This document shows positions 1 through 64,000 of a stretch of 64,000 nucleotides of DNA, piece by piece. The translations under genes were made by a program, and so were the position numbers. The stretch lies in NCBI GenBank assembly GCA_963714015.1, contig OY970223.1, positions 1,120,001 through 1,184,000 on the forward strand. Direction: 5' to 3'. The notes beneath the pieces are model-generated. The model was not told where the DNA came from. It saw nothing but the letters and a program-made list of their open reading frames with translations, and made no database searches. The stretch's first letter is position 1; each line of letters opens with the position of its first letter. Source of the stretch: Vulcanimicrobiota bacterium (lineage in GTDB: Bacteria > Vulcanimicrobiota > Vulcanimicrobiia > Vulcanimicrobiales > Vulcanimicrobiaceae).

Positions 1-588
1 CTGACCGGCTTTGCCAAGATTACCGACTACGAGGATCTGCTGGTGGCACCCGTCAACCTGCGCCGCGAGCTGACCGCACTCATCGAGCGTGAAACCGAAA
101 ACGCGCGCGCGGGGCGGCCCAGCGGCATCCGGGCGAAACTCAATGCGGTTACGGACGGCGAGATCGTGCGCGCTCTTTACCGGGCCTCTCAAGCGGGCGT
201 GCCCATCGATTTGCACGTCCGGGGTATGTGCGTTCTTCGTCCAGGCATTCCGGGCGTCAGCGAACACGTGCGCGTGCGCAGCATCGTCGGACGCTTTCTG
301 GAACATTCGCGCATTTACGTTTTCGAGAACGGCGGCGATCGTGAAATCTACATCGGATCGGCCGACTGGATGGGACGCAACTTGGACCGCCGCGTGGAAA
401 CGGTCGTTCCCGTTCTGGATCCGCTGCTCGCCGAAACGATCTACGGACACATCCTGGCGGTGCTCTTCGCCGACAACGTCAAAACGCGCGAGCTGCAAAC
501 TGACGGCAGTTACCGTCGTCTTCGCCCGTCGGGAGAGATGCCCATCAACGCGCAGCAGGTCTTCCTTACTCAAGCGTCCGCGCTATGA
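1..588 (+). CDS. ppk1: polyphosphate kinase 1, C-terminal part (5' truncated by window)
   Basis: LYRASQAGV, VRGMCVLRPG, SIVGRFLEHSR, SADWMGRNLDRRVE motifs; frame open from base 1. Confidence 0.95.
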   Translation: MTGFAKITDYEDLLVAPVNLRRELTALIERETENARAGRPSGIRAKLNAVTDGEIVRALYRASQAGVPIDLHVRGMCVLRPGIPGVSEHVRVRSIVGRFLEHSRIYVFENGGDREIYIGSADWMGRNLDRRVETVVPVLDPLLAETIYGHILAVLFADNVKTRELQTDGSYRRLRPSGEMPINAQQVFLTQASAL

Positions 589-1050
589 GTTCAGGGGTTT
601 CTTAGACAGCTCCAGCACGATCTTCCACTCGTGCGGCATAACGGGCTGAACCGATAGTCGCTGCCCTTTCTTGAGCAGTTCCATTCCGACCAGCCTCGGT
701 TCGGCACGCATTCGCGCGATCGTAACCGGGTTTTTCAGCGGTTCGACGTACTCGACGTCCACCATCCGCCACATCGGCTTTGAGGGAGTGCTGCGCGGGT
801 CGTAGTAATCGCCGCCTTTCTTCCAGGCGGTGAAGTCGGGATAGGCCTCCTTGACGACGCGGCAGATCCCCACGGCGGCCGGTTCGTCGATGCTGGAATG
901 ATAGAAGAACCCCAAGTCGCCGATCCGCATTTCCATCATGTTGTTGCGCGCCTGGTAATTGCGCACGCCGCTCCACGGCGTAATCCGATCCTTCGAGAGT
1001 TGCTCGAAGCCATAGGCGTGCGGCTCGCTTTTGAACAACCAGTAGCGCAT
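583..1050 (-). CDS. EVE domain protein
   Basis: YWLFKSEP...WSGVRNYQARN...FFYHS...RLSVQPV. Confidence 0.92.
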   Translation of the reverse strand: MRYWLFKSEPHAYGFEQLSKDRITPWSGVRNYQARNNMMEMRIGDLGFFYHSSIDEPAAVGICRVVKEAYPDFTAWKKGGDYYDPRSTPSKPMWRMVDVEYVEPLKNPVTIARMRAEPRLVGMELLKKGQRLSVQPVMPHEWKIVLELSKKPLNS

Positions 1051-2377
1051 GCGAGTGTTTTTCGCCGTGCTGCTGCTGCTTTGCTTGCTGCCCGGAGCGG
1101 CACGCGCGGATCAGCGCTGGCTGGTTGTGAGCGATATCCATCTCAATCCTTACGACGCCTCGCCGCAGCCCGCACCCTATCACACCGATTCCAACTGGGC
1201 CCTCGTGCGGTCCGCTCTCGAGCGAATGCACACCGTCGATCCGGATCCGGGCGTGGTCTTCATCGCGGGCGATTTTCTGGCGCACCGGTGGGCCGACAAG
1301 GTTCATGCGGCGGGATTCGCGTCGTCGGAGGATCAGGCGCTGGCGACCATGCGCCGCATCGCAGCAGCGTTCGGAGAGCGCTTTCCCAAAGCGCAATTCG
1401 TCGTCACGGTCGGAAACAACGACGATCCTTGCGGCGACTATCGCACCGCACCGGGAACGGCGTACATGCAGAAACTGGCGCGGATTTGGGGACCGCTGGT
1501 CGATCGGCACGGCGCCGCGCCGGATTTCGTTCGTGATTTCTCACGGACCGGCGCATATGCGGCGCGCTTGCCGATTCCGGGCCTGAAGGCAGTGGAGATC
1601 GACGACATCTATTGGTCGTTCGTCTATCGGCCGTGCGGCGCCGCGCAGAACCCCGATCCCGGCCGAGTTCAGCAACAGTGGCTCGAACGGCAGACGGCAA
1701 CGCGCGGGAGCCGCAGTATTCTGCTGATGCACATTCCACCCGGCGCCGATCCGGTGAGCACGATGCTGACGCACCGATTCTTAATAGTGCCGTTTACCGC
1801 CGACAGATGGAGCAGCGCATACGAGCGGTTTGCTCGTTCCAATAAACGCCGCATCGCTTTTGCGCTCGCGGGCCACGTGCATCGCGACGAGTTCCGCATT
1901 CTGGGCGGCGTGCCGATGCTGGTCGCTCCCTCGATCTCGCCAATCTACGACAACAACCCCGCGTTCCTTACGATCGACGTCGCGCCGGACGGCACGTTGC
2001 ACGACTACCGGAATTACGCGTACCAGGACTACTCCGGCACTTGGGTGCCCCCGGTCGACTTCGACGCGCTTGAAGGAACGCGCCGGTTTACCGCACCGCA
2101 GCTCGAGGATTTGCGCCGGCGGTTGCAGCGCAACGAGCGGCTGCGCGATGGTTGGGCGACGCTCCAGATGAGCGGCATGCCGGATCGCACCACCGAGCTC
2201 GCATGGCGAATGTTCTGGTGCGCGCAGACGGACTTTGGTGCAGCCTACGCGGCGTGCGCCGGATCGCAGCGCCGCGTCGCCGCGGTGCCGGTAATCGCCG
2301 GTTTGCTCGGCGCGGCCGTGCTGGGCGGCATCGCGCTGATCGCCCTGCGACTCGCGCGGCAGCGTCGCGCCCGCTGA
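1049..2377 (+). CDS. secreted, membrane-anchored calcineurin-like metallophosphoesterase (acid sphingomyelinase-like)
   Basis: signal peptide; SDIH, GD, GNND, MHIPP, GHVH motifs; SISPIYDNNPAF; C-terminal TM helix. Confidence 0.85.
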   Translation: MRVFFAVLLLLCLLPGAARADQRWLVVSDIHLNPYDASPQPAPYHTDSNWALVRSALERMHTVDPDPGVVFIAGDFLAHRWADKVHAAGFASSEDQALATMRRIAAAFGERFPKAQFVVTVGNNDDPCGDYRTAPGTAYMQKLARIWGPLVDRHGAAPDFVRDFSRTGAYAARLPIPGLKAVEIDDIYWSFVYRPCGAAQNPDPGRVQQQWLERQTATRGSRSILLMHIPPGADPVSTMLTHRFLIVPFTADRWSSAYERFARSNKRRIAFALAGHVHRDEFRILGGVPMLVAPSISPIYDNNPAFLTIDVAPDGTLHDYRNYAYQDYSGTWVPPVDFDALEGTRRFTAPQLEDLRRRLQRNERLRDGWATLQMSGMPDRTTELAWRMFWCAQTDFGAAYAACAGSQRRVAAVPVIAGLLGAAVLGGIALIALRLARQRRAR

Positions 2378-2397
2378 TATGTTATGCTCGTGGCGGC

Positions 2398-2886
2398 ATG
2401 AAGACGCAGACGCAGCGCCGAGTGATTCGCGCGACGGGTAACGGCTGGGAGGGCGTCCCGGTTGAAGGTTATCGTCCCGGCGCGGCGGTGGGGGTAGAAC
2501 GTCACACGATCGTCGGATCGCGCAAGAGTGATGAAGGGCAAGCCGGACCGTCGAAAGAGCTGCGCTATTTCGAGCTGCAGCCCGGCGCGGTTTCGCGATT
2601 GGAGAAGCACGAGCACGAGCACTTCGTTATCGTCAAGCGTGGCGTGGGCTATGCCGTCGTCGGAGAAACGCTCACCGAGATTGGACCCGACGACGTCATC
2701 TACGTCGCGCCGCTCGAACTCCACCAATTCGTCAACCGCGCCGATGAGCCGTTCGGGTTTTACTGCTTCGTCGACGCGCACCGGGACTATTCGCAAGAAC
2801 CCTCGCAAGAAGAACTCGATCGTTTGATGAGCTCGCCCGCCGGCGCGGTCGCCAGACCCTTCGCCGTGCCGCCCCCGACGCGTTAA
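2398..2886 (+). CDS. cupin domain protein
   Basis: LEKHEHEH...LHQFVN cupin motifs; start taken at MKTQTQ. Confidence 0.85.
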   Translation: MKTQTQRRVIRATGNGWEGVPVEGYRPGAAVGVERHTIVGSRKSDEGQAGPSKELRYFELQPGAVSRLEKHEHEHFVIVKRGVGYAVVGETLTEIGPDDVIYVAPLELHQFVNRADEPFGFYCFVDAHRDYSQEPSQEELDRLMSSPAGAVARPFAVPPPTR

Positions 2887-2916
2887 TTCGAAAATTTGCC
2901 GATGGTGATTCCACCG

Positions 2917-3765
2917 TCAGATGGCCGGCGTCACCATTGGGCGGGACGGATCGCTGCACCATTCGCTCCAGGAGCCGGGGTAGATGCGGCTGCCTTGCAT
3001 ACCCGCAATCTCCATCGCCAGCAAATTGACGGCCGCGCTCACCCCCGAACCGCATTGATGCACTAATCGATCAGGCGGGACGTCGAGCGCTGCGAAGTCG
3101 TTGCGAAGGTCGGCCGGCGCTTTCATCTGTCCGAACGGCCCCGTGTAATTCAAACGAAACGGGCGATTGAGCGCGCCGGGAATGTGGCCGCCGACCGGAT
3201 CGACGGTTTCATTGCGGCCCATGAACCGATCGGCTCCACGTGCGTCGACGATGGTAAACTCGTTCCCGTCCAGCGAACGCAGGACGTCGTCCGCGTTCAC
3301 GGCCAACTCGCCGCGCACGCGCGCTTGAATGGTGCCGTTACCGGGCCGCGGCGGCGCTGCGGCACTGACGGGTTTTTGCATTCCCGCCCACGCCGCAAAA
3401 CCTCCATCCAAAACAGCGACGGCATCATGACCGATGTAGCGGCACAAGAACCACATTCGCGCGGCGCTCATGTCGGCGCCCGCGTCGTAGGCGACGATCT
3501 GCGTCTGCGAATTTACCCCGAGCTCGCGCAAAAAGCCGGCGAACGTTGCGGGATCCGGCATGGGATGCCGGCCGTTTTTTCCGGTTTTGGGGCCGGCCAG
3601 TTCCGTTTCCATGTCGGCGAAGAACGCGCCGGGAACATGCACCGCATCGTACATGCGGCGTCCGGCGCCGAAGTCTTGGAGCAAATACCGGCAGTCGACA
3701 ATCACCCACTGCGGGTCGTTCAGATGCGCCGCGAGCTCCTCGACGGAGACGATCGTCGTATACAC
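2917..3765 (-). CDS. sulfurtransferase (rhodanese/SseA family)
   Basis: HVPGA, GRHPMP, GGHIPGA, CGSGVSA, YPGSWSEW. Confidence 0.93.
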   Translation of the reverse strand: MYTTIVSVEELAAHLNDPQWVIVDCRYLLQDFGAGRRMYDAVHVPGAFFADMETELAGPKTGKNGRHPMPDPATFAGFLRELGVNSQTQIVAYDAGADMSAARMWFLCRYIGHDAVAVLDGGFAAWAGMQKPVSAAAPPRPGNGTIQARVRGELAVNADDVLRSLDGNEFTIVDARGADRFMGRNETVDPVGGHIPGALNRPFRLNYTGPFGQMKAPADLRNDFAALDVPPDRLVHQCGSGVSAAVNLLAMEIAGMQGSRIYPGSWSEWCSDPSRPMVTPAI

Positions 3766-3768
3766 GTG

Positions 3769-4125
3769 CTAGTGAAGGTTGATCGTCGTCTTCGGCTGGC
3801 CGGCAAAGCCGAACGTTTCGTGCAGGATCTTCTGCAGTTCGCCTTTCTGTGCCATCGGTCCCAGAATATCGGTGTCGCCGTAGAACTTCCCGTTGATGAA
3901 GACTTTAGGCAGCGTCGGCCAGTCGGTCATCTCCGCGAGCACTTCGCGTTTTGGCACGTTTTCGAGCACGTCGATTACTTCGAACGGATAGCCGAATCCG
4001 TCGAAAAATTGGATCGTTTCGAGCGTGAATCCGCAGCGCGGCATCGTCTTTGTGCCTTTGCCGTAGACGAGGATCTTGTTGGCGGCGATCTCGCGATCGA
4101 TCTCTTGATGAATCTGTTCGGTCAT
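3769..4125 (-). CDS. grxD: monothiol glutaredoxin (Grx4/GrxD family)
   Basis: KGT..PRCGFT, WPTLPKVFINGKFYG. Confidence 0.88.
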   Translation of the reverse strand: MTEQIHQEIDREIAANKILVYGKGTKTMPRCGFTLETIQFFDGFGYPFEVIDVLENVPKREVLAEMTDWPTLPKVFINGKFYGDTDILGPMAQKGELQKILHETFGFAGQPKTTINLH

Positions 4126-4373
4126 AGTCTCTCACTCTGGGCTTCGGGAAGCATCGTTTTGAGTTCGACCGCGTGAACGCGGCCATCTTTGAGCGCGCCT
4201 TTGAGCGCGCCGTATACGAGCTGGTGCTGTTCGATCAGCGTCTTGCCGGAAAACTCGCCGGACTGGACGGTGATGTTGAAGTGATCCATCGTGCCCGTGC
4301 GGTCGACGATGTGCACGCGTGCGTCGGGAATGTGCGCGCGAATCAGCGCGGTGAGGGAAGCGTCGTCAATCAT
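4122..4373 (-). CDS. BolA/IbaG family protein
   Basis: DHFNITVQS..FSGK..QHQLVY..VHAVELKT; overlaps grx start. Confidence 0.9.
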   Translation of the reverse strand: MIDDASLTALIRAHIPDARVHIVDRTGTMDHFNITVQSGEFSGKTLIEQHQLVYGALKGALKDGRVHAVELKTMLPEAQSERL

Positions 4374-4384
4374 TACTTCAAATC

Positions 4385-4627
4385 TTAGGGGTGCAATTGC
4401 TGGGGCGGTTCCGGACGGAACGTCTGTGCCAACGCTCGCGCCTCGCGCAAGGTTTCAGGCAAGCGCTCCGAGTGCTCGGTGATCGCCCGCGCCAGCCCGC
4501 CCGCCACGACAACGCCGGTAACGGCTATCAGAACGGCAGGGACGCCTTGCGCCCGGATGGGTCCCACCTCGAGCGAGAAACTCTTCGTCACGCGAGCGAG
4601 CCCTTTGAAGAACTTGTTGAAATTCAC
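4385..4627 (-). CDS. small hypothetical membrane protein (~80 aa)
   Basis: GTG start 6 nt after TACAAT (4634-4639); hydrophobic segment GVPAVLIAVTGVVVAGGLA; co-oriented with bolA. Confidence 0.6.
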   Translation of the reverse strand: MNFNKFFKGLARVTKSFSLEVGPIRAQGVPAVLIAVTGVVVAGGLARAITEHSERLPETLREARALAQTFRPEPPQQLHP

Positions 4628-4720
4628 CCCACTATTGTACGCCGCGGCCGCCTTAGCGCCCGCTCCATTCATCGCAGGGGACCGCGCGGAGGCGACGAGT
4701 CGAGCGAGAACCACGAGACG

Positions 4721-5689
4721 ATGAAGGCAGTACGGCTTGAACAAATCGCGGGTCCTGAGAGTCTCGTCCTGCGGGACATCCCGCAGCCGCAACCGGGACC
4801 GGGCGAGACCTTGGTGCGGGTGCGAGCCGCTGCCCTGAACCATCGTGACGTCTTTATTACAAGGGGTCTTTATCCGCGAATCGAGCTGCCGCAGACGATC
4901 GGGGCGGACGGCGCCGGCGAGGTGGACGGGCAGCCGGTCCTGGTGGATCCCACGATCGGCTGGGGCGACGAAGAGCGTGTTTGGCGGCCCGACGCGAGCA
5001 TTCTCGGCGTGCCGCGTCCCGGCACGTTCGCGGAGTTTATCGCGGTGCCCGAGACCAACGTGCATCCCAAACCGGATCATCTGAATTTTCAGGAAGCGGC
5101 CGCGCTGCCGCTTGCCGGACTTACGGCGTACCGCGCGGCCTTCACGCGCGGTGAACTCGAGCAAGGCGAAACGATACTGATTACCGGGGTCGGCGGCGGC
5201 GTGCAAACCTTCGTTCTGCTGTTTGCAAAAGCTGCCGGCGCCCGAGCAATAGTCACGTCGGGAAGCGACGAGAAACTGCGCCGGGCGCGCGAGTTGGGCG
5301 CGGACGTGGCGATCAACTACCGTACCGACCCCGATTGGAACAAGACGGCGCAGAAAGCCGGTCCCATCGACATTGCCGTCGATTCCGCAGGCGGCGAGTC
5401 GTTTGCGAAAGCGCTGTTTGCCGTGCGGCCGGGCGGGCGCGTGGTGATCTACGGCGGCACCACGGGCGAAGCGAAGATCAAAATGTTTCCAATCTTTTGG
5501 AATCAACTCGACGTTCGCGGAACGTCGATGGGCTCGCCGGCAGACTTCCGGGCAATGCTCGATTTCGTATCGGCGCATCGCATCAAACCGGTCGTCGATC
5601 GCGTTTACGAACTGGAAGAGGCGGCCGCAGCAGTAAAGCGGCTGGACGAGGCGGAGCAATTCGGAAAGATCGTTCTTAACGTCGCATGA
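4721..5689 (+). CDS. MDR-family NAD(P)-dependent oxidoreductase (quinone oxidoreductase-like)
   Basis: MKAVRL..AAALNHRD..GADGAG..TGVGGGV..QFGKIVL. Confidence 0.92.
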   Translation: MKAVRLEQIAGPESLVLRDIPQPQPGPGETLVRVRAAALNHRDVFITRGLYPRIELPQTIGADGAGEVDGQPVLVDPTIGWGDEERVWRPDASILGVPRPGTFAEFIAVPETNVHPKPDHLNFQEAAALPLAGLTAYRAAFTRGELEQGETILITGVGGGVQTFVLLFAKAAGARAIVTSGSDEKLRRARELGADVAINYRTDPDWNKTAQKAGPIDIAVDSAGGESFAKALFAVRPGGRVVIYGGTTGEAKIKMFPIFWNQLDVRGTSMGSPADFRAMLDFVSAHRIKPVVDRVYELEEAAAAVKRLDEAEQFGKIVLNVA

Positions 5690-5698
5690 ACGCCGGCG

Positions 5699-6625
5699 CT
5701 ATTCGATCAATTCGTAGATGCGCGCCTCGTCAAGATGCAGCATGGCGCCGAGTTCTTCCTCGACGATCGGCGCATGCTCCGGACCAACGATGCTTGCCCA
5801 AGCCGGGTTGAGCAGCGCCCGGTCTTCGTTACTCATCTCCGAAGCGCCCGATCGCGAACGCACGACCCTCTCTTCCTCGAGCGCGATGAGATATGCCAAT
5901 AACTGCCGGGCCGCGGCCGGCCAAAGAATCGGGTTCGTCTCGCGATAGACGGTTCGCACCAGCTCGGGTATCGTCTGCGGACCGCTCCGCAACACGCGAA
6001 GAATCTCTTGCTGCCGGGCGCCGCGATGGGCCAGATAGTCGCGCAGCTTTGCGGCTGGATCGCGTACCGGATCGCCATGTCCGCCGTAGATCGTTCGCGC
6101 GTCGCCGAAGTCGTCAAGCAAACGCTGAAGCGTTCGTTGGTACGGCCGCATTGCACCGCCCGGCGGCGCGATGACGACGTAGCCTTCGCCAAGCACGACG
6201 TCACCGGTAAACAGCGCGCCTTCTACCGGTTCGTAGAACACCAAATGATCGAAGGTATGTCCCGGTGCGTCCACGACGTTCAGCCGCCGGTCGCCGAGCT
6301 CGATGAGGTCGCCGTCGGAAAGGTTCACGGTGTGCTGAACCGCACTGTTGCGATGGGCGGCAACCATAGCGCCGGTGCGCTGAGCCAGAACGGCAGCCGC
6401 GGGCGCGTGGTCGGGATGGCCGTGCGTGAGCGCGATGGCCGCAATTGCGCAGCCGGATTGCGCGGCGCAATCGATCAGCGCGTCGATGTGCCGTTCAACC
6501 AGCGGTCCGGGATCGATACAGAGCGCCCGTTTGTCTGCGCAGTCGATGATATAGCTGTTCGTTCCGCTAAGCGTCATCGCCGAAGGATTGGGCGCGCGAA
6601 CCAGCGCGATGCGCGAGGTTACCAC
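5699..6625 (-). CDS. MBL-fold metallo-hydrolase (LACTB2-like)
   Basis: APNPSAMTLSGTNSY, THGHPDH, PGHTFDH, FTGD, GGHG; GTG overlaps NUDIX stop. Confidence 0.9.
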   Translation of the reverse strand: MVTSRIALVRAPNPSAMTLSGTNSYIIDCADKRALCIDPGPLVERHIDALIDCAAQSGCAIAAIALTHGHPDHAPAAAVLAQRTGAMVAAHRNSAVQHTVNLSDGDLIELGDRRLNVVDAPGHTFDHLVFYEPVEGALFTGDVVLGEGYVVIAPPGGAMRPYQRTLQRLLDDFGDARTIYGGHGDPVRDPAAKLRDYLAHRGARQQEILRVLRSGPQTIPELVRTVYRETNPILWPAAARQLLAYLIALEEERVVRSRSGASEMSNEDRALLNPAWASIVGPEHAPIVEEELGAMLHLDEARIYELIE

Positions 6626-7434
6626 GCGTACTCGAGTTCGGCGGGCAATACGAACTGATGCTCGCCCGGCGTCTGGGGCATGACGCTGACGATCGGTTTG
6701 GTGCGCGTGAACTCCAGCAGTTCGGAAGGGCTGCCGAAGCGCGCCAAACGTTCCACATGCTTGATTGTCGGATACACCATCCTCAAATCGCCGTCCGCGA
6801 GGCGCTTCAGCGCGGTTTGCGGTGCAATCCAGATACCGTCGTGCGTCTCTATCAAATCGGCGCTGGCGGCTTGATCCGCCGAAGCAAACGCCACGAAGAA
6901 GTGCGCGTTGTAGCGCCGCGGATAAACCGGCGGCGTGATCCACTGCGAGAATAGCGAGAGCGCGGACGCATCGGCATAAACGCCGGCCTCCTCGAGCAGC
7001 TCGTCGAAGCGCTGTTCGCCGCTATGAACCCTCCGCCGGGCCGCATGCAGCAACGGTTCCAGCGGCGCGAGATCCCCGACCGAAAGCGCGTTGCCTGCGG
7101 CGTTGCAGGCGAGCAGGACGCCCGCCTCCTCGAACAATTCGCGCACGCCGGCGATCAGCAGACCCGCGCACTCCCGCGTTGTAGGCTCGTCGACCGGGAC
7201 CGGAAGTGCGGGCGTGCGCTTCGCACGGAACTCGCGTCTCAACGCGCGTAGATCGATGCCGCGCGTCCGATCGAATGCCTGCTGGGACAGGTCGGCCGCA
7301 TCGACGGTACCGCCGGGGAAAACGTAGACGTCCGGCACGAAATGGCTGGCCTCGCTGCGCCGGAGCATGAAGACTTCGAACGGTGCGTGCTCCGCCCGGC
7401 GGACAAGCATCACCGTGGCTGCTAAACGGACCAA
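6619..7434 (-). CDS. NUDIX hydrolase (NUDT19-like); start approximate
   Basis: AATVMLVR..YVFPGG..VRELFEEAGV..WITP..RRYNAHFF. Confidence 0.88.
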   Translation of the reverse strand: MVRLAATVMLVRRAEHAPFEVFMLRRSEASHFVPDVYVFPGGTVDAADLSQQAFDRTRGIDLRALRREFRAKRTPALPVPVDEPTTRECAGLLIAGVRELFEEAGVLLACNAAGNALSVGDLAPLEPLLHAARRRVHSGEQRFDELLEEAGVYADASALSLFSQWITPPVYPRRYNAHFFVAFASADQAASADLIETHDGIWIAPQTALKRLADGDLRMVYPTIKHVERLARFGSPSELLEFTRTKPIVSVMPQTPGEHQFVLPAELEYAW

Positions 7435-7470
7435 TGGAACCTCGGCGGAGTAGGGTACCGTTGAACCTGT

Positions 7471-7890
7471 ATGAGTACCCGATTTGTAGCAGCCTGCTCC
7501 GCCGTCCTGTTCGTCGCGCTGGCCGGAAGCTTCGCCGGAGCGCAGCAGACACCGGCGCCTACACCGCCTCCGCCTTCGGCGCCGAATCCGGTTCCCAGCG
7601 TTCCCGCGGGCATCGAACAAGATGCGATCAACGCTCTAGGCAATATCGTCAAGGGCGCATTCGGGTGGAACGACAACGAGTCTATCGGCACGATCACGTA
7701 CTATCGCGGCTACGAGATGCAACTGCGCATGCAACTGAGTCGCTACCGCGAGATCCATTTGCATAAGGGGACCGTCATCAATCCGCGCGGATGGACGCTT
7801 GCCACCGGACAGCTCGTCGACGTGCGGGGAAGGCCGCAGTCGGACGGCTCGCTCGATGCCGACATGATCGTCGTTCAAAATCCGCATTGA
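7471..7890 (+). CDS. secreted hypothetical protein (possible OB-fold)
   Basis: signal peptide, Pro-rich linker, LHKGTVINPRG..VDVRG..GSLDAD. Confidence 0.7.
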   Translation: MSTRFVAACSAVLFVALAGSFAGAQQTPAPTPPPPSAPNPVPSVPAGIEQDAINALGNIVKGAFGWNDNESIGTITYYRGYEMQLRMQLSRYREIHLHKGTVINPRGWTLATGQLVDVRGRPQSDGSLDADMIVVQNPH

Positions 7891-7903
7891 TGCGAAAAAC
7901 GTA

Positions 7904-8332
7904 ATGCGGATTGCGGTCGGCAGCGATGAAGCGACCGAATTTACTCGCGCCGTTATGGACGATTTGACCGATCGCGGACACGAGATCGTACCATTCGGTG
8001 CGCTGCGCGAGCCGGAGGACGATTCCTGGCCGAACGTGGGGCGCGGCGTGGGTGAAGCAGTTGCGCGCGGCGACTGCGACTTCGGGATCGTCTGTTGTTG
8101 GACCGGAACCGGTGTCAGCATTGCCGCTAACAAAGTTCCGGGCGTTCGCGCGGCGCTTTGCGGCGACGCTCAGACCGCTGCAGGCGCCCGAACGTGGAAC
8201 GACGCCAACGTGCTGGCAATGAGTTTGCGTGCCACCTCCCCGGGCGTCGCTAAGGAAATGCTGGATGCATGGTTTGCGGCTGCTCCGACCAGCGATCCGA
8301 AGTACGCGCGCATGATTTCCGAAATTCGGTAA
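7904..8332 (+). CDS. RpiB/LacA/LacB sugar-phosphate isomerase
   Basis: MRIAVGSD..CWTGTGVSIAANKVPGVRAA..NDANVL. Confidence 0.92.
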   Translation: MRIAVGSDEATEFTRAVMDDLTDRGHEIVPFGALREPEDDSWPNVGRGVGEAVARGDCDFGIVCCWTGTGVSIAANKVPGVRAALCGDAQTAAGARTWNDANVLAMSLRATSPGVAKEMLDAWFAAAPTSDPKYARMISEIR

Positions 8333-8419
8333 AGGCGGTAAATCCGAACCGCAGGCTGCCCCGTTGGTAGAGCATCACCGTTCTAGTACTGCGGAGCGTT
8401 GCTCCGGAAAGGAACTCAG

Positions 8420-9034
8420 ATGTTCTCCATTCGGAAGGCTGCGTCTATCGCCGCCCTTCTCGTTGTTGCGCTGCCGATTGCCGCACCGGCGCACGCAATG
8501 AGCGCCCCTTCGGACCTAAACACCCAGGCGCCCTCGCGTTTTTCGGGGCCGGGGGTCTACACGGGAAAACCGGCGCTTCCGGTAACGCTTTCAATGGTCG
8601 AGGCCGGCGGCGGTCCGGCCGACTTCAGCACCGTGACGCTGCTCAAGGATCTCACCGGGCCGCTGTACGGCGCGGAAGTGAAAAAACTTACCGCGCAGTA
8701 CGGTCAAGACAAAGTCGGAAACTTCCTCAAAGTTTTTGACTTCGTCGTGGCCGATTCGCTGAAGATCGTCACCGAAAAACACGTGGCGCTTCCGAAAACG
8801 CCGTCGCCGGATCCATCCAACGGGAAAGCGCTCGCCGCCGCACTGTGGTCGGCAGGGCAGATTCCGGGCGGCTTCAACGTCGAAGTGATGCTCGACCGCG
8901 CCGTCTCACATCCGATTCACGTTCAAGTGATGAAGGACATCGACGCAAAGTACGGCATCGCCGCCGACGCCGATTACCACGCGATTCTGACGTCCGCGAT
9001 GCACGATTTGGCCTCGGCTTACCACCTGAGCTGA
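8420..9034 (+). CDS. secreted hypothetical protein
   Basis: signal peptide ending AHA; clean ORF followed by terminator. Confidence 0.75.
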   Translation: MFSIRKAASIAALLVVALPIAAPAHAMSAPSDLNTQAPSRFSGPGVYTGKPALPVTLSMVEAGGGPADFSTVTLLKDLTGPLYGAEVKKLTAQYGQDKVGNFLKVFDFVVADSLKIVTEKHVALPKTPSPDPSNGKALAAALWSAGQIPGGFNVEVMLDRAVSHPIHVQVMKDIDAKYGIAADADYHAILTSAMHDLASAYHLS

Positions 9035-9050
9035 AGGCTGAACGAACGCC

Positions 9051-9077
9051 AAAAGGCCACGCAATGCGTGGCCTTTT
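9051..9077. terminator. bidirectional intrinsic terminator
   Basis: AAAAGGCCACGCA-A-TGCGTGGCCTTTT inverted repeat with A/T tails, between convergent units. Confidence 0.85.
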
Positions 9078-9148
9078 GCTTTATCGAGCACCGGAAGGCA
9101 GACTCAACTCCCCGCTCCGGTTCCGTCTCGCGAAGTGACCTCGCGAGC
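9051..9148 (-). ncRNA. candidate ~98-nt small RNA
   Basis: TATGAT -10 at 9155-9160 (minus), hairpins at 9127-9147 and 9090-9121, then the terminator. Confidence 0.45.
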
Positions 9149-9201
9149 CAAGCCATCATACCCCGAACCTTGCGTCCTGGAACAGGTCCAAAAGGCGGGT
9201 T

Positions 9202-9588
9202 CTACCGGACTAGCCGCAGTATGGCCAGAACCAGCAGCGCAGCGTTCGCGCCGTGTGAGATGAAGCAATACAAGCAGGGGCGTTTCGTCACGAACAGCAG
9301 ACTATACGCCAAAAATGCCGAGGTCGCGGCAGCCAGCAAGGCGGCACACGCGGCGGCGAACTTTGCGGACGGCAGCGCGCTCCATGAAACCGCCGCCATC
9401 GCTGCATAGTAAACGAGACCGATGAGTGCATTGGGCAGCCCCCCAACCAGTCTGGCGCGCGGTGTCTGGACGACGCTGGGCTCGCTCAAGCGGCCTTTCG
9501 CGTCAAGGACGGACTTGCGCAGCATAAAGACGGAAGCATAAAACCCAACGGCGCATAAGACCGTGATGAGCAACTGGACCAGGAGCAT
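9202..9588 (-). CDS. vitamin K epoxide reductase (VKOR) family protein
   Basis: 4 TM helices, GLPNALIG, CLYC motif. Confidence 0.85.
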   Translation of the reverse strand: MLLVQLLITVLCAVGFYASVFMLRKSVLDAKGRLSEPSVVQTPRARLVGGLPNALIGLVYYAAMAAVSWSALPSAKFAAACAALLAAATSAFLAYSLLFVTKRPCLYCFISHGANAALLVLAILRLVR

Positions 9589-9609
9589 GCCGTCCTCCTC
9601 CACGAGCCT

Positions 9610-10284
9610 TTGACCGCAGACGAACGACGCCTGCGGTTACTCCGCAGAACCGCCGGTCTGGCAATGCTGGCGTTCTCGTTCGTCCTCGCGGCGCTGGTTA
9701 TTCGCTATCAGCCGCTCATCGAGCACTTCATCCGGATTATCCGTCCGATCGTTGCGGTACCGATCGCAGCGGCCGTGTTTGCCGTGGTCGCTTCTGCCCC
9801 ATTTTCGGTAACCGACGCGCTGGCGATCATGAACGGCGCAATCTTCGGCCCATTCTGGGGTTCCATCGTCAACGCCGCCGGTATCCTTGCAGCCGGCGTC
9901 ATCGGGTACTGGATCAACCGCCATGCCTCGCACCTGCTGGATCTCCACGCTGCGCTCGCCAAACTGCCGGCTTGGGTGAAACGCTTCAAGCCGGGGTCCC
10001 CGATGTTCTTGGTCGCCGTACGGATCATTCCGGGGTTCGGCGGCACGGTCGCTACGGCCAGCGCCGCGGCGTTTCGCGTTCCCGTTTGGATTCACGTCTT
10101 CACGATGTCGATCGTCGCCATCCCGGTCTGCACGATCTTGGCGATATTCGGCGATCGTGCGGTCGCCGCGATTCATGGGTACGAACACCGCGCGCATATG
10201 TATATTCTGCGGCATCGTCCGCATTGGCATTTCCGGCTGCGGCGGCATTCGGCGTCGCCGCGTCCGAGCGGACCACCGACGTGA
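9610..10284 (+). CDS. VTT/DedA (TVP38/TMEM64) family membrane protein
   Basis: GAIFGPFWGS..G, VRIIPG motif, hydrophobic. Confidence 0.8.
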   Translation: MTADERRLRLLRRTAGLAMLAFSFVLAALVIRYQPLIEHFIRIIRPIVAVPIAAAVFAVVASAPFSVTDALAIMNGAIFGPFWGSIVNAAGILAAGVIGYWINRHASHLLDLHAALAKLPAWVKRFKPGSPMFLVAVRIIPGFGGTVATASAAAFRVPVWIHVFTMSIVAIPVCTILAIFGDRAVAAIHGYEHRAHMYILRHRPHWHFRLRRHSASPRPSGPPT

Positions 10285-11457
10285 TGACGACGCAGATGAT
10301 CGCGACGACGGGCGAACTTACAGCGCTGTGCGAGCGCGTTGCGTCGTCCGGTCAGGTGGGGCTCGACACCGAGTTTCATAACGAGCGCAGCTATGCCGCG
10401 CGGCTCATGGTCGTGCAGACTCGCTTTTCGCGATGGTTGCGCGATTGTCGATCCGCTCGCGGTAAGCGATCTAAGACCCCTCGCGCAAGCATTGTGCCGG
10501 ACGACGGTCGTCGGCCATGCGCTCACGAGCGATCTCAAGATCTTTGCGGACCGCTTCGGCGTCGTTCCGGAAGACGTGTTCGACTGCCAAGTCGCGGCGG
10601 CGTTTCTGGGTTACGGCATCTCAATCTCGCTCGCCGATTTGGTACGCGAACTCTGCGGCGTGCGGTTGAAGAAGTCGCAGACCGTCAGCGATTGGTCGCT
10701 GCGTCCGTTCTCCGAGAAGCAACTGGAGTATCTGGTCGACGACGTCGCTCACCTGCTCGAGATGCACGACATTCTTACAAATAGGTTGAGCGCGAATGGC
10801 CGCTTGGAATGGGCGAACGAGGAGTGCCGTGCTCTCGGCGGAGCGTCGCGCTATCAGACGGACGAGCGCCGGATGGTCGGCCGCATTCCGGGCGCGAGTC
10901 GCATGAACCGCCGGGAACTTGCGATTCTCGGCGAACTCGTGAAGCTGCGCGACCGCTTGGCGCGAGAGCGCGACCTTCCGCTCAAATACATCGTTCCGGA
11001 CGACGTTCTCGGAGGATTGGCGACTTTGCGTCCCCGACGGATGGAAGAGTTGGCACAACTGCGCCGTCTCGACGCCGGAACGCGCCGCGGATTGGGAGAA
11101 CAGCTTCTCGAAGCGATTCGCCGCGGTGAGGCGATTCCCGAAGAGGATCTGCCCCCAAAATTCGCGCGCCCGCTGGGAAATGCGCGCGAAACCATCGTTT
11201 CGCTCATGAGCGTCGTAGTCGGCGAGATTGCTCGCGAGAATGACCTGCCGGCGAGCTTGCTTGCGCCTCGCGCAATATTGGAGAAGGTGGCGCGAGAGGT
11301 ACCGCCCGAGCGCGACGCGTTCGAACGAGCACTGGACCTGTCTCCCTGGCGCAGGGGCCTTGTGGCAGAGCCTCTGTGGCGACTTTTGTCGGCCGAGAGC
11401 GCAATCCGAATCGAAGGCTACGCAACAGGCGAGCCACGAATTGTCCTAGAGTCATGA
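10284..11457 (+). CDS. rnd: ribonuclease D (apparent +1 frameshift at 10419)
   Basis: [12 protein letters not shown] in one frame; SDWSLRP, YLVDDV and HRDC region in the next frame. Confidence 0.88.
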
Positions 11458-14231
11458 CTGAGATAGTGAACTCCTTCGGGGCGGTCGATCGCATGACGGT
11501 CGCCAACCGGACCTATTCGTACGTTCGACTGGGCGCGCTCGAAGATGCCGGGATTGCGAAGCTCGAACGTCTGCCGTTCTCGTTGAAGATTCTGCTCGAG
11601 AATTTGTTGCGGTTCGAGGACAATCGTTCGGTCTCCAAAGACGATATCGAAGCGCTGGCGCGTTGGAGTCCGCACCATCACACTGCGCGAGAAATTGCGT
11701 ATCGGCCCGCGCGAGTGCTGCTGCAAGACTTCACCGGCGTTCCCTGCGTCGTCGATCTCGCCGCTATGCGGGACGCAATGGCGAAGATGGGGGGAGACCC
11801 GAACGCGATCAACCCCCAGCAGCCGGTCGAACTCGTGATCGATCACTCGGTTCAGGTCGACTCATTCGGATCGAGCGATTCATTCCAGCGCAATGCCGAT
11901 CTGGAGTTCGCGCGCAACCGCGAACGGTACGCGTTTTTGAAATGGGGACAGCACGCGCTCAAGAGCTTCCGGGCCGTGCCGCCGGACACCGGAATCGTGC
12001 ACCAAGTGAACATCGAATTCTTGTCTCGCGTGGTGTTCGGCGCCGGAGGCGCCGGATCGAATGGCGAGTCCGGCGAAGCTTGGGCGTTTCCGGATACAGT
12101 CGTCGGAACCGATTCACACACGACGATGGCCAATGGCCTCGGCGTGCTTGCCTGGGGCGTTGGTGGAATCGAAGCCGAAGCCGCGATGCTTGGCCAACCC
12201 GTCACAATGCTCATTCCGGACGTCATCGGGTTCAAAGTCACGGGGCGTCTGCGTGAAGGCGTAACCGCGACCGACCTCGTTCTAACGGTTACCGAAATGC
12301 TGCGCAAGAAGGGCGTCGTCGGAAAATTCGTCGAGTTTTACGGCCAGGGGCTCTCGACTCTCGGTGTTGCCGATCGCGTTACCATCGGCAACATGTCGCC
12401 GGAATACGGTTCCACTTGCGCGATCTTTCCGATCGACGATCAGACGTTGGAGTACCTGCGTCTTACCGGCCGCGCGCCCGATCACGTTGCGCTCGTCGAG
12501 GCGTACGCCAGACAGCAGGGGCTGTTCCGCACCGATGCTACACCGGATCCGTCGTTTACGGACACGCTGGAGCTCGATCTCGAAGGCGTCAAACCGAGTT
12601 TGGCCGGACCGCGCCGTCCGCAAGACCGGGTTTCCCTCGAAGAGGTCAAGCCCGCGTTCGAAACGGCGATGCAAGAATGGGTTGCTGCGCGCGAAGCCAA
12701 GCCCGCCAGCGCAGCGGCGCGAATGGAGAACGAAGGCGGACCGGGCGTTGCCGTCGAGTCGGCGCGCGTTTCCGACGGTTCGGTAGTCATCGCTGCGATC
12801 ACCAGTTGCACCAATACCAGCAACCCTTCCGTGCTCGTTGCGGCGGGACTGCTTGCGCGCAATGCTATTCAAAAAGGTTTGTCGCGCAAGAAATGGGTCA
12901 AGACGTCTCTTGCGCCCGGATCGAAAGTCGTCACCGACTACCTGCGCAAATCCGGCTTGCAGACGTACCTGGATCAGCTCGGCTTTAACCTCGTCGGCTA
13001 TGGATGCACGACTTGCATCGGCAACAGCGGGCCCCTTCCGCAAGAAATCGCGGAATCGATCGCAGAGCACGATTCGATCGTTGCTGCGGTGCTTTCCGGG
13101 AACCGGAACTTCGAAGGGCGCATCCATCCGCAGGTTCGCGCGAATTACTTGGCCTCGCCGCCGCTCGTCGTCGCGTACGCTCTCGCCGGGCGGATCGACA
13201 TCGACCTCACCAGCGAACCGATCGGTGAAGACCACGCGGGCAACCCGGTGCATTTGAAAGATATCTGGCCGAGCAACGCCGAGATTTCCGCCGTCATCGC
13301 CCAATCCATCAGCGACGAGATGTTCAAGGCCAACTACCGTGACGTCTTCCGGGGCGACGACAATTGGGCAAGATTAGACGTGCCGACCGGCGATCGTTAC
13401 GCTTGGGACCCCGAATCGGAGTATGTGAAAAATCCGCCGTACTTCGAGGATATGAAATCGGAGCCGGACGCCGTAGCGGATATTCACGGCGCCCGCGTGC
13501 TGGCCGTGCTCGGCGACAGCGTGACGACCGACCATATTTCCCCCGCCGGCAACATCGCCAAGGTCAGTCCGGCCGCAAAGTACCTGATGGAGCGAGGGAT
13601 TCAACCGGCCGATTTCAACTCATACGGCGCCAGACGCGGCAACCACGAAGTGATGATGCGCGGCACATTCGCTAACGTCCGGCTGCGCAACCAGCTGGTT
13701 CCGGGAGTGGAAGGCGGCTACACGCGATACCTGCCGACCGGCGAACAGATGTCCATTTTCGACGCCGCGATGAAGTACAAAGCCGGCGGCACGCCGCTGA
13801 TTGTCATCGCCGGCAAGGAATACGGGTCGGGATCGTCGCGCGACTGGGCGGCGAAAGGGCCGTACCTGCTGGGAATCCGTGCGGTGATCGCGGAGTCGTT
13901 CGAGCGCATTCACCGCAGCAATCTCATCGGCATGGGGATTCTTCCGCTGGAGTTTGAATCGGGCGCCGATCGCTCGACTTACGGACTGACCGGCGAGGAG
14001 ACGTACGAACTTACCGGTCTGGAGCGCGGCATAACCCCTGGAATGCACGTGCACGTTCGCGCGTCCGACTCCAACGGCAGGCCGATCGGTTTTCGGGCAT
14101 TATTGCGAATCGATACGCCCGACGAAGCCGAATACTACCGCCATGGCGGCATTTTGCAGTACGTTTTGCGGCAGACTGCGGCAAAAACAGACTGCCGGCG
14201 TCTAGCATCGTCGAACGATGCGGCATCATGA
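11454..14231 (+). CDS. acnA: aconitate hydratase A (true stop probably 14205 after removing the extra A at 14175)
   Basis: [49 protein letters not shown]. Confidence 0.97.
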
Positions 14232-14860
14232 CGAGCCGGAAGAGCGCTTTATCCGTCGGCTCGAGGCGTTCTGCGACGTCGTTATCGGGTTTAGCCTGGC
14301 CCAGCTCGGGCTGAACCTGACTATTCCCAAGAGCGGTGCGGGAGCTCATTACGAGTCCGCTATGGTTCTTCGGCTATCTCTTTGCCTTCTCAATCGTTTG
14401 CAGTATGTGGTTCTTCCATCATCGTCTCTTCTCGCAATTCTTCGTTCCCAAAACTTGGCCGATTCTTTTGAATTTTGCATGGCTCGGTCTCTTGGTATTG
14501 CTCGTATATTTCACGCTGTTGTACGTGAATCCCAAACTGGCGGGCGATCCGGTCATCATGCGTCTCTATTTCGGCGGTTACGCCCTTGCCTACGCGATTC
14601 TCGGCGCGCAGTATCTTATAGGAATGCGGTATCTGCGTGATACGCTCGACCAGCATGCGCGGGCGCAGGGCCGCCGCGGCGCGGCATTCATGTTTCTGTG
14701 GATGACGCCGTTTCTGTTTTGCTTTATCGTGGTCATAGCACTGCCGGCCAGCCCGCTCCTCGGTATGTTGATCGGGCTTGCGTTCGTCGGCGTTGGCATC
14801 GCATCGGGCGTACTCGGAAGCCGATACCGCCGTTCCGAGCGAACTTTGTCGTCGACATAA
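14218..14860 (+). CDS. TMEM175/DUF1211-like membrane protein (apparent +1 frameshift ~14335)
   Basis: [14 protein letters not shown] resembles TMEM175 RxxxFSD motif; W..HHRLF; multiple TMs. Confidence 0.75.
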
Positions 14861-14919
14861 ATTGCTTTCCCCCGGGGCCTTCGTGCGAATGACGTACAAC
14901 CACGATGAGGAGGATGGAG

Positions 14920-15480
14920 ATGGCAGAGCTCGTTTTTGCGATGAATCTATCGCTCGACGGATATGTGGCGGGCGAGGAAGGCGAGTTGGATGGAATGTTC
15001 CAGCCCAGCAACGAGCTTTTCCGTCATTTCATCGACCATGAGCGCAGTTTGGCGGCCGGTTTGTACGGCCGCCGCATATATGAAGTGATGCGCTATTGGG
15101 ACGATGACCGGCCGGAATGGGACGCGCTCGAGCACGACTTCGCAGCGGCATGGCGGGCGCATCCGAAATGGGTCGTCTCAAGCACGCTAAAGTCGGTCGG
15201 CGCCAATGCCACGCTTATCGATAGCGACGTTGAAGCATTCGTGCGAGGCTTGAAAGAGAAAGTCGACGGCCGGATCGCCGTCGCCGGCCCCCAGCTTGCA
15301 GGCAGCCTCACCGAACGCGGCCTAATCGACGAGTATCACCTTTACTTCCGCCCGTTCGTGCTTGGCCGCGGAAAGCCGTACTTCGCCGGTGCTCGGCCGC
15401 CGCTCCGGATCGTTGCCCTCGATCAAATCAGCGAAGACGCGGCCCGGCTCGTATTAGCCGACGCTCGCAGCCCAGATTAG
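14920..15480 (+). CDS. dihydrofolate reductase/RibD C-terminal family protein
   Basis: MNLSLDGY, LYGRRIYE, PKWVVS, GLIDEY..PFVLGRG. Confidence 0.9.
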   Translation: MAELVFAMNLSLDGYVAGEEGELDGMFQPSNELFRHFIDHERSLAAGLYGRRIYEVMRYWDDDRPEWDALEHDFAAAWRAHPKWVVSSTLKSVGANATLIDSDVEAFVRGLKEKVDGRIAVAGPQLAGSLTERGLIDEYHLYFRPFVLGRGKPYFAGARPPLRIVALDQISEDAARLVLADARSPD

Positions 15481-16946
15481 ACCGCCTTTTGTTTGATGCA
15501 CATGATCGTGCGAGCTTCGGCGTCGAGCGGTCGAATTTCCAAGCCGTCCGGCGTAAGAATCACGTTCTGTCCGGCCTTGAGCGCTTCGCGCAGCGGCGTA
15601 TCGCCCGGAATGTCTACGTCGTTGAGCAGCGTTCCGACGAACTCGGACGTGTCGTCATTGACGGCGGCATTCTGAAAGGCCAACGTATAGCGGCCGTTTT
15701 CCATCGCATAGATCTCGACGTGTCGATCGACTGCGTCGATTGCGGCAACCAAAGCCGCCATCTGTTCGTGCGTTTGACGGCGCATGCTGATATCGCGTCC
15801 GACGGACACCCAATGTGAGAACTGACCGTCGGGTTGACGAAGCGGGCGGCCCGTATACTCGACCCAAAACGAAGATCCGTCTTTGCGGCGCATCATGATC
15901 TCTTTTTCGGTATCGCGGCCGCGCTCGATGTTCTCCGAAATCGTCTTGAGCACCACGGGATCGTTTTCGCCGGCAAACAGGATGCTGTAAGGCTGCCCCT
16001 GCAGCTCCGTCGATCGATACCCGGTCGCTCTCAAAAACGGAGCACTCGCATATTCTATGAACGGACCGCCCTTCGAAGGCGGTGTGAAATCCGTGACGAC
16101 GACGAAGTCCAACGCCTCGTTGATTGCTCGCGAGAGCAGCCGCATCGTTCGCTCTGCATCGCGCCGGGCAGTGATGTCGCGGCAAATCGTGACATAACGG
16201 CGAACGATTCCGTCCTCGTCTGCGAGCGGCTGACAATGCACTTCGGTCCAGAAGTGGCTGCCGTCTTTGCAGTAGATCGGTAAATCGAATTGGCGCGCGA
16301 TGTTCTTGCGGATGTCGCGAAGGACGGAACGGAGCATCGTCATGTCGGTCTGCGGGCCGAATACCAGCGGCGAGGTCCGTTCGAAGATCTCCTCGCGCGT
16401 AAATCCGGTGCGCGCGATCGTGTGATCGTTTACATACACGTGCCGGCCGGGCCAATCGGTGGTGGAGTCGATCTCGTGAATAGAAATGCAATCGCCGGCT
16501 CTATCGATCGCGCGCCGCAGGAGCCGCGACTGGCGGGCGGACTCGAAGAGCTCCTGAGCAACTTCGGCTAGGTCCCGCAGCCCGGCAATCTGTTCCGGCG
16601 AAATCGTTCGCGGCTTCGTGTCCATAACCGCCATCGTTCCGAGAATCGCGCCGTCACGCGAACGCAACGGAACGCCCGCGAAGAATCGAATGTGCGGCGG
16701 TCCCGTGACGACGGGGCTGTCGCTGTATCGCTCGTCCGCCGCGGCATCTTCGACTACCAGGAACGAAGGGGCGGCCAGAACGTCCGGAAGAAACGCGCAG
16801 CAAGAGAGCGGTATCTCGTTGCCGAGTGATTGAGCCCCAACGTGCGCTTCGACGATCGCAGCCTCGCCCTTCATAACCGCCAGCCCGGCTATCGGGGCAT
16901 CGCAAAGGGCGGCAGCGCGACGAACGAGCGCAGCATAGGATTTCAC
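15477..16946 (-). CDS. GAF-PAS-PAS sensor protein without recognisable output domain
   Basis: GAF (IRFFAGVPL..GTMAVMDTKPR), two PAS/PAC (KDGSHFW..RDIT; RKDGSSFW..RDIS). Confidence 0.85.
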   Translation of the reverse strand: MKSYAALVRRAAALCDAPIAGLAVMKGEAAIVEAHVGAQSLGNEIPLSCCAFLPDVLAAPSFLVVEDAAADERYSDSPVVTGPPHIRFFAGVPLRSRDGAILGTMAVMDTKPRTISPEQIAGLRDLAEVAQELFESARQSRLLRRAIDRAGDCISIHEIDSTTDWPGRHVYVNDHTIARTGFTREEIFERTSPLVFGPQTDMTMLRSVLRDIRKNIARQFDLPIYCKDGSHFWTEVHCQPLADEDGIVRRYVTICRDITARRDAERTMRLLSRAINEALDFVVVTDFTPPSKGGPFIEYASAPFLRATGYRSTELQGQPYSILFAGENDPVVLKTISENIERGRDTEKEIMMRRKDGSSFWVEYTGRPLRQPDGQFSHWVSVGRDISMRRQTHEQMAALVAAIDAVDRHVEIYAMENGRYTLAFQNAAVNDDTSEFVGTLLNDVDIPGDTPLREALKAGQNVILTPDGLEIRPLDAEARTIMCIKQKAV

Positions 16947-16997
16947 CTCGTAAGTATCGCACGGCCGCCCCGCGCGCAAACTGCCGTCCGGTAAAGT

Positions 16998-18575
16998 TTA
17001 GAGCAACGCTCTGCGCAGATCGCTTAACACGCTGCTTAACAAAGTGATAAACCGTGCCGCGGCGGCGCCGTCGATTACGCGATGGTCGTACGAAAGTGAG
17101 AGCGGCTGCATGAGTCGCGGCACGAATGCGGTTCCGTTCCATACGGGCCGCATTGCTGCGCGGCAAGCGCCGAGGATGGCGACTTCCGGCGCGTTGATGA
17201 TGGGAGTGAAGTACGTCCCGCCGATGCTGCCCAAGCTGGAAATCGTAAAAGTTCCGCCCTGCATGTCTGCGGACGAAAGTTTTCCGTCGCGCGCTTTCGC
17301 CGCCAAATCCGAGGTTTCACGCGCGAGTTCGGCGATGCCCTTGCCGTCGGCGTTTTTCACTACCGGCACCACCAGCCCCGCGGGTGTGTCTGCGGCAAAA
17401 CCCACGTTGTAGTATTTCTTGACGACGAGTTCGTCGCCGTCGAGCGAGCTGTTGAATTGGGGGTAGGCTTTCAATGCGGCGACTGCAGCTTTCATCAGAA
17501 AGGCCAGCATCGTCACTTTCACGCCTGACTTTGCGAGCTCCGCGTTGAGCTGGGCGCGAAACGTCTCCAGGTCCGTGACGTCGGCATCGTCGTTCTGCGT
17601 AACGTGCGGAATCATCACCCAATTGCGGTGCAGATACGGTCCGGAAAGTTTCTGAATGCGCGTCAGCGGTTTGCGTTCGATCTGCCCGAAGCTGGCGAAG
17701 TCGACTTTCGGCCACGGTGCTAGCGCTACTCCGGCCGCGGACAATCCCGGCGTGGGCCGGTTGCGGCCGTTCTGAAGCGCGTCTTTGACGAAGCTCTGAA
17801 CGTCTTCGCGCGTAACACGTCCGTTCGGACCGCTCGGAGGCACGTCGTGCAAAGCGACGCCGAGTTCACGGGCAAACCTCCTGATGGAGGGGCTTGCGTG
17901 CACCGCGCCGTTTCCGCTCATGGCGCTCGCCGGCGCTTGTTGCGGTGCGCGTACTTCCTCAACGCGACGGGGTGCCGGCGCCGGCGATGCCGCGGCGACG
18001 GCAGCTTTTGGTCGTACCTCGGCCTCGCTCTCGAGCATTGCGATGACGGTGCCGCGGGAGACCTTGTCGCCCACCCGCACCTTCACGTCGCGCACTGTTC
18101 CGGCCGCTGACGCGGGGACTTCCATCGTCGCCTTTTCGGACTCCAGGGCAATCAGCGAGGCATCCTTTGCGACTCGGTCACCGGGCTCGATCATTACCTC
18201 TATCACCGGGACGTTTTGAAAATCGCCGATGTCCGGAACTGTCAGCGGAATCAACTTCTCCGCGGCCGGCGCTTGCGGTGCGGCTTGCTGTGGTTGCTGC
18301 GCGGCTTGTTGCGTTTGCGGCGCGGCTTGTTGCGTTTGCGCAGACCGCAGCGTGAGAATTACCGAGCCTTGCGATACTTTATCACCGGCCTTGACGCTTA
18401 CGCTCTCGACGGTACCTTCGTCCGGCGAGGGAACTTCCATCGTCGCCTTTTCCGACTCGAGGGCGACGAGCGAGTCATTCTTCTTGACAAGATCGCCAGG
18501 TTTGACGAGGACTTCGATTACGGGAACGTCATGGAAGTCGCCGATGTCGGGCACGCGAATCTCCATGGTGCTCAT
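16998..18575 (-). CDS. aceF: pyruvate dehydrogenase E2 (two lipoyl domains)
   Basis: two ESEKATMEVP lipoyl motifs, HASPSIRRFARE, SYDHRVIDG. Confidence 0.96.
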   Translation of the reverse strand: MSTMEIRVPDIGDFHDVPVIEVLVKPGDLVKKNDSLVALESEKATMEVPSPDEGTVESVSVKAGDKVSQGSVILTLRSAQTQQAAPQTQQAAQQPQQAAPQAPAAEKLIPLTVPDIGDFQNVPVIEVMIEPGDRVAKDASLIALESEKATMEVPASAAGTVRDVKVRVGDKVSRGTVIAMLESEAEVRPKAAVAAASPAPAPRRVEEVRAPQQAPASAMSGNGAVHASPSIRRFARELGVALHDVPPSGPNGRVTREDVQSFVKDALQNGRNRPTPGLSAAGVALAPWPKVDFASFGQIERKPLTRIQKLSGPYLHRNWVMIPHVTQNDDADVTDLETFRAQLNAELAKSGVKVTMLAFLMKAAVAALKAYPQFNSSLDGDELVVKKYYNVGFAADTPAGLVVPVVKNADGKGIAELARETSDLAAKARDGKLSSADMQGGTFTISSLGSIGGTYFTPIINAPEVAILGACRAAMRPVWNGTAFVPRLMQPLSLSYDHRVIDGAAAARFITLLSSVLSDLRRALL

Positions 18576-21268
18576 ACGGTCACCGGATTGGGTCTCTGCG
18601 GATCGATTCCGTACTTCCGGATCGCCGAGCCGACGATCTTTCGTTCCATCGTCCCTTCGTCCGCGAGTGCTTTCAGCGCGGCAACGGTCACGTAGTGACG
18701 ATCGACCTCGAAAAATTCACGGAGTCTGCGTCGCAGATCGCTGCGGCCGAAGCCGTCCGTCCCGAGCGCGACGTAAGGACGCTTGACGTACGGCCTTATC
18801 TGATCGGCAAGCGTGCGGATGTAATCGGTTGACGCCACTACCGGTCCTTGCCGGTCCTGAAGCGATTGTTCCACGTACGAGAGACGCGGCGTCTCTTCGG
18901 GATGGAGCAGATTCCAGCGTTCGGTCTCGATGCCGTCGCGGCGCAGTTCGTTGAAACTCGTCGCGCTCCAGACGTCGGCTGCTACGCCGAAGTCGCTTTG
19001 CAAAAGGTCGGCCGCCGCTTCGACCTCGCGCAGAATGGCGCCGCAGCCGAGCAACTGCACGCGCGGCGTCTTCTTTGCAGTCTTGCCCGCGTCTCGCAGG
19101 AGGTACATTCCCCGCAGAATGCCCTCTTCGGCTCCGGAAGGCATATCGGGATGCCGGTAGTTCTCATTCAGAAGCGTGATGTAGTAGTAGACGTCTTGCT
19201 GATCCGTCAGCATGCGCCGCAATCCATCTTGAACGATCACGGCCAGTTCGTAGCTGTAGGTCGGATCGTACGAGACGCAGTTGGGAATGAACGATGCGAA
19301 AACTTGACTGTGGCCGTCTTCGTGCTGCAGGCCCTCGCCGTTGAGTGTTGTGCGGCCGGAGGTACCGCCCAGTAAAAACCCTCGAGTCCGCGAGTCCGCC
19401 GCCGCCCAAGCCAGATCGCCGACGCGTTGAAAGCCGAACATCGAATAGAAGATGTAGAATGGAATCATTGGCACGTTGTGCGTGGAGTACGAGGTTCCGG
19501 CGGCAATCCACGACGAGATTGCTCCCGCTTCGTTGATCCCTTCCTGGAGAATCTGTCCCTGTTTGTCCTCGCGGTACCACATCAGCTGCTCGGCGTCTTG
19601 CGGATGATACAGCTGCCCCACGGATGAGTAGATGCCGAGCTGACGGAACAGTCCTTCCATACCGAAGGTGCGCGATTCGTCTGCGACGATGGGAACCAAA
19701 CGCGCCCCGATCGTCTGATCTTTCATTAGATGGGAGAAGATGCGCACGAACGCCATCGTCGTCGAGAGCTCGCGATCGCCGCTGTTCTTGAGCTGCGGCT
19801 CGAACACCGAGAGTTCGGGAACGGTGAGCGACGACGATTTCATGCGGCGCGTCGGTATGTGACCGCGTCGCGTGACGAGATCGCGCAGGTACTGCATCTC
19901 CGGGCTGTTGTCGTCGGGCTTTGCGAACGGCAGTTTCTCGACCTCGCCGTCGGGAATCGGCAGGTGAAAACGATCGCGGAAGGCCCGCATCGATTCAACT
20001 TTCATCTTCTTGGCTTGATGAGCGATGTTTTGAGCCTCTCCCGATTCACCCATGCCGTAGCCTTTGATGGTCTTGGCGAGAATGACCGTCGGCTGTCCTC
20101 TGTGCTCGAATGCGGCTTTGTAGGCGGCGTAGACTTTGCGCGGATCGTGACCGCCGCGCGAGAGCGCCCAAATATCGTCGTCGCTCATATGTGCGACCAG
20201 CTCGAGCGTCTCCGGGTAACGTCCGAAGAAGTTTTCGCGCACGAACCGGCCGTCGCGGGATTTGAACGTTTGGTAATCTCCGTCGACGCACTCGTTCATC
20301 AGCTGCACCAGTTTGCCGCTGTGATCGCGTTCGAGCAGCGGGTCCCAGCCGCTTCCCCAAATCACTTTGAGCACGTTCCAGCCGGCGCCCTTGAACACGG
20401 TCTCGAGTTCCTGGATGATCTTGCCGTTGCCCCGCACGGGTCCGTCGAGGCGCTGCAGGTTGCAATTGATCACCCAGATCAAGTTGTCGACTTTTTCCCG
20501 CCCGGCGAGCGAAATCGCGCCCAGTGATTCCGGCTCGTCCATTTCACCGTCGCCGAGGAATGCCCAAACTTTACGATCTTGCGCGTCGACCACGCCGCGA
20601 TCGTGCAGATAACGCATGAAGCGCGCTTGATAGATCGACATGATCGGCCCGAGGCCCATCGATACCGTTGGAAATTGCCAGAAGTCCGGCATCAGCCACG
20701 GATGCGGATATGAAGATATTCCTTTGCCGTCGACTTCGCGGCGGAAGTTTTCGAGCTGCTGTCCGGTTATGCGGCCTTCGATGAACGCCCGCGCGTAGAT
20801 GCCAGGCGACGAATGTCCTTGCATGAAGACCAAATCGCCGCCGAACTTCTCACTCTGCGCCCGAAAAAAATGATTATACCCCACGTCGTAGAGCGTCGCC
20901 GCGGAAGCAAAGCTCGCGACGTGTCCGCCGAGTTCCGACGATTCCTTGTTCGCGCGCGCCACCATCGCCATCGCATTCCAGCGAACGTAGTGACGAATTC
21001 GCGTTTCCAAATCGTCGTTGCCCGGAAAAGGCGGCTGCTCGGATGCGGTAATCGTATTGATGTACGGCGTTGAGAGCCCGAGGGAAACGTGGGCGCCGCC
21101 GCGCTGCGCGGCCTCGACGATCGAGCCGATGAGATCTTGGGCTCGAGTGCGGCCCTCGTGCTCGAGCACGCCTTGAATGGCTTCTATCCACTCGCGAGTT
21201 TCTTCAGGATCCGCCTGCGGCGCCGGCGGGGCCACCGGCGAGGCAGCATCGCTGCTGATCGTGGTCAT
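18572..21268 (-). CDS. aceE: pyruvate dehydrogenase E1 (homodimeric)
   Basis: GHSSPGIYAR, SSYPHPWLMP, GDGEMDEPES, GRTTLNGEGLQHEDG. Confidence 0.97.
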   Translation of the reverse strand: MTTISSDAASPVAPPAPQADPEETREWIEAIQGVLEHEGRTRAQDLIGSIVEAAQRGGAHVSLGLSTPYINTITASEQPPFPGNDDLETRIRHYVRWNAMAMVARANKESSELGGHVASFASAATLYDVGYNHFFRAQSEKFGGDLVFMQGHSSPGIYARAFIEGRITGQQLENFRREVDGKGISSYPHPWLMPDFWQFPTVSMGLGPIMSIYQARFMRYLHDRGVVDAQDRKVWAFLGDGEMDEPESLGAISLAGREKVDNLIWVINCNLQRLDGPVRGNGKIIQELETVFKGAGWNVLKVIWGSGWDPLLERDHSGKLVQLMNECVDGDYQTFKSRDGRFVRENFFGRYPETLELVAHMSDDDIWALSRGGHDPRKVYAAYKAAFEHRGQPTVILAKTIKGYGMGESGEAQNIAHQAKKMKVESMRAFRDRFHLPIPDGEVEKLPFAKPDDNSPEMQYLRDLVTRRGHIPTRRMKSSSLTVPELSVFEPQLKNSGDRELSTTMAFVRIFSHLMKDQTIGARLVPIVADESRTFGMEGLFRQLGIYSSVGQLYHPQDAEQLMWYREDKQGQILQEGINEAGAISSWIAAGTSYSTHNVPMIPFYIFYSMFGFQRVGDLAWAAADSRTRGFLLGGTSGRTTLNGEGLQHEDGHSQVFASFIPNCVSYDPTYSYELAVIVQDGLRRMLTDQQDVYYYITLLNENYRHPDMPSGAEEGILRGMYLLRDAGKTAKKTPRVQLLGCGAILREVEAAADLLQSDFGVAADVWSATSFNELRRDGIETERWNLLHPEETPRLSYVEQSLQDRQGPVVASTDYIRTLADQIRPYVKRPYVALGTDGFGRSDLRRRLREFFEVDRHYVTVAALKALADEGTMERKIVGSAIRKYGIDPQRPNPVTV

Positions 21269-21404
21269 GCGGGCGCCATTCGGCGGGTCCATCCATTCCC
21301 TTCCTAATGGACCGGTCCAATTCCTGAACTGGAGCGGGCCGAAATTTGGTACGTTGCCTTACGGTGCCCTTTAAAATTCAACCCGGCCGGACGATTGCAG
21401 AGGT

Positions 21405-22259
21405 ATGGCCGTTTCAATCGTCACCGACTCCACGTGCGATCTGAGCCCCGCGCAGGCAACTGCCCTGGGTATCGATCTGGTGCCCATTCTCGTTAAGTTC
21501 GCGAACGAGGAGTATCGTGACGGCGTCGATATTACGCTCGATGATTTCTACAAGCGGCTCGATCCGGACGGCGAGCTGCCCGTTACGGCGCCGCCCACAC
21601 CCGACGCCTTCGCGCAAATCTTTCGAAAACACGTGCAGGCCGGCAGAGAAGTCGTCTGTCCGACGGTCTCTTCCAAAATGTCGAAAATTTTCGAACTCGC
21701 GAGCGCGGCTGCAAAAGAATTCAACGGTAAGGTCCGGGTGATCGACACCAAGACGTTCTCGGGCGGGGTCGGGCTCATTTCGTCGGGAGCTGCGCGCCTT
21801 GCGCGCGCCGGAATGGATGCGCAGACGATTGCAGCGGCGATCGCCGGCTGGATCGAAACACAACGGGGTTTTGCGATCTATCCGGACTTGAAATTCATGG
21901 CCAAGAGTGGGCGCATCAACAAGGCGCAACTCGTCCTCGGGACCGTGATGCGCCTGTTTCCGGTAACGCGCGTAGCTTCCGACGGATCGCTCGAAGGAGA
22001 AACGACCGTGAAGTCGTGGGATCAAGCCAAAGAGATGCTGGCGAGCATCGCTTCGCGCAAGCTCGAGCGTCCCGCCCGTTCTCGCGTGTTCATAACCCAT
22101 ACCAACTCACCGGATCAGGCGAAATTCGTCGCAGAAGAGTTGCAAAAGAAAATCACCGTCACTCCGAAAGAACTAAGCATCTACGCGGCCGGCCCGACCA
22201 TCGGCGCGAACGTGGGGCCGGGTTCTCTCGGAGTCTTCATGCTCGAGGAAGCATCCTAA
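21405..22259 (+). CDS. DegV family fatty-acid-binding protein
   Basis: IVTDSTCDL, SSKMS, VIDT, GRI, GANVGPG. Confidence 0.92.
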   Translation: MAVSIVTDSTCDLSPAQATALGIDLVPILVKFANEEYRDGVDITLDDFYKRLDPDGELPVTAPPTPDAFAQIFRKHVQAGREVVCPTVSSKMSKIFELASAAAKEFNGKVRVIDTKTFSGGVGLISSGAARLARAGMDAQTIAAAIAGWIETQRGFAIYPDLKFMAKSGRINKAQLVLGTVMRLFPVTRVASDGSLEGETTVKSWDQAKEMLASIASRKLERPARSRVFITHTNSPDQAKFVAEELQKKITVTPKELSIYAAGPTIGANVGPGSLGVFMLEEAS

Positions 22260-22289
22260 GCACGCTGTCAGAAAGGCCGCCGAGCACTT

Positions 22290-23180
22290 CTAAGGCTCTT
22301 CTCGCAAAAATATCGCAATCGCAGCCAACACCAATATTGCTCCGGCGATTGCAGAGGCGCTCAAGCGCTCGCCGAATATTGCAAGTGCCAGCAGAGCCGC
22401 CACGATCGGTTCGACGAGCGTGCTGAAAGCCACGGCGCTTGCCGAGAACCAGCGCAGCGCTGCATTCATCGCGGTATGACCCAGTAACTGCGAGATCAGC
22501 GCCATCGCAAGAATTCCGCCCCACGCGGAAGCGTTCGTGAGCGGGGGCGGAGTTTGTCCGGCTGCCGCGCAGCCTGCAATAAGGATGATCGCCGACCAAC
22601 CGTAAGTGCGCGTGACGATCTCGCGCGTGCCATACGCCCCGCGCACCTCGCGTATCAATAGGAAATAGGCGCCGATGGCAATGGCGCCGGTTACGGCGAG
22701 TGTATCGCCAAGAAGGCGGTGGCCGGGCAGAGGCGGCACAACCGCGTTTGACCCGGTAATCAAGTAGACCCCAAGCCCGCCGCCCGCGATCGCCGCCCAA
22801 GACCAGATCGAAAGCGCGCGCCGCTGAGCGATCGACTCGAATAGTGCCGTCCATACCGGCGTCGTTGCCACGAGCAGTGTGGAGATCGCCACGCTGATGT
22901 ATTGAAGCGACCAAATCCACGTTGCGAAATGGATTGCAAGCGCAGCACCCGCAAGCAGAAATATGGGGCTGCGCGCAGTTTTGGCGGTCGAATGAACGTT
23001 CGCAGAGCGTCCGGCGAGCGCAATAACCCACAGTACCGCTGCTGCAATCGTCAACCGCAGTGCCGCTACTGCCAGCGGTCCCGCGCCGGTTAACGCAAGC
23101 CGCGCAAAAATTGCGGCGGCGCCGACAGCGACCTGAGCGCCGCCCAGAATGCCGTACCGAAGGGCTTTTCGAGCGGGCAT
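22290..23180 (-). CDS. EamA/DMT family transporter (start uncertain, 23180 or 23249)
   Basis: 10 TMs, SLQYISVA..TTP, LLGHT..N, LVEP..A. Confidence 0.88.
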   Translation of the reverse strand: MPARKALRYGILGGAQVAVGAAAIFARLALTGAGPLAVAALRLTIAAAVLWVIALAGRSANVHSTAKTARSPIFLLAGAALAIHFATWIWSLQYISVAISTLLVATTPVWTALFESIAQRRALSIWSWAAIAGGGLGVYLITGSNAVVPPLPGHRLLGDTLAVTGAIAIGAYFLLIREVRGAYGTREIVTRTYGWSAIILIAGCAAAGQTPPPLTNASAWGGILAMALISQLLGHTAMNAALRWFSASAVAFSTLVEPIVAALLALAIFGERLSASAIAGAILVLAAIAIFLREEP

Positions 23181-23274
23181 TGCGCCTCTCTTCGCAGCGG
23201 TAAGCGACCGACCTGGCGCATCGTCTTGACGCAAATCCAAGGGGGACATGCCGTGCTGATGCGGTAGTCTCTAT

Positions 23275-23362
23275 GCATACGCGGGAGCTCGCAAGGGCTG
23301 AGAGGGCCATATTCAGGCCGACCGCACGTAACCTGATCCCGGTAATGCGGGCGTAGGAAGGA
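23275..23362 (+). ncRNA. TPP riboswitch
   Basis: GGGAGC..GCTGAGA..ACCTGATCCCGGTAATGCGGGCGTAGGAAG consensus directly upstream of thiC. Confidence 0.93.
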
Positions 23363-23366
23363 GTAG

Positions 23367-25067
<1,701 letters not shown>

Positions 25068-25108
25068 GCGTGTGACCGGCAGGCCGAAGCCGGGTAGAAG
25101 CTTACTCG

Positions 25109-26410
25109 ATGAGCGTTGAAACGGCCGCACGCGGGGCGGTCCGCGAGCAAGACCGCGACCGCTCGCTGATCGGGCGGCTGAAGTGCCTGGGGCCGGGGCT
25201 GATCACGGGCGCCGCCGACGACGATCCTTCAGGTATCTCGACGTACTCCGTGGCCGGTGCTTCTACCGGCCTTTCGATGCTATGGCTCTCCCTCCTCACC
25301 ACGCCGATGATGGCTGTAATTCAAGGGATGTGCGCGCGCATCGGAATGGTAACCGGCGAAGGCCTGTCGGCAAATATTCGCAAGTCGGTGCCGGCGTGGA
25401 TCGCGTATCCCGTAGCGGCTGCCGTGATCGCTGCCAACACCTTCAACATCGGCGCGGACTTCGCCGGGATGTCGGCTTCGGCGAATATGGTGCTTCCTTG
25501 GGTCCCGACAAGCGTATGGGTGCTCGTCTTCGGTGTGACGCTCTTCGCCGGTATGATGTATCTCTCGTATCGGCGCCTGGCCGACACCATCAAATGGCTC
25601 ACGACTTGCCTTTTCGCGTACGTTGTCGCGGCTTTCATCGTGCGCCCGAACTGGGGCGCAGTGTTCCATCATCTGTTTGTTCCGGAGGTTCGCTTTAACC
25701 GGCAATGGCTAACGACGATGATGGGTGTGCTCGGCACGACGATTACGCCGTACCTCTTCTTCTGGCAGTCGTCCCTCGAAGTCGAAGAGGAAAAGTGCAT
25801 GGGACGCGTCACGGTGGCTCAGCGACGCGGCGCGCGTCCCGACGAGATCCGCGATGCGCACTTTGACGTGAACGCCGGAATGATTTACTCCAACGCCGTG
25901 ATGTTTTTTATCATCGCGACGACTGCCCTTACGCTTTTCGCACACGGAAAGACGAATATTCAAACTGCGCAAGACGCGGCGCGAGCGCTCGAGCCCCTGG
26001 CCGGACATTTTGCGGCGCTGCTTTTCACGCTTGGGATGGTCGGAACGGGATTGCTTGCGATTCCCGCGCTGGCAGGATCTTCCGCGTACGTCGCCGCTGA
26101 AACGTTCGGCTTTCGTTCCGGCGGATTGGACGAGAAACCCAGCCGCGCTCCTCGCTTCTACGCCGTGACCGGCGCCGGGTTGCTCATCGGGGTGCTGATG
26201 TGCCTTGCGCACATCGATCCCATTCGCGCGTTGTATTGGTCTGCGGTACTGAACGGAGTCGTCGCCGTTCCGCTGATTTTTCTGCTCGTGCGAATCGCCG
26301 GAGATACGGGCGTCATGGGCGAATGGGTCAGCTCCACATCCGCAAAGGTTTGGGGTTGGTTTACGTTCGTCCTGATGGGCCTTGCAGCCATTTCGATGTT
26401 CGCGATCTAA
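25109..26410 (+). CDS. NRAMP-family divalent metal transporter
   Basis: GPGLITGAADDDPSGISTYS, GTTITPYLFFWQ. Confidence 0.92.
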   Translation: MSVETAARGAVREQDRDRSLIGRLKCLGPGLITGAADDDPSGISTYSVAGASTGLSMLWLSLLTTPMMAVIQGMCARIGMVTGEGLSANIRKSVPAWIAYPVAAAVIAANTFNIGADFAGMSASANMVLPWVPTSVWVLVFGVTLFAGMMYLSYRRLADTIKWLTTCLFAYVVAAFIVRPNWGAVFHHLFVPEVRFNRQWLTTMMGVLGTTITPYLFFWQSSLEVEEEKCMGRVTVAQRRGARPDEIRDAHFDVNAGMIYSNAVMFFIIATTALTLFAHGKTNIQTAQDAARALEPLAGHFAALLFTLGMVGTGLLAIPALAGSSAYVAAETFGFRSGGLDEKPSRAPRFYAVTGAGLLIGVLMCLAHIDPIRALYWSAVLNGVVAVPLIFLLVRIAGDTGVMGEWVSSTSAKVWGWFTFVLMGLAAISMFAI

Positions 26411-26461
26411 CGGTCATCTGGTTGCGCGCGGCCTGCCACTCGTGTATTCAGAATACCTTAT

Positions 26462-26953
26462 ATGAAAGTATGCGGCGTCATCTTCGACAGGGACGGCACG
26501 ATCGTGTTCGACGTTCCTTATAACGGCGATCCGGATGCGGTTCGACCGGTGCCCGGCATGCGCGATGCGTTGGACCGTTTGCGCGGGGCGGGCATTCCCG
26601 TTGCGGTCGTTTCCAATCAGAGCGGCGTAGCGCGTGGAATGATTACGACCGATCAGGTCGAGGCGGTAAACCGGAGAATCGACGCGCTCATGGGCCCGTT
26701 TTCGGCCTGGCTGTACTGTCCGCACGGTCCGGACGACGCTTGCGATTGCCGCAAGCCGAAACCGAAGATGATCTTAGACGCCGCTCAAGGCATGGGCGCA
26801 GACGTGACGTGCTGTGTCGTGATCGGTGACAAAGCCAGCGACGTCGAAGCCGCGCGCAGTGCCGGTGCGAGGAGTATTCTGGTCAGCGGTCCGCTCGAAG
26901 CCGTAGCGGCTATCGAGACGCTGCTGTCCAATATGTCAGATCGGGCGAAATAG
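26462..26953 (+). CDS. HAD-IIIA phosphatase (GmhB-like)
   Basis: DRDGT, SNQSG, CPH..CDCRKPKP, IGDK..D. Confidence 0.9.
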   Translation: MKVCGVIFDRDGTIVFDVPYNGDPDAVRPVPGMRDALDRLRGAGIPVAVVSNQSGVARGMITTDQVEAVNRRIDALMGPFSAWLYCPHGPDDACDCRKPKPKMILDAAQGMGADVTCCVVIGDKASDVEAARSAGARSILVSGPLEAVAAIETLLSNMSDRAK

Positions 26954-27569
26954 AACCAGCCGCTATCGCGCTCGTGCGTACGGCGGGGCGCAGTTTGGGA
27001 ATGTGCACGACCGACCTGATCAGGTGCCATGCGCTCATCACTTTGACGACGTAGTTTTGCGTCTCGGCGTACGGAGGAATGCCGCCGAACTGGGCGACCG
27101 CCTTGGGTCCGGCGTTGTACGCCGCAAACGTAAGAGCGTAGCGGTTGGGCTTGCTCCGATAGCGCGTCAGCAATCCATAAAGGTAACGCGCCGCGCCTTG
27201 AAGATTTTGATACGGATCGGCCGGATCGACGTGAAGATTCGCCGCCGTGCCGGGCATCAGCTGTCCAAGACCGATTGCACCGGCCCAGGAACGCGCGTGC
27301 GTATGCCAAGCGGACTCGACCGATACCAGTGCGACGAGCATGTTGGCATCGATTTTCCAGCGGTCGGCGTTGATCAGAAGATGCTTGGCGAGATCCTGGC
27401 TTTGCCAAACCGGCATCTGCGGATTAATCTTGCGCAGAACTCGGCCGTACGCGCGCACCGCCCCCGGATTACCCGGTGTGACGGCAGGAGCGGCCGAAGC
27501 GGGAAGGGCTGCGGACATGCAAAGCATGATTCCAAGTCCCGTAACGAACGGGGCAATGAAACGAGGCAT
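26910..27569 (-). CDS. lytic transglycosylase (SLT domain)
   Basis: VES..S.AGAIGLGQLMP..AAYNAGP..IPPYAETQNYV. Confidence 0.92.
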   Translation of the reverse strand: MPRFIAPFVTGLGIMLCMSAALPASAAPAVTPGNPGAVRAYGRVLRKINPQMPVWQSQDLAKHLLINADRWKIDANMLVALVSVESAWHTHARSWAGAIGLGQLMPGTAANLHVDPADPYQNLQGAARYLYGLLTRYRSKPNRYALTFAAYNAGPKAVAQFGGIPPYAETQNYVVKVMSAWHLIRSVVHIPKLRPAVRTSAIAAGSISPDLTYWTAASR

Positions 27570-27648
27570 CGGCGGGGGATACGCTCCCTGGCGGGAGGGT
27601 CCTTGTGAGTAACGTCGCAAGGCGGCCCGGATGGGACGCTATTCCGGC

Positions 27649-27798
27649 ATGTCCCCTCGTGCGCGGCGCGCTTGGGGCTACGGGCTTATCGCATTCTTTA
27701 TAGTCATGTGCGGAATGATCGCCTTCTCGCAGTGGTGGGCGTACCACGTCAACGTGCCGGCGTACGAACGCGCCGAACAGAGTTCGCCGAAGCACTGA
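27649..27798 (+). CDS. 49-aa single-pass membrane small protein
   Basis: MSPRARRAWGYGLIAFFIVMCGMIAFSQWWAYHVNVPAYERAEQSSPKH; below ORF-track cutoff; fills the intergenic gap. Confidence 0.6.
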   Translation: MSPRARRAWGYGLIAFFIVMCGMIAFSQWWAYHVNVPAYERAEQSSPKH

Positions 27799-27887
27799 GG
27801 CGTCGGCGTGCCGCCATATTGGCAGCAGTCTATGCCCTCGAGCACTTTTGCTTGCGCCGGCGCATTTCGTTCCCTAGAATAACGTGA

Positions 27888-30800
27888 ATGCGACGCTATT
27901 TTTTTGCTTTCGTTTTCGCACTCTTCGCTGCAGCCGGAGGATCGGCGTTCGCGCAATCGAGTCCGTCGCCGCAGCCAAGTCCTTCGCCGCGCGAGAATCC
28001 GCCCAAGCCCGCTAATCCGACGCCAACGCCGAGTCCCTCGCCTACGCCGGGGCCGCCGTGGTCCGGCATTCACTGGCGGGAGATCGGTCCGGCGCTGCCC
28101 GGCGGACGCGTCGCAGCCGTTGCGGGATCGGCGTCGGATTCTAAGCCTGTACTATTTGGGTTCGGCCGGCGGCGGCGTTTGGAAATCGCAAGACGGCGGT
28201 GAAACGTGGCAGCCGGTCTTCGAAAAAGAAGACGTTTCGGCCATCGGCGCGGTCGAGATCGATCCGCAGAAGAACGACACCGTTTGGGTTGGAACGGGTG
28301 AAAGCAATCCGCGCAACGACGTCAGCTACGGCGACGGCGTATACAAATCCACGGACGGCGGCAAGACCTGGAAAAACATGGGTCTTCGAGCCACGCGGCA
28401 CATCTCGCGTATCCTGATCGATCCGCATGATTCCAACCACGTTATCGTCGGTGCGCTCGGCGATGTTTTCGGTCCGAGCCAGGATCGCGGCGTGTACGTT
28501 ACGACCGACGGCGGCCAGACGTGGAAGAAGACGCTGTATCTGAGCGATCAAAGCGGCGCTTCGGACTTGGCGATGGATGTGCAGAATCCGAACGTGATTT
28601 ACGCGGGTATGTGGCACTTTTTGCGCCGTCCTTGGACGTTTACGAGCGGCGGTGAGGACGACGGTCTATTCAAGTCGACCGACGGCGGTCAAACTTGGAC
28701 GAAGCTTACGGGACATGGTTTGCCTTCGGGAATCGTCGGCAGAATCGGCCTCGCGGTAGCACCCAGCGACGGAAAGAGCGTCTACGCGCTCATCGAATCG
28801 AAAGAGGGCATTCTGTGGCGTTCGAAAGACGCCGGCGCGACGTGGACGATGGTCAGCAACGACACTCTCGTCGATCAGCGGCCTTTCTATTTCACGCACA
28901 TCGCCGTCGATCCGAAGAATCCCGAAAAGGTTTACGGCGTCTCCGAAATGCTCTCGGATTCAACGAACGGCGGCAAGAAGTTCACCGAGATCGCTCGTGA
29001 CGTTCACGTGGATTATCACGCGATTTGGATTGCGCCGAACGATCCGAACCGGATCATCGTGGGTGAGGACGGCGGCATCGCCCGTACAGTCGACGGCGGC
29101 GATAATTGGTTCTTTGGACGCAACATCCCGATCGGCGAAGTCTATCGCGTCGCGGTTTCAAACGAGAATCCGTATTGGGTTTGCGGAGGATGGCAGGACA
29201 ACAACGGATGGTGCGGACCGAACAATTCGCTTGACCCTTCGGGCTTGCTCAACAAATATTGGATCGCTTCGACGGGAGGCGACGGCGAATGGTCCGTTAT
29301 CGATCCAATCGATCCCAACTGGTTGTGGGCGGATTCGGAGAACGGCTCGATCAGCGTGTACAACAAAGTCACCAAAGACAGCATCGGCGGGATGCCGTAT
29401 TTGCAAACCGGCCTCGAGCAATATAATCTCTCGCTCTCCAAGTATCGCTACAATTGGGAGTCCCCGATCGCGTTCGCGCCGTGGGATGGACACATCGGTT
29501 GGCTCGGCGGGAACGTCATTTTTCAAACGACGGATCGCGGAATCCACTGGACGGTGATCAGCCCCGATCTGACGTTGAACGACAAAGCCCATCAGCAGCC
29601 TTCGGGCGGGCCGCTTGTGCACGACGTCTCCGGTGCGGAGTATTCCGATACCATCCTGGACATCGAGGGCTCGACGTTGCACAAAGGCGAGATCTGGGTC
29701 GGTACCGACGACGGTCTGGTTCAGCTCACTCGCGACGGCGGAAAACACTGGAAGAACGTTACGCCGCCGGGACTTGCGCCTTACGGACGTTTCGAAACGG
29801 TCGCTCCTTCTACGCTTCACGACGGCACCGCCTATGCGGCGCTCGACCGCCATTTCATGGGCGATTTCCGGCCGTATCTATTCGTTACGAACGATTTCGG
29901 TGCGCATTGGACGCCCCTCGTCAGCAATTTACCGCAGGACCAGTTCGCGCGAACGATTCGTCAGGACATTCGCAATCCGCAGATCGTCTATGCGGGAACC
30001 GAAAACGGCATGTGGGTGAGTTTCGACGGCGGCCGCAAATGGAACGACTTCCGCAACAACATTCCCGCGGTTTCAATCCACGACATTCGCTTTCAGCCGC
30101 AGTGGGACGATCTGGTCATCGCTACGCACGGCCGGGCGATTTACATTATGGACGACATTCGTCCGATTCAGAACCTTCCCGCCGCAATGGCTCAAGGTTA
30201 CGCGTTCTTCGGGCCGCGCACGGCATACCAATACAATATGCACTCCGACGATGAGGGCATTTACACGGACTATGCCGGAAAGAATCCGCCCAACGGCGCC
30301 CTGATCTACTTCTATCAGAAGAACGCTCCAAAAGCTGCGCCGGAAATTCAAATCTTGGACGCGCACCGCAGCCTGATCCGCACTATTTCGGGGACGCACA
30401 AAGTCAACGGCAAAGATCAGCCCTATATCCCGAACAAAGTCGGGATCAACTCGTTCGTATGGGATTTCAGCATCGATGGTCCCGTCAAGTGGTACGGCGC
30501 CGCCAAAGAACGCTATCAAGGTCCGGATCACGGCCCGACTGTGCCGCCCGGCACCTATTTCGCGCGTATGACTCTGGGCGGACGAACTTACACGGACCGC
30601 TTCGCCGTCAAGGCCGACCCGCGCACGAAGATCACGCAGGCGGAGCTCCTCCAATCATTCGACTTCTCCAAACTGTGGATGCACCGTTTCTCCGTCGTGG
30701 ATACGATGCTCAATAACCTTGACGCCGTCCGCAAGCAACTCCAGTCCGTCAAAGCGGCGAATCTTTCCGCTCAAGCAAAAGCCGATCTGGACCGGCGGGA

Positions 30801-31056
30801 TACTCTATTTCATGAATTGACCGCCGACTACCACAACGACGAAGATTCTATCCAGCGTCCCGGCGCTTTGAGGGAAGACATCCAAGGGTTGGGCTACCAG
30901 AGCGGAAGCATCTTGGCGCCTCCGGTGATTGCCTTCGCCAAACGGATAGAGGCGAACTATCGTAAGGCGATAGGCGATTACAATGCGTTTGCCGCCTCGG
31001 TAGCGCCGCTGGTGACGTCGCTGCACGAAAAGGCGCCGGCGCAGGTGAGCCCGTAG
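27888..31056 (+). CDS. secreted BNR/VPS10-type beta-propeller glycosyl-hydrolase-like protein (apparent +1 frameshift at 28146)
   Basis: signal peptide, WREIGPALPGGR, many S/TxDGGxTW BNR repeats. Confidence 0.88.
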
Positions 31057-31079
31057 CGTCAAACGGTCTGCGCGGCTGG

Positions 31080-32300
31080 GTGCTGCGTATATCGATCGGC
31101 GGCTGGTTCGAGTTGTACGACCTGTTCATGACGGCGTACGTCTCGCTCGGGCTGATTCGCGAGAAGCTTTTCGTAGCCGCAGCACCCTCCGCATTCGCCT
31201 CGAACGCCTTCGGCACGTTCGTCGCGTCCGGCTTTGCCGGAATGTTTGCCGGAACGCTGGTCTTCAGCTGGATCTCCGACCGCTTCGGACGGCGCGCAAC
31301 ATTCACGTACTCGCTGGTGTGGTACTCCGCTGCCACGCTCGTTATGGCGTTCATGCACAGTGCTCCGGCTATCGATCTCTGGCGGTTCATCGCCGGAATC
31401 GGCATCGGCGTACAATTGGTGACGATAGATTCGTACATCTCCGAACTGGCGCCGAAAGAGGAACGCGGGTACTGGATAGCGTTCTCGCAGTTCATCGGGT
31501 ACTTGGCAATCCCGTTTGCGGCGCTGCTGGCGTATTTGCTCGTTCCGCGTGAACTCGCGGGCTTGGCGGGATGGCGCTACGTCGTCATGGCGGGAGCGCT
31601 CGGCGGAATCGCCGTGTGGTTTTTGCGCCGCGGCTTGCCCGAATCGCCGCGCTGGGTTCAGCAGCGCGCGCAAGGACACTGCCCGACACCGTTGGAGGCG
31701 GTCGGAACGATCTTTGCCGCGCCGCTGCGCACGCGCACGATCATGCTCGTCGTCTTTAATTTCATGCAGACCATCGGTTTTTACGGCTTTACGTCATGGG
31801 TACCGGTGCTGCTGGCAAGCGAGGGCGTTACGTTTACCAAATCGCTGCTCTACACGCTCATCATGGCGCTCATCAATCCGGCCGGTCCGCTCATCGCGAT
31901 GCGGTACGCCGACAGATTGGAACGTAAGTGGCAGATCGTCTGGCTCGCCGGCGTGATCGCTGCCGGCGGTCTCGCGTTTTCAGCAGCCCGGGCGCCGATC
32001 GCCGTAATCGTCTGCGGAGCAGTCGTGACGCTCGCTAATGCTTGGTTTTCGTGCGTATTCCACAGCTATCAAGCGGAGCTGTACCCTACGCGCGTGCGCG
32101 CTCAAGCCGTGGGCTTCGTTTACTCGTGGAGCCGCTTCAGCTCGATATTCGCCGGGTTTCTCATCGGTGCCGTGCTGGCATCGTACGGCACGCGCGGCGT
32201 GTTTACCGCAATCGCCCTTGCCATGACGATCGCCGCGTGTTCGGTGGGTTTCTTCGGCATCCGGACGAACCGCATCGCCTTGGAAAATCTTTCAGTCTGA
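31080..32300 (+). CDS. MFS transporter (AAHS/YdjE-like)
   Basis: FELYD, SDRFGRR, SYISELAP..RG, AELYPTRVRA. Confidence 0.9.
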   Translation: MLRISIGGWFELYDLFMTAYVSLGLIREKLFVAAAPSAFASNAFGTFVASGFAGMFAGTLVFSWISDRFGRRATFTYSLVWYSAATLVMAFMHSAPAIDLWRFIAGIGIGVQLVTIDSYISELAPKEERGYWIAFSQFIGYLAIPFAALLAYLLVPRELAGLAGWRYVVMAGALGGIAVWFLRRGLPESPRWVQQRAQGHCPTPLEAVGTIFAAPLRTRTIMLVVFNFMQTIGFYGFTSWVPVLLASEGVTFTKSLLYTLIMALINPAGPLIAMRYADRLERKWQIVWLAGVIAAGGLAFSAARAPIAVIVCGAVVTLANAWFSCVFHSYQAELYPTRVRAQAVGFVYSWSRFSSIFAGFLIGAVLASYGTRGVFTAIALAMTIAACSVGFFGIRTNRIALENLSV

Positions 32301-33117
32301 CGTCAACCGTTTTACGAAAAGCGCATGGTTGAAAGAACCGCCGCCGCCGAAACGCACGGCGATCAGCTGCATTGAAGGAATGATGTAGAGCGCCTGACCG
32401 CCCGAACCGCTTGCGTAAAACAAATCCGGCGGAGTATTCGGAAATGCAAGCCACCAGCCCAAACCGTACCGCGGGTTGGCTTGAGATCCGATGAACGCTT
32501 GCGCATAGTCGTCGTAATGCTGCAAAACGCGGCGACCGTATGCGAGCCAGTTGCGCGCGGTGAGGAACGCGCCGGTGGGCAGCGGCTGCGATCCATCGCC
32601 GAGCGTGCGCCAGCGCGCTACAGTGATGCCGTTCGGATCCAAAATCCGCGAGTGGAGAAATTGGTGCGGCGTCATTTGCAGCGTTTGCAGTTTTCGCGCG
32701 AAGACGGCGCCGAAAGCCTGCAGCGGAATTCCGCCGTACGTGAAGACGGTGCCGGGCTCGTTCCGCAGCTCGGTTGCCAGGGCTTTTTCGTACGGCGGCA
32801 CGGCGGATCCCAAACCCCCGAACGGCAACCCTGCAGTAAGCTGAAGCAGACTGGCGCAGCGTCACGCGATTCTTCCACGGGTCTTCGCTCCACGAAGCGA
32901 TCGTTTGCGCGACCGCTTCGTCCAACCCGAGCAGCCCTTCGGATTGCGCAGTCAGCGCCGCAATCCCCCAAAAGCTCTTCGTTCCGCTATAGAGCGCGTG
33001 GGGCGTGCCGGCGCTCATTCCGGGAGCATATGACTCATGTTCGATAACTCCGCTGCGCTCGATGACGAGCGCCTGCGGCTTGAATCGTTGATGATAATCA
33101 ATCGCGGATTGCGGCAT
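32292..33117 (-). CDS. serine hydrolase, beta-lactamase family (apparent +1 frameshift at 32850)
   Basis: SGTKS (SxxK), VTLRQ[L]LQLTAG, PGTVFTY, YGLGWW, GSGGQ. Confidence 0.85.
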
Positions 33118-33192
33118 ACTCCTGGTGTTCTACGCGTTGAGCGCCGTGCTTCTGCAAGGTCGTCTCTGCGCGTCCGGAAGAAAGACGATGTG

Positions 33193-34164
33193 ATGAAGGC
33201 GCTTGTGCACCACGCCGGCCGGCGCGGCGAGCTGGCACTCGAGGACCGGCCAAAGCCGGAGCCGGGAAAAGGCGAGATTCTGCTGCGCGTGATTGCCTGC
33301 GGGGTTTGCCGTACGGATCTGCACGTTATCGACGAAGAACTGCCGCCGCTGCGCGATTCGATCGTGCCCGGCCATCAGATTGTTGGTCAGCGTGAGGACG
33401 GCACGCGCTTAGGCGTTTCGTGGATAGGCGGCGTCGACGGGAGCTGCGAGTATTGCAAAGCGGACGAAGAGAATCTGTGCGACGCACCCGTCTTTACCGG
33501 ATACGGTCGCGACGGCGGATACGCGGAGTACGTCACCGTGCGGGAAGATTTTACGTACGAGCTGCCCCCGGGCTTGGCGGCAGGGGAGGCCGCACCGCTG
33601 CTTTGCGCAGGGATCATCGGCTTTCGATCGCTGCGTATCGCAGGCGTCCGTCCGGGAGAACGCGTCGGGCTCTTCGGATTCGGTGCGTCGGCGCATCTGG
33701 TGCTGCAAGTGCTCAAAGCGTGGGGCTGCGAAGTGTTCGTTTCGACCAGAGGTGCGGCGCACCGTGAACTTGCGCGAAAACTAGGCGCCGTCTGGACCGG
33801 CGAGGCAACGGAACGGCCTCCGCGCGAATTGCACCGAGCGGTAACGTTTGCGCCGGCCGGCGACGTCGTCCTCACCGCGTTGGCTTCGTTGCGCAAGGGA
33901 GGCGTCGTGTCGATCAACGCCATCCATCTCGATCGAATTCCGGAGCTTGACTACGATCGGCTTTTGTGGGGCGAGCGGTCCATTCGCAGCGTTGCCAACA
34001 TGACCCGGGACGACGCGCGCGAATTCTTGGCGTTGGCCGCGGCCGAAGGCATACGCGCACAGACGCAGTCTTTCGATTTGGAAGAGGGTCCACAAGCGCT
34101 GAACGCGCTGCGCCGTGATGGAATCGATGGGGCGGCTGTTCTCTTCCCGCACGCGCGGGTATAA
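33193..34164 (+). CDS. zinc-dependent alcohol dehydrogenase family protein
   Basis: [33 protein letters not shown]. Confidence 0.92.
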
Positions 34165-34171
34165 TTTCAAG

Positions 34172-34612
34172 ATGAGCCGCGCCTTCGTGAAAGAGGACCG
34201 CGGCGACAAGGAACCCGTCGCCCCGCGCCTTCAGCGTCAGCACCCGTATTACGTGACCCCCCAGGGGGTAGCGCAACTGAATGCGCGCCTAACGGAGGCC
34301 CGTAAGGCAGGCAACACCCGCGAAGCGGAAGATCTTCAGGAGCGCTTGGATTCGGCGATCGTCATCGACCCTGCACGGCAAGAAGAAGGCGCCGTGCATT
34401 TCGGCGCCCGCGTAACGGTCGAAGATTCTAAGAAGCAGCGCCAAGTCTATCAAATCGTCGGAGAGGATGAAGCGGACCCGCTGAGCGGAACGATCAGCTG
34501 GCTTTCGCCGCTGGCCCGGGCGCTGATGGAGCATCGGGAGGGAGATCGCGTCATTTGGGAACGTCCCGCGGGCAATCTCCCTCTGCGAATCGTCGGTATC
34601 AAGTACCGATAA
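34172..34612 (+). CDS. GreA/GreB family elongation factor (short form)
   Basis: MSRAFVKE..YVTPQG..VHFGARV..IVGEDEAD..ISWLSPLARAL. Confidence 0.9.
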   Translation: MSRAFVKEDRGDKEPVAPRLQRQHPYYVTPQGVAQLNARLTEARKAGNTREAEDLQERLDSAIVIDPARQEEGAVHFGARVTVEDSKKQRQVYQIVGEDEADPLSGTISWLSPLARALMEHREGDRVIWERPAGNLPLRIVGIKYR

Positions 34613-34618
34613 GTACGG

Positions 34619-34879
34619 TTATTTCGGGTTGTAAGCGACGCACCAGCCGTTCGGGCTAATCGATCCGGCGACGATTTTGCACGCGCCCATCGACTTGGCT
34701 GTCTTTCCTGGAATGAAGAGTTTGCAGCCGGCGCATTTCTGTTTGCCGTGCGGGTGATCCTGATACTTGAGGGCCGCTTTTGACGATTTGGCGTCGGCTT
34801 CGAGCGTGGTTACGCCCACTGCCGCGGCCAGCGCGGGCAGCACAAGCGTTTTGAGCGCTTGTTCGCGGGTGATTTTCAT
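34619..34879 (-). CDS. high-potential iron-sulfur protein (small HiPIP)
   Basis: KAALKYQD.P..KCAGC..F..GACKIVAG.ISPNGWC HiPIP cysteine pattern; signal peptide. Confidence 0.9.
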   Translation of the reverse strand: MKITREQALKTLVLPALAAAVGVTTLEADAKSSKAALKYQDHPHGKQKCAGCKLFIPGKTAKSMGACKIVAGSISPNGWCVAYNPK

Positions 34880-34941
34880 GAACGTACCTCCGCCGAAGGC
34901 GTTCAACGATCCGCGAAATGCTTCCCGCGCAGTGGCCGCCG

Positions 34942-35319
34942 TTACGAGCCGGGCTGTAGATTTACTTCGAGCGTCGTCGGGTTATCCCAGCGCGTCGTGC
35001 AGGTGCCGATTGCGCTATTTTGGTGCGAGAGCTGCACGCGCCAAGGACTGCCGCCGCCGCTTTGCGACCAGAAGTCGACTTCGCAAGCGGCCGACTCGGA
35101 CCGATGGCGATAGAGCACCATCGTGCCCTTCGAACCGTCCGGGCAGCGAATTGTCGTGCCGTTGTCGATGCGGTGGACGTGGCAAGAGCCGGTTTGTCCG
35201 GCGTCGGCCACCACGCGGTGGAATCCGTTGGCGGTGACTTGAAGATCCGCGCGCGCTGCGAGGGGCGCTGCCGCCATCGTAAGGATCGCAGCAACGGCCA
35301 CAATAGAGCGAGTAGTCAT
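34942..35319 (-). CDS. secreted hypothetical protein
   Basis: signal peptide ending ARA, 4 Cys; TATATC 6 nt upstream of ATG. Confidence 0.7.
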   Translation of the reverse strand: MTTRSIVAVAAILTMAAAPLAARADLQVTANGFHRVVADAGQTGSCHVHRIDNGTTIRCPDGSKGTMVLYRHRSESAACEVDFWSQSGGGSPWRVQLSHQNSAIGTCTTRWDNPTTLEVNLQPGS

Positions 35320-35396
35320 ACGCTGGATATACCCTCTGTGGTGAAAATGAGGCAAGGGTTCGCCCGGCCGCAGCGCATCAGTGCCGTACTCGACAA

Positions 35397-35897
35397 CTAG
35401 CGATCGCCGAAGTATCGATGCCCCGGATTGACGGTCGGCGCCACGGTCGGCGTCGGGCTGGGTGTCGGTGAAGCGGTGGGTGTAGGAGTAGGCGTCGGCG
35501 TCGGCGTTGGACTCGGCGTCGGCGTCGGCGTCGGCGTTGGGCTCGCAGTCGGCGTCGGCGTTGGGCTCGCAGTCGGCGTCGGACTCGGCGTTGGCGTCGG
35601 TCTCGGTGTGTGGTGCGGCGTCGGAGTCGGGTTCGGCGTCGACGTTGGGCGCGGCGTCGGCGTCGGTGTCGGCCGCGGAGTCGGCGTCGGCGTGGCCCGC
35701 GGAGTCGGCGTCGGAGACGGTGAAAGCGTTGGCGACTGTGTCGGGGCGGGCGATGGAGAAGACGAGGGCGCGGAACTCGTTCCCCCTCCCGGTGCGGTGG
35801 TCGGCGAAGTAATGAAAAACTCGTTCGTCGTGCCGCCGCTTCGGCATGCCGTAAGGACGAGCGCGATCGCAAAGATCGCCAGGAAGCTTGCCCGCAT
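35397..35897 (-). CDS. Pro/Thr-repeat lipoprotein
   Basis: LTAC lipobox, long (TP/SP)n tract. Confidence 0.7.
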
Positions 35898-36113
35898 ACG
35901 CTGATCTTATGGTCACGCGCTGCCTCGCGGGAGGGACTTATTTCTAATTAGACTTCCCGGTCAGTCCCAAACGCTAGCGAGAAATGCTATTGGCGGCCGC
36001 CAGCCTGCGTCTGCCCGCCGCTGCTTCGGATTGGAAAATGCGCATTTGCTGCCGCATGGCGACCGGTTGCTGCTAATGGACAAGGCACCAGGCATTCTGC
36101 GCGAATAGAGCGC

Positions 36114-36767
36114 CTATGTGAGCCACGCGAAGGCTCTGCGTACGAAAGCATGCGCGTCGCGGTCGACGCACTCACCGTGCGCCATAATGAGTCTGTCGAA
36201 ATCCCAAGACAACAGATGCTCGAGCGAAGCTCGCCCTAGGGCCTTCTTGCCGACGAAACTCGCGCGGGCGTCGATTGGCATGCCGCCGTCAACCCCGGCC
36301 AATTTGAGGATAAAATTGCGCAAAGCATTTTGCCCGAGCCTATAATTCTGAATGAAGTCACCCATGATGAGCGAGCGCGACGAGCGATGGAGGAATTCGA
36401 CTTCGTTCAGAACGCGACTTCCGCGGAAGACGACTTGATCGAGGTCGCTGCTCCAATCCGTGGGCGCGGCGTCACCTAGCGATTTTGCCGGCCAAGTCTG
36501 TGCGCCGGGAAACGTTTTTGCCCACGCGTCCAAGCGCCAATCGTGCATCGGCGTCGGTGAAACGAGATGATGCACCGGTCCGATTCGCGCAACCATAAGC
36601 ATGTCGTTGGGCGCGCATTCGACCGGCGAATTGATCCATACGCCGCCGTTCCCGAGTCTGATGACGATCATTCTGGTCGGAAAAGGGAATCCGAACCCTC
36701 GAACGATTGGTCCGTCCGCAACCCATATCGAATCTTCGTACGGCCGGAGCATGAGCGGCAGATTCAT
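36114..36767 (-). CDS. DUF4336 family protein
   Basis: FPTRMIVIRL..WINSP..SP..H..EVEFLHRSSRSLI..D..WDFDRLIMAHG. Confidence 0.85.
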   Translation of the reverse strand: MNLPLMLRPYEDSIWVADGPIVRGFGFPFPTRMIVIRLGNGGVWINSPVECAPNDMLMVARIGPVHHLVSPTPMHDWRLDAWAKTFPGAQTWPAKSLGDAAPTDWSSDLDQVVFRGSRVLNEVEFLHRSSRSLIMGDFIQNYRLGQNALRNFILKLAGVDGGMPIDARASFVGKKALGRASLEHLLSWDFDRLIMAHGECVDRDAHAFVRRAFAWLT

Positions 36768-36883
36768 CGATTAGGTTTTCGCAGACTGCGGCGCGTGCCA
36801 TTAAACGTTCTTCGACGCGAAAAGTAAATATGCCGTTTGGCCGCGAACGTCCGGCGATCAGCAGCGTGCCGCGCGCGGCTTGG

Positions 36884-37231
36884 TTAGGGTGCAGTTGCCT
36901 TATGCTCGCGCAGGCGAAGGTACGCGGCGGCCTCGATGGTAATTAGTCCCTCGCCGATCATCTCTTCGAGTTCGGGAATGAGCGCGCGAAGATTTTCTTC
37001 GTCGTCGACGACTTCGATCAGAATCGGCAGGTTTGCCGACCAGGAAAACACTTTCGCGATATGGAGTTCGTGATGCGAGCCGAAGCCCTCGATGCCTCGA
37101 AACACGGTCGCGCCGGCAACGCCGCGCTTGCGCAGAAACTCCACGACTGCCGTATAGAGGGGTTCCACGCCGCGCCGGTCCTTCTCGTCGACGAAGATGC
37201 GCATCAACTTTCCGTCGCGAAATGCTTCCAT
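36884..37231 (-). CDS. DUF190 (PII-like) protein
   Basis: MRIFVDEKD..PLY..GATVFRGIEGFG..LPILIEVVD. Confidence 0.9.
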   Translation of the reverse strand: MEAFRDGKLMRIFVDEKDRRGVEPLYTAVVEFLRKRGVAGATVFRGIEGFGSHHELHIAKVFSWSANLPILIEVVDDEENLRALIPELEEMIGEGLITIEAAAYLRLREHKATAP

Positions 37232-37267
37232 ACCGCCTCCGCTGTTTACCGGTGGGTTTAGTATAGC

Positions 37268-37594
37268 ATGGTGGGAACGCTGCTGCGGATCTTCGTGTGT
37301 GAGGGGGAGCGTTACGGCAAAGAGCCGCTGTATGCCGCCGTTATCGGGGAACTGCGCCGGAACGGTTTCCACGGCGCCACAGTGCTCAAGGCAATCGAAG
37401 GATTCGGGATCCGCGGGCACGTGCGTTCGGCGCGCACTGTCGATTTGGCTTCGGATCTGCCGCTGGTAATCGAGATCATCGAATCGGAAGAAAAGGTTCG
37501 CGAGATCATTCCGCGGCTTACCGGCATGATTTCCGAAGGCATGCTAACGATCGAACGAGTGGAATATTTGCCGATACGGGCCAATACATCGTGA
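37268..37594 (+). CDS. DUF190 (PII-like) protein
   Basis: LRIFVCE..PLY..GATVLKAIEGFG..DLPLVIEII. Confidence 0.9.
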   Translation: MVGTLLRIFVCEGERYGKEPLYAAVIGELRRNGFHGATVLKAIEGFGIRGHVRSARTVDLASDLPLVIEIIESEEKVREIIPRLTGMISEGMLTIERVEYLPIRANTS

Positions 37595-37980
37595 TCGATT
37601 GGCGAATGTCGCTTGCGGTAATCGCCGGCGGCGGCATCGGTGCGTTTTTCCGGTACGCAGTCGGAGCGCTGTTCCTTCAGCGCTTCGGTCCTGGTTTTCC
37701 GTACGCCACGATGACGATCAATCTCCTCGGTTGTTTTTTGATCGGCATCATCTCCGAGCTCGCAGTGTCACGCGCCATAGGCGTCACTCCGCTGGTCCGC
37801 ACGTTCCTGGTCGTCGGGATCCTTGGCGGTTTTACGACCTTTTCGACTTTTGCGTACGAGGCCGTGACGCTCGGCGAGGAGGCCGCCGGGCTTGCGGCGC
37901 TTGCCTACGTTTGCGCCAGTGTCATCGGTGGAATCGTTGCCGCGTTCGCCGGCATGGTCGCCGTTCGAAGTTTGACCTGA
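37591..37980 (+). CDS. crcB: fluoride channel Fluc
   Basis: GGGIGA..RY, FPYAT..N..G, GILGGFTTFSTF. Confidence 0.95.
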   Translation: MIDWRMSLAVIAGGGIGAFFRYAVGALFLQRFGPGFPYATMTINLLGCFLIGIISELAVSRAIGVTPLVRTFLVVGILGGFTTFSTFAYEAVTLGEEAAGLAALAYVCASVIGGIVAAFAGMVAVRSLT

Positions 37981-38040
37981 CGGCTTCCGGGACGGTCACA
38001 ACCGCAAACTCTGCGCCGTCCTAATGGTTAGGAGGGATGA

Positions 38041-38611
38041 ATGGCACGTATCAAAGGCATCGATCCGAAGCAGGCACCACTTCCTATGCGGTTTGTTCTC
38101 GACAAGGTGCGCAGGATGGTTGGGCGCGACTTGACGCCTCTGCTCATCTCCGGTCGAGTACCGCGAGTCTTCTGGCTTCACGGGCTTGCGCAGTGGCTGC
38201 TTTTCGAGAAGTCCGCGCTGCCGCAGCGCCAGATCATGATCGTCGCCCTGCGAACGGCGGCGCGTGTGGGATGTCCGTTTTGAATCGATGCCAATTCTGC
38301 AGGTGGCAGAATGAACGGATTGAGCAGCACCGAGCTTGCGACGATCGCTGCAGGCGAATTTGAGGGATTTGAAGCGGAGGAGGCGACGCTGTTGCGGATG
38401 GCGGATGCGCTGGCTGAAACACCGGCCAATGTAAGTAGCGAGCTCTACGCGGATTTGCGGCGGCACTTTTCCGAAGAGCAGCTCGATCGAGCTGGCCACC
38501 GTAGCCGGATTTGAAAACCTGCGGGCCCGCGCCAATCGGGTGTTCGACGTCGGCAGCGACGGCTTATGTTCCATCATGGATCACCGCACTGCTGCGGCGG
38601 TCCATTCTTAG
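38041..38611 (+). CDS. AhpD/carboxymuconolactone-decarboxylase family selenoprotein (Sec at TGA 38281-38283; +1 indel at 38485)
   Basis: LRTAARVG-C-P-F-TGA-IDANS, in-frame continuation to ADAL..TP..VS..LR.HFSEEQL[I]EL..EN.RAR.N; SECIS-like hairpin. Confidence 0.85.
38294..38312 (+). promoter_or_regulatory. bacterial SECIS-like hairpin
   Basis: ATTCTGC-AGGTG-GCAGAAT, 10 nt after in-frame TGA. Confidence 0.75.
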
Positions 38612-38723
38612 CGGCGCGAGTACACAATGAAGATCGTAGGCAGGTGCTTGCCGCTCTCTTTTTTTGCGTCGTGCCTATTGCGCTCTTAATATTTCAGCAG
38701 AAGGCTCAGGAATCATCGCCGAG

Positions 38724-39200
38724 TTACGGTGACGTTAACATGTTCGGTAACCACATGAGCCGCGCCGCGCCCATCGTGCCGACGCCTACGATCAGTGCGG
38801 CGATCACAAGTGTTCCGGCTGACAACCACTTGATACGTGAATCCGTAACGCGACGTGCGCGAAGGTAGAGGTCGACTACGATCCAAGGAACCATGAATCG
38901 CGCGAACCCTATGAACATGTCGAACCAGCCGTCCATGTCCCCCGTCGTTCCTGGGCCGCCGCCGAAAGGCAAGCGGCCCGTCGCTACCGTCCAGAATCCG
39001 TATCCAATGCGGATAAACCATACGCCGCTCACCATGAGAAACGTCATGAGCGCCCAGCGCCGGTGCTCGTCGATCTTTCCGGCTCGCGCGTAGCCGATCG
39101 CAAGAAGCGCACAGAGAATAATGAGCGCACCGTTTGCGTCACTCGCCGCGGCAGCCGCAAACGATTGCGCCGGTCCGGCGTGAAAAAGTATCGGCCGCTG
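38724..39200 (-). pseudogene. DUF2306-like membrane protein, C-terminal remnant
   Basis: YARAGKIDEHRRWALMTFLMVSGVWFIR; no usable start upstream; 5' boundary approximate. Confidence 0.5.
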
Positions 39201-39653
39201 CGTCGATGTGAGCCAAATGGCGCCCGCTTGCGCCCAGCCGGATGCCGTGCGAATGCGCGCATGGAGAAAGCCTTCACTGTCCGCATACGGCGACTGGATC
39301 TCGTAGCCTGCGAGAATTGCTTGGGTTACCGACGTAAAAATCGTGATTCGTTGAGACGTCTCTACTACCTCACGGAAATGCGTCGCGCATCGCGATACGC
39401 GCGCACGCGCACCATTGCCGGTCTGCGCCGGGTGGACTCTAGCCGGGCTACCAGCACGACGAGCGAGAGCATAGCGAGCGGTATCAACGAGAGCACGAAT
39501 GCGACGTTGTCGACGAGCCAGTTCTGTGTATGACCTGCGAACATTTTCGACTCCATCGCGGCCCCGCGGCCGCAGCTGTTCTATCTACTAGACGAATTGG
39601 GGCCCCGCAAATCGACATGAAGCCCCGAGAAGCGTGCTTTTATTTTAGCATAT

Positions 39654-39685
39654 TACTTGTATTTTACAAGTACACTTGGTATAAT
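39654..39685 (+). promoter_or_regulatory. sigma70 promoter with overlapping palindromic operator
   Basis: TTGTAT(39657)-17 nt-TATAAT(39680); TACTTGTA-TTT-TACAAGTA covers the -35. Confidence 0.8.
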
Positions 39686-39720
39686 CCGGCCATAACACTG
39701 CGGCTTCAAGGAGGCTATCC

Positions 39721-40068
39721 ATGGGAAACCCGGTCGTTCACTTCGAGATCGTTGGAAAAGACGGGTCCGCGCTGCGCGATTTCTACAAGCAGGCCTTCGA
39801 CTGGACGTTCGAACCGGTCGGCGGTCCGATGGACTATTCCATGGTGCAAAACGCCGGCATCGGCGGCGGCGTCGGCCAATGCCCGCAGGGGGAAGAGGGC
39901 CACGTAACCTTCTACGTCGAGGTCTCCGACGTCATGGAGGCGCTCAAGAAGATCGAAGCGCTGGGCGCGAAAACGCTCAATGGCCCGATGCCCATCCCCG
40001 GAGGCGGACAGATTGCGCAGTTCGCCGATCCGCAAGGACAAATCATCGGACTAGTTCAGCAAGCGTGA
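39721..40068 (+). CDS. VOC/glyoxalase family protein
   Basis: NPVVHFEI..FY..F.W..GIGGG..FADPQG. Confidence 0.9.
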   Translation: MGNPVVHFEIVGKDGSALRDFYKQAFDWTFEPVGGPMDYSMVQNAGIGGGVGQCPQGEEGHVTFYVEVSDVMEALKKIEALGAKTLNGPMPIPGGGQIAQFADPQGQIIGLVQQA

Positions 40069-40084
40069 ATGTGAGGATCGATCG

Positions 40085-40561
40085 ATGCAGCAGCAGATCA
40101 TTCCATTTCTGTGGTTCAATGGGAACGCTGAAGAAGCAGTGAACTATTATGTCTCACTGTTCAAGAATTCGAAGATCGACAACATCAGCCGTTATGACGA
40201 CGGCAAACCGTTGGTGATCGATTTCCAAATCGACGGTCAAGACGTCATGGCGCTCAACGGCGGCGACACCGGCGAGGAAAATCCCGGCAAGCCGTATCCC
40301 GGTTCGATCGCGCTTTTTGTGAGCTGCGCAACGCAAGACGATGTCGACACACTCTGGAACGGCCTGAAAGCGGGCGGCGAAACCTTGCAGTGCGGTTGGG
40401 TCAGAGACCGTTACGGCGTTATTTGGAACATCGTGCCGCAGGGACTCACCGATCTGCTCGGCAGCGACGACCGCGAGCGCGCCGCTCGCGCGATGCAGGC
40501 GATGATGGAAATGGACAAACTCGACATCAACGAGCTGCGCCGCGCGTACGAGAGCGTGTAG
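40085..40561 (+). CDS. VOC family protein (PhnB/3-demethylubiquinone-9 MTase-like)
   Basis: PFLWF..AEEAVNYY..ALNGG..CGWVRDRYGV.W. Confidence 0.92.
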   Translation: MQQQIIPFLWFNGNAEEAVNYYVSLFKNSKIDNISRYDDGKPLVIDFQIDGQDVMALNGGDTGEENPGKPYPGSIALFVSCATQDDVDTLWNGLKAGGETLQCGWVRDRYGVIWNIVPQGLTDLLGSDDRERAARAMQAMMEMDKLDINELRRAYESV

Positions 40562-40627
40562 ACGATACAAAGGGGATTCTGCCCCGCGTGCCGCGCCGGC
40601 GAAAGGAAAGCCGGCGTTGATGGCAAG

Positions 40628-40673
40628 GTAGGGGCGCTTCCCCATGCCGCAGGGGCCGCCCTAACGCTATGCT
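40628..40673 (+). promoter_or_regulatory. LuxR-type box plus -10 (module 1, short gene)
   Basis: GTAGGGGCGCTTCCCCAT, 22 nt, TATGCT, 6 nt, GTG. Confidence 0.7.
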
Positions 40674-40679
40674 AGGGCC

Positions 40680-41238
40680 GTGCCAATCTCGGACGTCCTC
40701 GCCACGGTTTTGCTGCAGCGGATGCGCGATATGGATCGTGCCGAACGAAGTGTGCTCGATGTACGCATCGGTCATGGGTCAGCGGTTTCGGCTTGCCGTG
40801 CTGGCCGCAGCGACCGGACTATCGGAAGAACGCGTTCGCGCCGTGCTGGAGAAGGCCAGCGTGCTCCAATTCGTGATGTGCGAAGATGGGGAAAGCGATT
40901 GGTATGCCTTCCGCCACGCCTTAATTCGCGATATCGCGTACGAAGAATTTATCGGTAACCGCGTGCGTCCGATACACCGGCTTATCGCTCGCGCGCTCGA
41001 ACGCTGCGCCGATGCAAAGCACGTTCCGATCGACGATCTCGCGTACCACTCCTGGGCCGCCGGCGATGCCGAGCGCTGCGTGCGCTATAACGAACTTGCA
41101 GGCGATAGAGCCGCGGGGGCCTTTGCAAACCACGATGCTCGAATTTACTATGCGCGCGCGCGCGAGTTTGCAGACCCTAATTCCGAGCATTATCGCCGCT
41201 TGACCGGGAAACTCGTCCGGCTGCAACAGGACGGGTAG
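40680..41238 (+). CDS. short STAND-regulator-derived protein, post-ATPase helical/WHD region only (+1 indel at 40758)
   Basis: LLQRMRDMD..SVL..ASVMGQRF..FRHALIRD..Y..HRLIARALE..LAYHSWAAGD; paralog of 56555-57109. Confidence 0.75.
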
Positions 41239-41258
41239 CCGGCGTCACGCGCCGAAAA

Positions 41259-43962
41259 GTGCGCCATGAGGCCGTCGCGGTGATCGTACGACCCGTCCTT
41301 TGCCGTCCGTTCGTCGGCCGGCGCCCCGAACTTGCGTATCTTCGGGAACGGCGGCTCGAAGCGGGCGCTTCGCGCGGCAGTCTGGTCTTCATCGCGGGAG
41401 ACGCGGGGCTTGGCAAGTCTCGTCTTATCGCGGAGTTCAGCCAGAGCTTTGGCCTATTCTCGTTGGCGGATCGCGCGCGGGCCGTGCCGCGAGTTCGGCG
41501 GCCGTCCATACGGTCCGATCTTGGATGCGCTTTCGAGTGTCGATCGCGGCGCCGCGCAGATAACGCCGGCCGAATCCAAGCGTCAATACTTCGAAGCAAT
41601 CATCGAAGGCTTTGCGCACATCGCCTCGCGCCAAGCGTTGGTCATCATCATTGAGGACTTGCATTGGGCCGACGCAGCGACGCTGGATCTCCTGGCGTAT
41701 CTCGGATCGCAAGTGCACCGAATGCGCGTTCTCGTGCTCGCGTCGTTTCGTCCGGGCGACCTGCATGCCGGACATCCGGCAGCCGCCGGAATCGAGAAAG
41801 TAGGCCACGCAGCCCGCGCGGGCCGCGTCGATCTCGGTCCCCTCCAAGGGCGTCGAACTGCGCACGTTCATCGACGAGGCCCTTTCCGGTTTCACCTTGG
41901 GCCGGAAGAAAAAGCGGGCCATTGCCCTGGCAGGCGAAGGCAACCCGTTCTTTACCGAGAGAGCTGCTCAAGAACGCAGTTCAGGAAGCAGCAGAAAATC
42001 AACAATGCGACGACGACGGCCGAGTACCGCACAGCGTACGCACCACGCTGCTCGAGCGATTGCGTCCGTTCGAAAGTGACGACCGCCGAATCGTAACGCA
42101 GGCAGCCGTAATCGGCCGGACCTTCTCGCTCGACCTTCTCGCCGACGTCATCGGCACCGAGCCGGACCTTCTCGTTCCGGCACTGCGGCGCGCTCGCGAT
42201 TTTCAGCTGATCGAGGAACTCGCGCCGAGTCTGTTTCGCTTCCGGCATGGTCTTACGCGCGAAGCGATCTGCAGCGAGTTTCTTCGCACCGAATTGCGGC
42301 CGCTTCATCGCCGAATCGCGGTCAGTTTAGAGAACGCACTCACCGGCGAACGGTCGGTCGAAGCGCTCGCGTATCATTGGTGGGCCGCGGGCGACGACGA
42401 GTGTATCGTCCGGTGATAACGAATTGGCAGGCGATGCCGCACGCCAAGTATTTGCGACGACAATGCTATCGCATTTTACGAGCGCGCGTTGGAATCGAGG
42501 AAGGTCGAACCAATCGTGCAAGGTTCAATTTTAGAGAACATTGCCAATCTGCGATTGTGTCAGCATGGCTGAAGAAGGTCCGGCGACCGTATTCTCCGGT
42601 GGTGTACGTCTTCAAGGCTGCGCGGACCGTTCAAGCGGGAAGCGGTGTGAAGCACTAGTGGCGATGACTGCCTACAGAGCGATCTTGCCGGTAGGAGTGC
42701 TTCACTCGAACAAATGCTCGAACGTTTGGAGCCCGGCGAATATCTCGCTCGCGCTCGGCTTCATCTGGGCATCGCCTGGATTGCGCAGGCGTTGCGTTTT
42801 CCGTCGCGCGCAAGCGTCGCATCTCGCTCTGGTCGATCCTCGCGCCGCGGGGATGCGGCCGCGTTCGGTGCGGTATCACAACGTCGCAGCGCGTCACGCT
42901 GCGGCGCTCGGAGATGAGCAGGGTTTTCGCCGCGAGCAGCGGCTTGGCACGATCCAGCGCGCTCGCACGGCGCGGCGCGATACCGGCGTTTAATACAATG
43001 GAGCGGAGTTCTTCCCATCCTTCGGTTTCATGAAGAAGCGCGTCGAAAATATTCGCAAAGCGCTGGACGTCGCGCGCGAAAAGAAAGCCGGCACGTCGAA
43101 GAGGCACCTACGCCACGGCGGCGCTGGCCACAAATGAGCGGCGATTGGCAAGCGGCCCGCACTGCGGTCGAATCGGTTTCCACGACGTCCGATAACCGTG
43201 TCAATATCACGTTTCGACGGCTGCGGGAACCGCCGTTGGAACGTATCTCGGCGATGAGGCTTTGATCGAAAAATGGTGCGACGGATCGAAGATACGATGA
43301 CAATCGCTCCCGAGATCGAATGCGGGCACGGTTTCGCGGAAGTTCTCGTTCGCAGAGGCCGTCACAAGGATGCGCAGCGGCTGCTGCATCGCGTACTCCC
43401 AAAATGCGAAGTAGTGCGGGGAGAGGTTCTGATGCTGCTCGCGATAGCGCGGTACGGAGCGACGGAAGATCGTGTTCAGGCACGCGAATATCTCGCGCGC
43501 GCCGGCGAGATGGGTGATTCGCTCGAGCGTTGCGCGTTGGCGCTCTTCGATGCGATCTGCGCAGACGATCGCGAAAGCGCGCCGCGTTTGGCCTTTGAAG
43601 CAGCCGAGGGTTTCAAGCGTTTCCGAACGCCGCTTCTGGAAGCCGCCGCGCGCGAAATCGCCGGAGACCTCGATTCAGCCCTCGCGTTGTACCGTCGCTG
43701 CAGCGCCGCATACCACGTGCGTCGGCTCGAAGGAACCCGTCCGACCGGCAGCGATGCGCTCGCATCGCACGATTCTCCCGAGTTTTCGGAATTTTCTGCA
43801 CGTGAACGTGAAATCGTCGTGCTGGCCGCGAACGGCGAATCCAATTTAGAGATCGCACGCAGCCTTTCAATTAGTCATAAAACCGTCGAAAAGCACCTTG
43901 GCGCGGCCTATCAAAAGCTCGGCGTCTCCTCGCGGCGACAACTACGGTCCTACGTTAAGTAG
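41259..43962 (+). pseudogene. AAA-ATPase/LuxR (LAL/MalT-like) regulator with many frameshifts (pseudogene or assembly errors)
   Basis: FVGR..GDAGLGKSRL, IEDLHWAD, GNPFF, FRHGLTRE, C-terminal LuxR HTH; colinear with intact paralog 53821-56514. Confidence 0.85.
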
Positions 43963-43965
43963 AAA

Positions 43966-44011
43966 GTAGGGTCGCCCACCCATACCGCGGCACGCGCCGC
44001 TCCCGTACGAT
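43966..44011 (+). promoter_or_regulatory. LuxR-type box plus -10 (module 1, propeller gene)
   Basis: GTAGGGTCGCCCACCCAT, 22 nt, TACGAT. Confidence 0.7.
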
Positions 44012-44046
44012 GGCCTGGAACCGCTACTGTCGTGGCACCGGCCACC

Positions 44047-45449
44047 ATGAAGGGAGCATTCGCTGTGAGGCGAATCTTACAAAAAATCGCAACAACCACG
44101 GTCCTGCTCGGATTTCCCGCACTTGCAGCCGGCTGCTCGCCGGGCGGTGCCGGGGGCACACCGGTGACCCCCGCGTCGATCCAACTCTCGCCGCGAACCT
44201 TTGCGGCGCAAACGGCGAACTTCTCTCCGGCCCCGGTACTGCGCCATGGCCGCAATTCGGCTACGGGGCCGGCCATACCGGATTCAATCCGCTCGAGACG
44301 ACCATCACCACTCAGAACGTTTCGAACCTACAGGTGGCCTGGAACGATCAGTCGATCGTTCAAGCCGGCGGAATCGTTGTGGACGGCGGCGTCGCCTACG
44401 TCGATGACATGGGCCAATCCAACGCGGGGCTTTATGCGCTTGACGCAACGACGGGCGCGCAGAAGTGGTATGCAAACGTCAGACTCAACGGCGCGTGGGG
44501 CAACTTCACGCATGCGGTTTCGGCGATTTCCGGCAGTATCGTGGTGACACCGTGCAGCAACGGCTCATCCACGGCGTTCCTCACCGGGCTCTGCGGCGTC
44601 AGCGTGACAACCGGTAAGATTATGTGGCGGAGATACTGCACGGAATATCAAGGCAATCCGTGCGGCGGTCTGGTCGGCGGCGGTTCATCTCCGACCCTGT
44701 ATGACGGACGCATCTTTTTTCAGAGCACGCAAGGCGTGAACGAACAGCCCGATACCCAAGCACTCAATCCGAGCACCGGCAAGATCCTTTGGGATGATGC
44801 CGGCGTGTACCGCTGCCCGGACGCCGGCGAATCGAGCTCCGATCCGCTGCCGGCCGGAAACGGACTGGTTTATGCGGTTCTGGGTTGCCAAGGACAGAAC
44901 GGCGCGACCGAACTCTGCGCGTTATCTACGGCGAGCGGAGCCGCCGCGTGGTGCGATCCATCGCAGCCTTACGTCCAGAACATGATCCTTGCCAAGGGCG
45001 AGCTCTACGTGACGGAACAGGGCAATAATGACGAAGTCGTGCTGGCGCTCAACGCGAAAACCGGCGCACAGTCGTGGACCGCGTCGCTGCCGGGCGCAAA
45101 TGGATGGGGCTCGATGGCCACCGCCGGCACAACGCTTTACGTTGAGGACGGCGGAGCCGGTGTGTTCGCACTGGGAACGGCCACGGGTCAGACGCTGTGG
45201 AGTCAGACGTCGAACGCGAATCTGTACGACGGGGGCGTTATCTCGGTCGCAAACGGCATCGTGTACACCGACGGCGGCGGCGGCAACAACGGCAATTACG
45301 CGATCGATGCGTTCAATGCAGCAACCGGCAGCCTTATCTGGTCGAGCAGCGCTATTGGAAACGGCGCTGCGGAAATGACGCCGGTGATCGTCAACGGCAC
45401 CGTGTACGCCGGCTGCTACACCGTGTGCGCCTTCAGGGTAACGGCCTGA
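44047..45449 (+). CDS. PQQ-like beta-propeller lipoprotein (frameshift ~44220-44240)
   Basis: LAAGC lipobox in one frame; WPQFGY..HTGFNP.E and repeated ALxAxTG..W blades in the next. Confidence 0.82.
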
Positions 45450-45617
45450 TCGCTCGTCATCGGATTGCGGATCATGCAACTCACGATGCTTAGGCCCGCT
45501 GAATCTTTTATAGCGGAGCGCACATTTCGCGTTCTTGGAGGGAGGCCGGGCGGAGGCGCTGTAGGGTGTGCCTCGGCAAATTGAATGCCGGCCGTGCTCT
45601 TATCGAGAGGTCGCCGT

Positions 45618-45701
45618 TTGAAAATCCGGCCTCTCGCGTCTGCGCGCACGGAGCTCGTTGCGCGCGAGCAGGAACGCAACGTTCTTGCCGCGGCGCCGTG
45701 A
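45618..45701 (+). pseudogene. relic of AAA-LuxR N-terminus
   Basis: IRPLASARTELVAREQERNVL resembles VRPVLCRPFVGRREELAYL; decayed box/-10 at 45561/45601. Confidence 0.35.
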
Positions 45702-46170
45702 TGCGGCCGACGCGCGTCTTAAGCGTTTCTGTGGCTGCGTTGGTAAACGCGGTGGTGAGCCTCACATTCCGCGCGCTCGACGAGCGATACGGCAAGAATT
45801 GGAGGGCGTCCGGCTCTTGCGGGGCGCTCCCCTCCATCGTTCCTTGCGGCGGCAGAGCAATGGCGGCGGGAAGGGGTATCGCGTAATCCGCATTCCCGGC
45901 TGATTTCGGTCAGAGTGTGGATTGCCGGTGGCCTCGGCTCTGCACGTCTTTTGCTAATGCTAGATATCAACGTGATGGTCACCGTTCCGGTTATCGGAAG
46001 GGCTCCGATTAGGTAAAGGGATTCCACAAGCCCTGTACCATTCTGCTGCATTGGAACGTGGCGCAAAAGCGCCAGATCTATTTGCCTTCATAGGTCTGAC
46101 GGCAGCCTTTCGCGGGCTGCTCTTTGAAGAAGGCCAGACGCTCCGGTCGTTCGGTTATAGAGGAGGTTTT

Positions 46171-47160
46171 ATGGCAAGTATTATCGTGCCGTCCGATGAG
46201 AATGGCCTCATTCTGGATCCCGCCGTAAATAACATTATTAGTCAAGCCGTAAATGTTCAACCCTTCGGGTTCGAAGACGTCATCGTGTTTTCTCACGGGT
46301 GGTCTACGAATGCCGATAGCGCAATGGATGATTACGCTATCTTTTCAATTGGCCTTGCACGGACTATGTTGTTGGCGGGCACCGCCACGCCCGGGATTTT
46401 GCCTAGTCCGCCCAGATCGTCTCTCGACATCGGCATTCATTGGCCATCGGAAATCACGGAGGACTCCAGTAGCCCGCTCACTGCTCTGCAGCTATTTACG
46501 TTCTACAAAATGGAACACCGCGCCGATGCTGTCGGCAAGAACCTTGTCTATAGCGTGCTCCGTATTGCTCTTCAAGCTCGTCAGACATCCGGACCGGTGC
46601 GATTCTTATTGCTTGGTCACAGTTTCGGTTGCAAAGTCATCTGCTCCGCGCTCCAAGATCTGGCGATCGATATCTTAGATAATAGCCTCACGGTCCCGGA
46701 CGGATCGACTTGGCGAGTTGTTCTCTTGGAACCGGCGACTGATTATGACAACCTTGAGCCAAACGATATCTACGGATCCCTCAGGGAGATCGCAAGTTTG
46801 CGATTGCTCATCACCACCTCCCAAGAAGATAGGGCACTCAGCCAATGGTACCTGGACGCGGCTCGTATCGCGAATCTTTTTCACGCGCAAGACCCAACGC
46901 CGGCGCTCGGCGCCGTGGGCCCGTCGAAAGACACCGTAGCGGCTTTTGGCGGCGTGGACGCCATAGCGGTCAATACCGACTTCACTATACCTATGATTAC
47001 TGCGACGACACATCAGTTAGTCATCGCCGACCTTACGCCGGTACATCAGGCGCGTCTAGCATGTGTCCCACCTTCATACGCAGGTGGTTTATCCGGTTCG
47101 CATTCCGACATTTATTTTGAGCAAATCTATAATCTCGTTGGGGGCTTTCTGTTCTCTTAA
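46171..47160 (+). CDS. alpha/beta hydrolase-fold protein
   Basis: AGGAGG RBS; FSHGW, WPS, GHSFG nucleophile elbow, S..D.AL, GSHSDI; visibly lower GC. Confidence 0.8.
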   Translation: MASIIVPSDENGLILDPAVNNIISQAVNVQPFGFEDVIVFSHGWSTNADSAMDDYAIFSIGLARTMLLAGTATPGILPSPPRSSLDIGIHWPSEITEDSSSPLTALQLFTFYKMEHRADAVGKNLVYSVLRIALQARQTSGPVRFLLLGHSFGCKVICSALQDLAIDILDNSLTVPDGSTWRVVLLEPATDYDNLEPNDIYGSLREIASLRLLITTSQEDRALSQWYLDAARIANLFHAQDPTPALGAVGPSKDTVAAFGGVDAIAVNTDFTIPMITATTHQLVIADLTPVHQARLACVPPSYAGGLSGSHSDIYFEQIYNLVGGFLFS

Positions 47161-47593
47161 AACTACTTGTTGCAAATCACGGTGAACGAGATGCCATTAG
47201 TGCTGTCGCTCACGTTCCTGTGGCTTGCAGTGCTAAACGCCGTGCGGCATCGCGCTCCGTTGATTCCGAGCGCCCAAAACGGCCGTAAAGCTGCGGGCGA
47301 GAAATTGCAAGAATCGCCGCTACTGGAACTCCGCGCTCGATCGATTCGTTCAAAGCAATCCGCCGCTAGCGACAGATCGCCCGGGCGTTATTGCGCCGAA
47401 ACAGCGCGAGATCCCAATAGCGCCGATTGGCGCTATTTATATTCATCGTTCGGGATCGGTATCGCGACGAAAAATTGCGCGCTGATGCCCTTGACCAGAA
47501 AATAGACGTGTTGCTCGCGGGCGCCGCAGTTCCAAGGGAGTTTCGGCTGGCGCTACCTGCGCCCGTGGCCCAAACCAGCGGCATGATGCCGAA

Positions 47594-47794
47594 GTGTTCG
47601 GCGGGATGATCGTCTCGACCGTACTCAATCTTATTTTCGTGCCCGTGCTGTACGTGACGTTCGCAGCAATGCGCAAGCGCGCGACGTTACAAGTCGCGTA
47701 CTCCGGCTCGCATGCCGCGCCTGGTAACGGAGCCAAGGTTCACAGTGAGAGCGGCGCTGCCGCGAACTTCATCTCCGGCGGGGAGGTGGACTGA
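47594..47794 (+). pseudogene. C-terminal TM fragment of an RND (AcrB-like) efflux permease
   Basis: VFGGMIVSTVLNLIFVPVLYV is the canonical RND last TM; the rest of the gene is absent. Confidence 0.75.
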
Positions 47795-48096
47795 GCGATG
47801 TTCTCGGCGCATCAACAAAATTATTTCATCGCTGGGGTGTGCTTGTGGGAGCAGCCGCCGCACAAAAAAGCCGCATAGGCACATTCGCCTCCCGTTCCGC
47901 GGACAGCGCGAAAGGCGCCAAGAGTTCGTACGAGCTTCATGCTGAGCGCTCCCTATAAGCAGTGTGTTTGCTCTAAGGTGCGCCCGCCGGGCGCCCGCGT
48001 ACTGCGAGGAACCACCACTTTTACGGTTAGCGCGTCGTGACGCACCCTACGGGTGGCACGCCGTCAAGGTCGAAGGCTCCCGCAGAGGGACACGCC

Positions 48097-49893
48097 ATGT
48101 TAGGTACCGTCGCCCAACCGCTTTCTCCAAGCCGGCATTCGTCGCGGACGAGCGCAACACGCTCGCTCCTTGCCGTAATAATGCTGGTCGCAACGATTCT
48201 GTTCGTGTTGTTCGACAGCGCGGCATTGATTACGGTCTGGAAAGGATGGATTCAATACCAGGGCGTTGATTTTACGCAGCAAGGCGCAAGGGTCGTTGTC
48301 GCCGACGTCACGGACCCAACGTTGTATCGGCGCGGCGTGCGGCCCGGACAAACGATCGGCTGGCGCGGGCGCTCCGAGTGGCGCGCGGCGTTTCCGCGGC
48401 CGGGTGACACCGTGCAAGTGAATACCCCTTCCGGCCGCGTACCGGTTCGCGCGGCGTATCAGCGTTTTTCGCCGGCCCTTGCCGCTGTTGCGCTAATCAG
48501 CATTTTGGGCGCCATCGCGGTGCTGATCTTCGCCGGCATTCTGTGCTACCGAAAACCGGGCATCCTAACGATAGCGTTCTGGTTGTTCGTTGCCACGGAC
48601 TTCAACGTCGGGTGGCTCATGAACGTGTACGCTCAAGCACCCGAACCTGCAGGCTACGTTCTCGTCCTGTTCGTCCTGGCGGTCCTTGGTGGTTGGGGGT
48701 ATTATCCGCTCGTGTGGTTTGCGCTGCGCTTTCCCGACGATCGCATTAACGGCAGGGCAATGCGCATTGCAGACTACTGCTGGACGGCGATAAGCGTAAT
48801 AGCACTGGCGTGGTTCCTCTACGATCTCTCGCGCGCGACGTTCCCGGGAGCGAGCCCCAGCGTGCCGATGCAGAACCAATTTTGGCGCTATACGCTTCCG
48901 CAAAACATTCCGAATGTCACCGCGCTCGTGGCGTTTCTTTGGGTGTACGGGCGCTCTACCGAAGCGGCGCGGCAACGCGCACTGTGGGCGATCGTCGGTT
49001 TTATGTTGATGATCGCGTTCGAGACGATTGGCAACTTCGCGTCGGAAATTGCGCCCGGACTCTATCTTATCGGCAACATCGCCCTCATGCTCGCAGCCTT
49101 CTGCCCTCTCGCGCTCGTGTATGCCGTGCTGCGTCATCACCTCCTGGACATCTCGTTCGTCGTGAACCGAGCCCTCGTGTACACGGCGCTAACGGCGCTC
49201 ATCGTGCTCGTCGTCGGCTTCGTGGACTGGCTGGCGGGCAAGTACCTGTTCGAGACGCGTGCCGCTTTAGCAGTGGAAGCGACCGCGATCATCGGTCTGG
49301 GTTTTTTGCTGCAGCGCGTTCACGGTGCGCTGGAACGTGCGGTCGATCGCCTTATTTTTGCATCCCGTCATTCGGCGGAACGCCATATTGAACGAGTTAT
49401 CGCCGGGCTCGCCTTCGCGCAGACGCATAATGCGATCTTGAGAGCGCTTGTAGAAGAGCCGCGCGTTGCGCTGGATCTCACCTCTTGCGGCATATTCATC
49501 GACGGTGCCGCCGCTTTCACGCTCAGGTTCGAATCGGGCTGGACGATTGACGAGGGCGCAAAAATCGAAAGCGACGACCCGTTAGCGCGATTACTGCATT
49601 CGGAGCGGCGGCCCATCAGCATCGCAGAGGCGCATTGGCAGCCGACGATCGGGGGCCTTGCCGCCGGAACTTTGGATATTGCAATGCCGCTCTTTTCGCG
49701 CAATCATCTGCTCGGCATGGCGCTCTACGGAAGGCACCGCAACGGATCCGCAATCGATCCCGAAGAGCGCAATCTCCTGTACCGCCTCTGCGAAGCTGCG
49801 GCGGTTGCTTACGAAGCAGTCGAACTCAGCCGTGCGCGCGAAGAAGTCGCAGCGCTGCGTTCGCAGCTTGCAGTTCGCCTTCCGGCGGAGTGA
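48097..49893 (+). CDS. multi-pass membrane sensor (PDZ-like, ~8 TM, GAF-like), no output domain; start uncertain
   Basis: GVRPGQTI, FALRFP, YAVLRHHLLDI..VVNRALVY, VDRLIF, C-terminal MPL..LLGMALYG..DPEE..LL. Confidence 0.8.
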   Translation: MLGTVAQPLSPSRHSSRTSATRSLLAVIMLVATILFVLFDSAALITVWKGWIQYQGVDFTQQGARVVVADVTDPTLYRRGVRPGQTIGWRGRSEWRAAFPRPGDTVQVNTPSGRVPVRAAYQRFSPALAAVALISILGAIAVLIFAGILCYRKPGILTIAFWLFVATDFNVGWLMNVYAQAPEPAGYVLVLFVLAVLGGWGYYPLVWFALRFPDDRINGRAMRIADYCWTAISVIALAWFLYDLSRATFPGASPSVPMQNQFWRYTLPQNIPNVTALVAFLWVYGRSTEAARQRALWAIVGFMLMIAFETIGNFASEIAPGLYLIGNIALMLAAFCPLALVYAVLRHHLLDISFVVNRALVYTALTALIVLVVGFVDWLAGKYLFETRAALAVEATAIIGLGFLLQRVHGALERAVDRLIFASRHSAERHIERVIAGLAFAQTHNAILRALVEEPRVALDLTSCGIFIDGAAAFTLRFESGWTIDEGAKIESDDPLARLLHSERRPISIAEAHWQPTIGGLAAGTLDIAMPLFSRNHLLGMALYGRHRNGSAIDPEERNLLYRLCEAAAVAYEAVELSRAREEVAALRSQLAVRLPAE

Positions 49894-49919
49894 CGGCCGC
49901 TCCACGGTAAAAGAGTCCG

Positions 49920-50450
49920 CTAAGGTGCGCTCGGCGAGGGAATGTCCGCGGTCTTCAGATTGATGCGAAAGGCAGGACCGGCCGGACCACCCTGATCCAC
50001 AAGCAGAACCTTCGTCGGCGAATAATCGGCCGGTAATACGAATTGCATGGTTTCCCGCGCCGCGGCGCCCGGTTGCAGCGAGTAGAATGCGCTGTAGACG
50101 GTCACCGGTTTACCGTCAACGACCACGCCGTCAGCATCCGCGAGCGATCCCGCAAAGTAGCCGGTGCGTTCGGATTTTGTGCCGTTGGAGACTAACCAGG
50201 ACAGCACGATAGCGCGCTGGCCGGTCACAGGCGTGAATTCCGCCGCAGTTGAGGGTCTTATCGCCATCTTTCGAATACGAATTTTTCCGTTGAACAACGT
50301 CGACGAAAGACTTCCACTTACTCCTGAAAGTTGATTTGCGCCGCCGGGAATGGGCTTAGGGGTGGCGGAGACGCCCGGCTGCGCGCTTGAGAGCACGAGC
50401 CCAATCGTGGCAAAGCTAAAAAGCATTGCGAGAGCAATAGTGTTTTTCAT
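49920..50450 (-). CDS. secreted hypothetical protein (Ig-like/DUF4352-like)
   Basis: signal peptide; LQPGAAAR..FVLP; TAGGGT 6 nt before ATG. Confidence 0.7.
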   Translation of the reverse strand: MKNTIALAMLFSFATIGLVLSSAQPGVSATPKPIPGGANQLSGVSGSLSSTLFNGKIRIRKMAIRPSTAAEFTPVTGQRAIVLSWLVSNGTKSERTGYFAGSLADADGVVVDGKPVTVYSAFYSLQPGAAARETMQFVLPADYSPTKVLLVDQGGPAGPAFRINLKTADIPSPSAP

Positions 50451-50569
50451 GAGCTCACCCTAACAGGGCAATCTTCCGGAAGCAATGAGCCAAAATGCTG
50501 ACTCACCGGAGTGAGACGCGTGCGCTTGCCCGCTTACGCTGGGGCCCGCGTAAGGTCTTGCACGTCACC

Positions 50570-51616
50570 TTATTGCGCCGGCTCGGATGTGAGCACCATG
50601 CGGAATCGCGCTTTCCCGCTCAACATGCGCTCGTAGGCCTCTTGCGCGCGTTCGAGCGGCATCGTTTCGACCAGCGGCCGCACACCGGTAAGGACCGCGA
50701 ACCGCATCGTTTCTTCCGAATCGACGCACGTTCCGGAAGGCCAGCCTTTAATCGAAAGCCGCCCGCCGATCATTGTCGCTGTATTCAGTTGCATCGGTTC
50801 GTGCGCCGCGCCGAGCACCAACATCTCACCGTCGATGCGCAATCCGCCGAATGCCGCTTCCATCGCTTTGGCGGACGTCGCCGTGAACGCGATGACCTTC
50901 GCGCCGCCGAGCCGCTGCAGTTCCGCCGCAACGTCCGCCCACGTGGAGTCGATGTAATGATGCGCGCCCAATTCGCGCGCCAGCGCCGCTTTGTCTTCAC
51001 CGCGCGCGATGCCGACGGTCTCAAATCCCATCTTTGCCGCGAATTGAATCGCCAGATGTCCTAAGCCGCCAATGCCGAGCACCGCAACGAGATCTCCGGC
51101 GCGTGCCGGCGAATGGCGCAGTGAGTTATAGGTCGTGACGCCCGCGCACATCAGCGGCGCCGCTTGGGCCGCGGAGAGGTCGTCCGGGATGCGTGCGAGT
51201 GCGACGGCCGGAGCGATAACATACTGCGAATATCCGCCGTCGTAAGCGAAACCGGGAATCTGCAAATTTCGGCACGCGAGAAAATCGCCGCGACGGCAGC
51301 GATCGCACGTGCCGTCGTGACCGCCGTGCCATCCGACGCCGGCGCGATCGGCGATCTTCCAACCGGAAACGCCGTCGCCGAGCGCATCGATGGTTCCGGC
51401 AATCTCATGACCCGGCGCGCGCGGAAAGACGATGGCCGGCCAAGCGTTATTGACCGCCATGAAATCGCTGTGGCAGATTCCGCACGCGTCGACTCGGATG
51501 CGCACAGTGCCTGGTGAAGGCTGTGGTATAGGGAGTTCGTACCGTTCGAGGCGATGGTCGTCCGCCGACGGCACGCGCATCGCGAGCATGGTCCTCGTTG
51601 CTGATTGAGTAGGCAT
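50570..51616 (-). CDS. zinc-dependent alcohol dehydrogenase
   Basis: CGICHSD, PGHEIAG, CDRCRRG..C, APLMCAG, GIGGLGH. Confidence 0.94.
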   Translation of the reverse strand: MPTQSATRTMLAMRVPSADDHRLERYELPIPQPSPGTVRIRVDACGICHSDFMAVNNAWPAIVFPRAPGHEIAGTIDALGDGVSGWKIADRAGVGWHGGHDGTCDRCRRGDFLACRNLQIPGFAYDGGYSQYVIAPAVALARIPDDLSAAQAAPLMCAGVTTYNSLRHSPARAGDLVAVLGIGGLGHLAIQFAAKMGFETVGIARGEDKAALARELGAHHYIDSTWADVAAELQRLGGAKVIAFTATSAKAMEAAFGGLRIDGEMLVLGAAHEPMQLNTATMIGGRLSIKGWPSGTCVDSEETMRFAVLTGVRPLVETMPLERAQEAYERMLSGKARFRMVLTSEPAQ

Positions 51617-51710
51617 GGCCTCATCAACCGTCGCCCATCACCGGCGGTTTCATGCCATGCTCGCGTGTACGATACTTCGCAACCACGAGTAGCGCCGTCC
51701 GAGTATTACC

Positions 51711-51922
51711 GCTATTGATACGTTAACAGATCCGGCCGCGGCGAAAACCGCATCGCGTCGGCAGCGGAGAACATGTCGACATCCTGATGATAGAACAGCT
51801 TTAGTCCGATGAACGCGCCATGGCGGTCCTCGCTTAAGAGTCGATACTTACTCATCTTTCCGGCGCGCGATCCGAATCCGTCGACGTGACTCGGCTGCAC
51901 GTCGAGAATCAGCAGACCGTGT
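51711..51922 (-). pseudogene. internally deleted partial duplicate of 52888-53772
   Basis: 51711-51889 matches 52887-53065 and 51890-51922 matches 53351-53383. Confidence 0.9.
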
Positions 51923-52088
51923 AGCCTATGAAATGTGGACACTACGTACAAGGCGGCGGTTCAAACGACTACCCGCCGCGATGTCGTCTTAGTGCGCGCA
52001 CCGCAGCCTGAGTCCCGCGGTCCTGGGCGGCCCGCTTCATGGACTTTCACCCTAAGGATTAACCACCGCGGAGCAGGAATTCCACCGC

Positions 52089-52769
52089 GTGCGCGACTTT
52101 CGACAAGCGCGGGAACGGCGTCGTTTCTACTTGGAGCGCGGCATGAAGCGGACTCCGCGGGGAGCAGGCAGCGACCTGACGTTCCTTATGACGCTCCCTT
52201 TGGCGGAGGTAGAATTGCGTCCTGAAGACTTCGGAGACGTTCCGGCATTGGTCGTTGGCGGTGTGGCGGCGCGCGCATATGCGCCGGAGCGGCACACCAA
52301 GGACATCAATTTCCTAATTGAGCACGAGCGATTCCCTGACGCGAAAGCGCGGCTACGCGGCCTGGGATATTGCTTTCTGCGTTCGCTCGCGTTTCCAAAT
52401 ACGGGATTAGGTCTCTATGGCGAGGCGTACTCGAAAGAGCAAGTAGAAGTTGACATAATTTCGAGTCCGCAAGAATGGTGTCGGCAGGCCTTCCAGGGCC
52501 GTGTCGAAGACCGGACCGGATTGCGCGTTATTCCGCTAAGCTACTTTGTTCTCATGAAATTAGACTCCGCCCGAGGCGTGGATCAGGGTGATCTGACGCG
52601 CGTTTTGGGACGGCTAAATGAAAATGAAATAGAACAGTTGGTCGCGGTGACTGGAAAGTACTCGGCAGATCCTGAAATTGCGGAAGACGTGCGTCAATAC
52701 GCAGCCCTTGGCCGCTGGGAATTAGAATCTGAGCCGCAAGATCAGCAGGGTCGGCCTGGCGACAAATAA
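52089..52769 (+). CDS. minimal nucleotidyltransferase-like protein
   Basis: VVGGVAARAYAPERHTKDINFL, VDII, VLMKL..R..D.GDL. Confidence 0.7.
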   Translation: MRDFRQARERRRFYLERGMKRTPRGAGSDLTFLMTLPLAEVELRPEDFGDVPALVVGGVAARAYAPERHTKDINFLIEHERFPDAKARLRGLGYCFLRSLAFPNTGLGLYGEAYSKEQVEVDIISSPQEWCRQAFQGRVEDRTGLRVIPLSYFVLMKLDSARGVDQGDLTRVLGRLNENEIEQLVAVTGKYSADPEIAEDVRQYAALGRWELESEPQDQQGRPGDK

Positions 52770-52887
52770 ATCTTGCGCTTCTGTCCCATTTTGTGGTATC
52801 CAACCGGCGAACGGGCGCTGAAGCCGAATTGTTAATACTTCCATGCTCATCGACACCACCGCTAAGCCCGGGCTGAAGCATCTACGG

Positions 52888-53772
52888 CTATTGATACGTT
52901 AACAGGTCCGGTCGCGGCGAAAACCGCATCACGTCGGCAGCGGAAAACATGTCGATATCCTGCTGATAGAACATCTTTAGTCCGATGAATGCGCCGTGGC
53001 GGTCCTGGCTTAAGAGTCGATACTTACTCATCTTTCCGGCGCGCGATCCGAATCCGTCGACGTGAAAAACGATCGCCAAATCTGGCCGAATTCGTACACG
53101 CTCGCGCCCCTGTATCATGTCGCTCGTAAATTGATGGATGATAAGAAGTTTCTGCGGCAAGCGGTACTGCCTGATCAAGCTGGAGAGATAGGCCGATACC
53201 GCGTTCACCGTAGCCGCGTTCGTGCTCCCGATTACATCTCCGGGCACTTGACCCGGACCCATGCTCCACTCCGAATCCATCGCGAGTGATACGTCGGGCT
53301 CTCGCAAAAAGCGCTCGAAGCGCTCGACATACGGCAAGAACGGCGCGCGGCCCGGCTGCACGTCGAGGATCAGCAAACCGTGTGCGCTGCGAATTATGTC
53401 GAGATACCGCTGCACGGTATCGTCGTCAATCGCAGCGCTATATGCATTGTTGATTCCCGGCGAGCGTTGCGCGACCACCGCGATCAGTTCGAAGGCTGGA
53501 ATGACGGGTTCTCCATACCGCGCATACGCCTGTGCCGTTCCCTCGAGTTTCGGCAAGATTGTCGCAGGCGACGCGGTTCCCAAAATTCCCATGGCAGGGA
53601 CGCCCGCCGCGCCGTAATAAGCGACGACGCGATGCCCCGGAAAGAGCACAGGCGGCGGAAAGGCGGTAGCGCGCGGTGTGGGAGACGGCGAGCGTGCTAT
53701 GCGATGGGATGGTGCGGCGCAGGCCGTCAGTGCGAGAGTTGTGATGAGAACGAACGCCGCCGTACGTTGCAT
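52888..53772 (-). CDS. conserved lipoprotein, possible TIM-barrel/glycosidase-like
   Basis: LTAC lipobox; RVVAYYG..MGILG, ILDVQPG, LAMDSEW, IHQF, HVDGFG, GLKMFY. Confidence 0.75.
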   Translation of the reverse strand: MQRTAAFVLITTLALTACAAPSHRIARSPSPTPRATAFPPPVLFPGHRVVAYYGAAGVPAMGILGTASPATILPKLEGTAQAYARYGEPVIPAFELIAVVAQRSPGINNAYSAAIDDDTVQRYLDIIRSAHGLLILDVQPGRAPFLPYVERFERFLREPDVSLAMDSEWSMGPGQVPGDVIGSTNAATVNAVSAYLSSLIRQYRLPQKLLIIHQFTSDMIQGRERVRIRPDLAIVFHVDGFGSRAGKMSKYRLLSQDRHGAFIGLKMFYQQDIDMFSAADVMRFSPRPDLLTYQ

Positions 53773-53820
53773 GCATGCTTCATTCCCCGCATTGTGCGGA
53801 CGACACGTCGGCGGCCCACG

Positions 53821-56514
53821 TCACGTGGCAAGGTACGGACCGATGTGGCTGCGCGACGAGATACTGAGCTTTCGGTAGACGGATGCCAGGTGCTTCTCAA
53901 CCGTCTTGTGCGTTATCGAAAGACTATGCGCAATCTCCAAATTGGACCGGCCGTTTGCGGCGAGTGTAGCGACTTCGCGTTCGCGCGCCGAAAGCGTCGC
54001 GACGGCACCGTGCCCGGTCGGGCGGTCGGTTTCGAGTCGGCTGATGTCATACCTTGCGCCGCAGCGTCGAAATAGGACGAGCGCTGCTTCGATATCGCCC
54101 GCGACTTCAAGCGCGGCGGCCTCGAGAAGGGGAATTCGAAGGCGCCGAAAACCCTCGGCCGCTTTCTTCGCGAGCGCGGCGGCTTCGTCTTCGCGTGCGG
54201 TCCGCAAGCACACGATCGCATCGAACAAAGCAAGTGTGGGGGCCTCGGGCAATTCATCCGACGTATCTGCCGCTCGGACGAGGTATCCGCGTGCACGTGA
54301 CCGATCTGCCGCCTCACCGTAGCGCGCCAGGGCGAGCATCGTTAGCGGCTCGCCCCGCACCATTTCGGCTTTGGGAAGTGCACGGCGCAGCAGCGCAGCA
54401 GCGTCGTGGAGCCGGCCGCGGCGGACCATGATTTCGGCAAAGCCATAGCCGCACTCGATTTCCGGGGCCGCGGATATTGTGCTTTCGAATCCGTCGAACC
54501 ATTTGTGGATCAAGGCTTCATCATCTAAATGCGCCCCGATGACGGTTCCCGCCGCGGTCGCGAACGTCACATTAACGCGGTTGTCGGTCGTCGTCGGCAC
54601 CAGCTCGACGGCGGTACGAGCACGCTCGAGATCTCCGCTCAAGACATAGCAGAGCGCAGCCGTCGCATGAGCGCACTCTTCAGCGTGCCGGTTCCGCGAT
54701 TCGCGCGCGATCGCAAGCGCACGCTCGACGTTCTCGAGCGCTTCTTCATGCAGACCGAACGACGAAAAGCACTTCGCGCCGTTGTAGTGTGCGCCTGCGA
54801 CCGCCCCCGCGCCGCGCGAACGGGCCGCCTCGAGCCAACTCGCATGCTCGCGGCGAAAGCGAGCGACATCGCCAATCAGGGTGGCGACCCAAGTTGCGAC
54901 ATTGTGGAACCGAACTCGGATGTCGGACGCGATGTTAAGCGCCCGTGGATCGACTCGTTCAAGATGATATTCGGCCCGCGTAGGAGATCCTAATGTGGCG
55001 GCCAGCCAGGCGACGCCGCAATGGAGTCGACTTCGGGCCAAGTATTCATTGGAGTCTAGCCGTGCGAGCATCTCTTCCAAAGGGGCTGTTGTATCGGACA
55101 GGCTGATCGTGTAGGCAGTGATCGCCCCGCGGACTCGGCAGACGGCCTCGCGCTCGTGAGAACCCGCGCCACGAAACGCGTCGGCGGCGGCTCGGTACGA
55201 AGCCTCACCCTCCGCGGTCAACGTCAGCACGATACGGCGATCCGCAATCTTTTCCAGGATCGAGCCTCGTACGACCGCCTCGATGCCGGGTAACTCGAGC
55301 GCGCGTTCGTAGCAAGTAATGGCGTCCTCGTGAGCGTGGACGCGTGCAGCTTCGTCGCCGGCAAGCGCGTTATATCGGGCCGATCGCGCCGGGTCTCCCG
55401 CGGCCCACCAATGAAAACCGAGCGCTTCTAAAGAGCCCTTTTCTGACGCCGAGGTCTCGAGCGCCAGCGCGATCGCGCGATGTCGCGGCTGCATCTCAGC
55501 GTCGAGAACATTGCCGTAAATAGCCTCTCGCGTCAAGTCGTGGCGGAAGCGGAACAACCCGGCTCCAATTTCTTCGACGAGTTGGAAATCCCGCGCACGG
55601 CGCAAGGTCGAGAGCAACAGCTCTTCTTCGGTCTCCAGCGTCGTAGCGAGGAGCTGCAAGCCGAACGTGCGCCCGATCACCGCCGCTTGCGTCAGGATGC
55701 GTCTTTGAGCGTCGTCGAACGGGCGTAAACGCTCGAGCAGCGTCGCGCGAACCATCTGCGGAAGCTCGCGGTCTCTGGCAAAGCTGACGTGCTCCGAACT
55801 TTTCTCGACGGCGCTTTTGAGCAGCTCCTCGGTGAAGAATGGATTTCCGTCAGCCGCAAGCGCGACCGCCCGGCGCGTCTCTTCGGGTAACGCGATGCCT
55901 GCCAGCGCTTCGTCGATGAACGTTCGCAGTTCGGTACCGCGCAGCGGGGCAAGATCGATTCGACCCGCCCGCGCGTTTCGCGCGATCTTCGCGACGGCGA
56001 CAGTCGCGGGATTCTCCGAGTTAAGTTCGTCGGTACGGAATGACGCGATGACCAAAACGCGCATGCGCTGCAGTTTCGAGCCGAGATAGGCGAGCAGCTC
56101 CAACGTCGCCGCGTCGGCCCAATGCAAGTCTTCGATAACGACGCCTAGCGCGGTGCGTGAAGCAATCGAAGCTAAACGATCGATGATCGCGTCGAACTGC
56201 TCGCGCTTCGTCGCCGCGCCGAGCTCGAACGGACGTGTATCGACGCGCGCGAGCACGTCAATGATTGGTCCATACGGCCGGCTCGCGAACTCCAAGCAAG
56301 TGCCTTGACCGATTTTCCAGCGCGAGTACACCAGTGAGCCGCAGAACTCTGCGATCAATCGCGATTTGCCGACCCCGGCATCACCGGCGATTAGCACCAG
56401 GCCACCATGAGAAGAGGCCGCTTCGAGCCGGCGCTCGCGCAAATATGCGAGCTCCTCGCGGCGTCCTACAAATGGCCGGCAAAGCACAGGTCGGACGATC
56501 ACATCGGTCGCCAT
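53821..56514 (-). CDS. AAA-ATPase/LuxR (LAL/MalT-like STAND) transcriptional regulator
   Basis: GDAGVGKS, IEDLHWAD, GNPFF, FRH.L.RE, TPR-like region, LSAREREVA..SNLEIA..TVEKHL..YRKL. Confidence 0.93.
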   Translation of the reverse strand: MATDVIVRPVLCRPFVGRREELAYLRERRLEAASSHGGLVLIAGDAGVGKSRLIAEFCGSLVYSRWKIGQGTCLEFASRPYGPIIDVLARVDTRPFELGAATKREQFDAIIDRLASIASRTALGVVIEDLHWADAATLELLAYLGSKLQRMRVLVIASFRTDELNSENPATVAVAKIARNARAGRIDLAPLRGTELRTFIDEALAGIALPEETRRAVALAADGNPFFTEELLKSAVEKSSEHVSFARDRELPQMVRATLLERLRPFDDAQRRILTQAAVIGRTFGLQLLATTLETEEELLLSTLRRARDFQLVEEIGAGLFRFRHDLTREAIYGNVLDAEMQPRHRAIALALETSASEKGSLEALGFHWWAAGDPARSARYNALAGDEAARVHAHEDAITCYERALELPGIEAVVRGSILEKIADRRIVLTLTAEGEASYRAAADAFRGAGSHEREAVCRVRGAITAYTISLSDTTAPLEEMLARLDSNEYLARSRLHCGVAWLAATLGSPTRAEYHLERVDPRALNIASDIRVRFHNVATWVATLIGDVARFRREHASWLEAARSRGAGAVAGAHYNGAKCFSSFGLHEEALENVERALAIARESRNRHAEECAHATAALCYVLSGDLERARTAVELVPTTTDNRVNVTFATAAGTVIGAHLDDEALIHKWFDGFESTISAAPEIECGYGFAEIMVRRGRLHDAAALLRRALPKAEMVRGEPLTMLALARYGEAADRSRARGYLVRAADTSDELPEAPTLALFDAIVCLRTAREDEAAALAKKAAEGFRRLRIPLLEAAALEVAGDIEAALVLFRRCGARYDISRLETDRPTGHGAVATLSAREREVATLAANGRSNLEIAHSLSITHKTVEKHLASVYRKLSISSRSHIGPYLAT

Positions 56515-56554
56515 ATTCGCCGTACGGAGCTGCGAGCCTACCGTGGTTTCCTGA

Positions 56555-57109
56555 TTAGCGCTCGTCCATGACTCGCAGCTTCGTTGTCAGACGTTCGTAG
56601 GCGAGCGAATCGGCATCGAGCAGACTACGTGCGCGAATGTAGTATGTCCGGGCGTCATCCTGCGCATGGACCTCTGCGGCGTTGTCTCCGGCGAGCTCGT
56701 TGTAGAGCAACGCGCGCGCGGCATCACCGGCGGCCCAAGAATGGTACGCCAAGTCCGCGAGCGGCGCATTGACGGCGGCGCGCGCTCGTTCCAGCGCTCT
56801 GACAATGCTGCGGTGAAACGGACGAATTCGGGCCGCGGGGAGTTCTTCATAGATGATGTCTCGCGTGAGCGCATGGCGAAACACGTAGAACTCGCACGTT
56901 GGATTTTCCGCCGCGGTGAGTTGGAGTCCGCAGGCTTCCTCGAGTGCAGCCCGCACCTTCGATTCCGAACACGACGCGGTGGCAGTCAGCACGGAAACGG
57001 AGAAGCGACGGCCGATCGCCGCCGCCCGCATAAGGACGGCGCGCGCGCCGCGGTCCATGCGCCGCACGCGTTCGAGGACGCTGGATCGTAACGCGTCCGG
57101 AATATGCAC
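56555..57109 (-). CDS. short STAND-regulator-derived protein (post-ATPase region only)
   Basis: IPDALRSSVLERVRRMD..AAAIGRRF..FRHALTRD..LAYHSWAAGD; GTG 6 nt after TATCGT. Confidence 0.82.
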   Translation of the reverse strand: MHIPDALRSSVLERVRRMDRGARAVLMRAAAIGRRFSVSVLTATASCSESKVRAALEEACGLQLTAAENPTCEFYVFRHALTRDIIYEELPAARIRPFHRSIVRALERARAAVNAPLADLAYHSWAAGDAARALLYNELAGDNAAEVHAQDDARTYYIRARSLLDADSLAYERLTTKLRVMDER

Positions 57110-57115
57110 AGCGTG

Positions 57116-57210
57116 ACGATAACGCAACGCCACGAGGCGCGGAATGGGGGGCTACCCTATCTTTTTGGGGGTGGCCCCCCCTACTGCGTCGTCGCCGCTC
57201 CAGTTAGCCT
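57116..57210. promoter_or_regulatory. divergent promoters, each with a LuxR-type box 22 nt from its -10
   Basis: minus: ATAGGGTAGCCCCCCAT(57160-57144), 22 nt, TATCGT; plus: GGGGGTGGCCCCCCCT(to 57182), 22 nt, TAGCCT(57205). Confidence 0.7.
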
Positions 57211-57264
57211 TGGGCGAGACGGGCGCAACTTTGCCCTTCTCTTGTTCGAAGGAGAATAACGCAC

Positions 57265-58620
57265 ATGAGGACTTCTCGTTTCACGCAGTGCTCGCTTGCC
57301 GCGGCGCTGAGTTTGGTTTTTGCGGGGTGCAGCGGCGGCGGATCGCAGGTAACGCCGTCCGCAAATTCGGGCGTCATGTCCGAACCGCAAGTTGCCCAGG
57401 CGCGCACAATCTTCGAGCCCACTAGCACGCCGGTGAATTGGAGCCAGACGGATTTCAATTCTTCGCACATCGGCTTCAATGCGGATGAGAAGACGATCTC
57501 GACAGGCAACGTCGCCAACCTCAACTTCCTTTGGGGTCAGTCGGTGACCGATGGCGTCACGGGTTTCGCGCTCGTCAAAGGGACGATCTTTGCTCAAAGC
57601 TCGAATTCGTCGGGGCCTCCGATGCTCATCGCCCTGAACGCAACAACGGGAACTATTTCGTGGACGGCAAGAACAGGCGCTGATGGGTATCCCGAAAACG
57701 GGACGGTTGCTACCGGAGGGGGCGATGCGTACGTGGGCTGCGGGACTAAGGCGACGGGCAATCCCGGAGGAGTATGCGCTTTCAGTGAGGCGTCCGGGAA
57801 GCGACTGTGGGCCTACATTCCCGATTGTAAGTGTCAATTCAACGGTACCGTAGCGTCACCGCTGGTCTACTCGAACGGTGTCGTATACTATGGCGTAAGC
57901 GGTTTTCCGGGGCAATCGGATCCGTACGTCGTCGCTTTGAACGCGCAGACCGGAAAGCCGATATGGTCTTACGATCCCGGATCCGGAGCGCTCGGTAGTG
58001 CGCCTCTTGCCGTGAGTGGCGGGAACGTGTTCTTCGATTGCGTCACAGCAGGAAATGCCGAGGGGATCTGCGCCGTTAAGAACAGCGGCGGCTCCCTGTT
58101 GTGGCAGGCAACCACCGGAAATACGTCCACGGCATTCAGTATTGCGGCCGGCGTGCTTTACGCCAGCAACAATCAAGACGTCGTCGTCGCACTAAATGCT
58201 GGGACGGGAGCAGCGCTGTGGTCGTCCGCTGCCGCGGTCGGCAAGAGCGCATTTCCGCCCGCGATCGCGCTTGGCTCTGTTTACGTTGCGGGTAATACCA
58301 GCATTTCAGCGCTTAAGGCGACGACGGGAGAGCAACTCTGGTCCAATACGCTCGCGTGTTCGCCGGAAAGCTCCCCATCCGTTGCCAACGGCGTTGTTTA
58401 CGTCTATCAAGGTGGAAATAACTGCCCCGCGGTATCGGCCTTTGACGCTAAGACAGGGGCGCTGCTGTCGAGTATCACAACCTCAACTGCCTCGTTCGCT
58501 GTTTCGCCGGTCATCGCAAACGGAACCCTGTACGTCGCTGATGGTGTATGCGGAAGCCTCTGCGCCTACGTACCGAGTCAGGCGCTCAGACAGAGACTGC
58601 CGACGACCATTCTACGGTAA
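57265..58620 (+). CDS. PQQ-like beta-propeller lipoprotein
   Basis: FAGC lipobox, WSQ..F..SHIGFN..E, repeated ALNAxTG..W blades, SPSVANGVVY. Confidence 0.88.
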   Translation: MRTSRFTQCSLAAALSLVFAGCSGGGSQVTPSANSGVMSEPQVAQARTIFEPTSTPVNWSQTDFNSSHIGFNADEKTISTGNVANLNFLWGQSVTDGVTGFALVKGTIFAQSSNSSGPPMLIALNATTGTISWTARTGADGYPENGTVATGGGDAYVGCGTKATGNPGGVCAFSEASGKRLWAYIPDCKCQFNGTVASPLVYSNGVVYYGVSGFPGQSDPYVVALNAQTGKPIWSYDPGSGALGSAPLAVSGGNVFFDCVTAGNAEGICAVKNSGGSLLWQATTGNTSTAFSIAAGVLYASNNQDVVVALNAGTGAALWSSAAAVGKSAFPPAIALGSVYVAGNTSISALKATTGEQLWSNTLACSPESSPSVANGVVYVYQGGNNCPAVSAFDAKTGALLSSITTSTASFAVSPVIANGTLYVADGVCGSLCAYVPSQALRQRLPTTILR

Positions 58621-58786
58621 GCAGTGCTCCCGCGGCGCGAGACGGCCATTCCGCACGGTCAACCAAGAAGACCGGACGGAAGCGGTCGTTCGCGCGTAGC
58701 GGGGAGGCAAGACCGGATTTCGCAAAAAACCGAGGACAACCACAGAAGGCTGCAACGCTCCTAGGCATGAAACGGCGGTTCGCGCT

Positions 58787-59074
58787 GTGAGCGTGAAATC
58801 GTTAACTTGGGCCGACCGGATTCGGCGGTGCCGATTGCTCGTCGTTGCGACGTACTGCGCGGACGAATCGGTCGCGACTCATCCGGTGTTCGCCGACATC
58901 GCGCGGCGCACTCAACGCAACCCGTTCTCATCGACAACTCGTCAAGGCCGCGCTCGCGCACGATGCTGCCGGCGGCTATCCGGCCGACACGGGATCGTTT
59001 TCTCGCGACCATCCGAACGAGCCGGCGAAGTGCTCTCAACGCTGGCGCTTTTCAGATTAGGTTATTTTTCGTAG
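58787..59074 (+). pseudogene. degenerate relic of an AAA-LuxR regulator
   Basis: RIRRCRLLVVATYCADE~QRMRVLVIASFRTDE; RNPFS~GNPFF; AGEVLSTLAL~RILTQAAV. Confidence 0.5.
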
Positions 59075-59143
59075 AGATCAGGATCGCTGACAGAACCGCC
59101 CTCCTGTCACGGCAGCGGTGTGCTGAATAGAATGCCTCAGGCG

Positions 59144-60823
59144 TTACGCTTGAGTGCCGAGTTGGTACGTAGTCACCGGCTTCATCGTCAGCCACATATG
59201 CGCCGCGCCGGCTTGATGCGCGAGAGTCTCCAGGACCGAGGCTTCATTCGGAAGATAATGAGTGCGATCGCGTTTGGGTCCGCAGGCGATGAATCCGGCA
59301 AGCTGCGCGCGGGCCGTCATCGGCAGAAGCAGCGCCCCCTGTAGCGGATGCGCCGGAATATCGCACTCGAACTCTTCCGACCAGCGGCGCAGCCGCAGAA
59401 CCGCAAGATCGTCGACGGAGAGCAGCGAGGGCAACTGATCGTTCCCGAAAGAAGAGCGCACGAGCGTGTTTCCGTCCGCGGTATAAATGGCGACGTAGTC
59501 GCACTCGATTCGCTGCCGGATCGTTTCGTAAATTTGCGCCAGCAAGTGTTGCGGTTCGGTGATGAGATCGATCTCGTGCGTGAATCTCCTCACCGCCGCT
59601 AGCGCAATCTCTTGCTTGCGGAAGATGACGCTGTTGAGCGCATGTTCGATGCGTTTGTGTGCCGTCGTCAGCAAAATGCCGATGCAGAGCGCCAGCAGCA
59701 CTTCAGCGACGAGTTGAAAGCGCGACTCCGCGAGCCATCGCCCGAAACCCCAGTCGGCCAGCGCCAAGATCGCAACCGTAACGGAAGTGAGAAGGCCGTA
59801 GACGAGAGCCCGGCTCACGACCAATCGAACGTCGAAAAGACGGTGTTTGAAGATGGTATACGCAAGCGCCACGGGGGCGAAGATCATCCACGCTTGCGTG
59901 GTATTGAGCACCCAGATCGGCGGTTCGATATTCGTGACGGCCATTACGGCGTCGGCGATGATGAGCGGAAGAAATGCGACCGCAAACGAAGCGACGATCC
60001 AGCGCAGACGGCTTTGTTGATTCTTGGGTGACGTCGCGTAGCGCATCAGCAGGACGGCGATTCCCGGTAGAAACAGCGCGCCCTGGAAGAGTGTTGAGGT
60101 CGATTGCACCCATGGAGTAATCGATGTGCCGAACAATGCCGGGATGTTGGAAAAAAGCAGCCACACTGCAAGCATAGGACCGATCGCGAACAAGGAGACG
60201 CGTTCCGCCACCTTTCCGAATCCCGTAGGCGACGCTTCCGGAAACCGCAGCGCAAATGAAAAGAATGCTACGGGCGCCGCCGCCGCCGCCAGTGAAATGA
60301 GGACGATAAGCGCGGCATACAGCACCGGCGAGAGATATTGGAAGTCTTGCCCGCCGTTCAACTGAAAAGAAAGCGAGAAAACATAAAACGCCCACGTCGC
60401 CGGCGTCGGGCGAACCAAGACGAGCATCGCCGCCAAGAGCGCATAAGCGACCAGCACGACGACTGAGAAAATATCCGTAACGTTGTCGCCAACGGAGCGC
60501 TCACGAATGTGCGAGACGACTTCGACCTGCTTCCCGGACACAAGGGGCACGACCATGGTACGTCCCGGCAGCGCCGCCGAGGCGGCCGTTGACTGAATGC
60601 GAGCTTCAAGCGACATCTTGGAAAAGTCCACGCGGTCGCCGGTATGCAATCCGCGGGACGCTGCGTCGTGATCGACGGTAGTCACAACACCCTGCGGATC
60701 GGCCGAGAATCCGATCGTGCCGTACGGATGCCACGGGTCGACGATGTCTCCGGCGCAAACGAAAAGCGCGACGAGCGTTAGCGCGACGACGAAGATTGTG
60801 CGGATGAACGACCGGGTGGTCAT
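59144..60823 (-). CDS. multi-pass membrane sensor (PDZ-like, TM, GAF-like), no output domain
   Basis: GLHTGDRV, FALRFP, YTIFKHRLFDVRLVVSRALVY, C-terminal LPM..LAGFIACG; paralog of 48097-49893. Confidence 0.82.
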   Translation of the reverse strand: MTTRSFIRTIFVVALTLVALFVCAGDIVDPWHPYGTIGFSADPQGVVTTVDHDAASRGLHTGDRVDFSKMSLEARIQSTAASAALPGRTMVVPLVSGKQVEVVSHIRERSVGDNVTDIFSVVVLVAYALLAAMLVLVRPTPATWAFYVFSLSFQLNGGQDFQYLSPVLYAALIVLISLAAAAAPVAFFSFALRFPEASPTGFGKVAERVSLFAIGPMLAVWLLFSNIPALFGTSITPWVQSTSTLFQGALFLPGIAVLLMRYATSPKNQQSRLRWIVASFAVAFLPLIIADAVMAVTNIEPPIWVLNTTQAWMIFAPVALAYTIFKHRLFDVRLVVSRALVYGLLTSVTVAILALADWGFGRWLAESRFQLVAEVLLALCIGILLTTAHKRIEHALNSVIFRKQEIALAAVRRFTHEIDLITEPQHLLAQIYETIRQRIECDYVAIYTADGNTLVRSSFGNDQLPSLLSVDDLAVLRLRRWSEEFECDIPAHPLQGALLLPMTARAQLAGFIACGPKRDRTHYLPNEASVLETLAHQAGAAHMWLTMKPVTTYQLGTQA

Positions 60824-60935
60824 CAACGGCGGGCGGTCCCCTTTCAGGCCGTGAACTTCCTGTGTTTCGCGGTTGCATCCCCGAACCGCTGCCGGACGGG
60901 GCCGCGGCGGCGAGCTGGCGTAGTTCGCGCAATGA

Positions 60936-61177
60936 GTGCTGGAGATGGCCGACGCGTCGCGTCGTCTCCACGAGCTCCGGCACACCGTCAATTCGCTGCT
61001 GTTGGGAAAGGGGGGCGCCCCCAGTGGTCTTGGCCGAGATGCTCGGCCAGGAGCACGTGCATGACGCTCGACGTCTACGTCCAGTCAGTGCGCGTACTCA
61101 GCGAGCCGCGGTCGAGAAGACGACGAGCTCTCCCGATGTCCGAGCTTGGGAGTCAACTTGAGTTAGGGAGTCAGTAG
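60936..61177 (+). pseudogene. tyrosine integrase C-terminal remnant
   Basis: RLHELRHTVNSLLL.KG / APPVVLAEMLG / MTLDVY: HxxR, LG(H) and catalytic Y motifs split across frames. Confidence 0.75.
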
Positions 61178-61218
61178 CGGGTCAAATCTACTTCTGAGGC
61201 GATCGACCTTCGCAAAGA

Positions 61219-61252
61219 AAAACGCCCGATCCTCAATAGAATCGGGCGTTTT
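61219..61252 (-). terminator. intrinsic terminator downstream of the tRNA 3' end
   Basis: AAAACGCCCGAT..ATCGGGCGTTTT inverted repeat. Confidence 0.8.
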
Positions 61253-61256
61253 CAAA

Positions 61257-61301
61257 TGGTGGAGATGGGGGGACTCGAACCCCCGACCCCTTACATGCGA
61301 A
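61257..61301 (-). tRNA. 3' half of tRNA-Ala(CGC), att-site duplicate, not a complete tRNA
   Basis: revcomp TTCGCATGTAAGGGGTCGGGGGTTCGAGTCCCCCCATCTCCACCA; D-arm and 5' acceptor strand absent. Confidence 0.85.
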
Positions 61302-61504
61302 GAATGAACCGCTAGCCTGGCGGATCACGAGATTTCGCAAAAATAAGTATTTATAAAGGTTTTCGCATTGGCAGCGTCCGCCACGATCCGGCAAATTCCG
61401 CCGGTTTCCGCTAGATTGGTCGTCAATTGGTCGTCAGCGGCAGCGCTATCGTAACGAGGTCAAAAGCCGGCCCCACCATTGCGTTGCTCTCTCCAAAGTG
61501 TTTC

Positions 61505-62053
61505 TCATTTTGTCGCAATTTTATTGAAGATTGCAGCAATGTGCTCCGCCATCGCGTCGCGTCTTTTACGTGAAATTTCTTTCATATTTTCAAGGCGCTC
61601 AAGCAACAGTTCTTGGGATATGTATCCTGCCTTAGCGGCCGCGGCGACGTACTCAAAATCTTTCTCGCGACCAGCCAAAAGTTTGCTAATTGCAAGATCG
61701 TGCGGCTCAACGCAAATTCCGCGAATCTGCGCACCGTTGCCGATCTCGACGGTGACGCATGCAACGCGATCAAGCCAACCGTCCGGAAGAATGGCAGTGG
61801 TTTCATCGACACCGTCTACATAGTAGCCAAACGTGTTGTGAAAATCCGAGCCCCATCCAATTACATTTAGGAGCTCGGATTTTTCAGGCGCGTAGAATGG
61901 ATAAACATCTGCTTCAATCGAGCGAATAAGAGCCTCTTCCGAAGCATCAGGATGAGTGCCCAAGATGGCTTGTGAGCCTATGACTACGAACACGGGCTCA
62001 TCACAAATGCGCGATGAAGCACGCAAGACGTGCTCTAAATCCTCGCGTTTCAT
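61505..62053 (-). CDS. DUF6036-like nucleotidyltransferase (putative toxin)
   Basis: LEHVLRA..VVIGSQAI..RSIEAD..FH.TFGYYVDGV..TAILP.GW..R..HDLAISKL.AGREKD. Confidence 0.8.
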   Translation of the reverse strand: MKREDLEHVLRASSRICDEPVFVVIGSQAILGTHPDASEEALIRSIEADVYPFYAPEKSELLNVIGWGSDFHNTFGYYVDGVDETTAILPDGWLDRVACVTVEIGNGAQIRGICVEPHDLAISKLLAGREKDFEYVAAAAKAGYISQELLLERLENMKEISRKRRDAMAEHIAAIFNKIATK

Positions 62054-62547
62054 CAGCGCATCTTCTCAAAAATTGCCGATCGTTCCACAGGGTCAAGAAC
62101 ATCGGAGAACGGTGATGAAGAGCGCAAGCGCATCCCTTCCTCGGACGGATCCAAAATAACCTCGAGGAGCTGGAGGTATGCAGTGTTACGCGTTTGCGGG
62201 TCCGGCGATGACAATTTATTGGAGATGGCCTTGAGTAACACTTCCCACTCCATAAGAGCCGGCACCCGGCCCTGCCTTTGCTGCCAATGCTGAAGTGTGT
62301 CCAAGGCGCGCTGAACTAAGGCCGGCTCCTGCCGCAATTTTTCAGCGATAATCCCGTGCGCTACCAGGTTACGTAAATGCAGAAGGTCCTGGCGGATTTT
62401 GGGTTTACGATCACGATAGCGAGCCTGCTTGGCGGCCACTCGGCAACGTTCAGAGCAGAATGACGTTTCAACACCCGCTCGCTTTGCTCGCTCGAGGCGC
62501 TTCTTCGGAATTGGGTTCCCACAGCGCTTGCATAATGGCCGATCCAT
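62053..62547 (-). CDS. Zn-finger-fused putative antitoxin
   Basis: CKRCG..FCSERC N-terminus; H..IAEKL..EWE.LL..LRSSSPF..VL..ER; TGATG overlap with the downstream NTase. Confidence 0.7.
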   Translation of the reverse strand: MDRPLCKRCGNPIPKKRLERAKRAGVETSFCSERCRVAAKQARYRDRKPKIRQDLLHLRNLVAHGIIAEKLRQEPALVQRALDTLQHWQQRQGRVPALMEWEVLLKAISNKLSSPDPQTRNTAYLQLLEVILDPSEEGMRLRSSSPFSDVLDPVERSAIFEKMR

Positions 62548-62553
62548 GGCTAA

Positions 62554-62636
62554 ATTATAGCATGTGTTACCCGGTAACGGAAGTTCCGTAAATCGCCTAA
62601 AATCGTACGTGTATGGCCCATCCGTTACCGGGTAAC
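62554..62636 (-). promoter_or_regulatory. leaderless promoter with two palindromic operators
   Basis: TATAAT 6 nt before ATG; GTTACCCGGTAAC(62566-62578) and GTTACCGGGTAAC(62624-62636). Confidence 0.7.
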
Positions 62637-62898
62637 GATGCCCCCTCCGTAAAAGGCCAGACCTGACGCCCGGTCGCCTGGCTACTCTCCCTCAGAGCAA
62701 GAGTCATTTTGTCGGAAAAACCCCATGATTTTCTGACACTGCATTTCCGAGGGAATCTCCGTGGGGTGGCAGTGCCGCAAGGCAATCAACCTCACAGCCC
62801 CTTGGCACTGGTACTCTGGAATACTTGCCCGTCGCCCGGTTGTAATCTTGCGATCCGAGGCGCTCAGAGCATGCCTTCCGAAAGAAACGAGCGGGTAG

Positions 62899-64000
62899 AT
62901 GAGTCGTCTAGAGGACCTTAAAGAGAACGCGACCGTTCGTGGGATCTTACCAAACGGTCTAGTTACCGTTGTCAGCACGAAGTGGCACGGTTCTGCAGCG
63001 TTGGAGCTCACGTATAAGAACGCGGAAGGCAAGCTCGCAAACGAGCTTCTTTACCGCGATGATGAGCCGCGCGTCGAAGTCGTTGAAGAAGGACCCCCTT
63101 GGAGCTTCGATGGCGACGGCGCACTCTTTCGACTTGTCGCGGAAGCGCAACGTATCCGCCTCGCACACCTTTTTGACCCGGTTCTCGCCGTACATACCTC
63201 CGACGTAGAGCCCCTGCCTCATCAGATCACAGCCGTGTACGATTCAATGCTGTCGCGGCAGCCGCTGCGTTTTCTACTCGCGGATGACCCGGGCGCCGGC
63301 AAGACGATCATGGCTGGCCTGCTCATCAAGGAGTTGATAGCGCGCGGTGATCTGCAACGATGCCTGGTTGTGTGCCCCGGAAGTCTAGCCGAGCAATGGC
63401 AGGACGAACTCTACCGGCGCTTTCACCTGCCGTTCGAAATCTTGACGAACGATAAGCTGGAAGCTGCGAGAACGGGCAATTGGTTTCTTGAGAACAACCT
63501 GGTTATCGCGCGCCTCGATAAACTTTCGCGCGATGACGATGTCCAAGCCAAACTGCAAGCGCCGGATTGCCGATGGGACCTCATCGTATGTGATGAAGCA
63601 CACAAGATGTCGGCGACATTCTTTGGCGGCGAAGTCAAATACACGAAGCGCTATAAACTTGGGCAAATGCTCTCGACGCTAACGCGTCATTTTCTTCTTA
63701 TGACGGCGACGCCGCACAATGGCAAAGAAGAAGACTTCCAGTTGTTCATGGCGCTGCTTGATGGCGATCGTTTCGAAGGCCGGTTTAGAGACGGCGTCCA
63801 CGCTGTCGACGTCTCGGATCTCATGCGCCGCATGGTGAAGGAGCAGCTTCTAAAGTTCGACGCAACCCCGCTTTTCCCGGAGCGCATTGCTTACACGGTT
63901 CCGTACAAGCTCTCGGATCGTGAGGCGCAGCTTTACGCAGGCGTTACCGAATATGTTCGATCGGAGTTCGACCGTGCCAAGGCGCTAGAGAACGACAAGC
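62899..64000 (+). CDS. SNF2-family helicase, N-terminal part (runs off window)
   Basis: MSRLEDL..PLPHQITAVY..RFLLADDPGAGKT..QWQDEL..DEAHKM..LMTATPHNG. Confidence 0.93.
   Translation, partial: MSRLEDLKENATVRGILPNGLVTVVSTKWHGSAALELTYKNAEGKLANELLYRDDEPRVEVVEEGPPWSFDGDGALFRLVAEAQRIRLAHLFDPVLAVHTSDVEPLPHQITAVYDSMLSRQPLRFLLADDPGAGKTIMAGLLIKELIARGDLQRCLVVCPGSLAEQWQDELYRRFHLPFEILTNDKLEAARTGNWFLENNLVIARLDKLSRDDDVQAKLQAPDCRWDLIVCDEAHKMSATFFGGEVKYTKRYKLGQMLSTLTRHFLLMTATPHNGKEEDFQLFMALLDGDRFEGRFRDGVHAVDVSDLMRRMVKEQLLKFDATPLFPERIAYTVPYKLSDREAQLYAGVTEYVRSEFDRAKALENDK

Follow-up and report, generated by a model that had tools for sequence, protein, structure and literature searches.

An AhpD/CMD-family gene with a probable selenocysteine codon, cut in two by gene calling and shifted in frame by one extra base

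The gene at positions 38041-38611 on the forward strand of the 64-kb stretch of DNA analysed here (the window) is, with high confidence, a selenocysteine (Sec)-encoding gene of the AhpD/CMD family with a SECIS element; this confidence covers the identity of the gene and not the function of this particular copy, in which an extra G at position 38485 puts the last 41 residues out of frame. The locus is a clean, checkable case of a selenoprotein gene cut in two by routine gene calling, and its relatives are present in public protein sets almost only as halves. The standard signature of a selenoprotein combines conservation of the UGA with the pairing of Cys and Sec at a redox motif and with coding constraint past the codon.

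The gene starts with the ATG at 38041, and a Shine-Dalgarno-like AGGAGG can be read from the sequence 5 nt upstream (38030-38035, forward strand). The first part of the coding sequence, in frame 1 (38041-38484, forward strand; translation and Pfam), comprises 148 codons including the in-frame TGA, and reads MARIKGIDPK...RTAARVGCPF, TGA, IDANSAGGRMNGLS...HFSEEQL. The codons around the TGA are GTG GGA TGT CCG TTT TGA ATC GAT, that is, V-G-C-P-F-TGA-I-D, where the TGT at 38272-38274 encodes Cys78, the first position of the C-P-F-U motif and an invariant column in the family alignments, and the TGA at 38281-38283 would be read as Sec81. The list of open reading frames was said in the initial annotation to divide the gene at this TGA, and it does contain two pieces cut there, 38041..38283 (80 aa) and 38311..38514 (67 aa). 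As assembled, frame 1 continues beyond Leu148 (38482-38484) with DRAGHRSRI and is closed by a TGA at 38512-38514, giving a product of 157 aa. The family-like C-terminus (IELATVAGFENLRARANRVFDVGSDGLCSIMDHR...) sits in the next frame, the +1 frame, from 38486 to the TAG stop at 38609-38611; this last part, IELATVAGFENLRARANRVFDVGSDGLCSIMDHRTAAAVHS, aligns with the C-termini of the relatives. Thus, family-like sequence does span the whole interval 38041-38611 that had been assigned to the gene, but its end is reached only by a change of frame at 38485, a position at which the initial annotation had advised that the reads be checked, without stating the frameshift.

A scan of a genome collection found 113 relatives, from which 80 loci with 41-80% protein identity to the window gene were kept; the closest are six Eremiobacterota loci (72-80% identical, the best match at 80%). 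The Sec codon is TGA in all 80 loci, 64 of which were assigned via a motif search and 16 via translation. Of these loci, 79 are complete at the 5' end, and all but one of the 79 (78) contain a single frame of 178-197 aa with one internal TGA, the exception being L067, which is frame-broken. In an exhaustive search made with no profile, 356 proteins reached E <= 0.001, among them full-length proteins of ~190 aa at 25-36% identity. When 18 such distant full-length homologs were aligned, the TGA column held Cys in 17 and Arg in one, in the context G-C-P-F-C-[IL]-D. The proposal that the TGA occupies the second Cys position of a CxxC motif, for which an alignment of homologs at this column had been suggested as a check, is therefore upheld by both the uniform TGA in the related loci and the predominant Cys in the distant ones. 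The further proposal that the frame runs on as CMD sequence also stands: the read-through matches the Pfam CMD family (PF02627) with E 2.4e-08 and 34.3 bits against a cutoff of 23, and constraint at the protein level persists past the TGA. In the codons beyond it (columns 82-148), residues are kept while synonymous sites drift, as at Ala121, Ala123, Thr127, Pro128 and Leu139, and the stretch of nine codons from the TGA to Met91 is likewise conserved as protein in the same frame.

Were the TGA a plain stop, the locus would consist of two small genes (80 aa and ~95 aa) or of a pseudogene created by a nonsense mutation, and the hairpin described below would be incidental. Gene callers do yield exactly these two pieces, an ATG (Met91) is present past the TGA in 65 of the 80 sequences, and Sec machinery is not seen in the window. 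Nevertheless, the presumed nonsense codon is identical in every one of the kept loci over the whole range of protein divergence, and the nine codons ahead of Met91 are conserved as protein, in frame. Because Met91 is replaced by Lys in the Pyrinomonadaceae group, a restart at this position offers no explanation. Moreover, the Cys-type homologs are single polypeptides, and the AlphaFold model of L001, the closest intact relative (80% identical), forms a single domain with the motif at its centre, which argues against two genes. We consider a plain stop to be extremely improbable.

The distribution of matches in public protein sets mirrors the split. Of 74 matches to the 148-aa read-through, 6 span the whole query, whereas 38 are confined to the sequence ahead of the TGA and 30 to that beyond it, so that 68 of the 74 lie on one side of the TGA, as anticipated from the notion that standard annotation would split the gene. 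We inspected 24 of these matches. In all 12 N-terminal pieces among them, ...GCPF are the last family-like residues; 11 of these pieces stop there, and the remaining one, P0012, continues out of frame instead. P0012 reads GCPFELMQILPEAECAA, as though one T of the TTTT ahead of GA were missing. All 6 inspected C-terminal pieces begin at the first Met past the TGA, and the 6 full-length matches (P0002-P0007, all JGI-called) carry W at the TGA column. These tryptophans would be the main argument for translation of the TGA as Trp, Gly or Cys, rather than Sec, owing to an altered genetic code or to leaky translation of the stop. Most simply, however, the W would reflect the TGA=Trp table of a gene caller applied to short contigs. 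Besides, TGA serves as an ordinary stop for 13 of the 35 Pfam-supported ORFs in the window, and many orthologs terminate the Sec gene itself with TGA, a usage from which it appears that the codon is not reassigned. The homologous residue is a redox Cys, and a conserved hairpin lies downstream of the codon at the register of the Escherichia coli fdhF SECIS. Taken against these observations, insertion of a residue other than Sec is, in our judgement, scarcely credible.

The hairpin ATTCTGC/AGGTG/GCAGAAT is located within the reading frame at 38294-38312 (forward strand) and, as originally reported, is a perfect 7-bp stem that starts 10 nt past the TGA. In the single sequence it is unremarkable. 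The local fold has z = -0.44, with 60 of 200 shuffles folding equally well; perfect 7-bp hairpins with loops of 3-8 nt number 54 per strand in the window, and such a hairpin starts 7-13 nt downstream of 6 of the 758 TGA triplets in the window. What raises it above chance is its conservation in the relatives. In the window gene and 79 loci, the Ser86 codon is TCT in 80 of 80 sequences and the Gly89 codon is GGC in 78 of 78; the Arg90 codon is AGA in 78 and AGG in 2, the latter retaining a G-U pair; the Ala87 codon is GCC in 70, GCA in 7, GCT in 3 and never GCG; and the Asn85 codon is AAT in 74 and AAC in 6. At Gly88, in the loop, all four glycine codons occur (1.82 bits). Among 36 well-conserved columns with 4- or 6-fold degeneracy, the four degenerate stem codons show the four lowest synonymous entropies (0, 0, 0.17 and 0.65 bits), the other 32 columns ranging from 1.21 to 2.32 bits. 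Furthermore, two of the preferred codons are rare in the genome, TCT accounting for 5.5% of Ser and AGA for 4.1% of Arg codons, and the hairpin lies at the same distance from the UGA in every one of the 80 loci.

The apex had been likened to that of the E. coli fdhF SECIS, and this resemblance extends to its position. In the fdhF gene of E. coli K-12, read directly, the TGA is followed by 14 nt and then by TGCAGGT, and the window gene has the same heptamer past the same 14 nt, which places the loop G-U at 23-24 from the U of the UGA in both. Both hairpins lie inside the ORF just past the UGA and share UGCAGGU at the same register; the hairpin of the window differs in having a perfect 7-bp stem, a 5-nt loop and no bulged U, and the likeness is one of sequence alone. 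The bulged U is important for E. coli SelB. The loops of the relatives are mostly CGGNG or CGUNG, as compared with AGGUG in the window.

The evidence for the hairpin comes from the frozen synonymous sites only, because covariation was not detected: RNAalifold on 43 sequences gave 5 invariant pairs and zero compensatory changes, and, for an 8-bp version of the stem in the same number of sequences, 93.6% of cells were paired, with a double change in 0 of 8 pairs and no excess over shuffles. A search against Rfam in gathering mode over the whole window yielded no match; in evalue mode over 37900-38800, the sole hit, to Alpha_RBS, is unrelated and, at 12.4 bits, falls short of the cutoff of 38. 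The lack of covariation and of an Rfam match, together with the unremarkable stability of the single sequence, would fit a hairpin that is maintained by constraint on protein or codons, or that has some RNA function other than that of a SECIS. Protein constraint, however, could not fix synonymous third positions or the choice of the rare TCT and AGA; the stem codons are frozen while the loop codon is free; and the spacing to the UGA is invariant and equal to that in fdhF. An explanation other than a SECIS accordingly appears to us quite improbable, and the comparisons support the view of the hairpin as an RNA element conserved at the register of fdhF. A scan of the window for further selenoprotein candidates, which required a hairpin and a TGA flanked on both sides by 60 or more open codons, recovered three sites. 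One is the present gene; the two others, at 6656 and 25073, fall within known genes but in a different reading frame.

Under the proposed model, the hairpin at 38294-38312 would function as a bacterial SECIS located within the coding sequence. Its apical loop, with G23-U24 (numbered, as for E. coli fdhF, from the U of the UGA), would be bound by SelB loaded with Sec-tRNA(Sec), which would supply Sec to a ribosome stalled at this codon, leaving the ordinary TGA stops of the genome unaffected. Sec decoding by this organism is inferred from the gene itself: none of the 83 ORFs scanned in the 64-kb window contains a SelA, SelB or SelD Pfam domain, the window contains no tRNA genes, and the flanking regions of the 80 loci yielded no tRNA-Sec either. 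In an Acidobacteriaceae MAG, 6 kb from the Sec gene, ARAGORN predicts an unusual tRNA-like gene of 90 nt whose anticodon consists of two bases ('tRNA-???'; L056:16578-16667, forward strand).

The window appears to derive from a member of the Eremiobacterota; its ThiC is 84-91% identical to proteins with Baltobacteraceae, Eremiobacteraeota and Vulcanimicrobiaceae names. By title, the six closest loci belong to Baltobacteraceae or Eremiobacteraeota and ~70 of the others to Acidobacteriota, with one each from Binatia, Verrucomicrobia, 'Clostridia' and an unclassified 'bacterium'; such bin labels can be wrong. From this distribution, Sec decoding would seem to extend to Eremiobacterota and to many Acidobacteriota of soils, a point of relevance to selenium use in that habitat. 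A full-text literature search for 'Eremiobacter' together with 'selenocysteine' returned no paper.

With respect to protein family, the best NCBIfam model is NF053654, the 'YciW-related (seleno)protein' (GroundWater_YciW), which is matched over its full length (positions 1-179 of 179) by P0002 and over positions 1-149 by the 148-aa part of the window gene; the name of the model indicates that Sec forms occur there too. Nevertheless, the scores (59.6 bits for the window part, 81.3 for L003 and 88.3 for P0002) are far below the equivalog cutoff of 310 bits, which points to a related clade and not to membership. TIGR01926 is likewise matched at only 15.7-24.4 bits, with a cutoff of 81.8, and the score to TIGR00778 is under its cutoff as well. 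A profile built from 50 family members matched 2gmy, 2ijc, 2o4d and 7xw1 in the PDB (E 1e-22 to 6e-24), as well as Bmp8 6ohi (5.5e-19) and AhpD 6k40 (5.8e-08). In residue-by-residue comparison with 2gmy and 2ijc, G-C-A-[FY]-C aligns with G-C-P-F-U.

The AlphaFold model of L001 (pLDDT 95.6, pTM 0.89) is all-helical, with Cys78 just ahead of helix 79-91. Foldseek matched it with TM 0.80-0.86 to 2prr, 6ohi/6ohj, 6k40 and 6e8l, a range that becomes 0.76-0.86 once 3c1l is included. These AhpD/CMD structures, among them the Bmp8 debrominase (6ohi/6ohj), share the all-helical fold and a CxxC at the N-terminus of a helix; they differ from the window family in that sequence identity is 14-26% and that the His of CxxCxxxH, four residues past the second Cys and present in 2gmy and 2ijc, is replaced by Asn in all 80 sequences here. 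The Mycobacterium tuberculosis AhpD (1knc) is a distant match, with TM ~0.5 and E 0.38. In that enzyme the nucleophile is the second Cys, so that Sec would occupy the catalytic position in the present family.

We propose that the gene belongs to a protein subfamily of soil bacteria that has the CMD/AhpD (YciW-related) fold and uses Sec as the second redox residue of C-x-x-C. Judging from the fold and the motif, the product would be a small, all-helical thiol/selenol oxidoreductase, in which Sec81, in the first turn of a helix, would be the nucleophile and Cys78 would resolve it to a selenenylsulfide; a peroxide or an oxidised partner protein are possible substrates. When the ORFs within 5 kb of the gene in the 80 loci and the window were clustered, no partner was found in more than 13 loci, and no AhpC-type partner gene is conserved nearby. 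The commonest neighbours, labelled from reading their sequences, are Ser/Thr kinase-like (13 loci), a second CMD protein (8 loci) and ECF-sigma-like (7 loci). In its 8 loci, including L052:9382-9882 (reverse strand), the second CMD protein is of the Cys type (GCSVCVDMH) and is encoded just upstream on the opposite strand. Beyond the Sec gene itself, a comparison of the ORFs of the six closest loci with the window gave a single match, weak and unrelated, at 57406-58542 (25% identity).

Selenoproteins of the AhpD-like type with a CxxU motif, and SECIS elements within ORFs, are textbook knowledge, and the remark in the initial annotation that AhpD-like selenoproteins exist accords with the accessible parts of two publications. 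From ocean metagenome surveys, AhpD-like 1 (COG2128) and AhpD-like 2 (pfam02627) are listed there, both with CxxU (PMC2398784), and a 2026 review lists the AhpD-like, CMD-like (PF02627), distant-AhpD and AhpD-related families, all with CxxU (PMC13188914). As far as these descriptions go, the window gene shares with the known AhpD-like and CMD-like selenoproteins the Pfam family, the placement of Sec second in CxxU and the existence of Cys homologs, and it thus adds one more such gene and no new principle. It differs from the 'AhpD-like protein' of the review (TIGR01926, in the part of the review available), the window family scoring far under the cutoff of that model. The hosts here bear Eremiobacterota and Acidobacteriota names and are soil or groundwater-type MAGs, a comparison with the published CxxU families that extends to their descriptions only. 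In the accessible part of PMC1794560, 3 selenoprotein families are counted in Acidobacteria and a conserved G is marked in the SECIS apical loop; the corresponding parts of PMC13326102 and PMC7609411 contributed nothing specific.

The window copy itself does not have one uninterrupted frame, Sec codon aside, from start to stop. In the DNA alignment, G38485 is present in the window only: the six closest relatives (L001-L006) read CA[AG]CT[CA]-AT[CA]GA.. at this site, with no G, and in a tblastn comparison their ORFs switch from frame 1 to frame 2 of the window at 38485. The extra G turns a quasi-palindrome of the relatives into the perfect 16-nt palindrome CAGCTCGATCGAGCTG (38479-38494), with a central GATC. 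The part that is lost corresponds to the long core helix 145-167 of the L001 model, with the shift at its start, and includes the invariant Arg163 and the nearly invariant Glu158, Asn159, Arg161 and Asn165. If the frameshift is real, the product is very likely inactive. Programmed frameshifting at 38485 was considered and dropped, as the extra base occurs in no relative and there is no slippery site or stop-codon context.

Assembly error and recent inactivation appear to us roughly equally probable. A real frameshift would make this a recently inactivated selenoprotein gene, with the loss either confined to this one gene or part of a wider decay of selenoprotein genes in a lineage no longer able to decode Sec; this scenario, to which we assign slightly less than an even chance, is compatible with the Sec reading of the family, concerning this copy only. 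It is favoured by the intact frames of nearly all the other loci and by the absence of the G from the six closest relatives. Furthermore, the window contains ~39 kb of Pfam-supported ORFs free of interruptions, which implies that this assembly suffers little from random indel errors. Also present in the window is what appears to be another decayed gene, a LuxR/AAA_16 paralog at 41271-43956. The insertion lies outside any homopolymer, and a quasi-palindrome made perfect, here over 16 nt, is a signature of hairpin-templated mutation. The lack of visible Sec machinery within the window is likewise in line with an inactivated copy; the copy may be dead, which would also fit a lineage without Sec decoding. 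Decay is made less likely by the finding of a single lesion, past which 41 codons are still open, end where the relatives end and are ~70% identical to them, and by the intact Shine-Dalgarno sequence, TGA and hairpin. In addition, the source contig of 3.56 Mb suggests a long-read assembly, in which single-base indels occur, and the public relative L067 (L067:9995-10393, which ends early, after ...TPSKRQR) and the database protein P0012 are likewise frame-broken, an indication that such breaks do occur in assemblies.

The same observations bear on the extra G as a sequencing or assembly error, in which case the organism would have an intact selenoprotein gene of 189 codons. That the sequence past the shift is perfectly gene-like, that every other feature of the gene is intact and that single-base indels exist in public assemblies of this family all speak for an error, whereas the lack of a homopolymer at the insertion and the uninterrupted long genes elsewhere in the window speak against it; we give an error an even chance. 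A more specific composite picture, that of an undescribed CMD/AhpD-fold selenoprotein clade outside NF053654, widespread in genomes with Acidobacteriota and Eremiobacterota names and equipped with an fdhF-apex SECIS, whose window copy carries a real, palindrome-perfecting frameshift, is tentative and, taken as a whole, unlikely. On account of the frameshift, annotation of the window copy as functional should await support from the reads; if the lesion is real, a selenoprotein gene would have been caught at the moment of its loss. The unusually rigid hairpin with its fdhF-like apex would serve as a convenient natural SECIS for read-through tests.

Several observations were made on other genes of the window. 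No TPP riboswitch was found upstream of thiC (23370-25064) at the Rfam gathering threshold. Directly upstream of the Sec gene lie two DUF190 genes (36884-37420, reverse strand, and 37268-37594, forward strand) and crcB (37591-37980, forward strand), a group at 36884-37980 that looks like a fluoride-export cluster; no fluoride riboswitch was found in the window at the Rfam gathering score. The LuxR-type regulator (AAA_16 ... GerE) at 41271-43956 on the forward strand matches an intact 897-aa paralog (53824-56514, reverse strand) over all three frames and, as judged from this pattern, is apparently either a pseudogene or a product of locally bad assembly. Two further, shorter fragments nearby, at 40765-41169 (forward strand) and 56621-57103 (reverse strand), match residues ~250-408 of the same 897-aa LuxR-type protein.

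Follow-up and report, generated by a model that had tools for sequence, protein, structure and literature searches.

Directly upstream of a LuxR-type regulator gene lies a short gene, the product of which, to judge from its AF2 model, is a free-standing copy of the winged-helix domain (WHD) and arm of a MalT-type STAND regulator. It is a real, selected gene rather than a fragment, and it shares with neighbouring lipoprotein genes a promoter box that is new here. The window, by which we mean the whole stretch of 64,000 nucleotides that was analysed, contains two copies of a module made up of this short gene, the regulator and a lipoprotein with a propeller fold; copy 2 is intact, and copy 1 is a decaying relic. 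No description of a short gene arranged in this way with a STAND regulator was found in the literature searched.

The intact and the decaying copy

The operon of copy 2 is preceded by the promoter box AAGATAGGGTAGCCCCCCATTCC (57141..57163, minus strand), a near-palindrome centred at about -44 and the best PWM match in the 3.56-Mb genome; its score of 24.7 is circular, as is that of any short-gene promoter, since the PWM was trained on these promoters, and the independent PWM evidence consists only of the matches before lipoprotein genes and the genome-wide ranking. A -10-like hexamer, TATCGT (57116..57121, minus strand, by sequence reading), is found 6 nt before the GTG start codon of short gene 2 (56555..57109, minus strand), which is intact and encodes a protein of 184 aa, assigned by homology, AF2 and structural match as a putative free-standing winged-helix and arm module. 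After a further 40 nt follows the intact gene for regulator 2 (53821..56514, minus strand; 897 aa), the product of which begins with an AAA_16 NTPase and ends in a LuxR/GerE HTH, both recognised by Pfam, with a winged helix, an arm and a putative TPR-like sensor in between. The NTPase match (E 2.4e-20, residues 14-156) includes a visible Walker A/P-loop, GDAGVGKS, and the GerE HTH (E 1.6e-14) covers residues 840-890; the TPR assignment is weaker, with TPR_12 reaching 23.7 bits against a cut-off of 30.1 and other TPR models scoring less. The sequence FRFRH at residues 321-325, which carries the WHD histidine, is invariant in 31 regulators, and the homologous short protein is modelled as a WHD and arm resembling those of MalT. 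An identity of regulator 2 as an Avs-type anti-phage STAND protein was rejected, PADLOC giving only HTH-level matches and a weak mad8 match (E 0.0048); the same defence models gave no match for the short gene or the propeller.

Divergent from this operon is the intact propeller 2 gene (57265..58620, plus strand), which encodes a 451-aa BamB-like PQQ_2 beta-propeller lipoprotein with a signal peptide, read directly from the sequence, that ends in the lipobox Cys (MRTSRFTQCSLAAALSLVFAGC; VFAGC). It is faced by a second, degenerate box (TTTTGGGGGTGGCCCCCCCTACT; 57163..57185, plus strand) with a PWM score of only 7.4, followed after 19 nt by TAGCCT (57205-57210); back-to-back box pairs are also present in other divergent loci. 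Assignment of the propellers as PQQ-dependent dehydrogenases was rejected, since TIGR03075 gave 63 bits against a cut-off of 480 and PF01011 matched fragments only. The real match is to PQQ_2, with BamB-like repeats, and any status as enzymes is only putative.

The sequence-only reading had reported the trio twice in the window, which is correct for copy 2 (short gene 56555-57109, regulator 53821-56514, propeller 57265-58620), whereas in copy 1 all three genes are broken by frameshifts. The promoter box of copy 1 (AGGTAGGGGCGCTTCCCCATGCC; 40626..40648, plus strand) is the second-best PWM match in the genome (score 21.7) and is followed by TATGCT (40668-40673, plus strand), a -10-like hexamer, and the GTG start codon at 40680. 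Short gene 1 (40680..41238, plus strand; subfamily B) continues for 26 family-like residues before the family frame is lost near 40757; the reading frame stops at 40958, and the remaining homology (40759-41235) lies in another frame. Regulator 1 (41259..43962, plus strand) has become a pseudogene: its translation is interrupted by many stops, and an ungapped comparison with an orthologue at locus L045 changes frame at least 10 times, with 50-88% identity within segments. The box before propeller 1 (AAGTAGGGTCGCCCACCCATACC; 43964..43986, plus strand) is the third-best PWM match in the genome (score 18.3), has orthologous boxes at loci L049, L056, L057, L067 and L087, and is followed by TACGAT (44006-44011, plus strand). 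Propeller 1 itself (44047..45449, plus strand) is frameshifted between about 44180 and 44235, such that the signal peptide and lipobox (from ATG 44047) and the body of the protein (44235-45449) occupy different frames. The start codons previously assigned at 57109, 40680 and 44047 are the right ones.

Long open reading frames elsewhere in the window (951, 906 and 1050 aa) are intact, which shows the frameshifts of copy 1 to be local decay and not general assembly noise; the joint decay of all three genes is what would be expected if they form one functional unit. Nor is the duplication recent: the propellers share just 31% identity, and the copies represent two old subfamilies, for both of which other genomes contain orthologues. 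What looks like a duplicate is a module that this genome is losing as one unit.

A family of winged-helix and arm proteins

The two short ORFs share 55% identity over 152 aa, and both show some 42% identity with residues 251-408 of regulator 2, the only part of the regulator with which short gene 2 aligns. Neither gave a match in a Pfam search or contains a P-loop or HTH, in agreement with the earlier observation; short gene 2 lacks a sensor as well, and NCBIfam returned only a sub-threshold match to an internal STAND stretch. The AF2 model of short protein 2 (mean pLDDT 92.9) has its best structural match in MalT (8bob_C; Z 13.3, 166 residues aligned, 15% identity), followed by Apaf-1 residues 353-551 and PH0952 residues 315-478 (Z 11.0 each). 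According to the available part of PMC10427625, the MalT WHD comprises residues 249-336 and the arm residues 337-423, and the WHD histidine bonds the ADP beta-phosphate; the arm is described in the portions available of that paper and of PMC4381067 as toggling between NBD and sensor. Short family and regulators alike keep, with little or no variation, the F-R-H motif that contains the WHD histidine and, in the arm, the motifs HxWAAGD and YNELAGD.

Database searching revealed 154 stand-alone homologues, a family of proteins of some 184 aa, the best 120 of the 154 being 156-262 aa long with E <= 3.8e-45. Within the phylum (Eremiobacterota) the short gene is present in 43 of 401 sampled genomes, all in one family and spanning 13 of 116 sampled genera, and all 43 sequences form one clade (SH-aLRT 99). 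The proposal that the short ORF is a selected gene is upheld by its conserved boundaries (both the N- and C-terminal ends, in 34 aligned members), its own conserved promoter, the single clade, and a dN/dS like that of the regulator: 0.09-0.42 for the short gene versus 0.13-0.20, calculated by NG86 on the 8 closest pairs.

Regulator partners and the shared promoter box

In 39 of 44 loci the short gene is immediately followed, in the same orientation, by a regulator gene from a single AAA_16-TPR-LuxR clade, a linkage both tight and widespread. The spacing between the short-gene stop and the regulator match extends from an overlap of some 50 nt, seen at 3 loci, to a gap of 46 nt, most values being 23-46 nt. 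The partner regulators are a clade of their own (SH-aLRT 99), and in the tree two short-gene subfamilies pair with two regulator subfamilies. Pairwise identities of the short genes correlate with those of their regulators (r = 0.85, a value attained in 0 of 2000 permutations), and the nearest neighbours of short gene and regulator agree in 24 of 31 pairs. A tree in which the short clade and the partner-regulator clade were held together scored 32 lnL above the free quick tree (p-AU 0.9); a sister relation of the two clades is not rejected. By these comparisons the short gene and its partner clade have diversified together. The pairing has its exceptions: four partner-clade regulators (L073, L075, L076 and L092) have no adjacent short gene, which is thus not obligatory, and three intact short genes (L050, L054 and L055) have their own box and no regulator within 7 kb, so strict pairing in cis is not required. 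In seven MAG loci (L036, L039, L046, L056, L067, L077 and L084) the partner regulator is split into frames, reflecting either assembly error or decay.

The trio as such is not conserved, the propeller accompanying the pair in only 14 of 44 loci (9/12 of subfamily B and 5/32 of subfamily A); the loci without a propeller have other lipoproteins instead. The lipoprotein genes preceded by a box encode propellers or members of a Cys-rich family of about 225 aa. The suggestion that the propeller lipoprotein is a regulated output is indirectly supported by the promoter box that the short gene has in common with adjacent lipoprotein genes.

All 35 aligned short-gene promoters have the same order, namely a 17-bp near-palindrome (GTAGGG-N4-YCCCCAT), 22-23 nt, TAnnnT, 6 nt, and GTG or ATG. 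The spacing of exactly 6 nt between the -10-like hexamer and the start codon (35/35) implies that the short-gene/regulator transcript is probably leaderless. The strict pattern occurs at only two sites in the 3.56 Mb, at the two short genes, and at none in 1 Mb of simulated sequence. An additional box with a score of >= 15 is found in 21 of 43 loci, in 19 of these 21 before a lipobox ORF, and boxes likewise precede secreted proteins next to a more distantly related AAA-LuxR paralogue (genome position 420-424 kb). Loci L075 and L092 have box and regulator, but searching their genomes turned up no short gene; the candidate box binder is on this evidence the regulator rather than the short protein, although another factor could read the box.

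Proposed mechanism and relation to known systems

We infer from these data a box binder, a contact between short protein and regulator, and an inhibitory effect. The short gene would be the first cistron of a leaderless two-gene operon, followed by the AAA_16-TPR-LuxR regulator. An inducer would open the nucleotide-binding core, whereupon the regulator multimerises, binds the box through its LuxR HTH, and activates its own operon and the lipoprotein gene or genes. The WHD-arm protein made alongside may then dock in trans on the regulator, probably at the NBD surface vacated by the regulator's own WHD-arm on opening or, alternatively, at the sensor, and would there restrain multimerisation, giving a positive loop with its own brake or threshold. 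We consider the chances about even that the operon is autoregulated and its first product acts in trans on the switch of the regulator, most likely as a brake; the degenerate box of propeller 2 (score 7.4) counts against this explanation. Possible, though more tentatively put forward, is the wider reading of the short protein as a bacterial "microProtein" for STAND switches, in which an excised WHD-arm module, long kept as a gene of its own, would bind in trans to the partner's opened nucleotide-binding core, where it would cap or reset multimerisation.

As to direction, the data fit a brake, which is putative, and a helper. In the latter capacity the free WHD-arm would combine with the TPR sensor of the regulator, forming or completing an inducer site of high affinity, or prop the opened NOD, lowering the activation threshold as a co-activator or hetero-oligomer subunit. 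In MalT the arm and sensor together constitute the high-affinity inducer site (PMC4381067, in the part available), the arm motifs are kept in the short family, and co-expression from a single promoter suits a subunit as well as a brake; however, the regulator retains a complete WHD-arm of its own, and the four loci with a partner-clade regulator and no short gene also make a helper unlikely. It is quite improbable that the short protein titrates several paralogous STAND-LuxR regulators and not its neighbour specifically. The genome does contain at least five further AAA-LuxR paralogues, short gene 2 is as similar to the unlinked one at 2427918 (41% identity) as to the neighbouring regulator (42%), and orphan short genes exist, but synteny is tight, co-diversification involves one clade only, and the subfamilies of short gene and regulator are paired.

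The winged helix might also have been re-used as a small, independent wHTH repressor or activator that reads the box itself. Residues 10-105 superpose on ArsR-type wHTH repressors, among them SqrR, HlyU and CzrA (Z 9-10), and the three orphan short genes retain their own box; yet this likeness is generic, the longest and best matches being STAND WHD-arm regions, the STAND-specific F-R-H and arm motifs are kept, and boxes accompany regulators at L075 and L092, where no short gene was found, as well as the 420 kb paralogue, all of which render such a function very unlikely. That the short gene is a non-functional remnant of a partial tandem duplication, merely carried along, is scarcely credible. 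Its homology to an internal segment of the neighbouring gene family would suit that origin, and copy 1 exemplifies such genes decaying, but the reading is already contradicted by a dN/dS of about 0.15 in close pairs, the conserved ends, a dedicated promoter with the start codon fixed 6 nt after the -10 in 35/35 cases, a confident AF2 fold, and maintenance across 13 of the 116 sampled genera.

STAND ATPases such as MalT, Apaf-1, NLRs and Avs are switched by movements of the WHD and arm. With a selected, naturally free-standing WHD-arm protein on one side and a single regulator clade on the other, there is a simple two-component system in which to ask whether these domains can act in trans, a question which bears on how autoinhibition and oligomerisation are coupled. 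If the proposed brake is real, no earlier case of a natural autoinhibition module acting in trans on a STAND ATPase would precede it, and it would be a ready-made tool for studying how contacts of arm and WHD gate NOD opening in MalT- and NLR-type proteins. The operator-like box, putatively leaderless promoter and secreted lipoprotein targets also constitute the first candidate regulon for this uncultured soil phylum.

Truncated LuxR-type paralogues without an HTH reportedly antagonise the full-length protein in TrlR/TraR of Agrobacterium and also in CerN/CerM. The resemblance lies in a truncated paralogue, in the same genome, for which an effect on the full-length regulator by direct contact between the two proteins is known or proposed; here it is encoded with that regulator in 39 of 44 loci, and antagonism is putative. 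TrlR/TraR and CerN/CerM are, however, LuxR proteins of the AHL-receptor type which keep the ligand-binding and dimerisation domain, whereas the short gene retains the WHD-arm of a STAND ATPase and belongs to an old family that has evolved separately and is no recent truncation. The microProteins of plants and animals are small single-domain paralogues that poison multi-domain transcription factors, and in concept they are the same, each being small and homologous to a single interaction domain of some larger regulator; no description of this concept for bacterial STAND regulators was found in the literature searched. In Arabidopsis the full-length helper NLRs NRG1A/B are antagonised by their neighbour NRG1C, which is truncated at the N terminus (bioRxiv 10.1101/2021.01.27.428547, in the part available). 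NRG1C too is a truncated STAND-family paralogue adjoining full-length genes, on whose pathway, by the same partial source, it acts; unlike the short gene it comes from a eukaryote, has retained the LRR and part of the NB-ARC, and functions in immune signalling rather than transcription. There is no sign that the two truncations descend from a common one.

The closest systems are MalT of E. coli and its archaeal homologue PH0952 (PDB 8bob and 6mfv), both STAND ATPases with a TPR/SUPR sensor. Regulator 2 resembles MalT in possessing, in the same order, a P-loop NOD, a WHD with the conserved His, an arm, a putative helical-repeat sensor and a C-terminal LuxR-type HTH, and the modelled short protein superposes on the MalT WHD and arm at low sequence identity (15% in the structural alignment). 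The available portions of PMC10427625, PMC4381067 and PMC6468293 do not describe a free-standing copy of MalT's own WHD-arm; MalT, unlike the system proposed here, is restrained by the unrelated proteins MalY, MalK and Aes.

The two copies in the window and the fold of the short protein

The window belongs to a closed genome of 3.56 Mb, the relatives of which are Eremiobacterota (Vulcanimicrobiota) MAGs. The sequence-only reading had placed both copies of the three-gene module at the right coordinates; its description of copy 1 as an intact trio is incorrect, since all three genes are frame-broken. In the intact copy 2, regulator 2 (53821-56514, minus strand) encodes 897 residues with AAA_16 and GerE/LuxR helix-turn-helix (HTH) domains, the short ORF reads as an open frame over 56555-57133 on the same strand, and propeller 2 (57265-58620), on the opposite strand, encodes a PQQ_2/BamB-like protein of 451 residues with a signal peptide and lipobox. 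In copy 1 (plus strand) short gene 1 begins with GTG at 40680 and encodes 26 family-like residues before the frame is lost near 40757; regulator 1 (41259-43962) contains stops throughout and at least 10 frame switches relative to an orthologue, to which the intervening pieces are 50-88% identical; and the signal peptide and lipobox of propeller 1 (from 44047) are out of frame with its body. The lengths of 40680-41238 and 44047-45449 are not divisible by three. Assembly error in general was rejected as the source, since other parts of the window contain uninterrupted long ORFs, and the frameshifts are thus ascribed to local decay.

Short protein 2 matches residues 251-408 of regulator 2 (42% identity, E 6e-29) and no Pfam family, in agreement with its proposed homology to an internal segment of the regulator. 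The AlphaFold2 (AF2) model built from the family alignment (mean pLDDT 92.9; pTM 0.85) consists of one helix, a winged helix and six more helices. Foldseek ranked MalT (8bob_C), Apaf-1, Avs3, and CED-4 best, none of them reaching E 0.001. VIA-align superposed 166 residues on MalT with a Z-score of 13.3 (chain range 66-417), and gave 11.0 both for residues 353-551 of Apaf-1 and for residues 315-478 of PH0952. According to PMC10427625, the winged-helix domain (WHD) of MalT comprises residues 249-336 and the arm residues 337-423, and a conserved WHD histidine bonds the β-phosphate of ADP; the arm either keeps the P-loop NTPase core (NOD) closed or, together with the sensor, binds the inducer (PMC4381067; PMC6468293). 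The F-R-H and arm motifs, which are invariant in the regulators, are kept by the short family.

A selected gene family paired with its regulator

A length-restricted search recovered 154 stand-alone homologues of the short protein, the best 120 of which all measure 156-262 residues (E ≤ 3.8e-45). Thirty-four aligned members have common ends (V-x-I-P-D-A-V-R at the start; D-S-x-A-Y-x-R-L-T-x-K-L near the end) and 24 invariant columns. Intact pairs are present at 31 loci, and from these the eight closest comparisons (regulator dS 0.25-0.47) gave short-gene dN/dS values of 0.42, 0.17, 0.09, 0.15, 0.18, 0.15, 0.16, and 0.17, and regulator values of 0.13-0.20; the medians over 432 pairs, many of them near saturation, were 0.28 and 0.22, respectively. 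When 111 WHD-arm segments were placed in a tree, the 43 stand-alone short sequences all grouped in one clade (SH-aLRT 99). The conserved ends, low dN/dS and single clade sustain the earlier argument that the short ORF is a selected gene and not a fragment.

In the same tree the regulators adjoining short genes constitute a separate partner clade (43 rows; SH-aLRT 99). The two window copies fall in two old subfamilies, A (copy 2) and B (copy 1); in the latter the short genes form one clade at a support of 100 and their regulators one at 99. In a free quick tree the neighbor of the short clade was another paralogue clade, at a weak SH-aLRT of 86; a tree constrained to join the short and partner clades was 32 log-likelihood units better (p-AU 0.9). 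Derivation from that other paralogue was therefore dropped, and the preferred, not proven, origin of the short gene is one ancient partial duplication of the ancestor of the partner regulator. Fusions of short gene and regulator were sought by a profile search of 1.84 billion representatives; the giant proteins (1,700-3,250 residues) among the top matches listed were rejected as multi-NOD STANDs, 22-31% identical to regulator 2 and 24-40% to short proteins.

Within the phylum the short gene was detected in 43/401 sampled genomes, all of one family, at E ≤ 1e-36, a threshold set after viewing a survey of 41 relatives and leaving two ambiguous rows (G151, G359). Within that family it occurs in 42/296 genomes, compared with 0/104 across the 20 other families; 13/116 genera are represented. 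The survey of relatives contained the stand-alone form in the host genome (G000), G011, G019, and G024; G036, which is flagged as unpublished and is included in the tally of 41, has a full-length regulator match only, and no claim depends on it.

A GTDB-wide scan produced 69 loci, comprising 44 stand-alone short genes and 25 internal segments of full-length regulators. The expected conservation of adjacency holds: at 39 of the 44 a regulator 57-67% identical to regulator 2 lies directly downstream on the same strand, at one (L060) it is divergent and 75 bp off, and at four the locus has no regulator (L050, L054, and L055, intact; L070, frameshifted). Measured between the short-gene stop and the regulator match, the spacing at the 39 linked loci extends from ~50 nt of overlap to a gap of 46 nt, most values being 23-46 nt. 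The overlap is found in L049, L066, and L069 (subfamily B), where the short ORF enters the regulator start and ends in a conserved ..LPPVRWTPG, this tail being the conserved N-terminal coding sequence of the regulator in another frame. Four partner-clade regulators lack a short gene (L073, L075, L076, L092), and in seven MAG loci the partner regulator is divided over more than one frame (L036, L039, L046, L056, L067, L077, L084). Pairwise identities of short genes and regulators are correlated (r = 0.85; 0/2000 permutations as high), and the nearest neighbor is the same for both in 24/31 pairs. Shared species history adds to the co-variation, but the pairing of subfamilies A and B is independent of it.

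A common promoter and candidate lipoprotein outputs

All 35 aligned short-gene loci have a common promoter layout: a 17-bp near-palindromic box (GTAGGG-N4-YCCCCAT), a spacer of 22 nt (32 loci) or 23 nt (three), TAnnnT, exactly 6 nt, and the start codon (GTG in 32, ATG in three). Because the start codon coincides with the expected transcript start, the transcript is likely leaderless. The box lies at about -52 to -36 relative to the implied transcript start, and class II activators sit at about these positions. This layout sets the limits of short gene 2 at 57109 and 56555, encoding 184 residues. Genome-wide, the strict pattern has two occurrences, one at each short gene. A position weight matrix (PWM) trained on short-gene promoters scored highest in the genome at short gene 2 (24.7), followed by short gene 1 (21.7) and then by the promoter of propeller 1 (18.3); the sole box at propeller 2 is degenerate (7.4). 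Ranks 4 (18.1) and 6 (14.6) fall next to a distant AAA-LuxR paralogue (420-424 kb), one site preceding a signal-peptide protein and the other a 154-aa ORF.

That paralogue (G000:C1:419000-423600, outside the window) matches in two frames, with the break near 423.3 kb; the box-like sites, at 421023 and 420534, lie downstream of it on the same strand and precede the 154-aa ORF and the 145-aa signal-peptide protein, after which comes a 330-aa lipoprotein. A further AAA-LuxR paralogue (G000:C1:2189806-2192464), which matches regulator 2 in two separate frames, is perhaps one more copy in decay. Near each copy is encoded one of two paralogous membrane proteins of ~615 residues (48037-49893, plus; 59144-60991, minus) that carry a GAF domain at the C-terminus and share 26% identity over 569 residues; L081 has an orthologue close to a different AAA-LuxR paralogue. 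A weak box-like site (13.5) is located at 61027 (minus), just upstream of the second; between copy 1 and the first is a 369-aa ORF (46051-47160, plus) with a weak match to the DUF900 α/β-hydrolases. A tRNA-like sequence at about 61260-61290 (minus), GGGGGTTCGAGTCCCCCCATCTCCACCA, resembles a tRNA 3′-end with encoded CCA, and is a low PWM match.

Among the 43 loci with upstream sequence, a box scoring ≥15 precedes the short gene in 34, and several of the remainder have lost all but the right half, with which a strong inverted box overlaps. A further box of this score is present in 21/43 loci, in 19 of these before a lipobox ORF. The genes so preceded encode BamB-like propellers, either divergent (L036, L039, L046, L048, L071) or downstream of the regulator (L049, L056, L057, L067, L087), a Cys-rich lipoprotein of about 213-240 residues (L040, L043, L047, L050, L051, L052, L063, L065, L068, L077), a 450-aa secreted protein (L054, L075), and a pro-kumamolisin-like protein (L056); together these secreted and lipoprotein genes form a candidate regulon. 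Homology identifies a propeller beside the pair at 9/12 subfamily-B and 5/32 subfamily-A loci. Of the conserved trio formerly envisaged, the pair is thus retained, and the trio is one variant of a pair with a variable lipoprotein output.

The third box of L056 precedes a 586-aa lipoprotein (12060-13900, plus) carrying the activation domain of pro-kumamolisins (PF09286; E 2.4e-16). The ~225-aa box-driven lipoprotein (L040:6227-6898, minus, and relatives) has four conserved cysteines besides that of the lipobox, and matches no Pfam or NCBIfam family. AF2 models it as a β-sandwich (mean pLDDT 77); Foldseek returned no PDB match at E ≤ 0.001, the best being the ankyrin ZU5 domain (E 0.012; TMq 0.32).

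Possible action of the pair and comparison with known systems

The evidence is solid for the short-gene family, its linkage and its promoter box; what follows on mechanism is a proposal. From one autoregulated leaderless operon the cell would obtain both the regulator and, as a separate protein, a copy of the regulator's switch domains. The favored reading, to which we give even chances, is that the short protein binds the regulator and acts as a brake, the binding step included. Complex predictions for regulator 2 (1-800) and the short protein (9-192), made with separate alignments and without controls, scored 0.33, 0.00, and 0.20, the mark being 0.32, and favor neither binding nor its absence. 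It is unlikely that the short protein instead aids the regulator, and distinctly improbable that it engages in cross-talk with other paralogues. Boxes sit with regulators in L075 and L092, the genomes of which yielded no short gene, which argues that the box would be read by the LuxR HTH and not by the short protein; MAG incompleteness weakens this point, and an independent DNA-binding role is given a low probability, below that of cross-talk. That the short gene is a relic is scarcely credible. A reading as a defense system received no support from PADLOC. The sequencing runs listed included none of RNA and one of DNA, with a small share, from a soil metagenome study; this has no bearing on expression.

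In the literature searched, to which subscription journals are largely external, no prior description of the short-gene/regulator arrangement was found; the shared promoter and candidate regulon are new here. By four tested features regulator 2 is classed as a MalT/LAL-type STAND regulator, with a putative sensor repeat. The short protein may be likened in concept to the microProteins, to TrlR in its relation to TraR, and to NRG1C in its relation to NRG1A/B; none of these is known to be a WHD-arm module.
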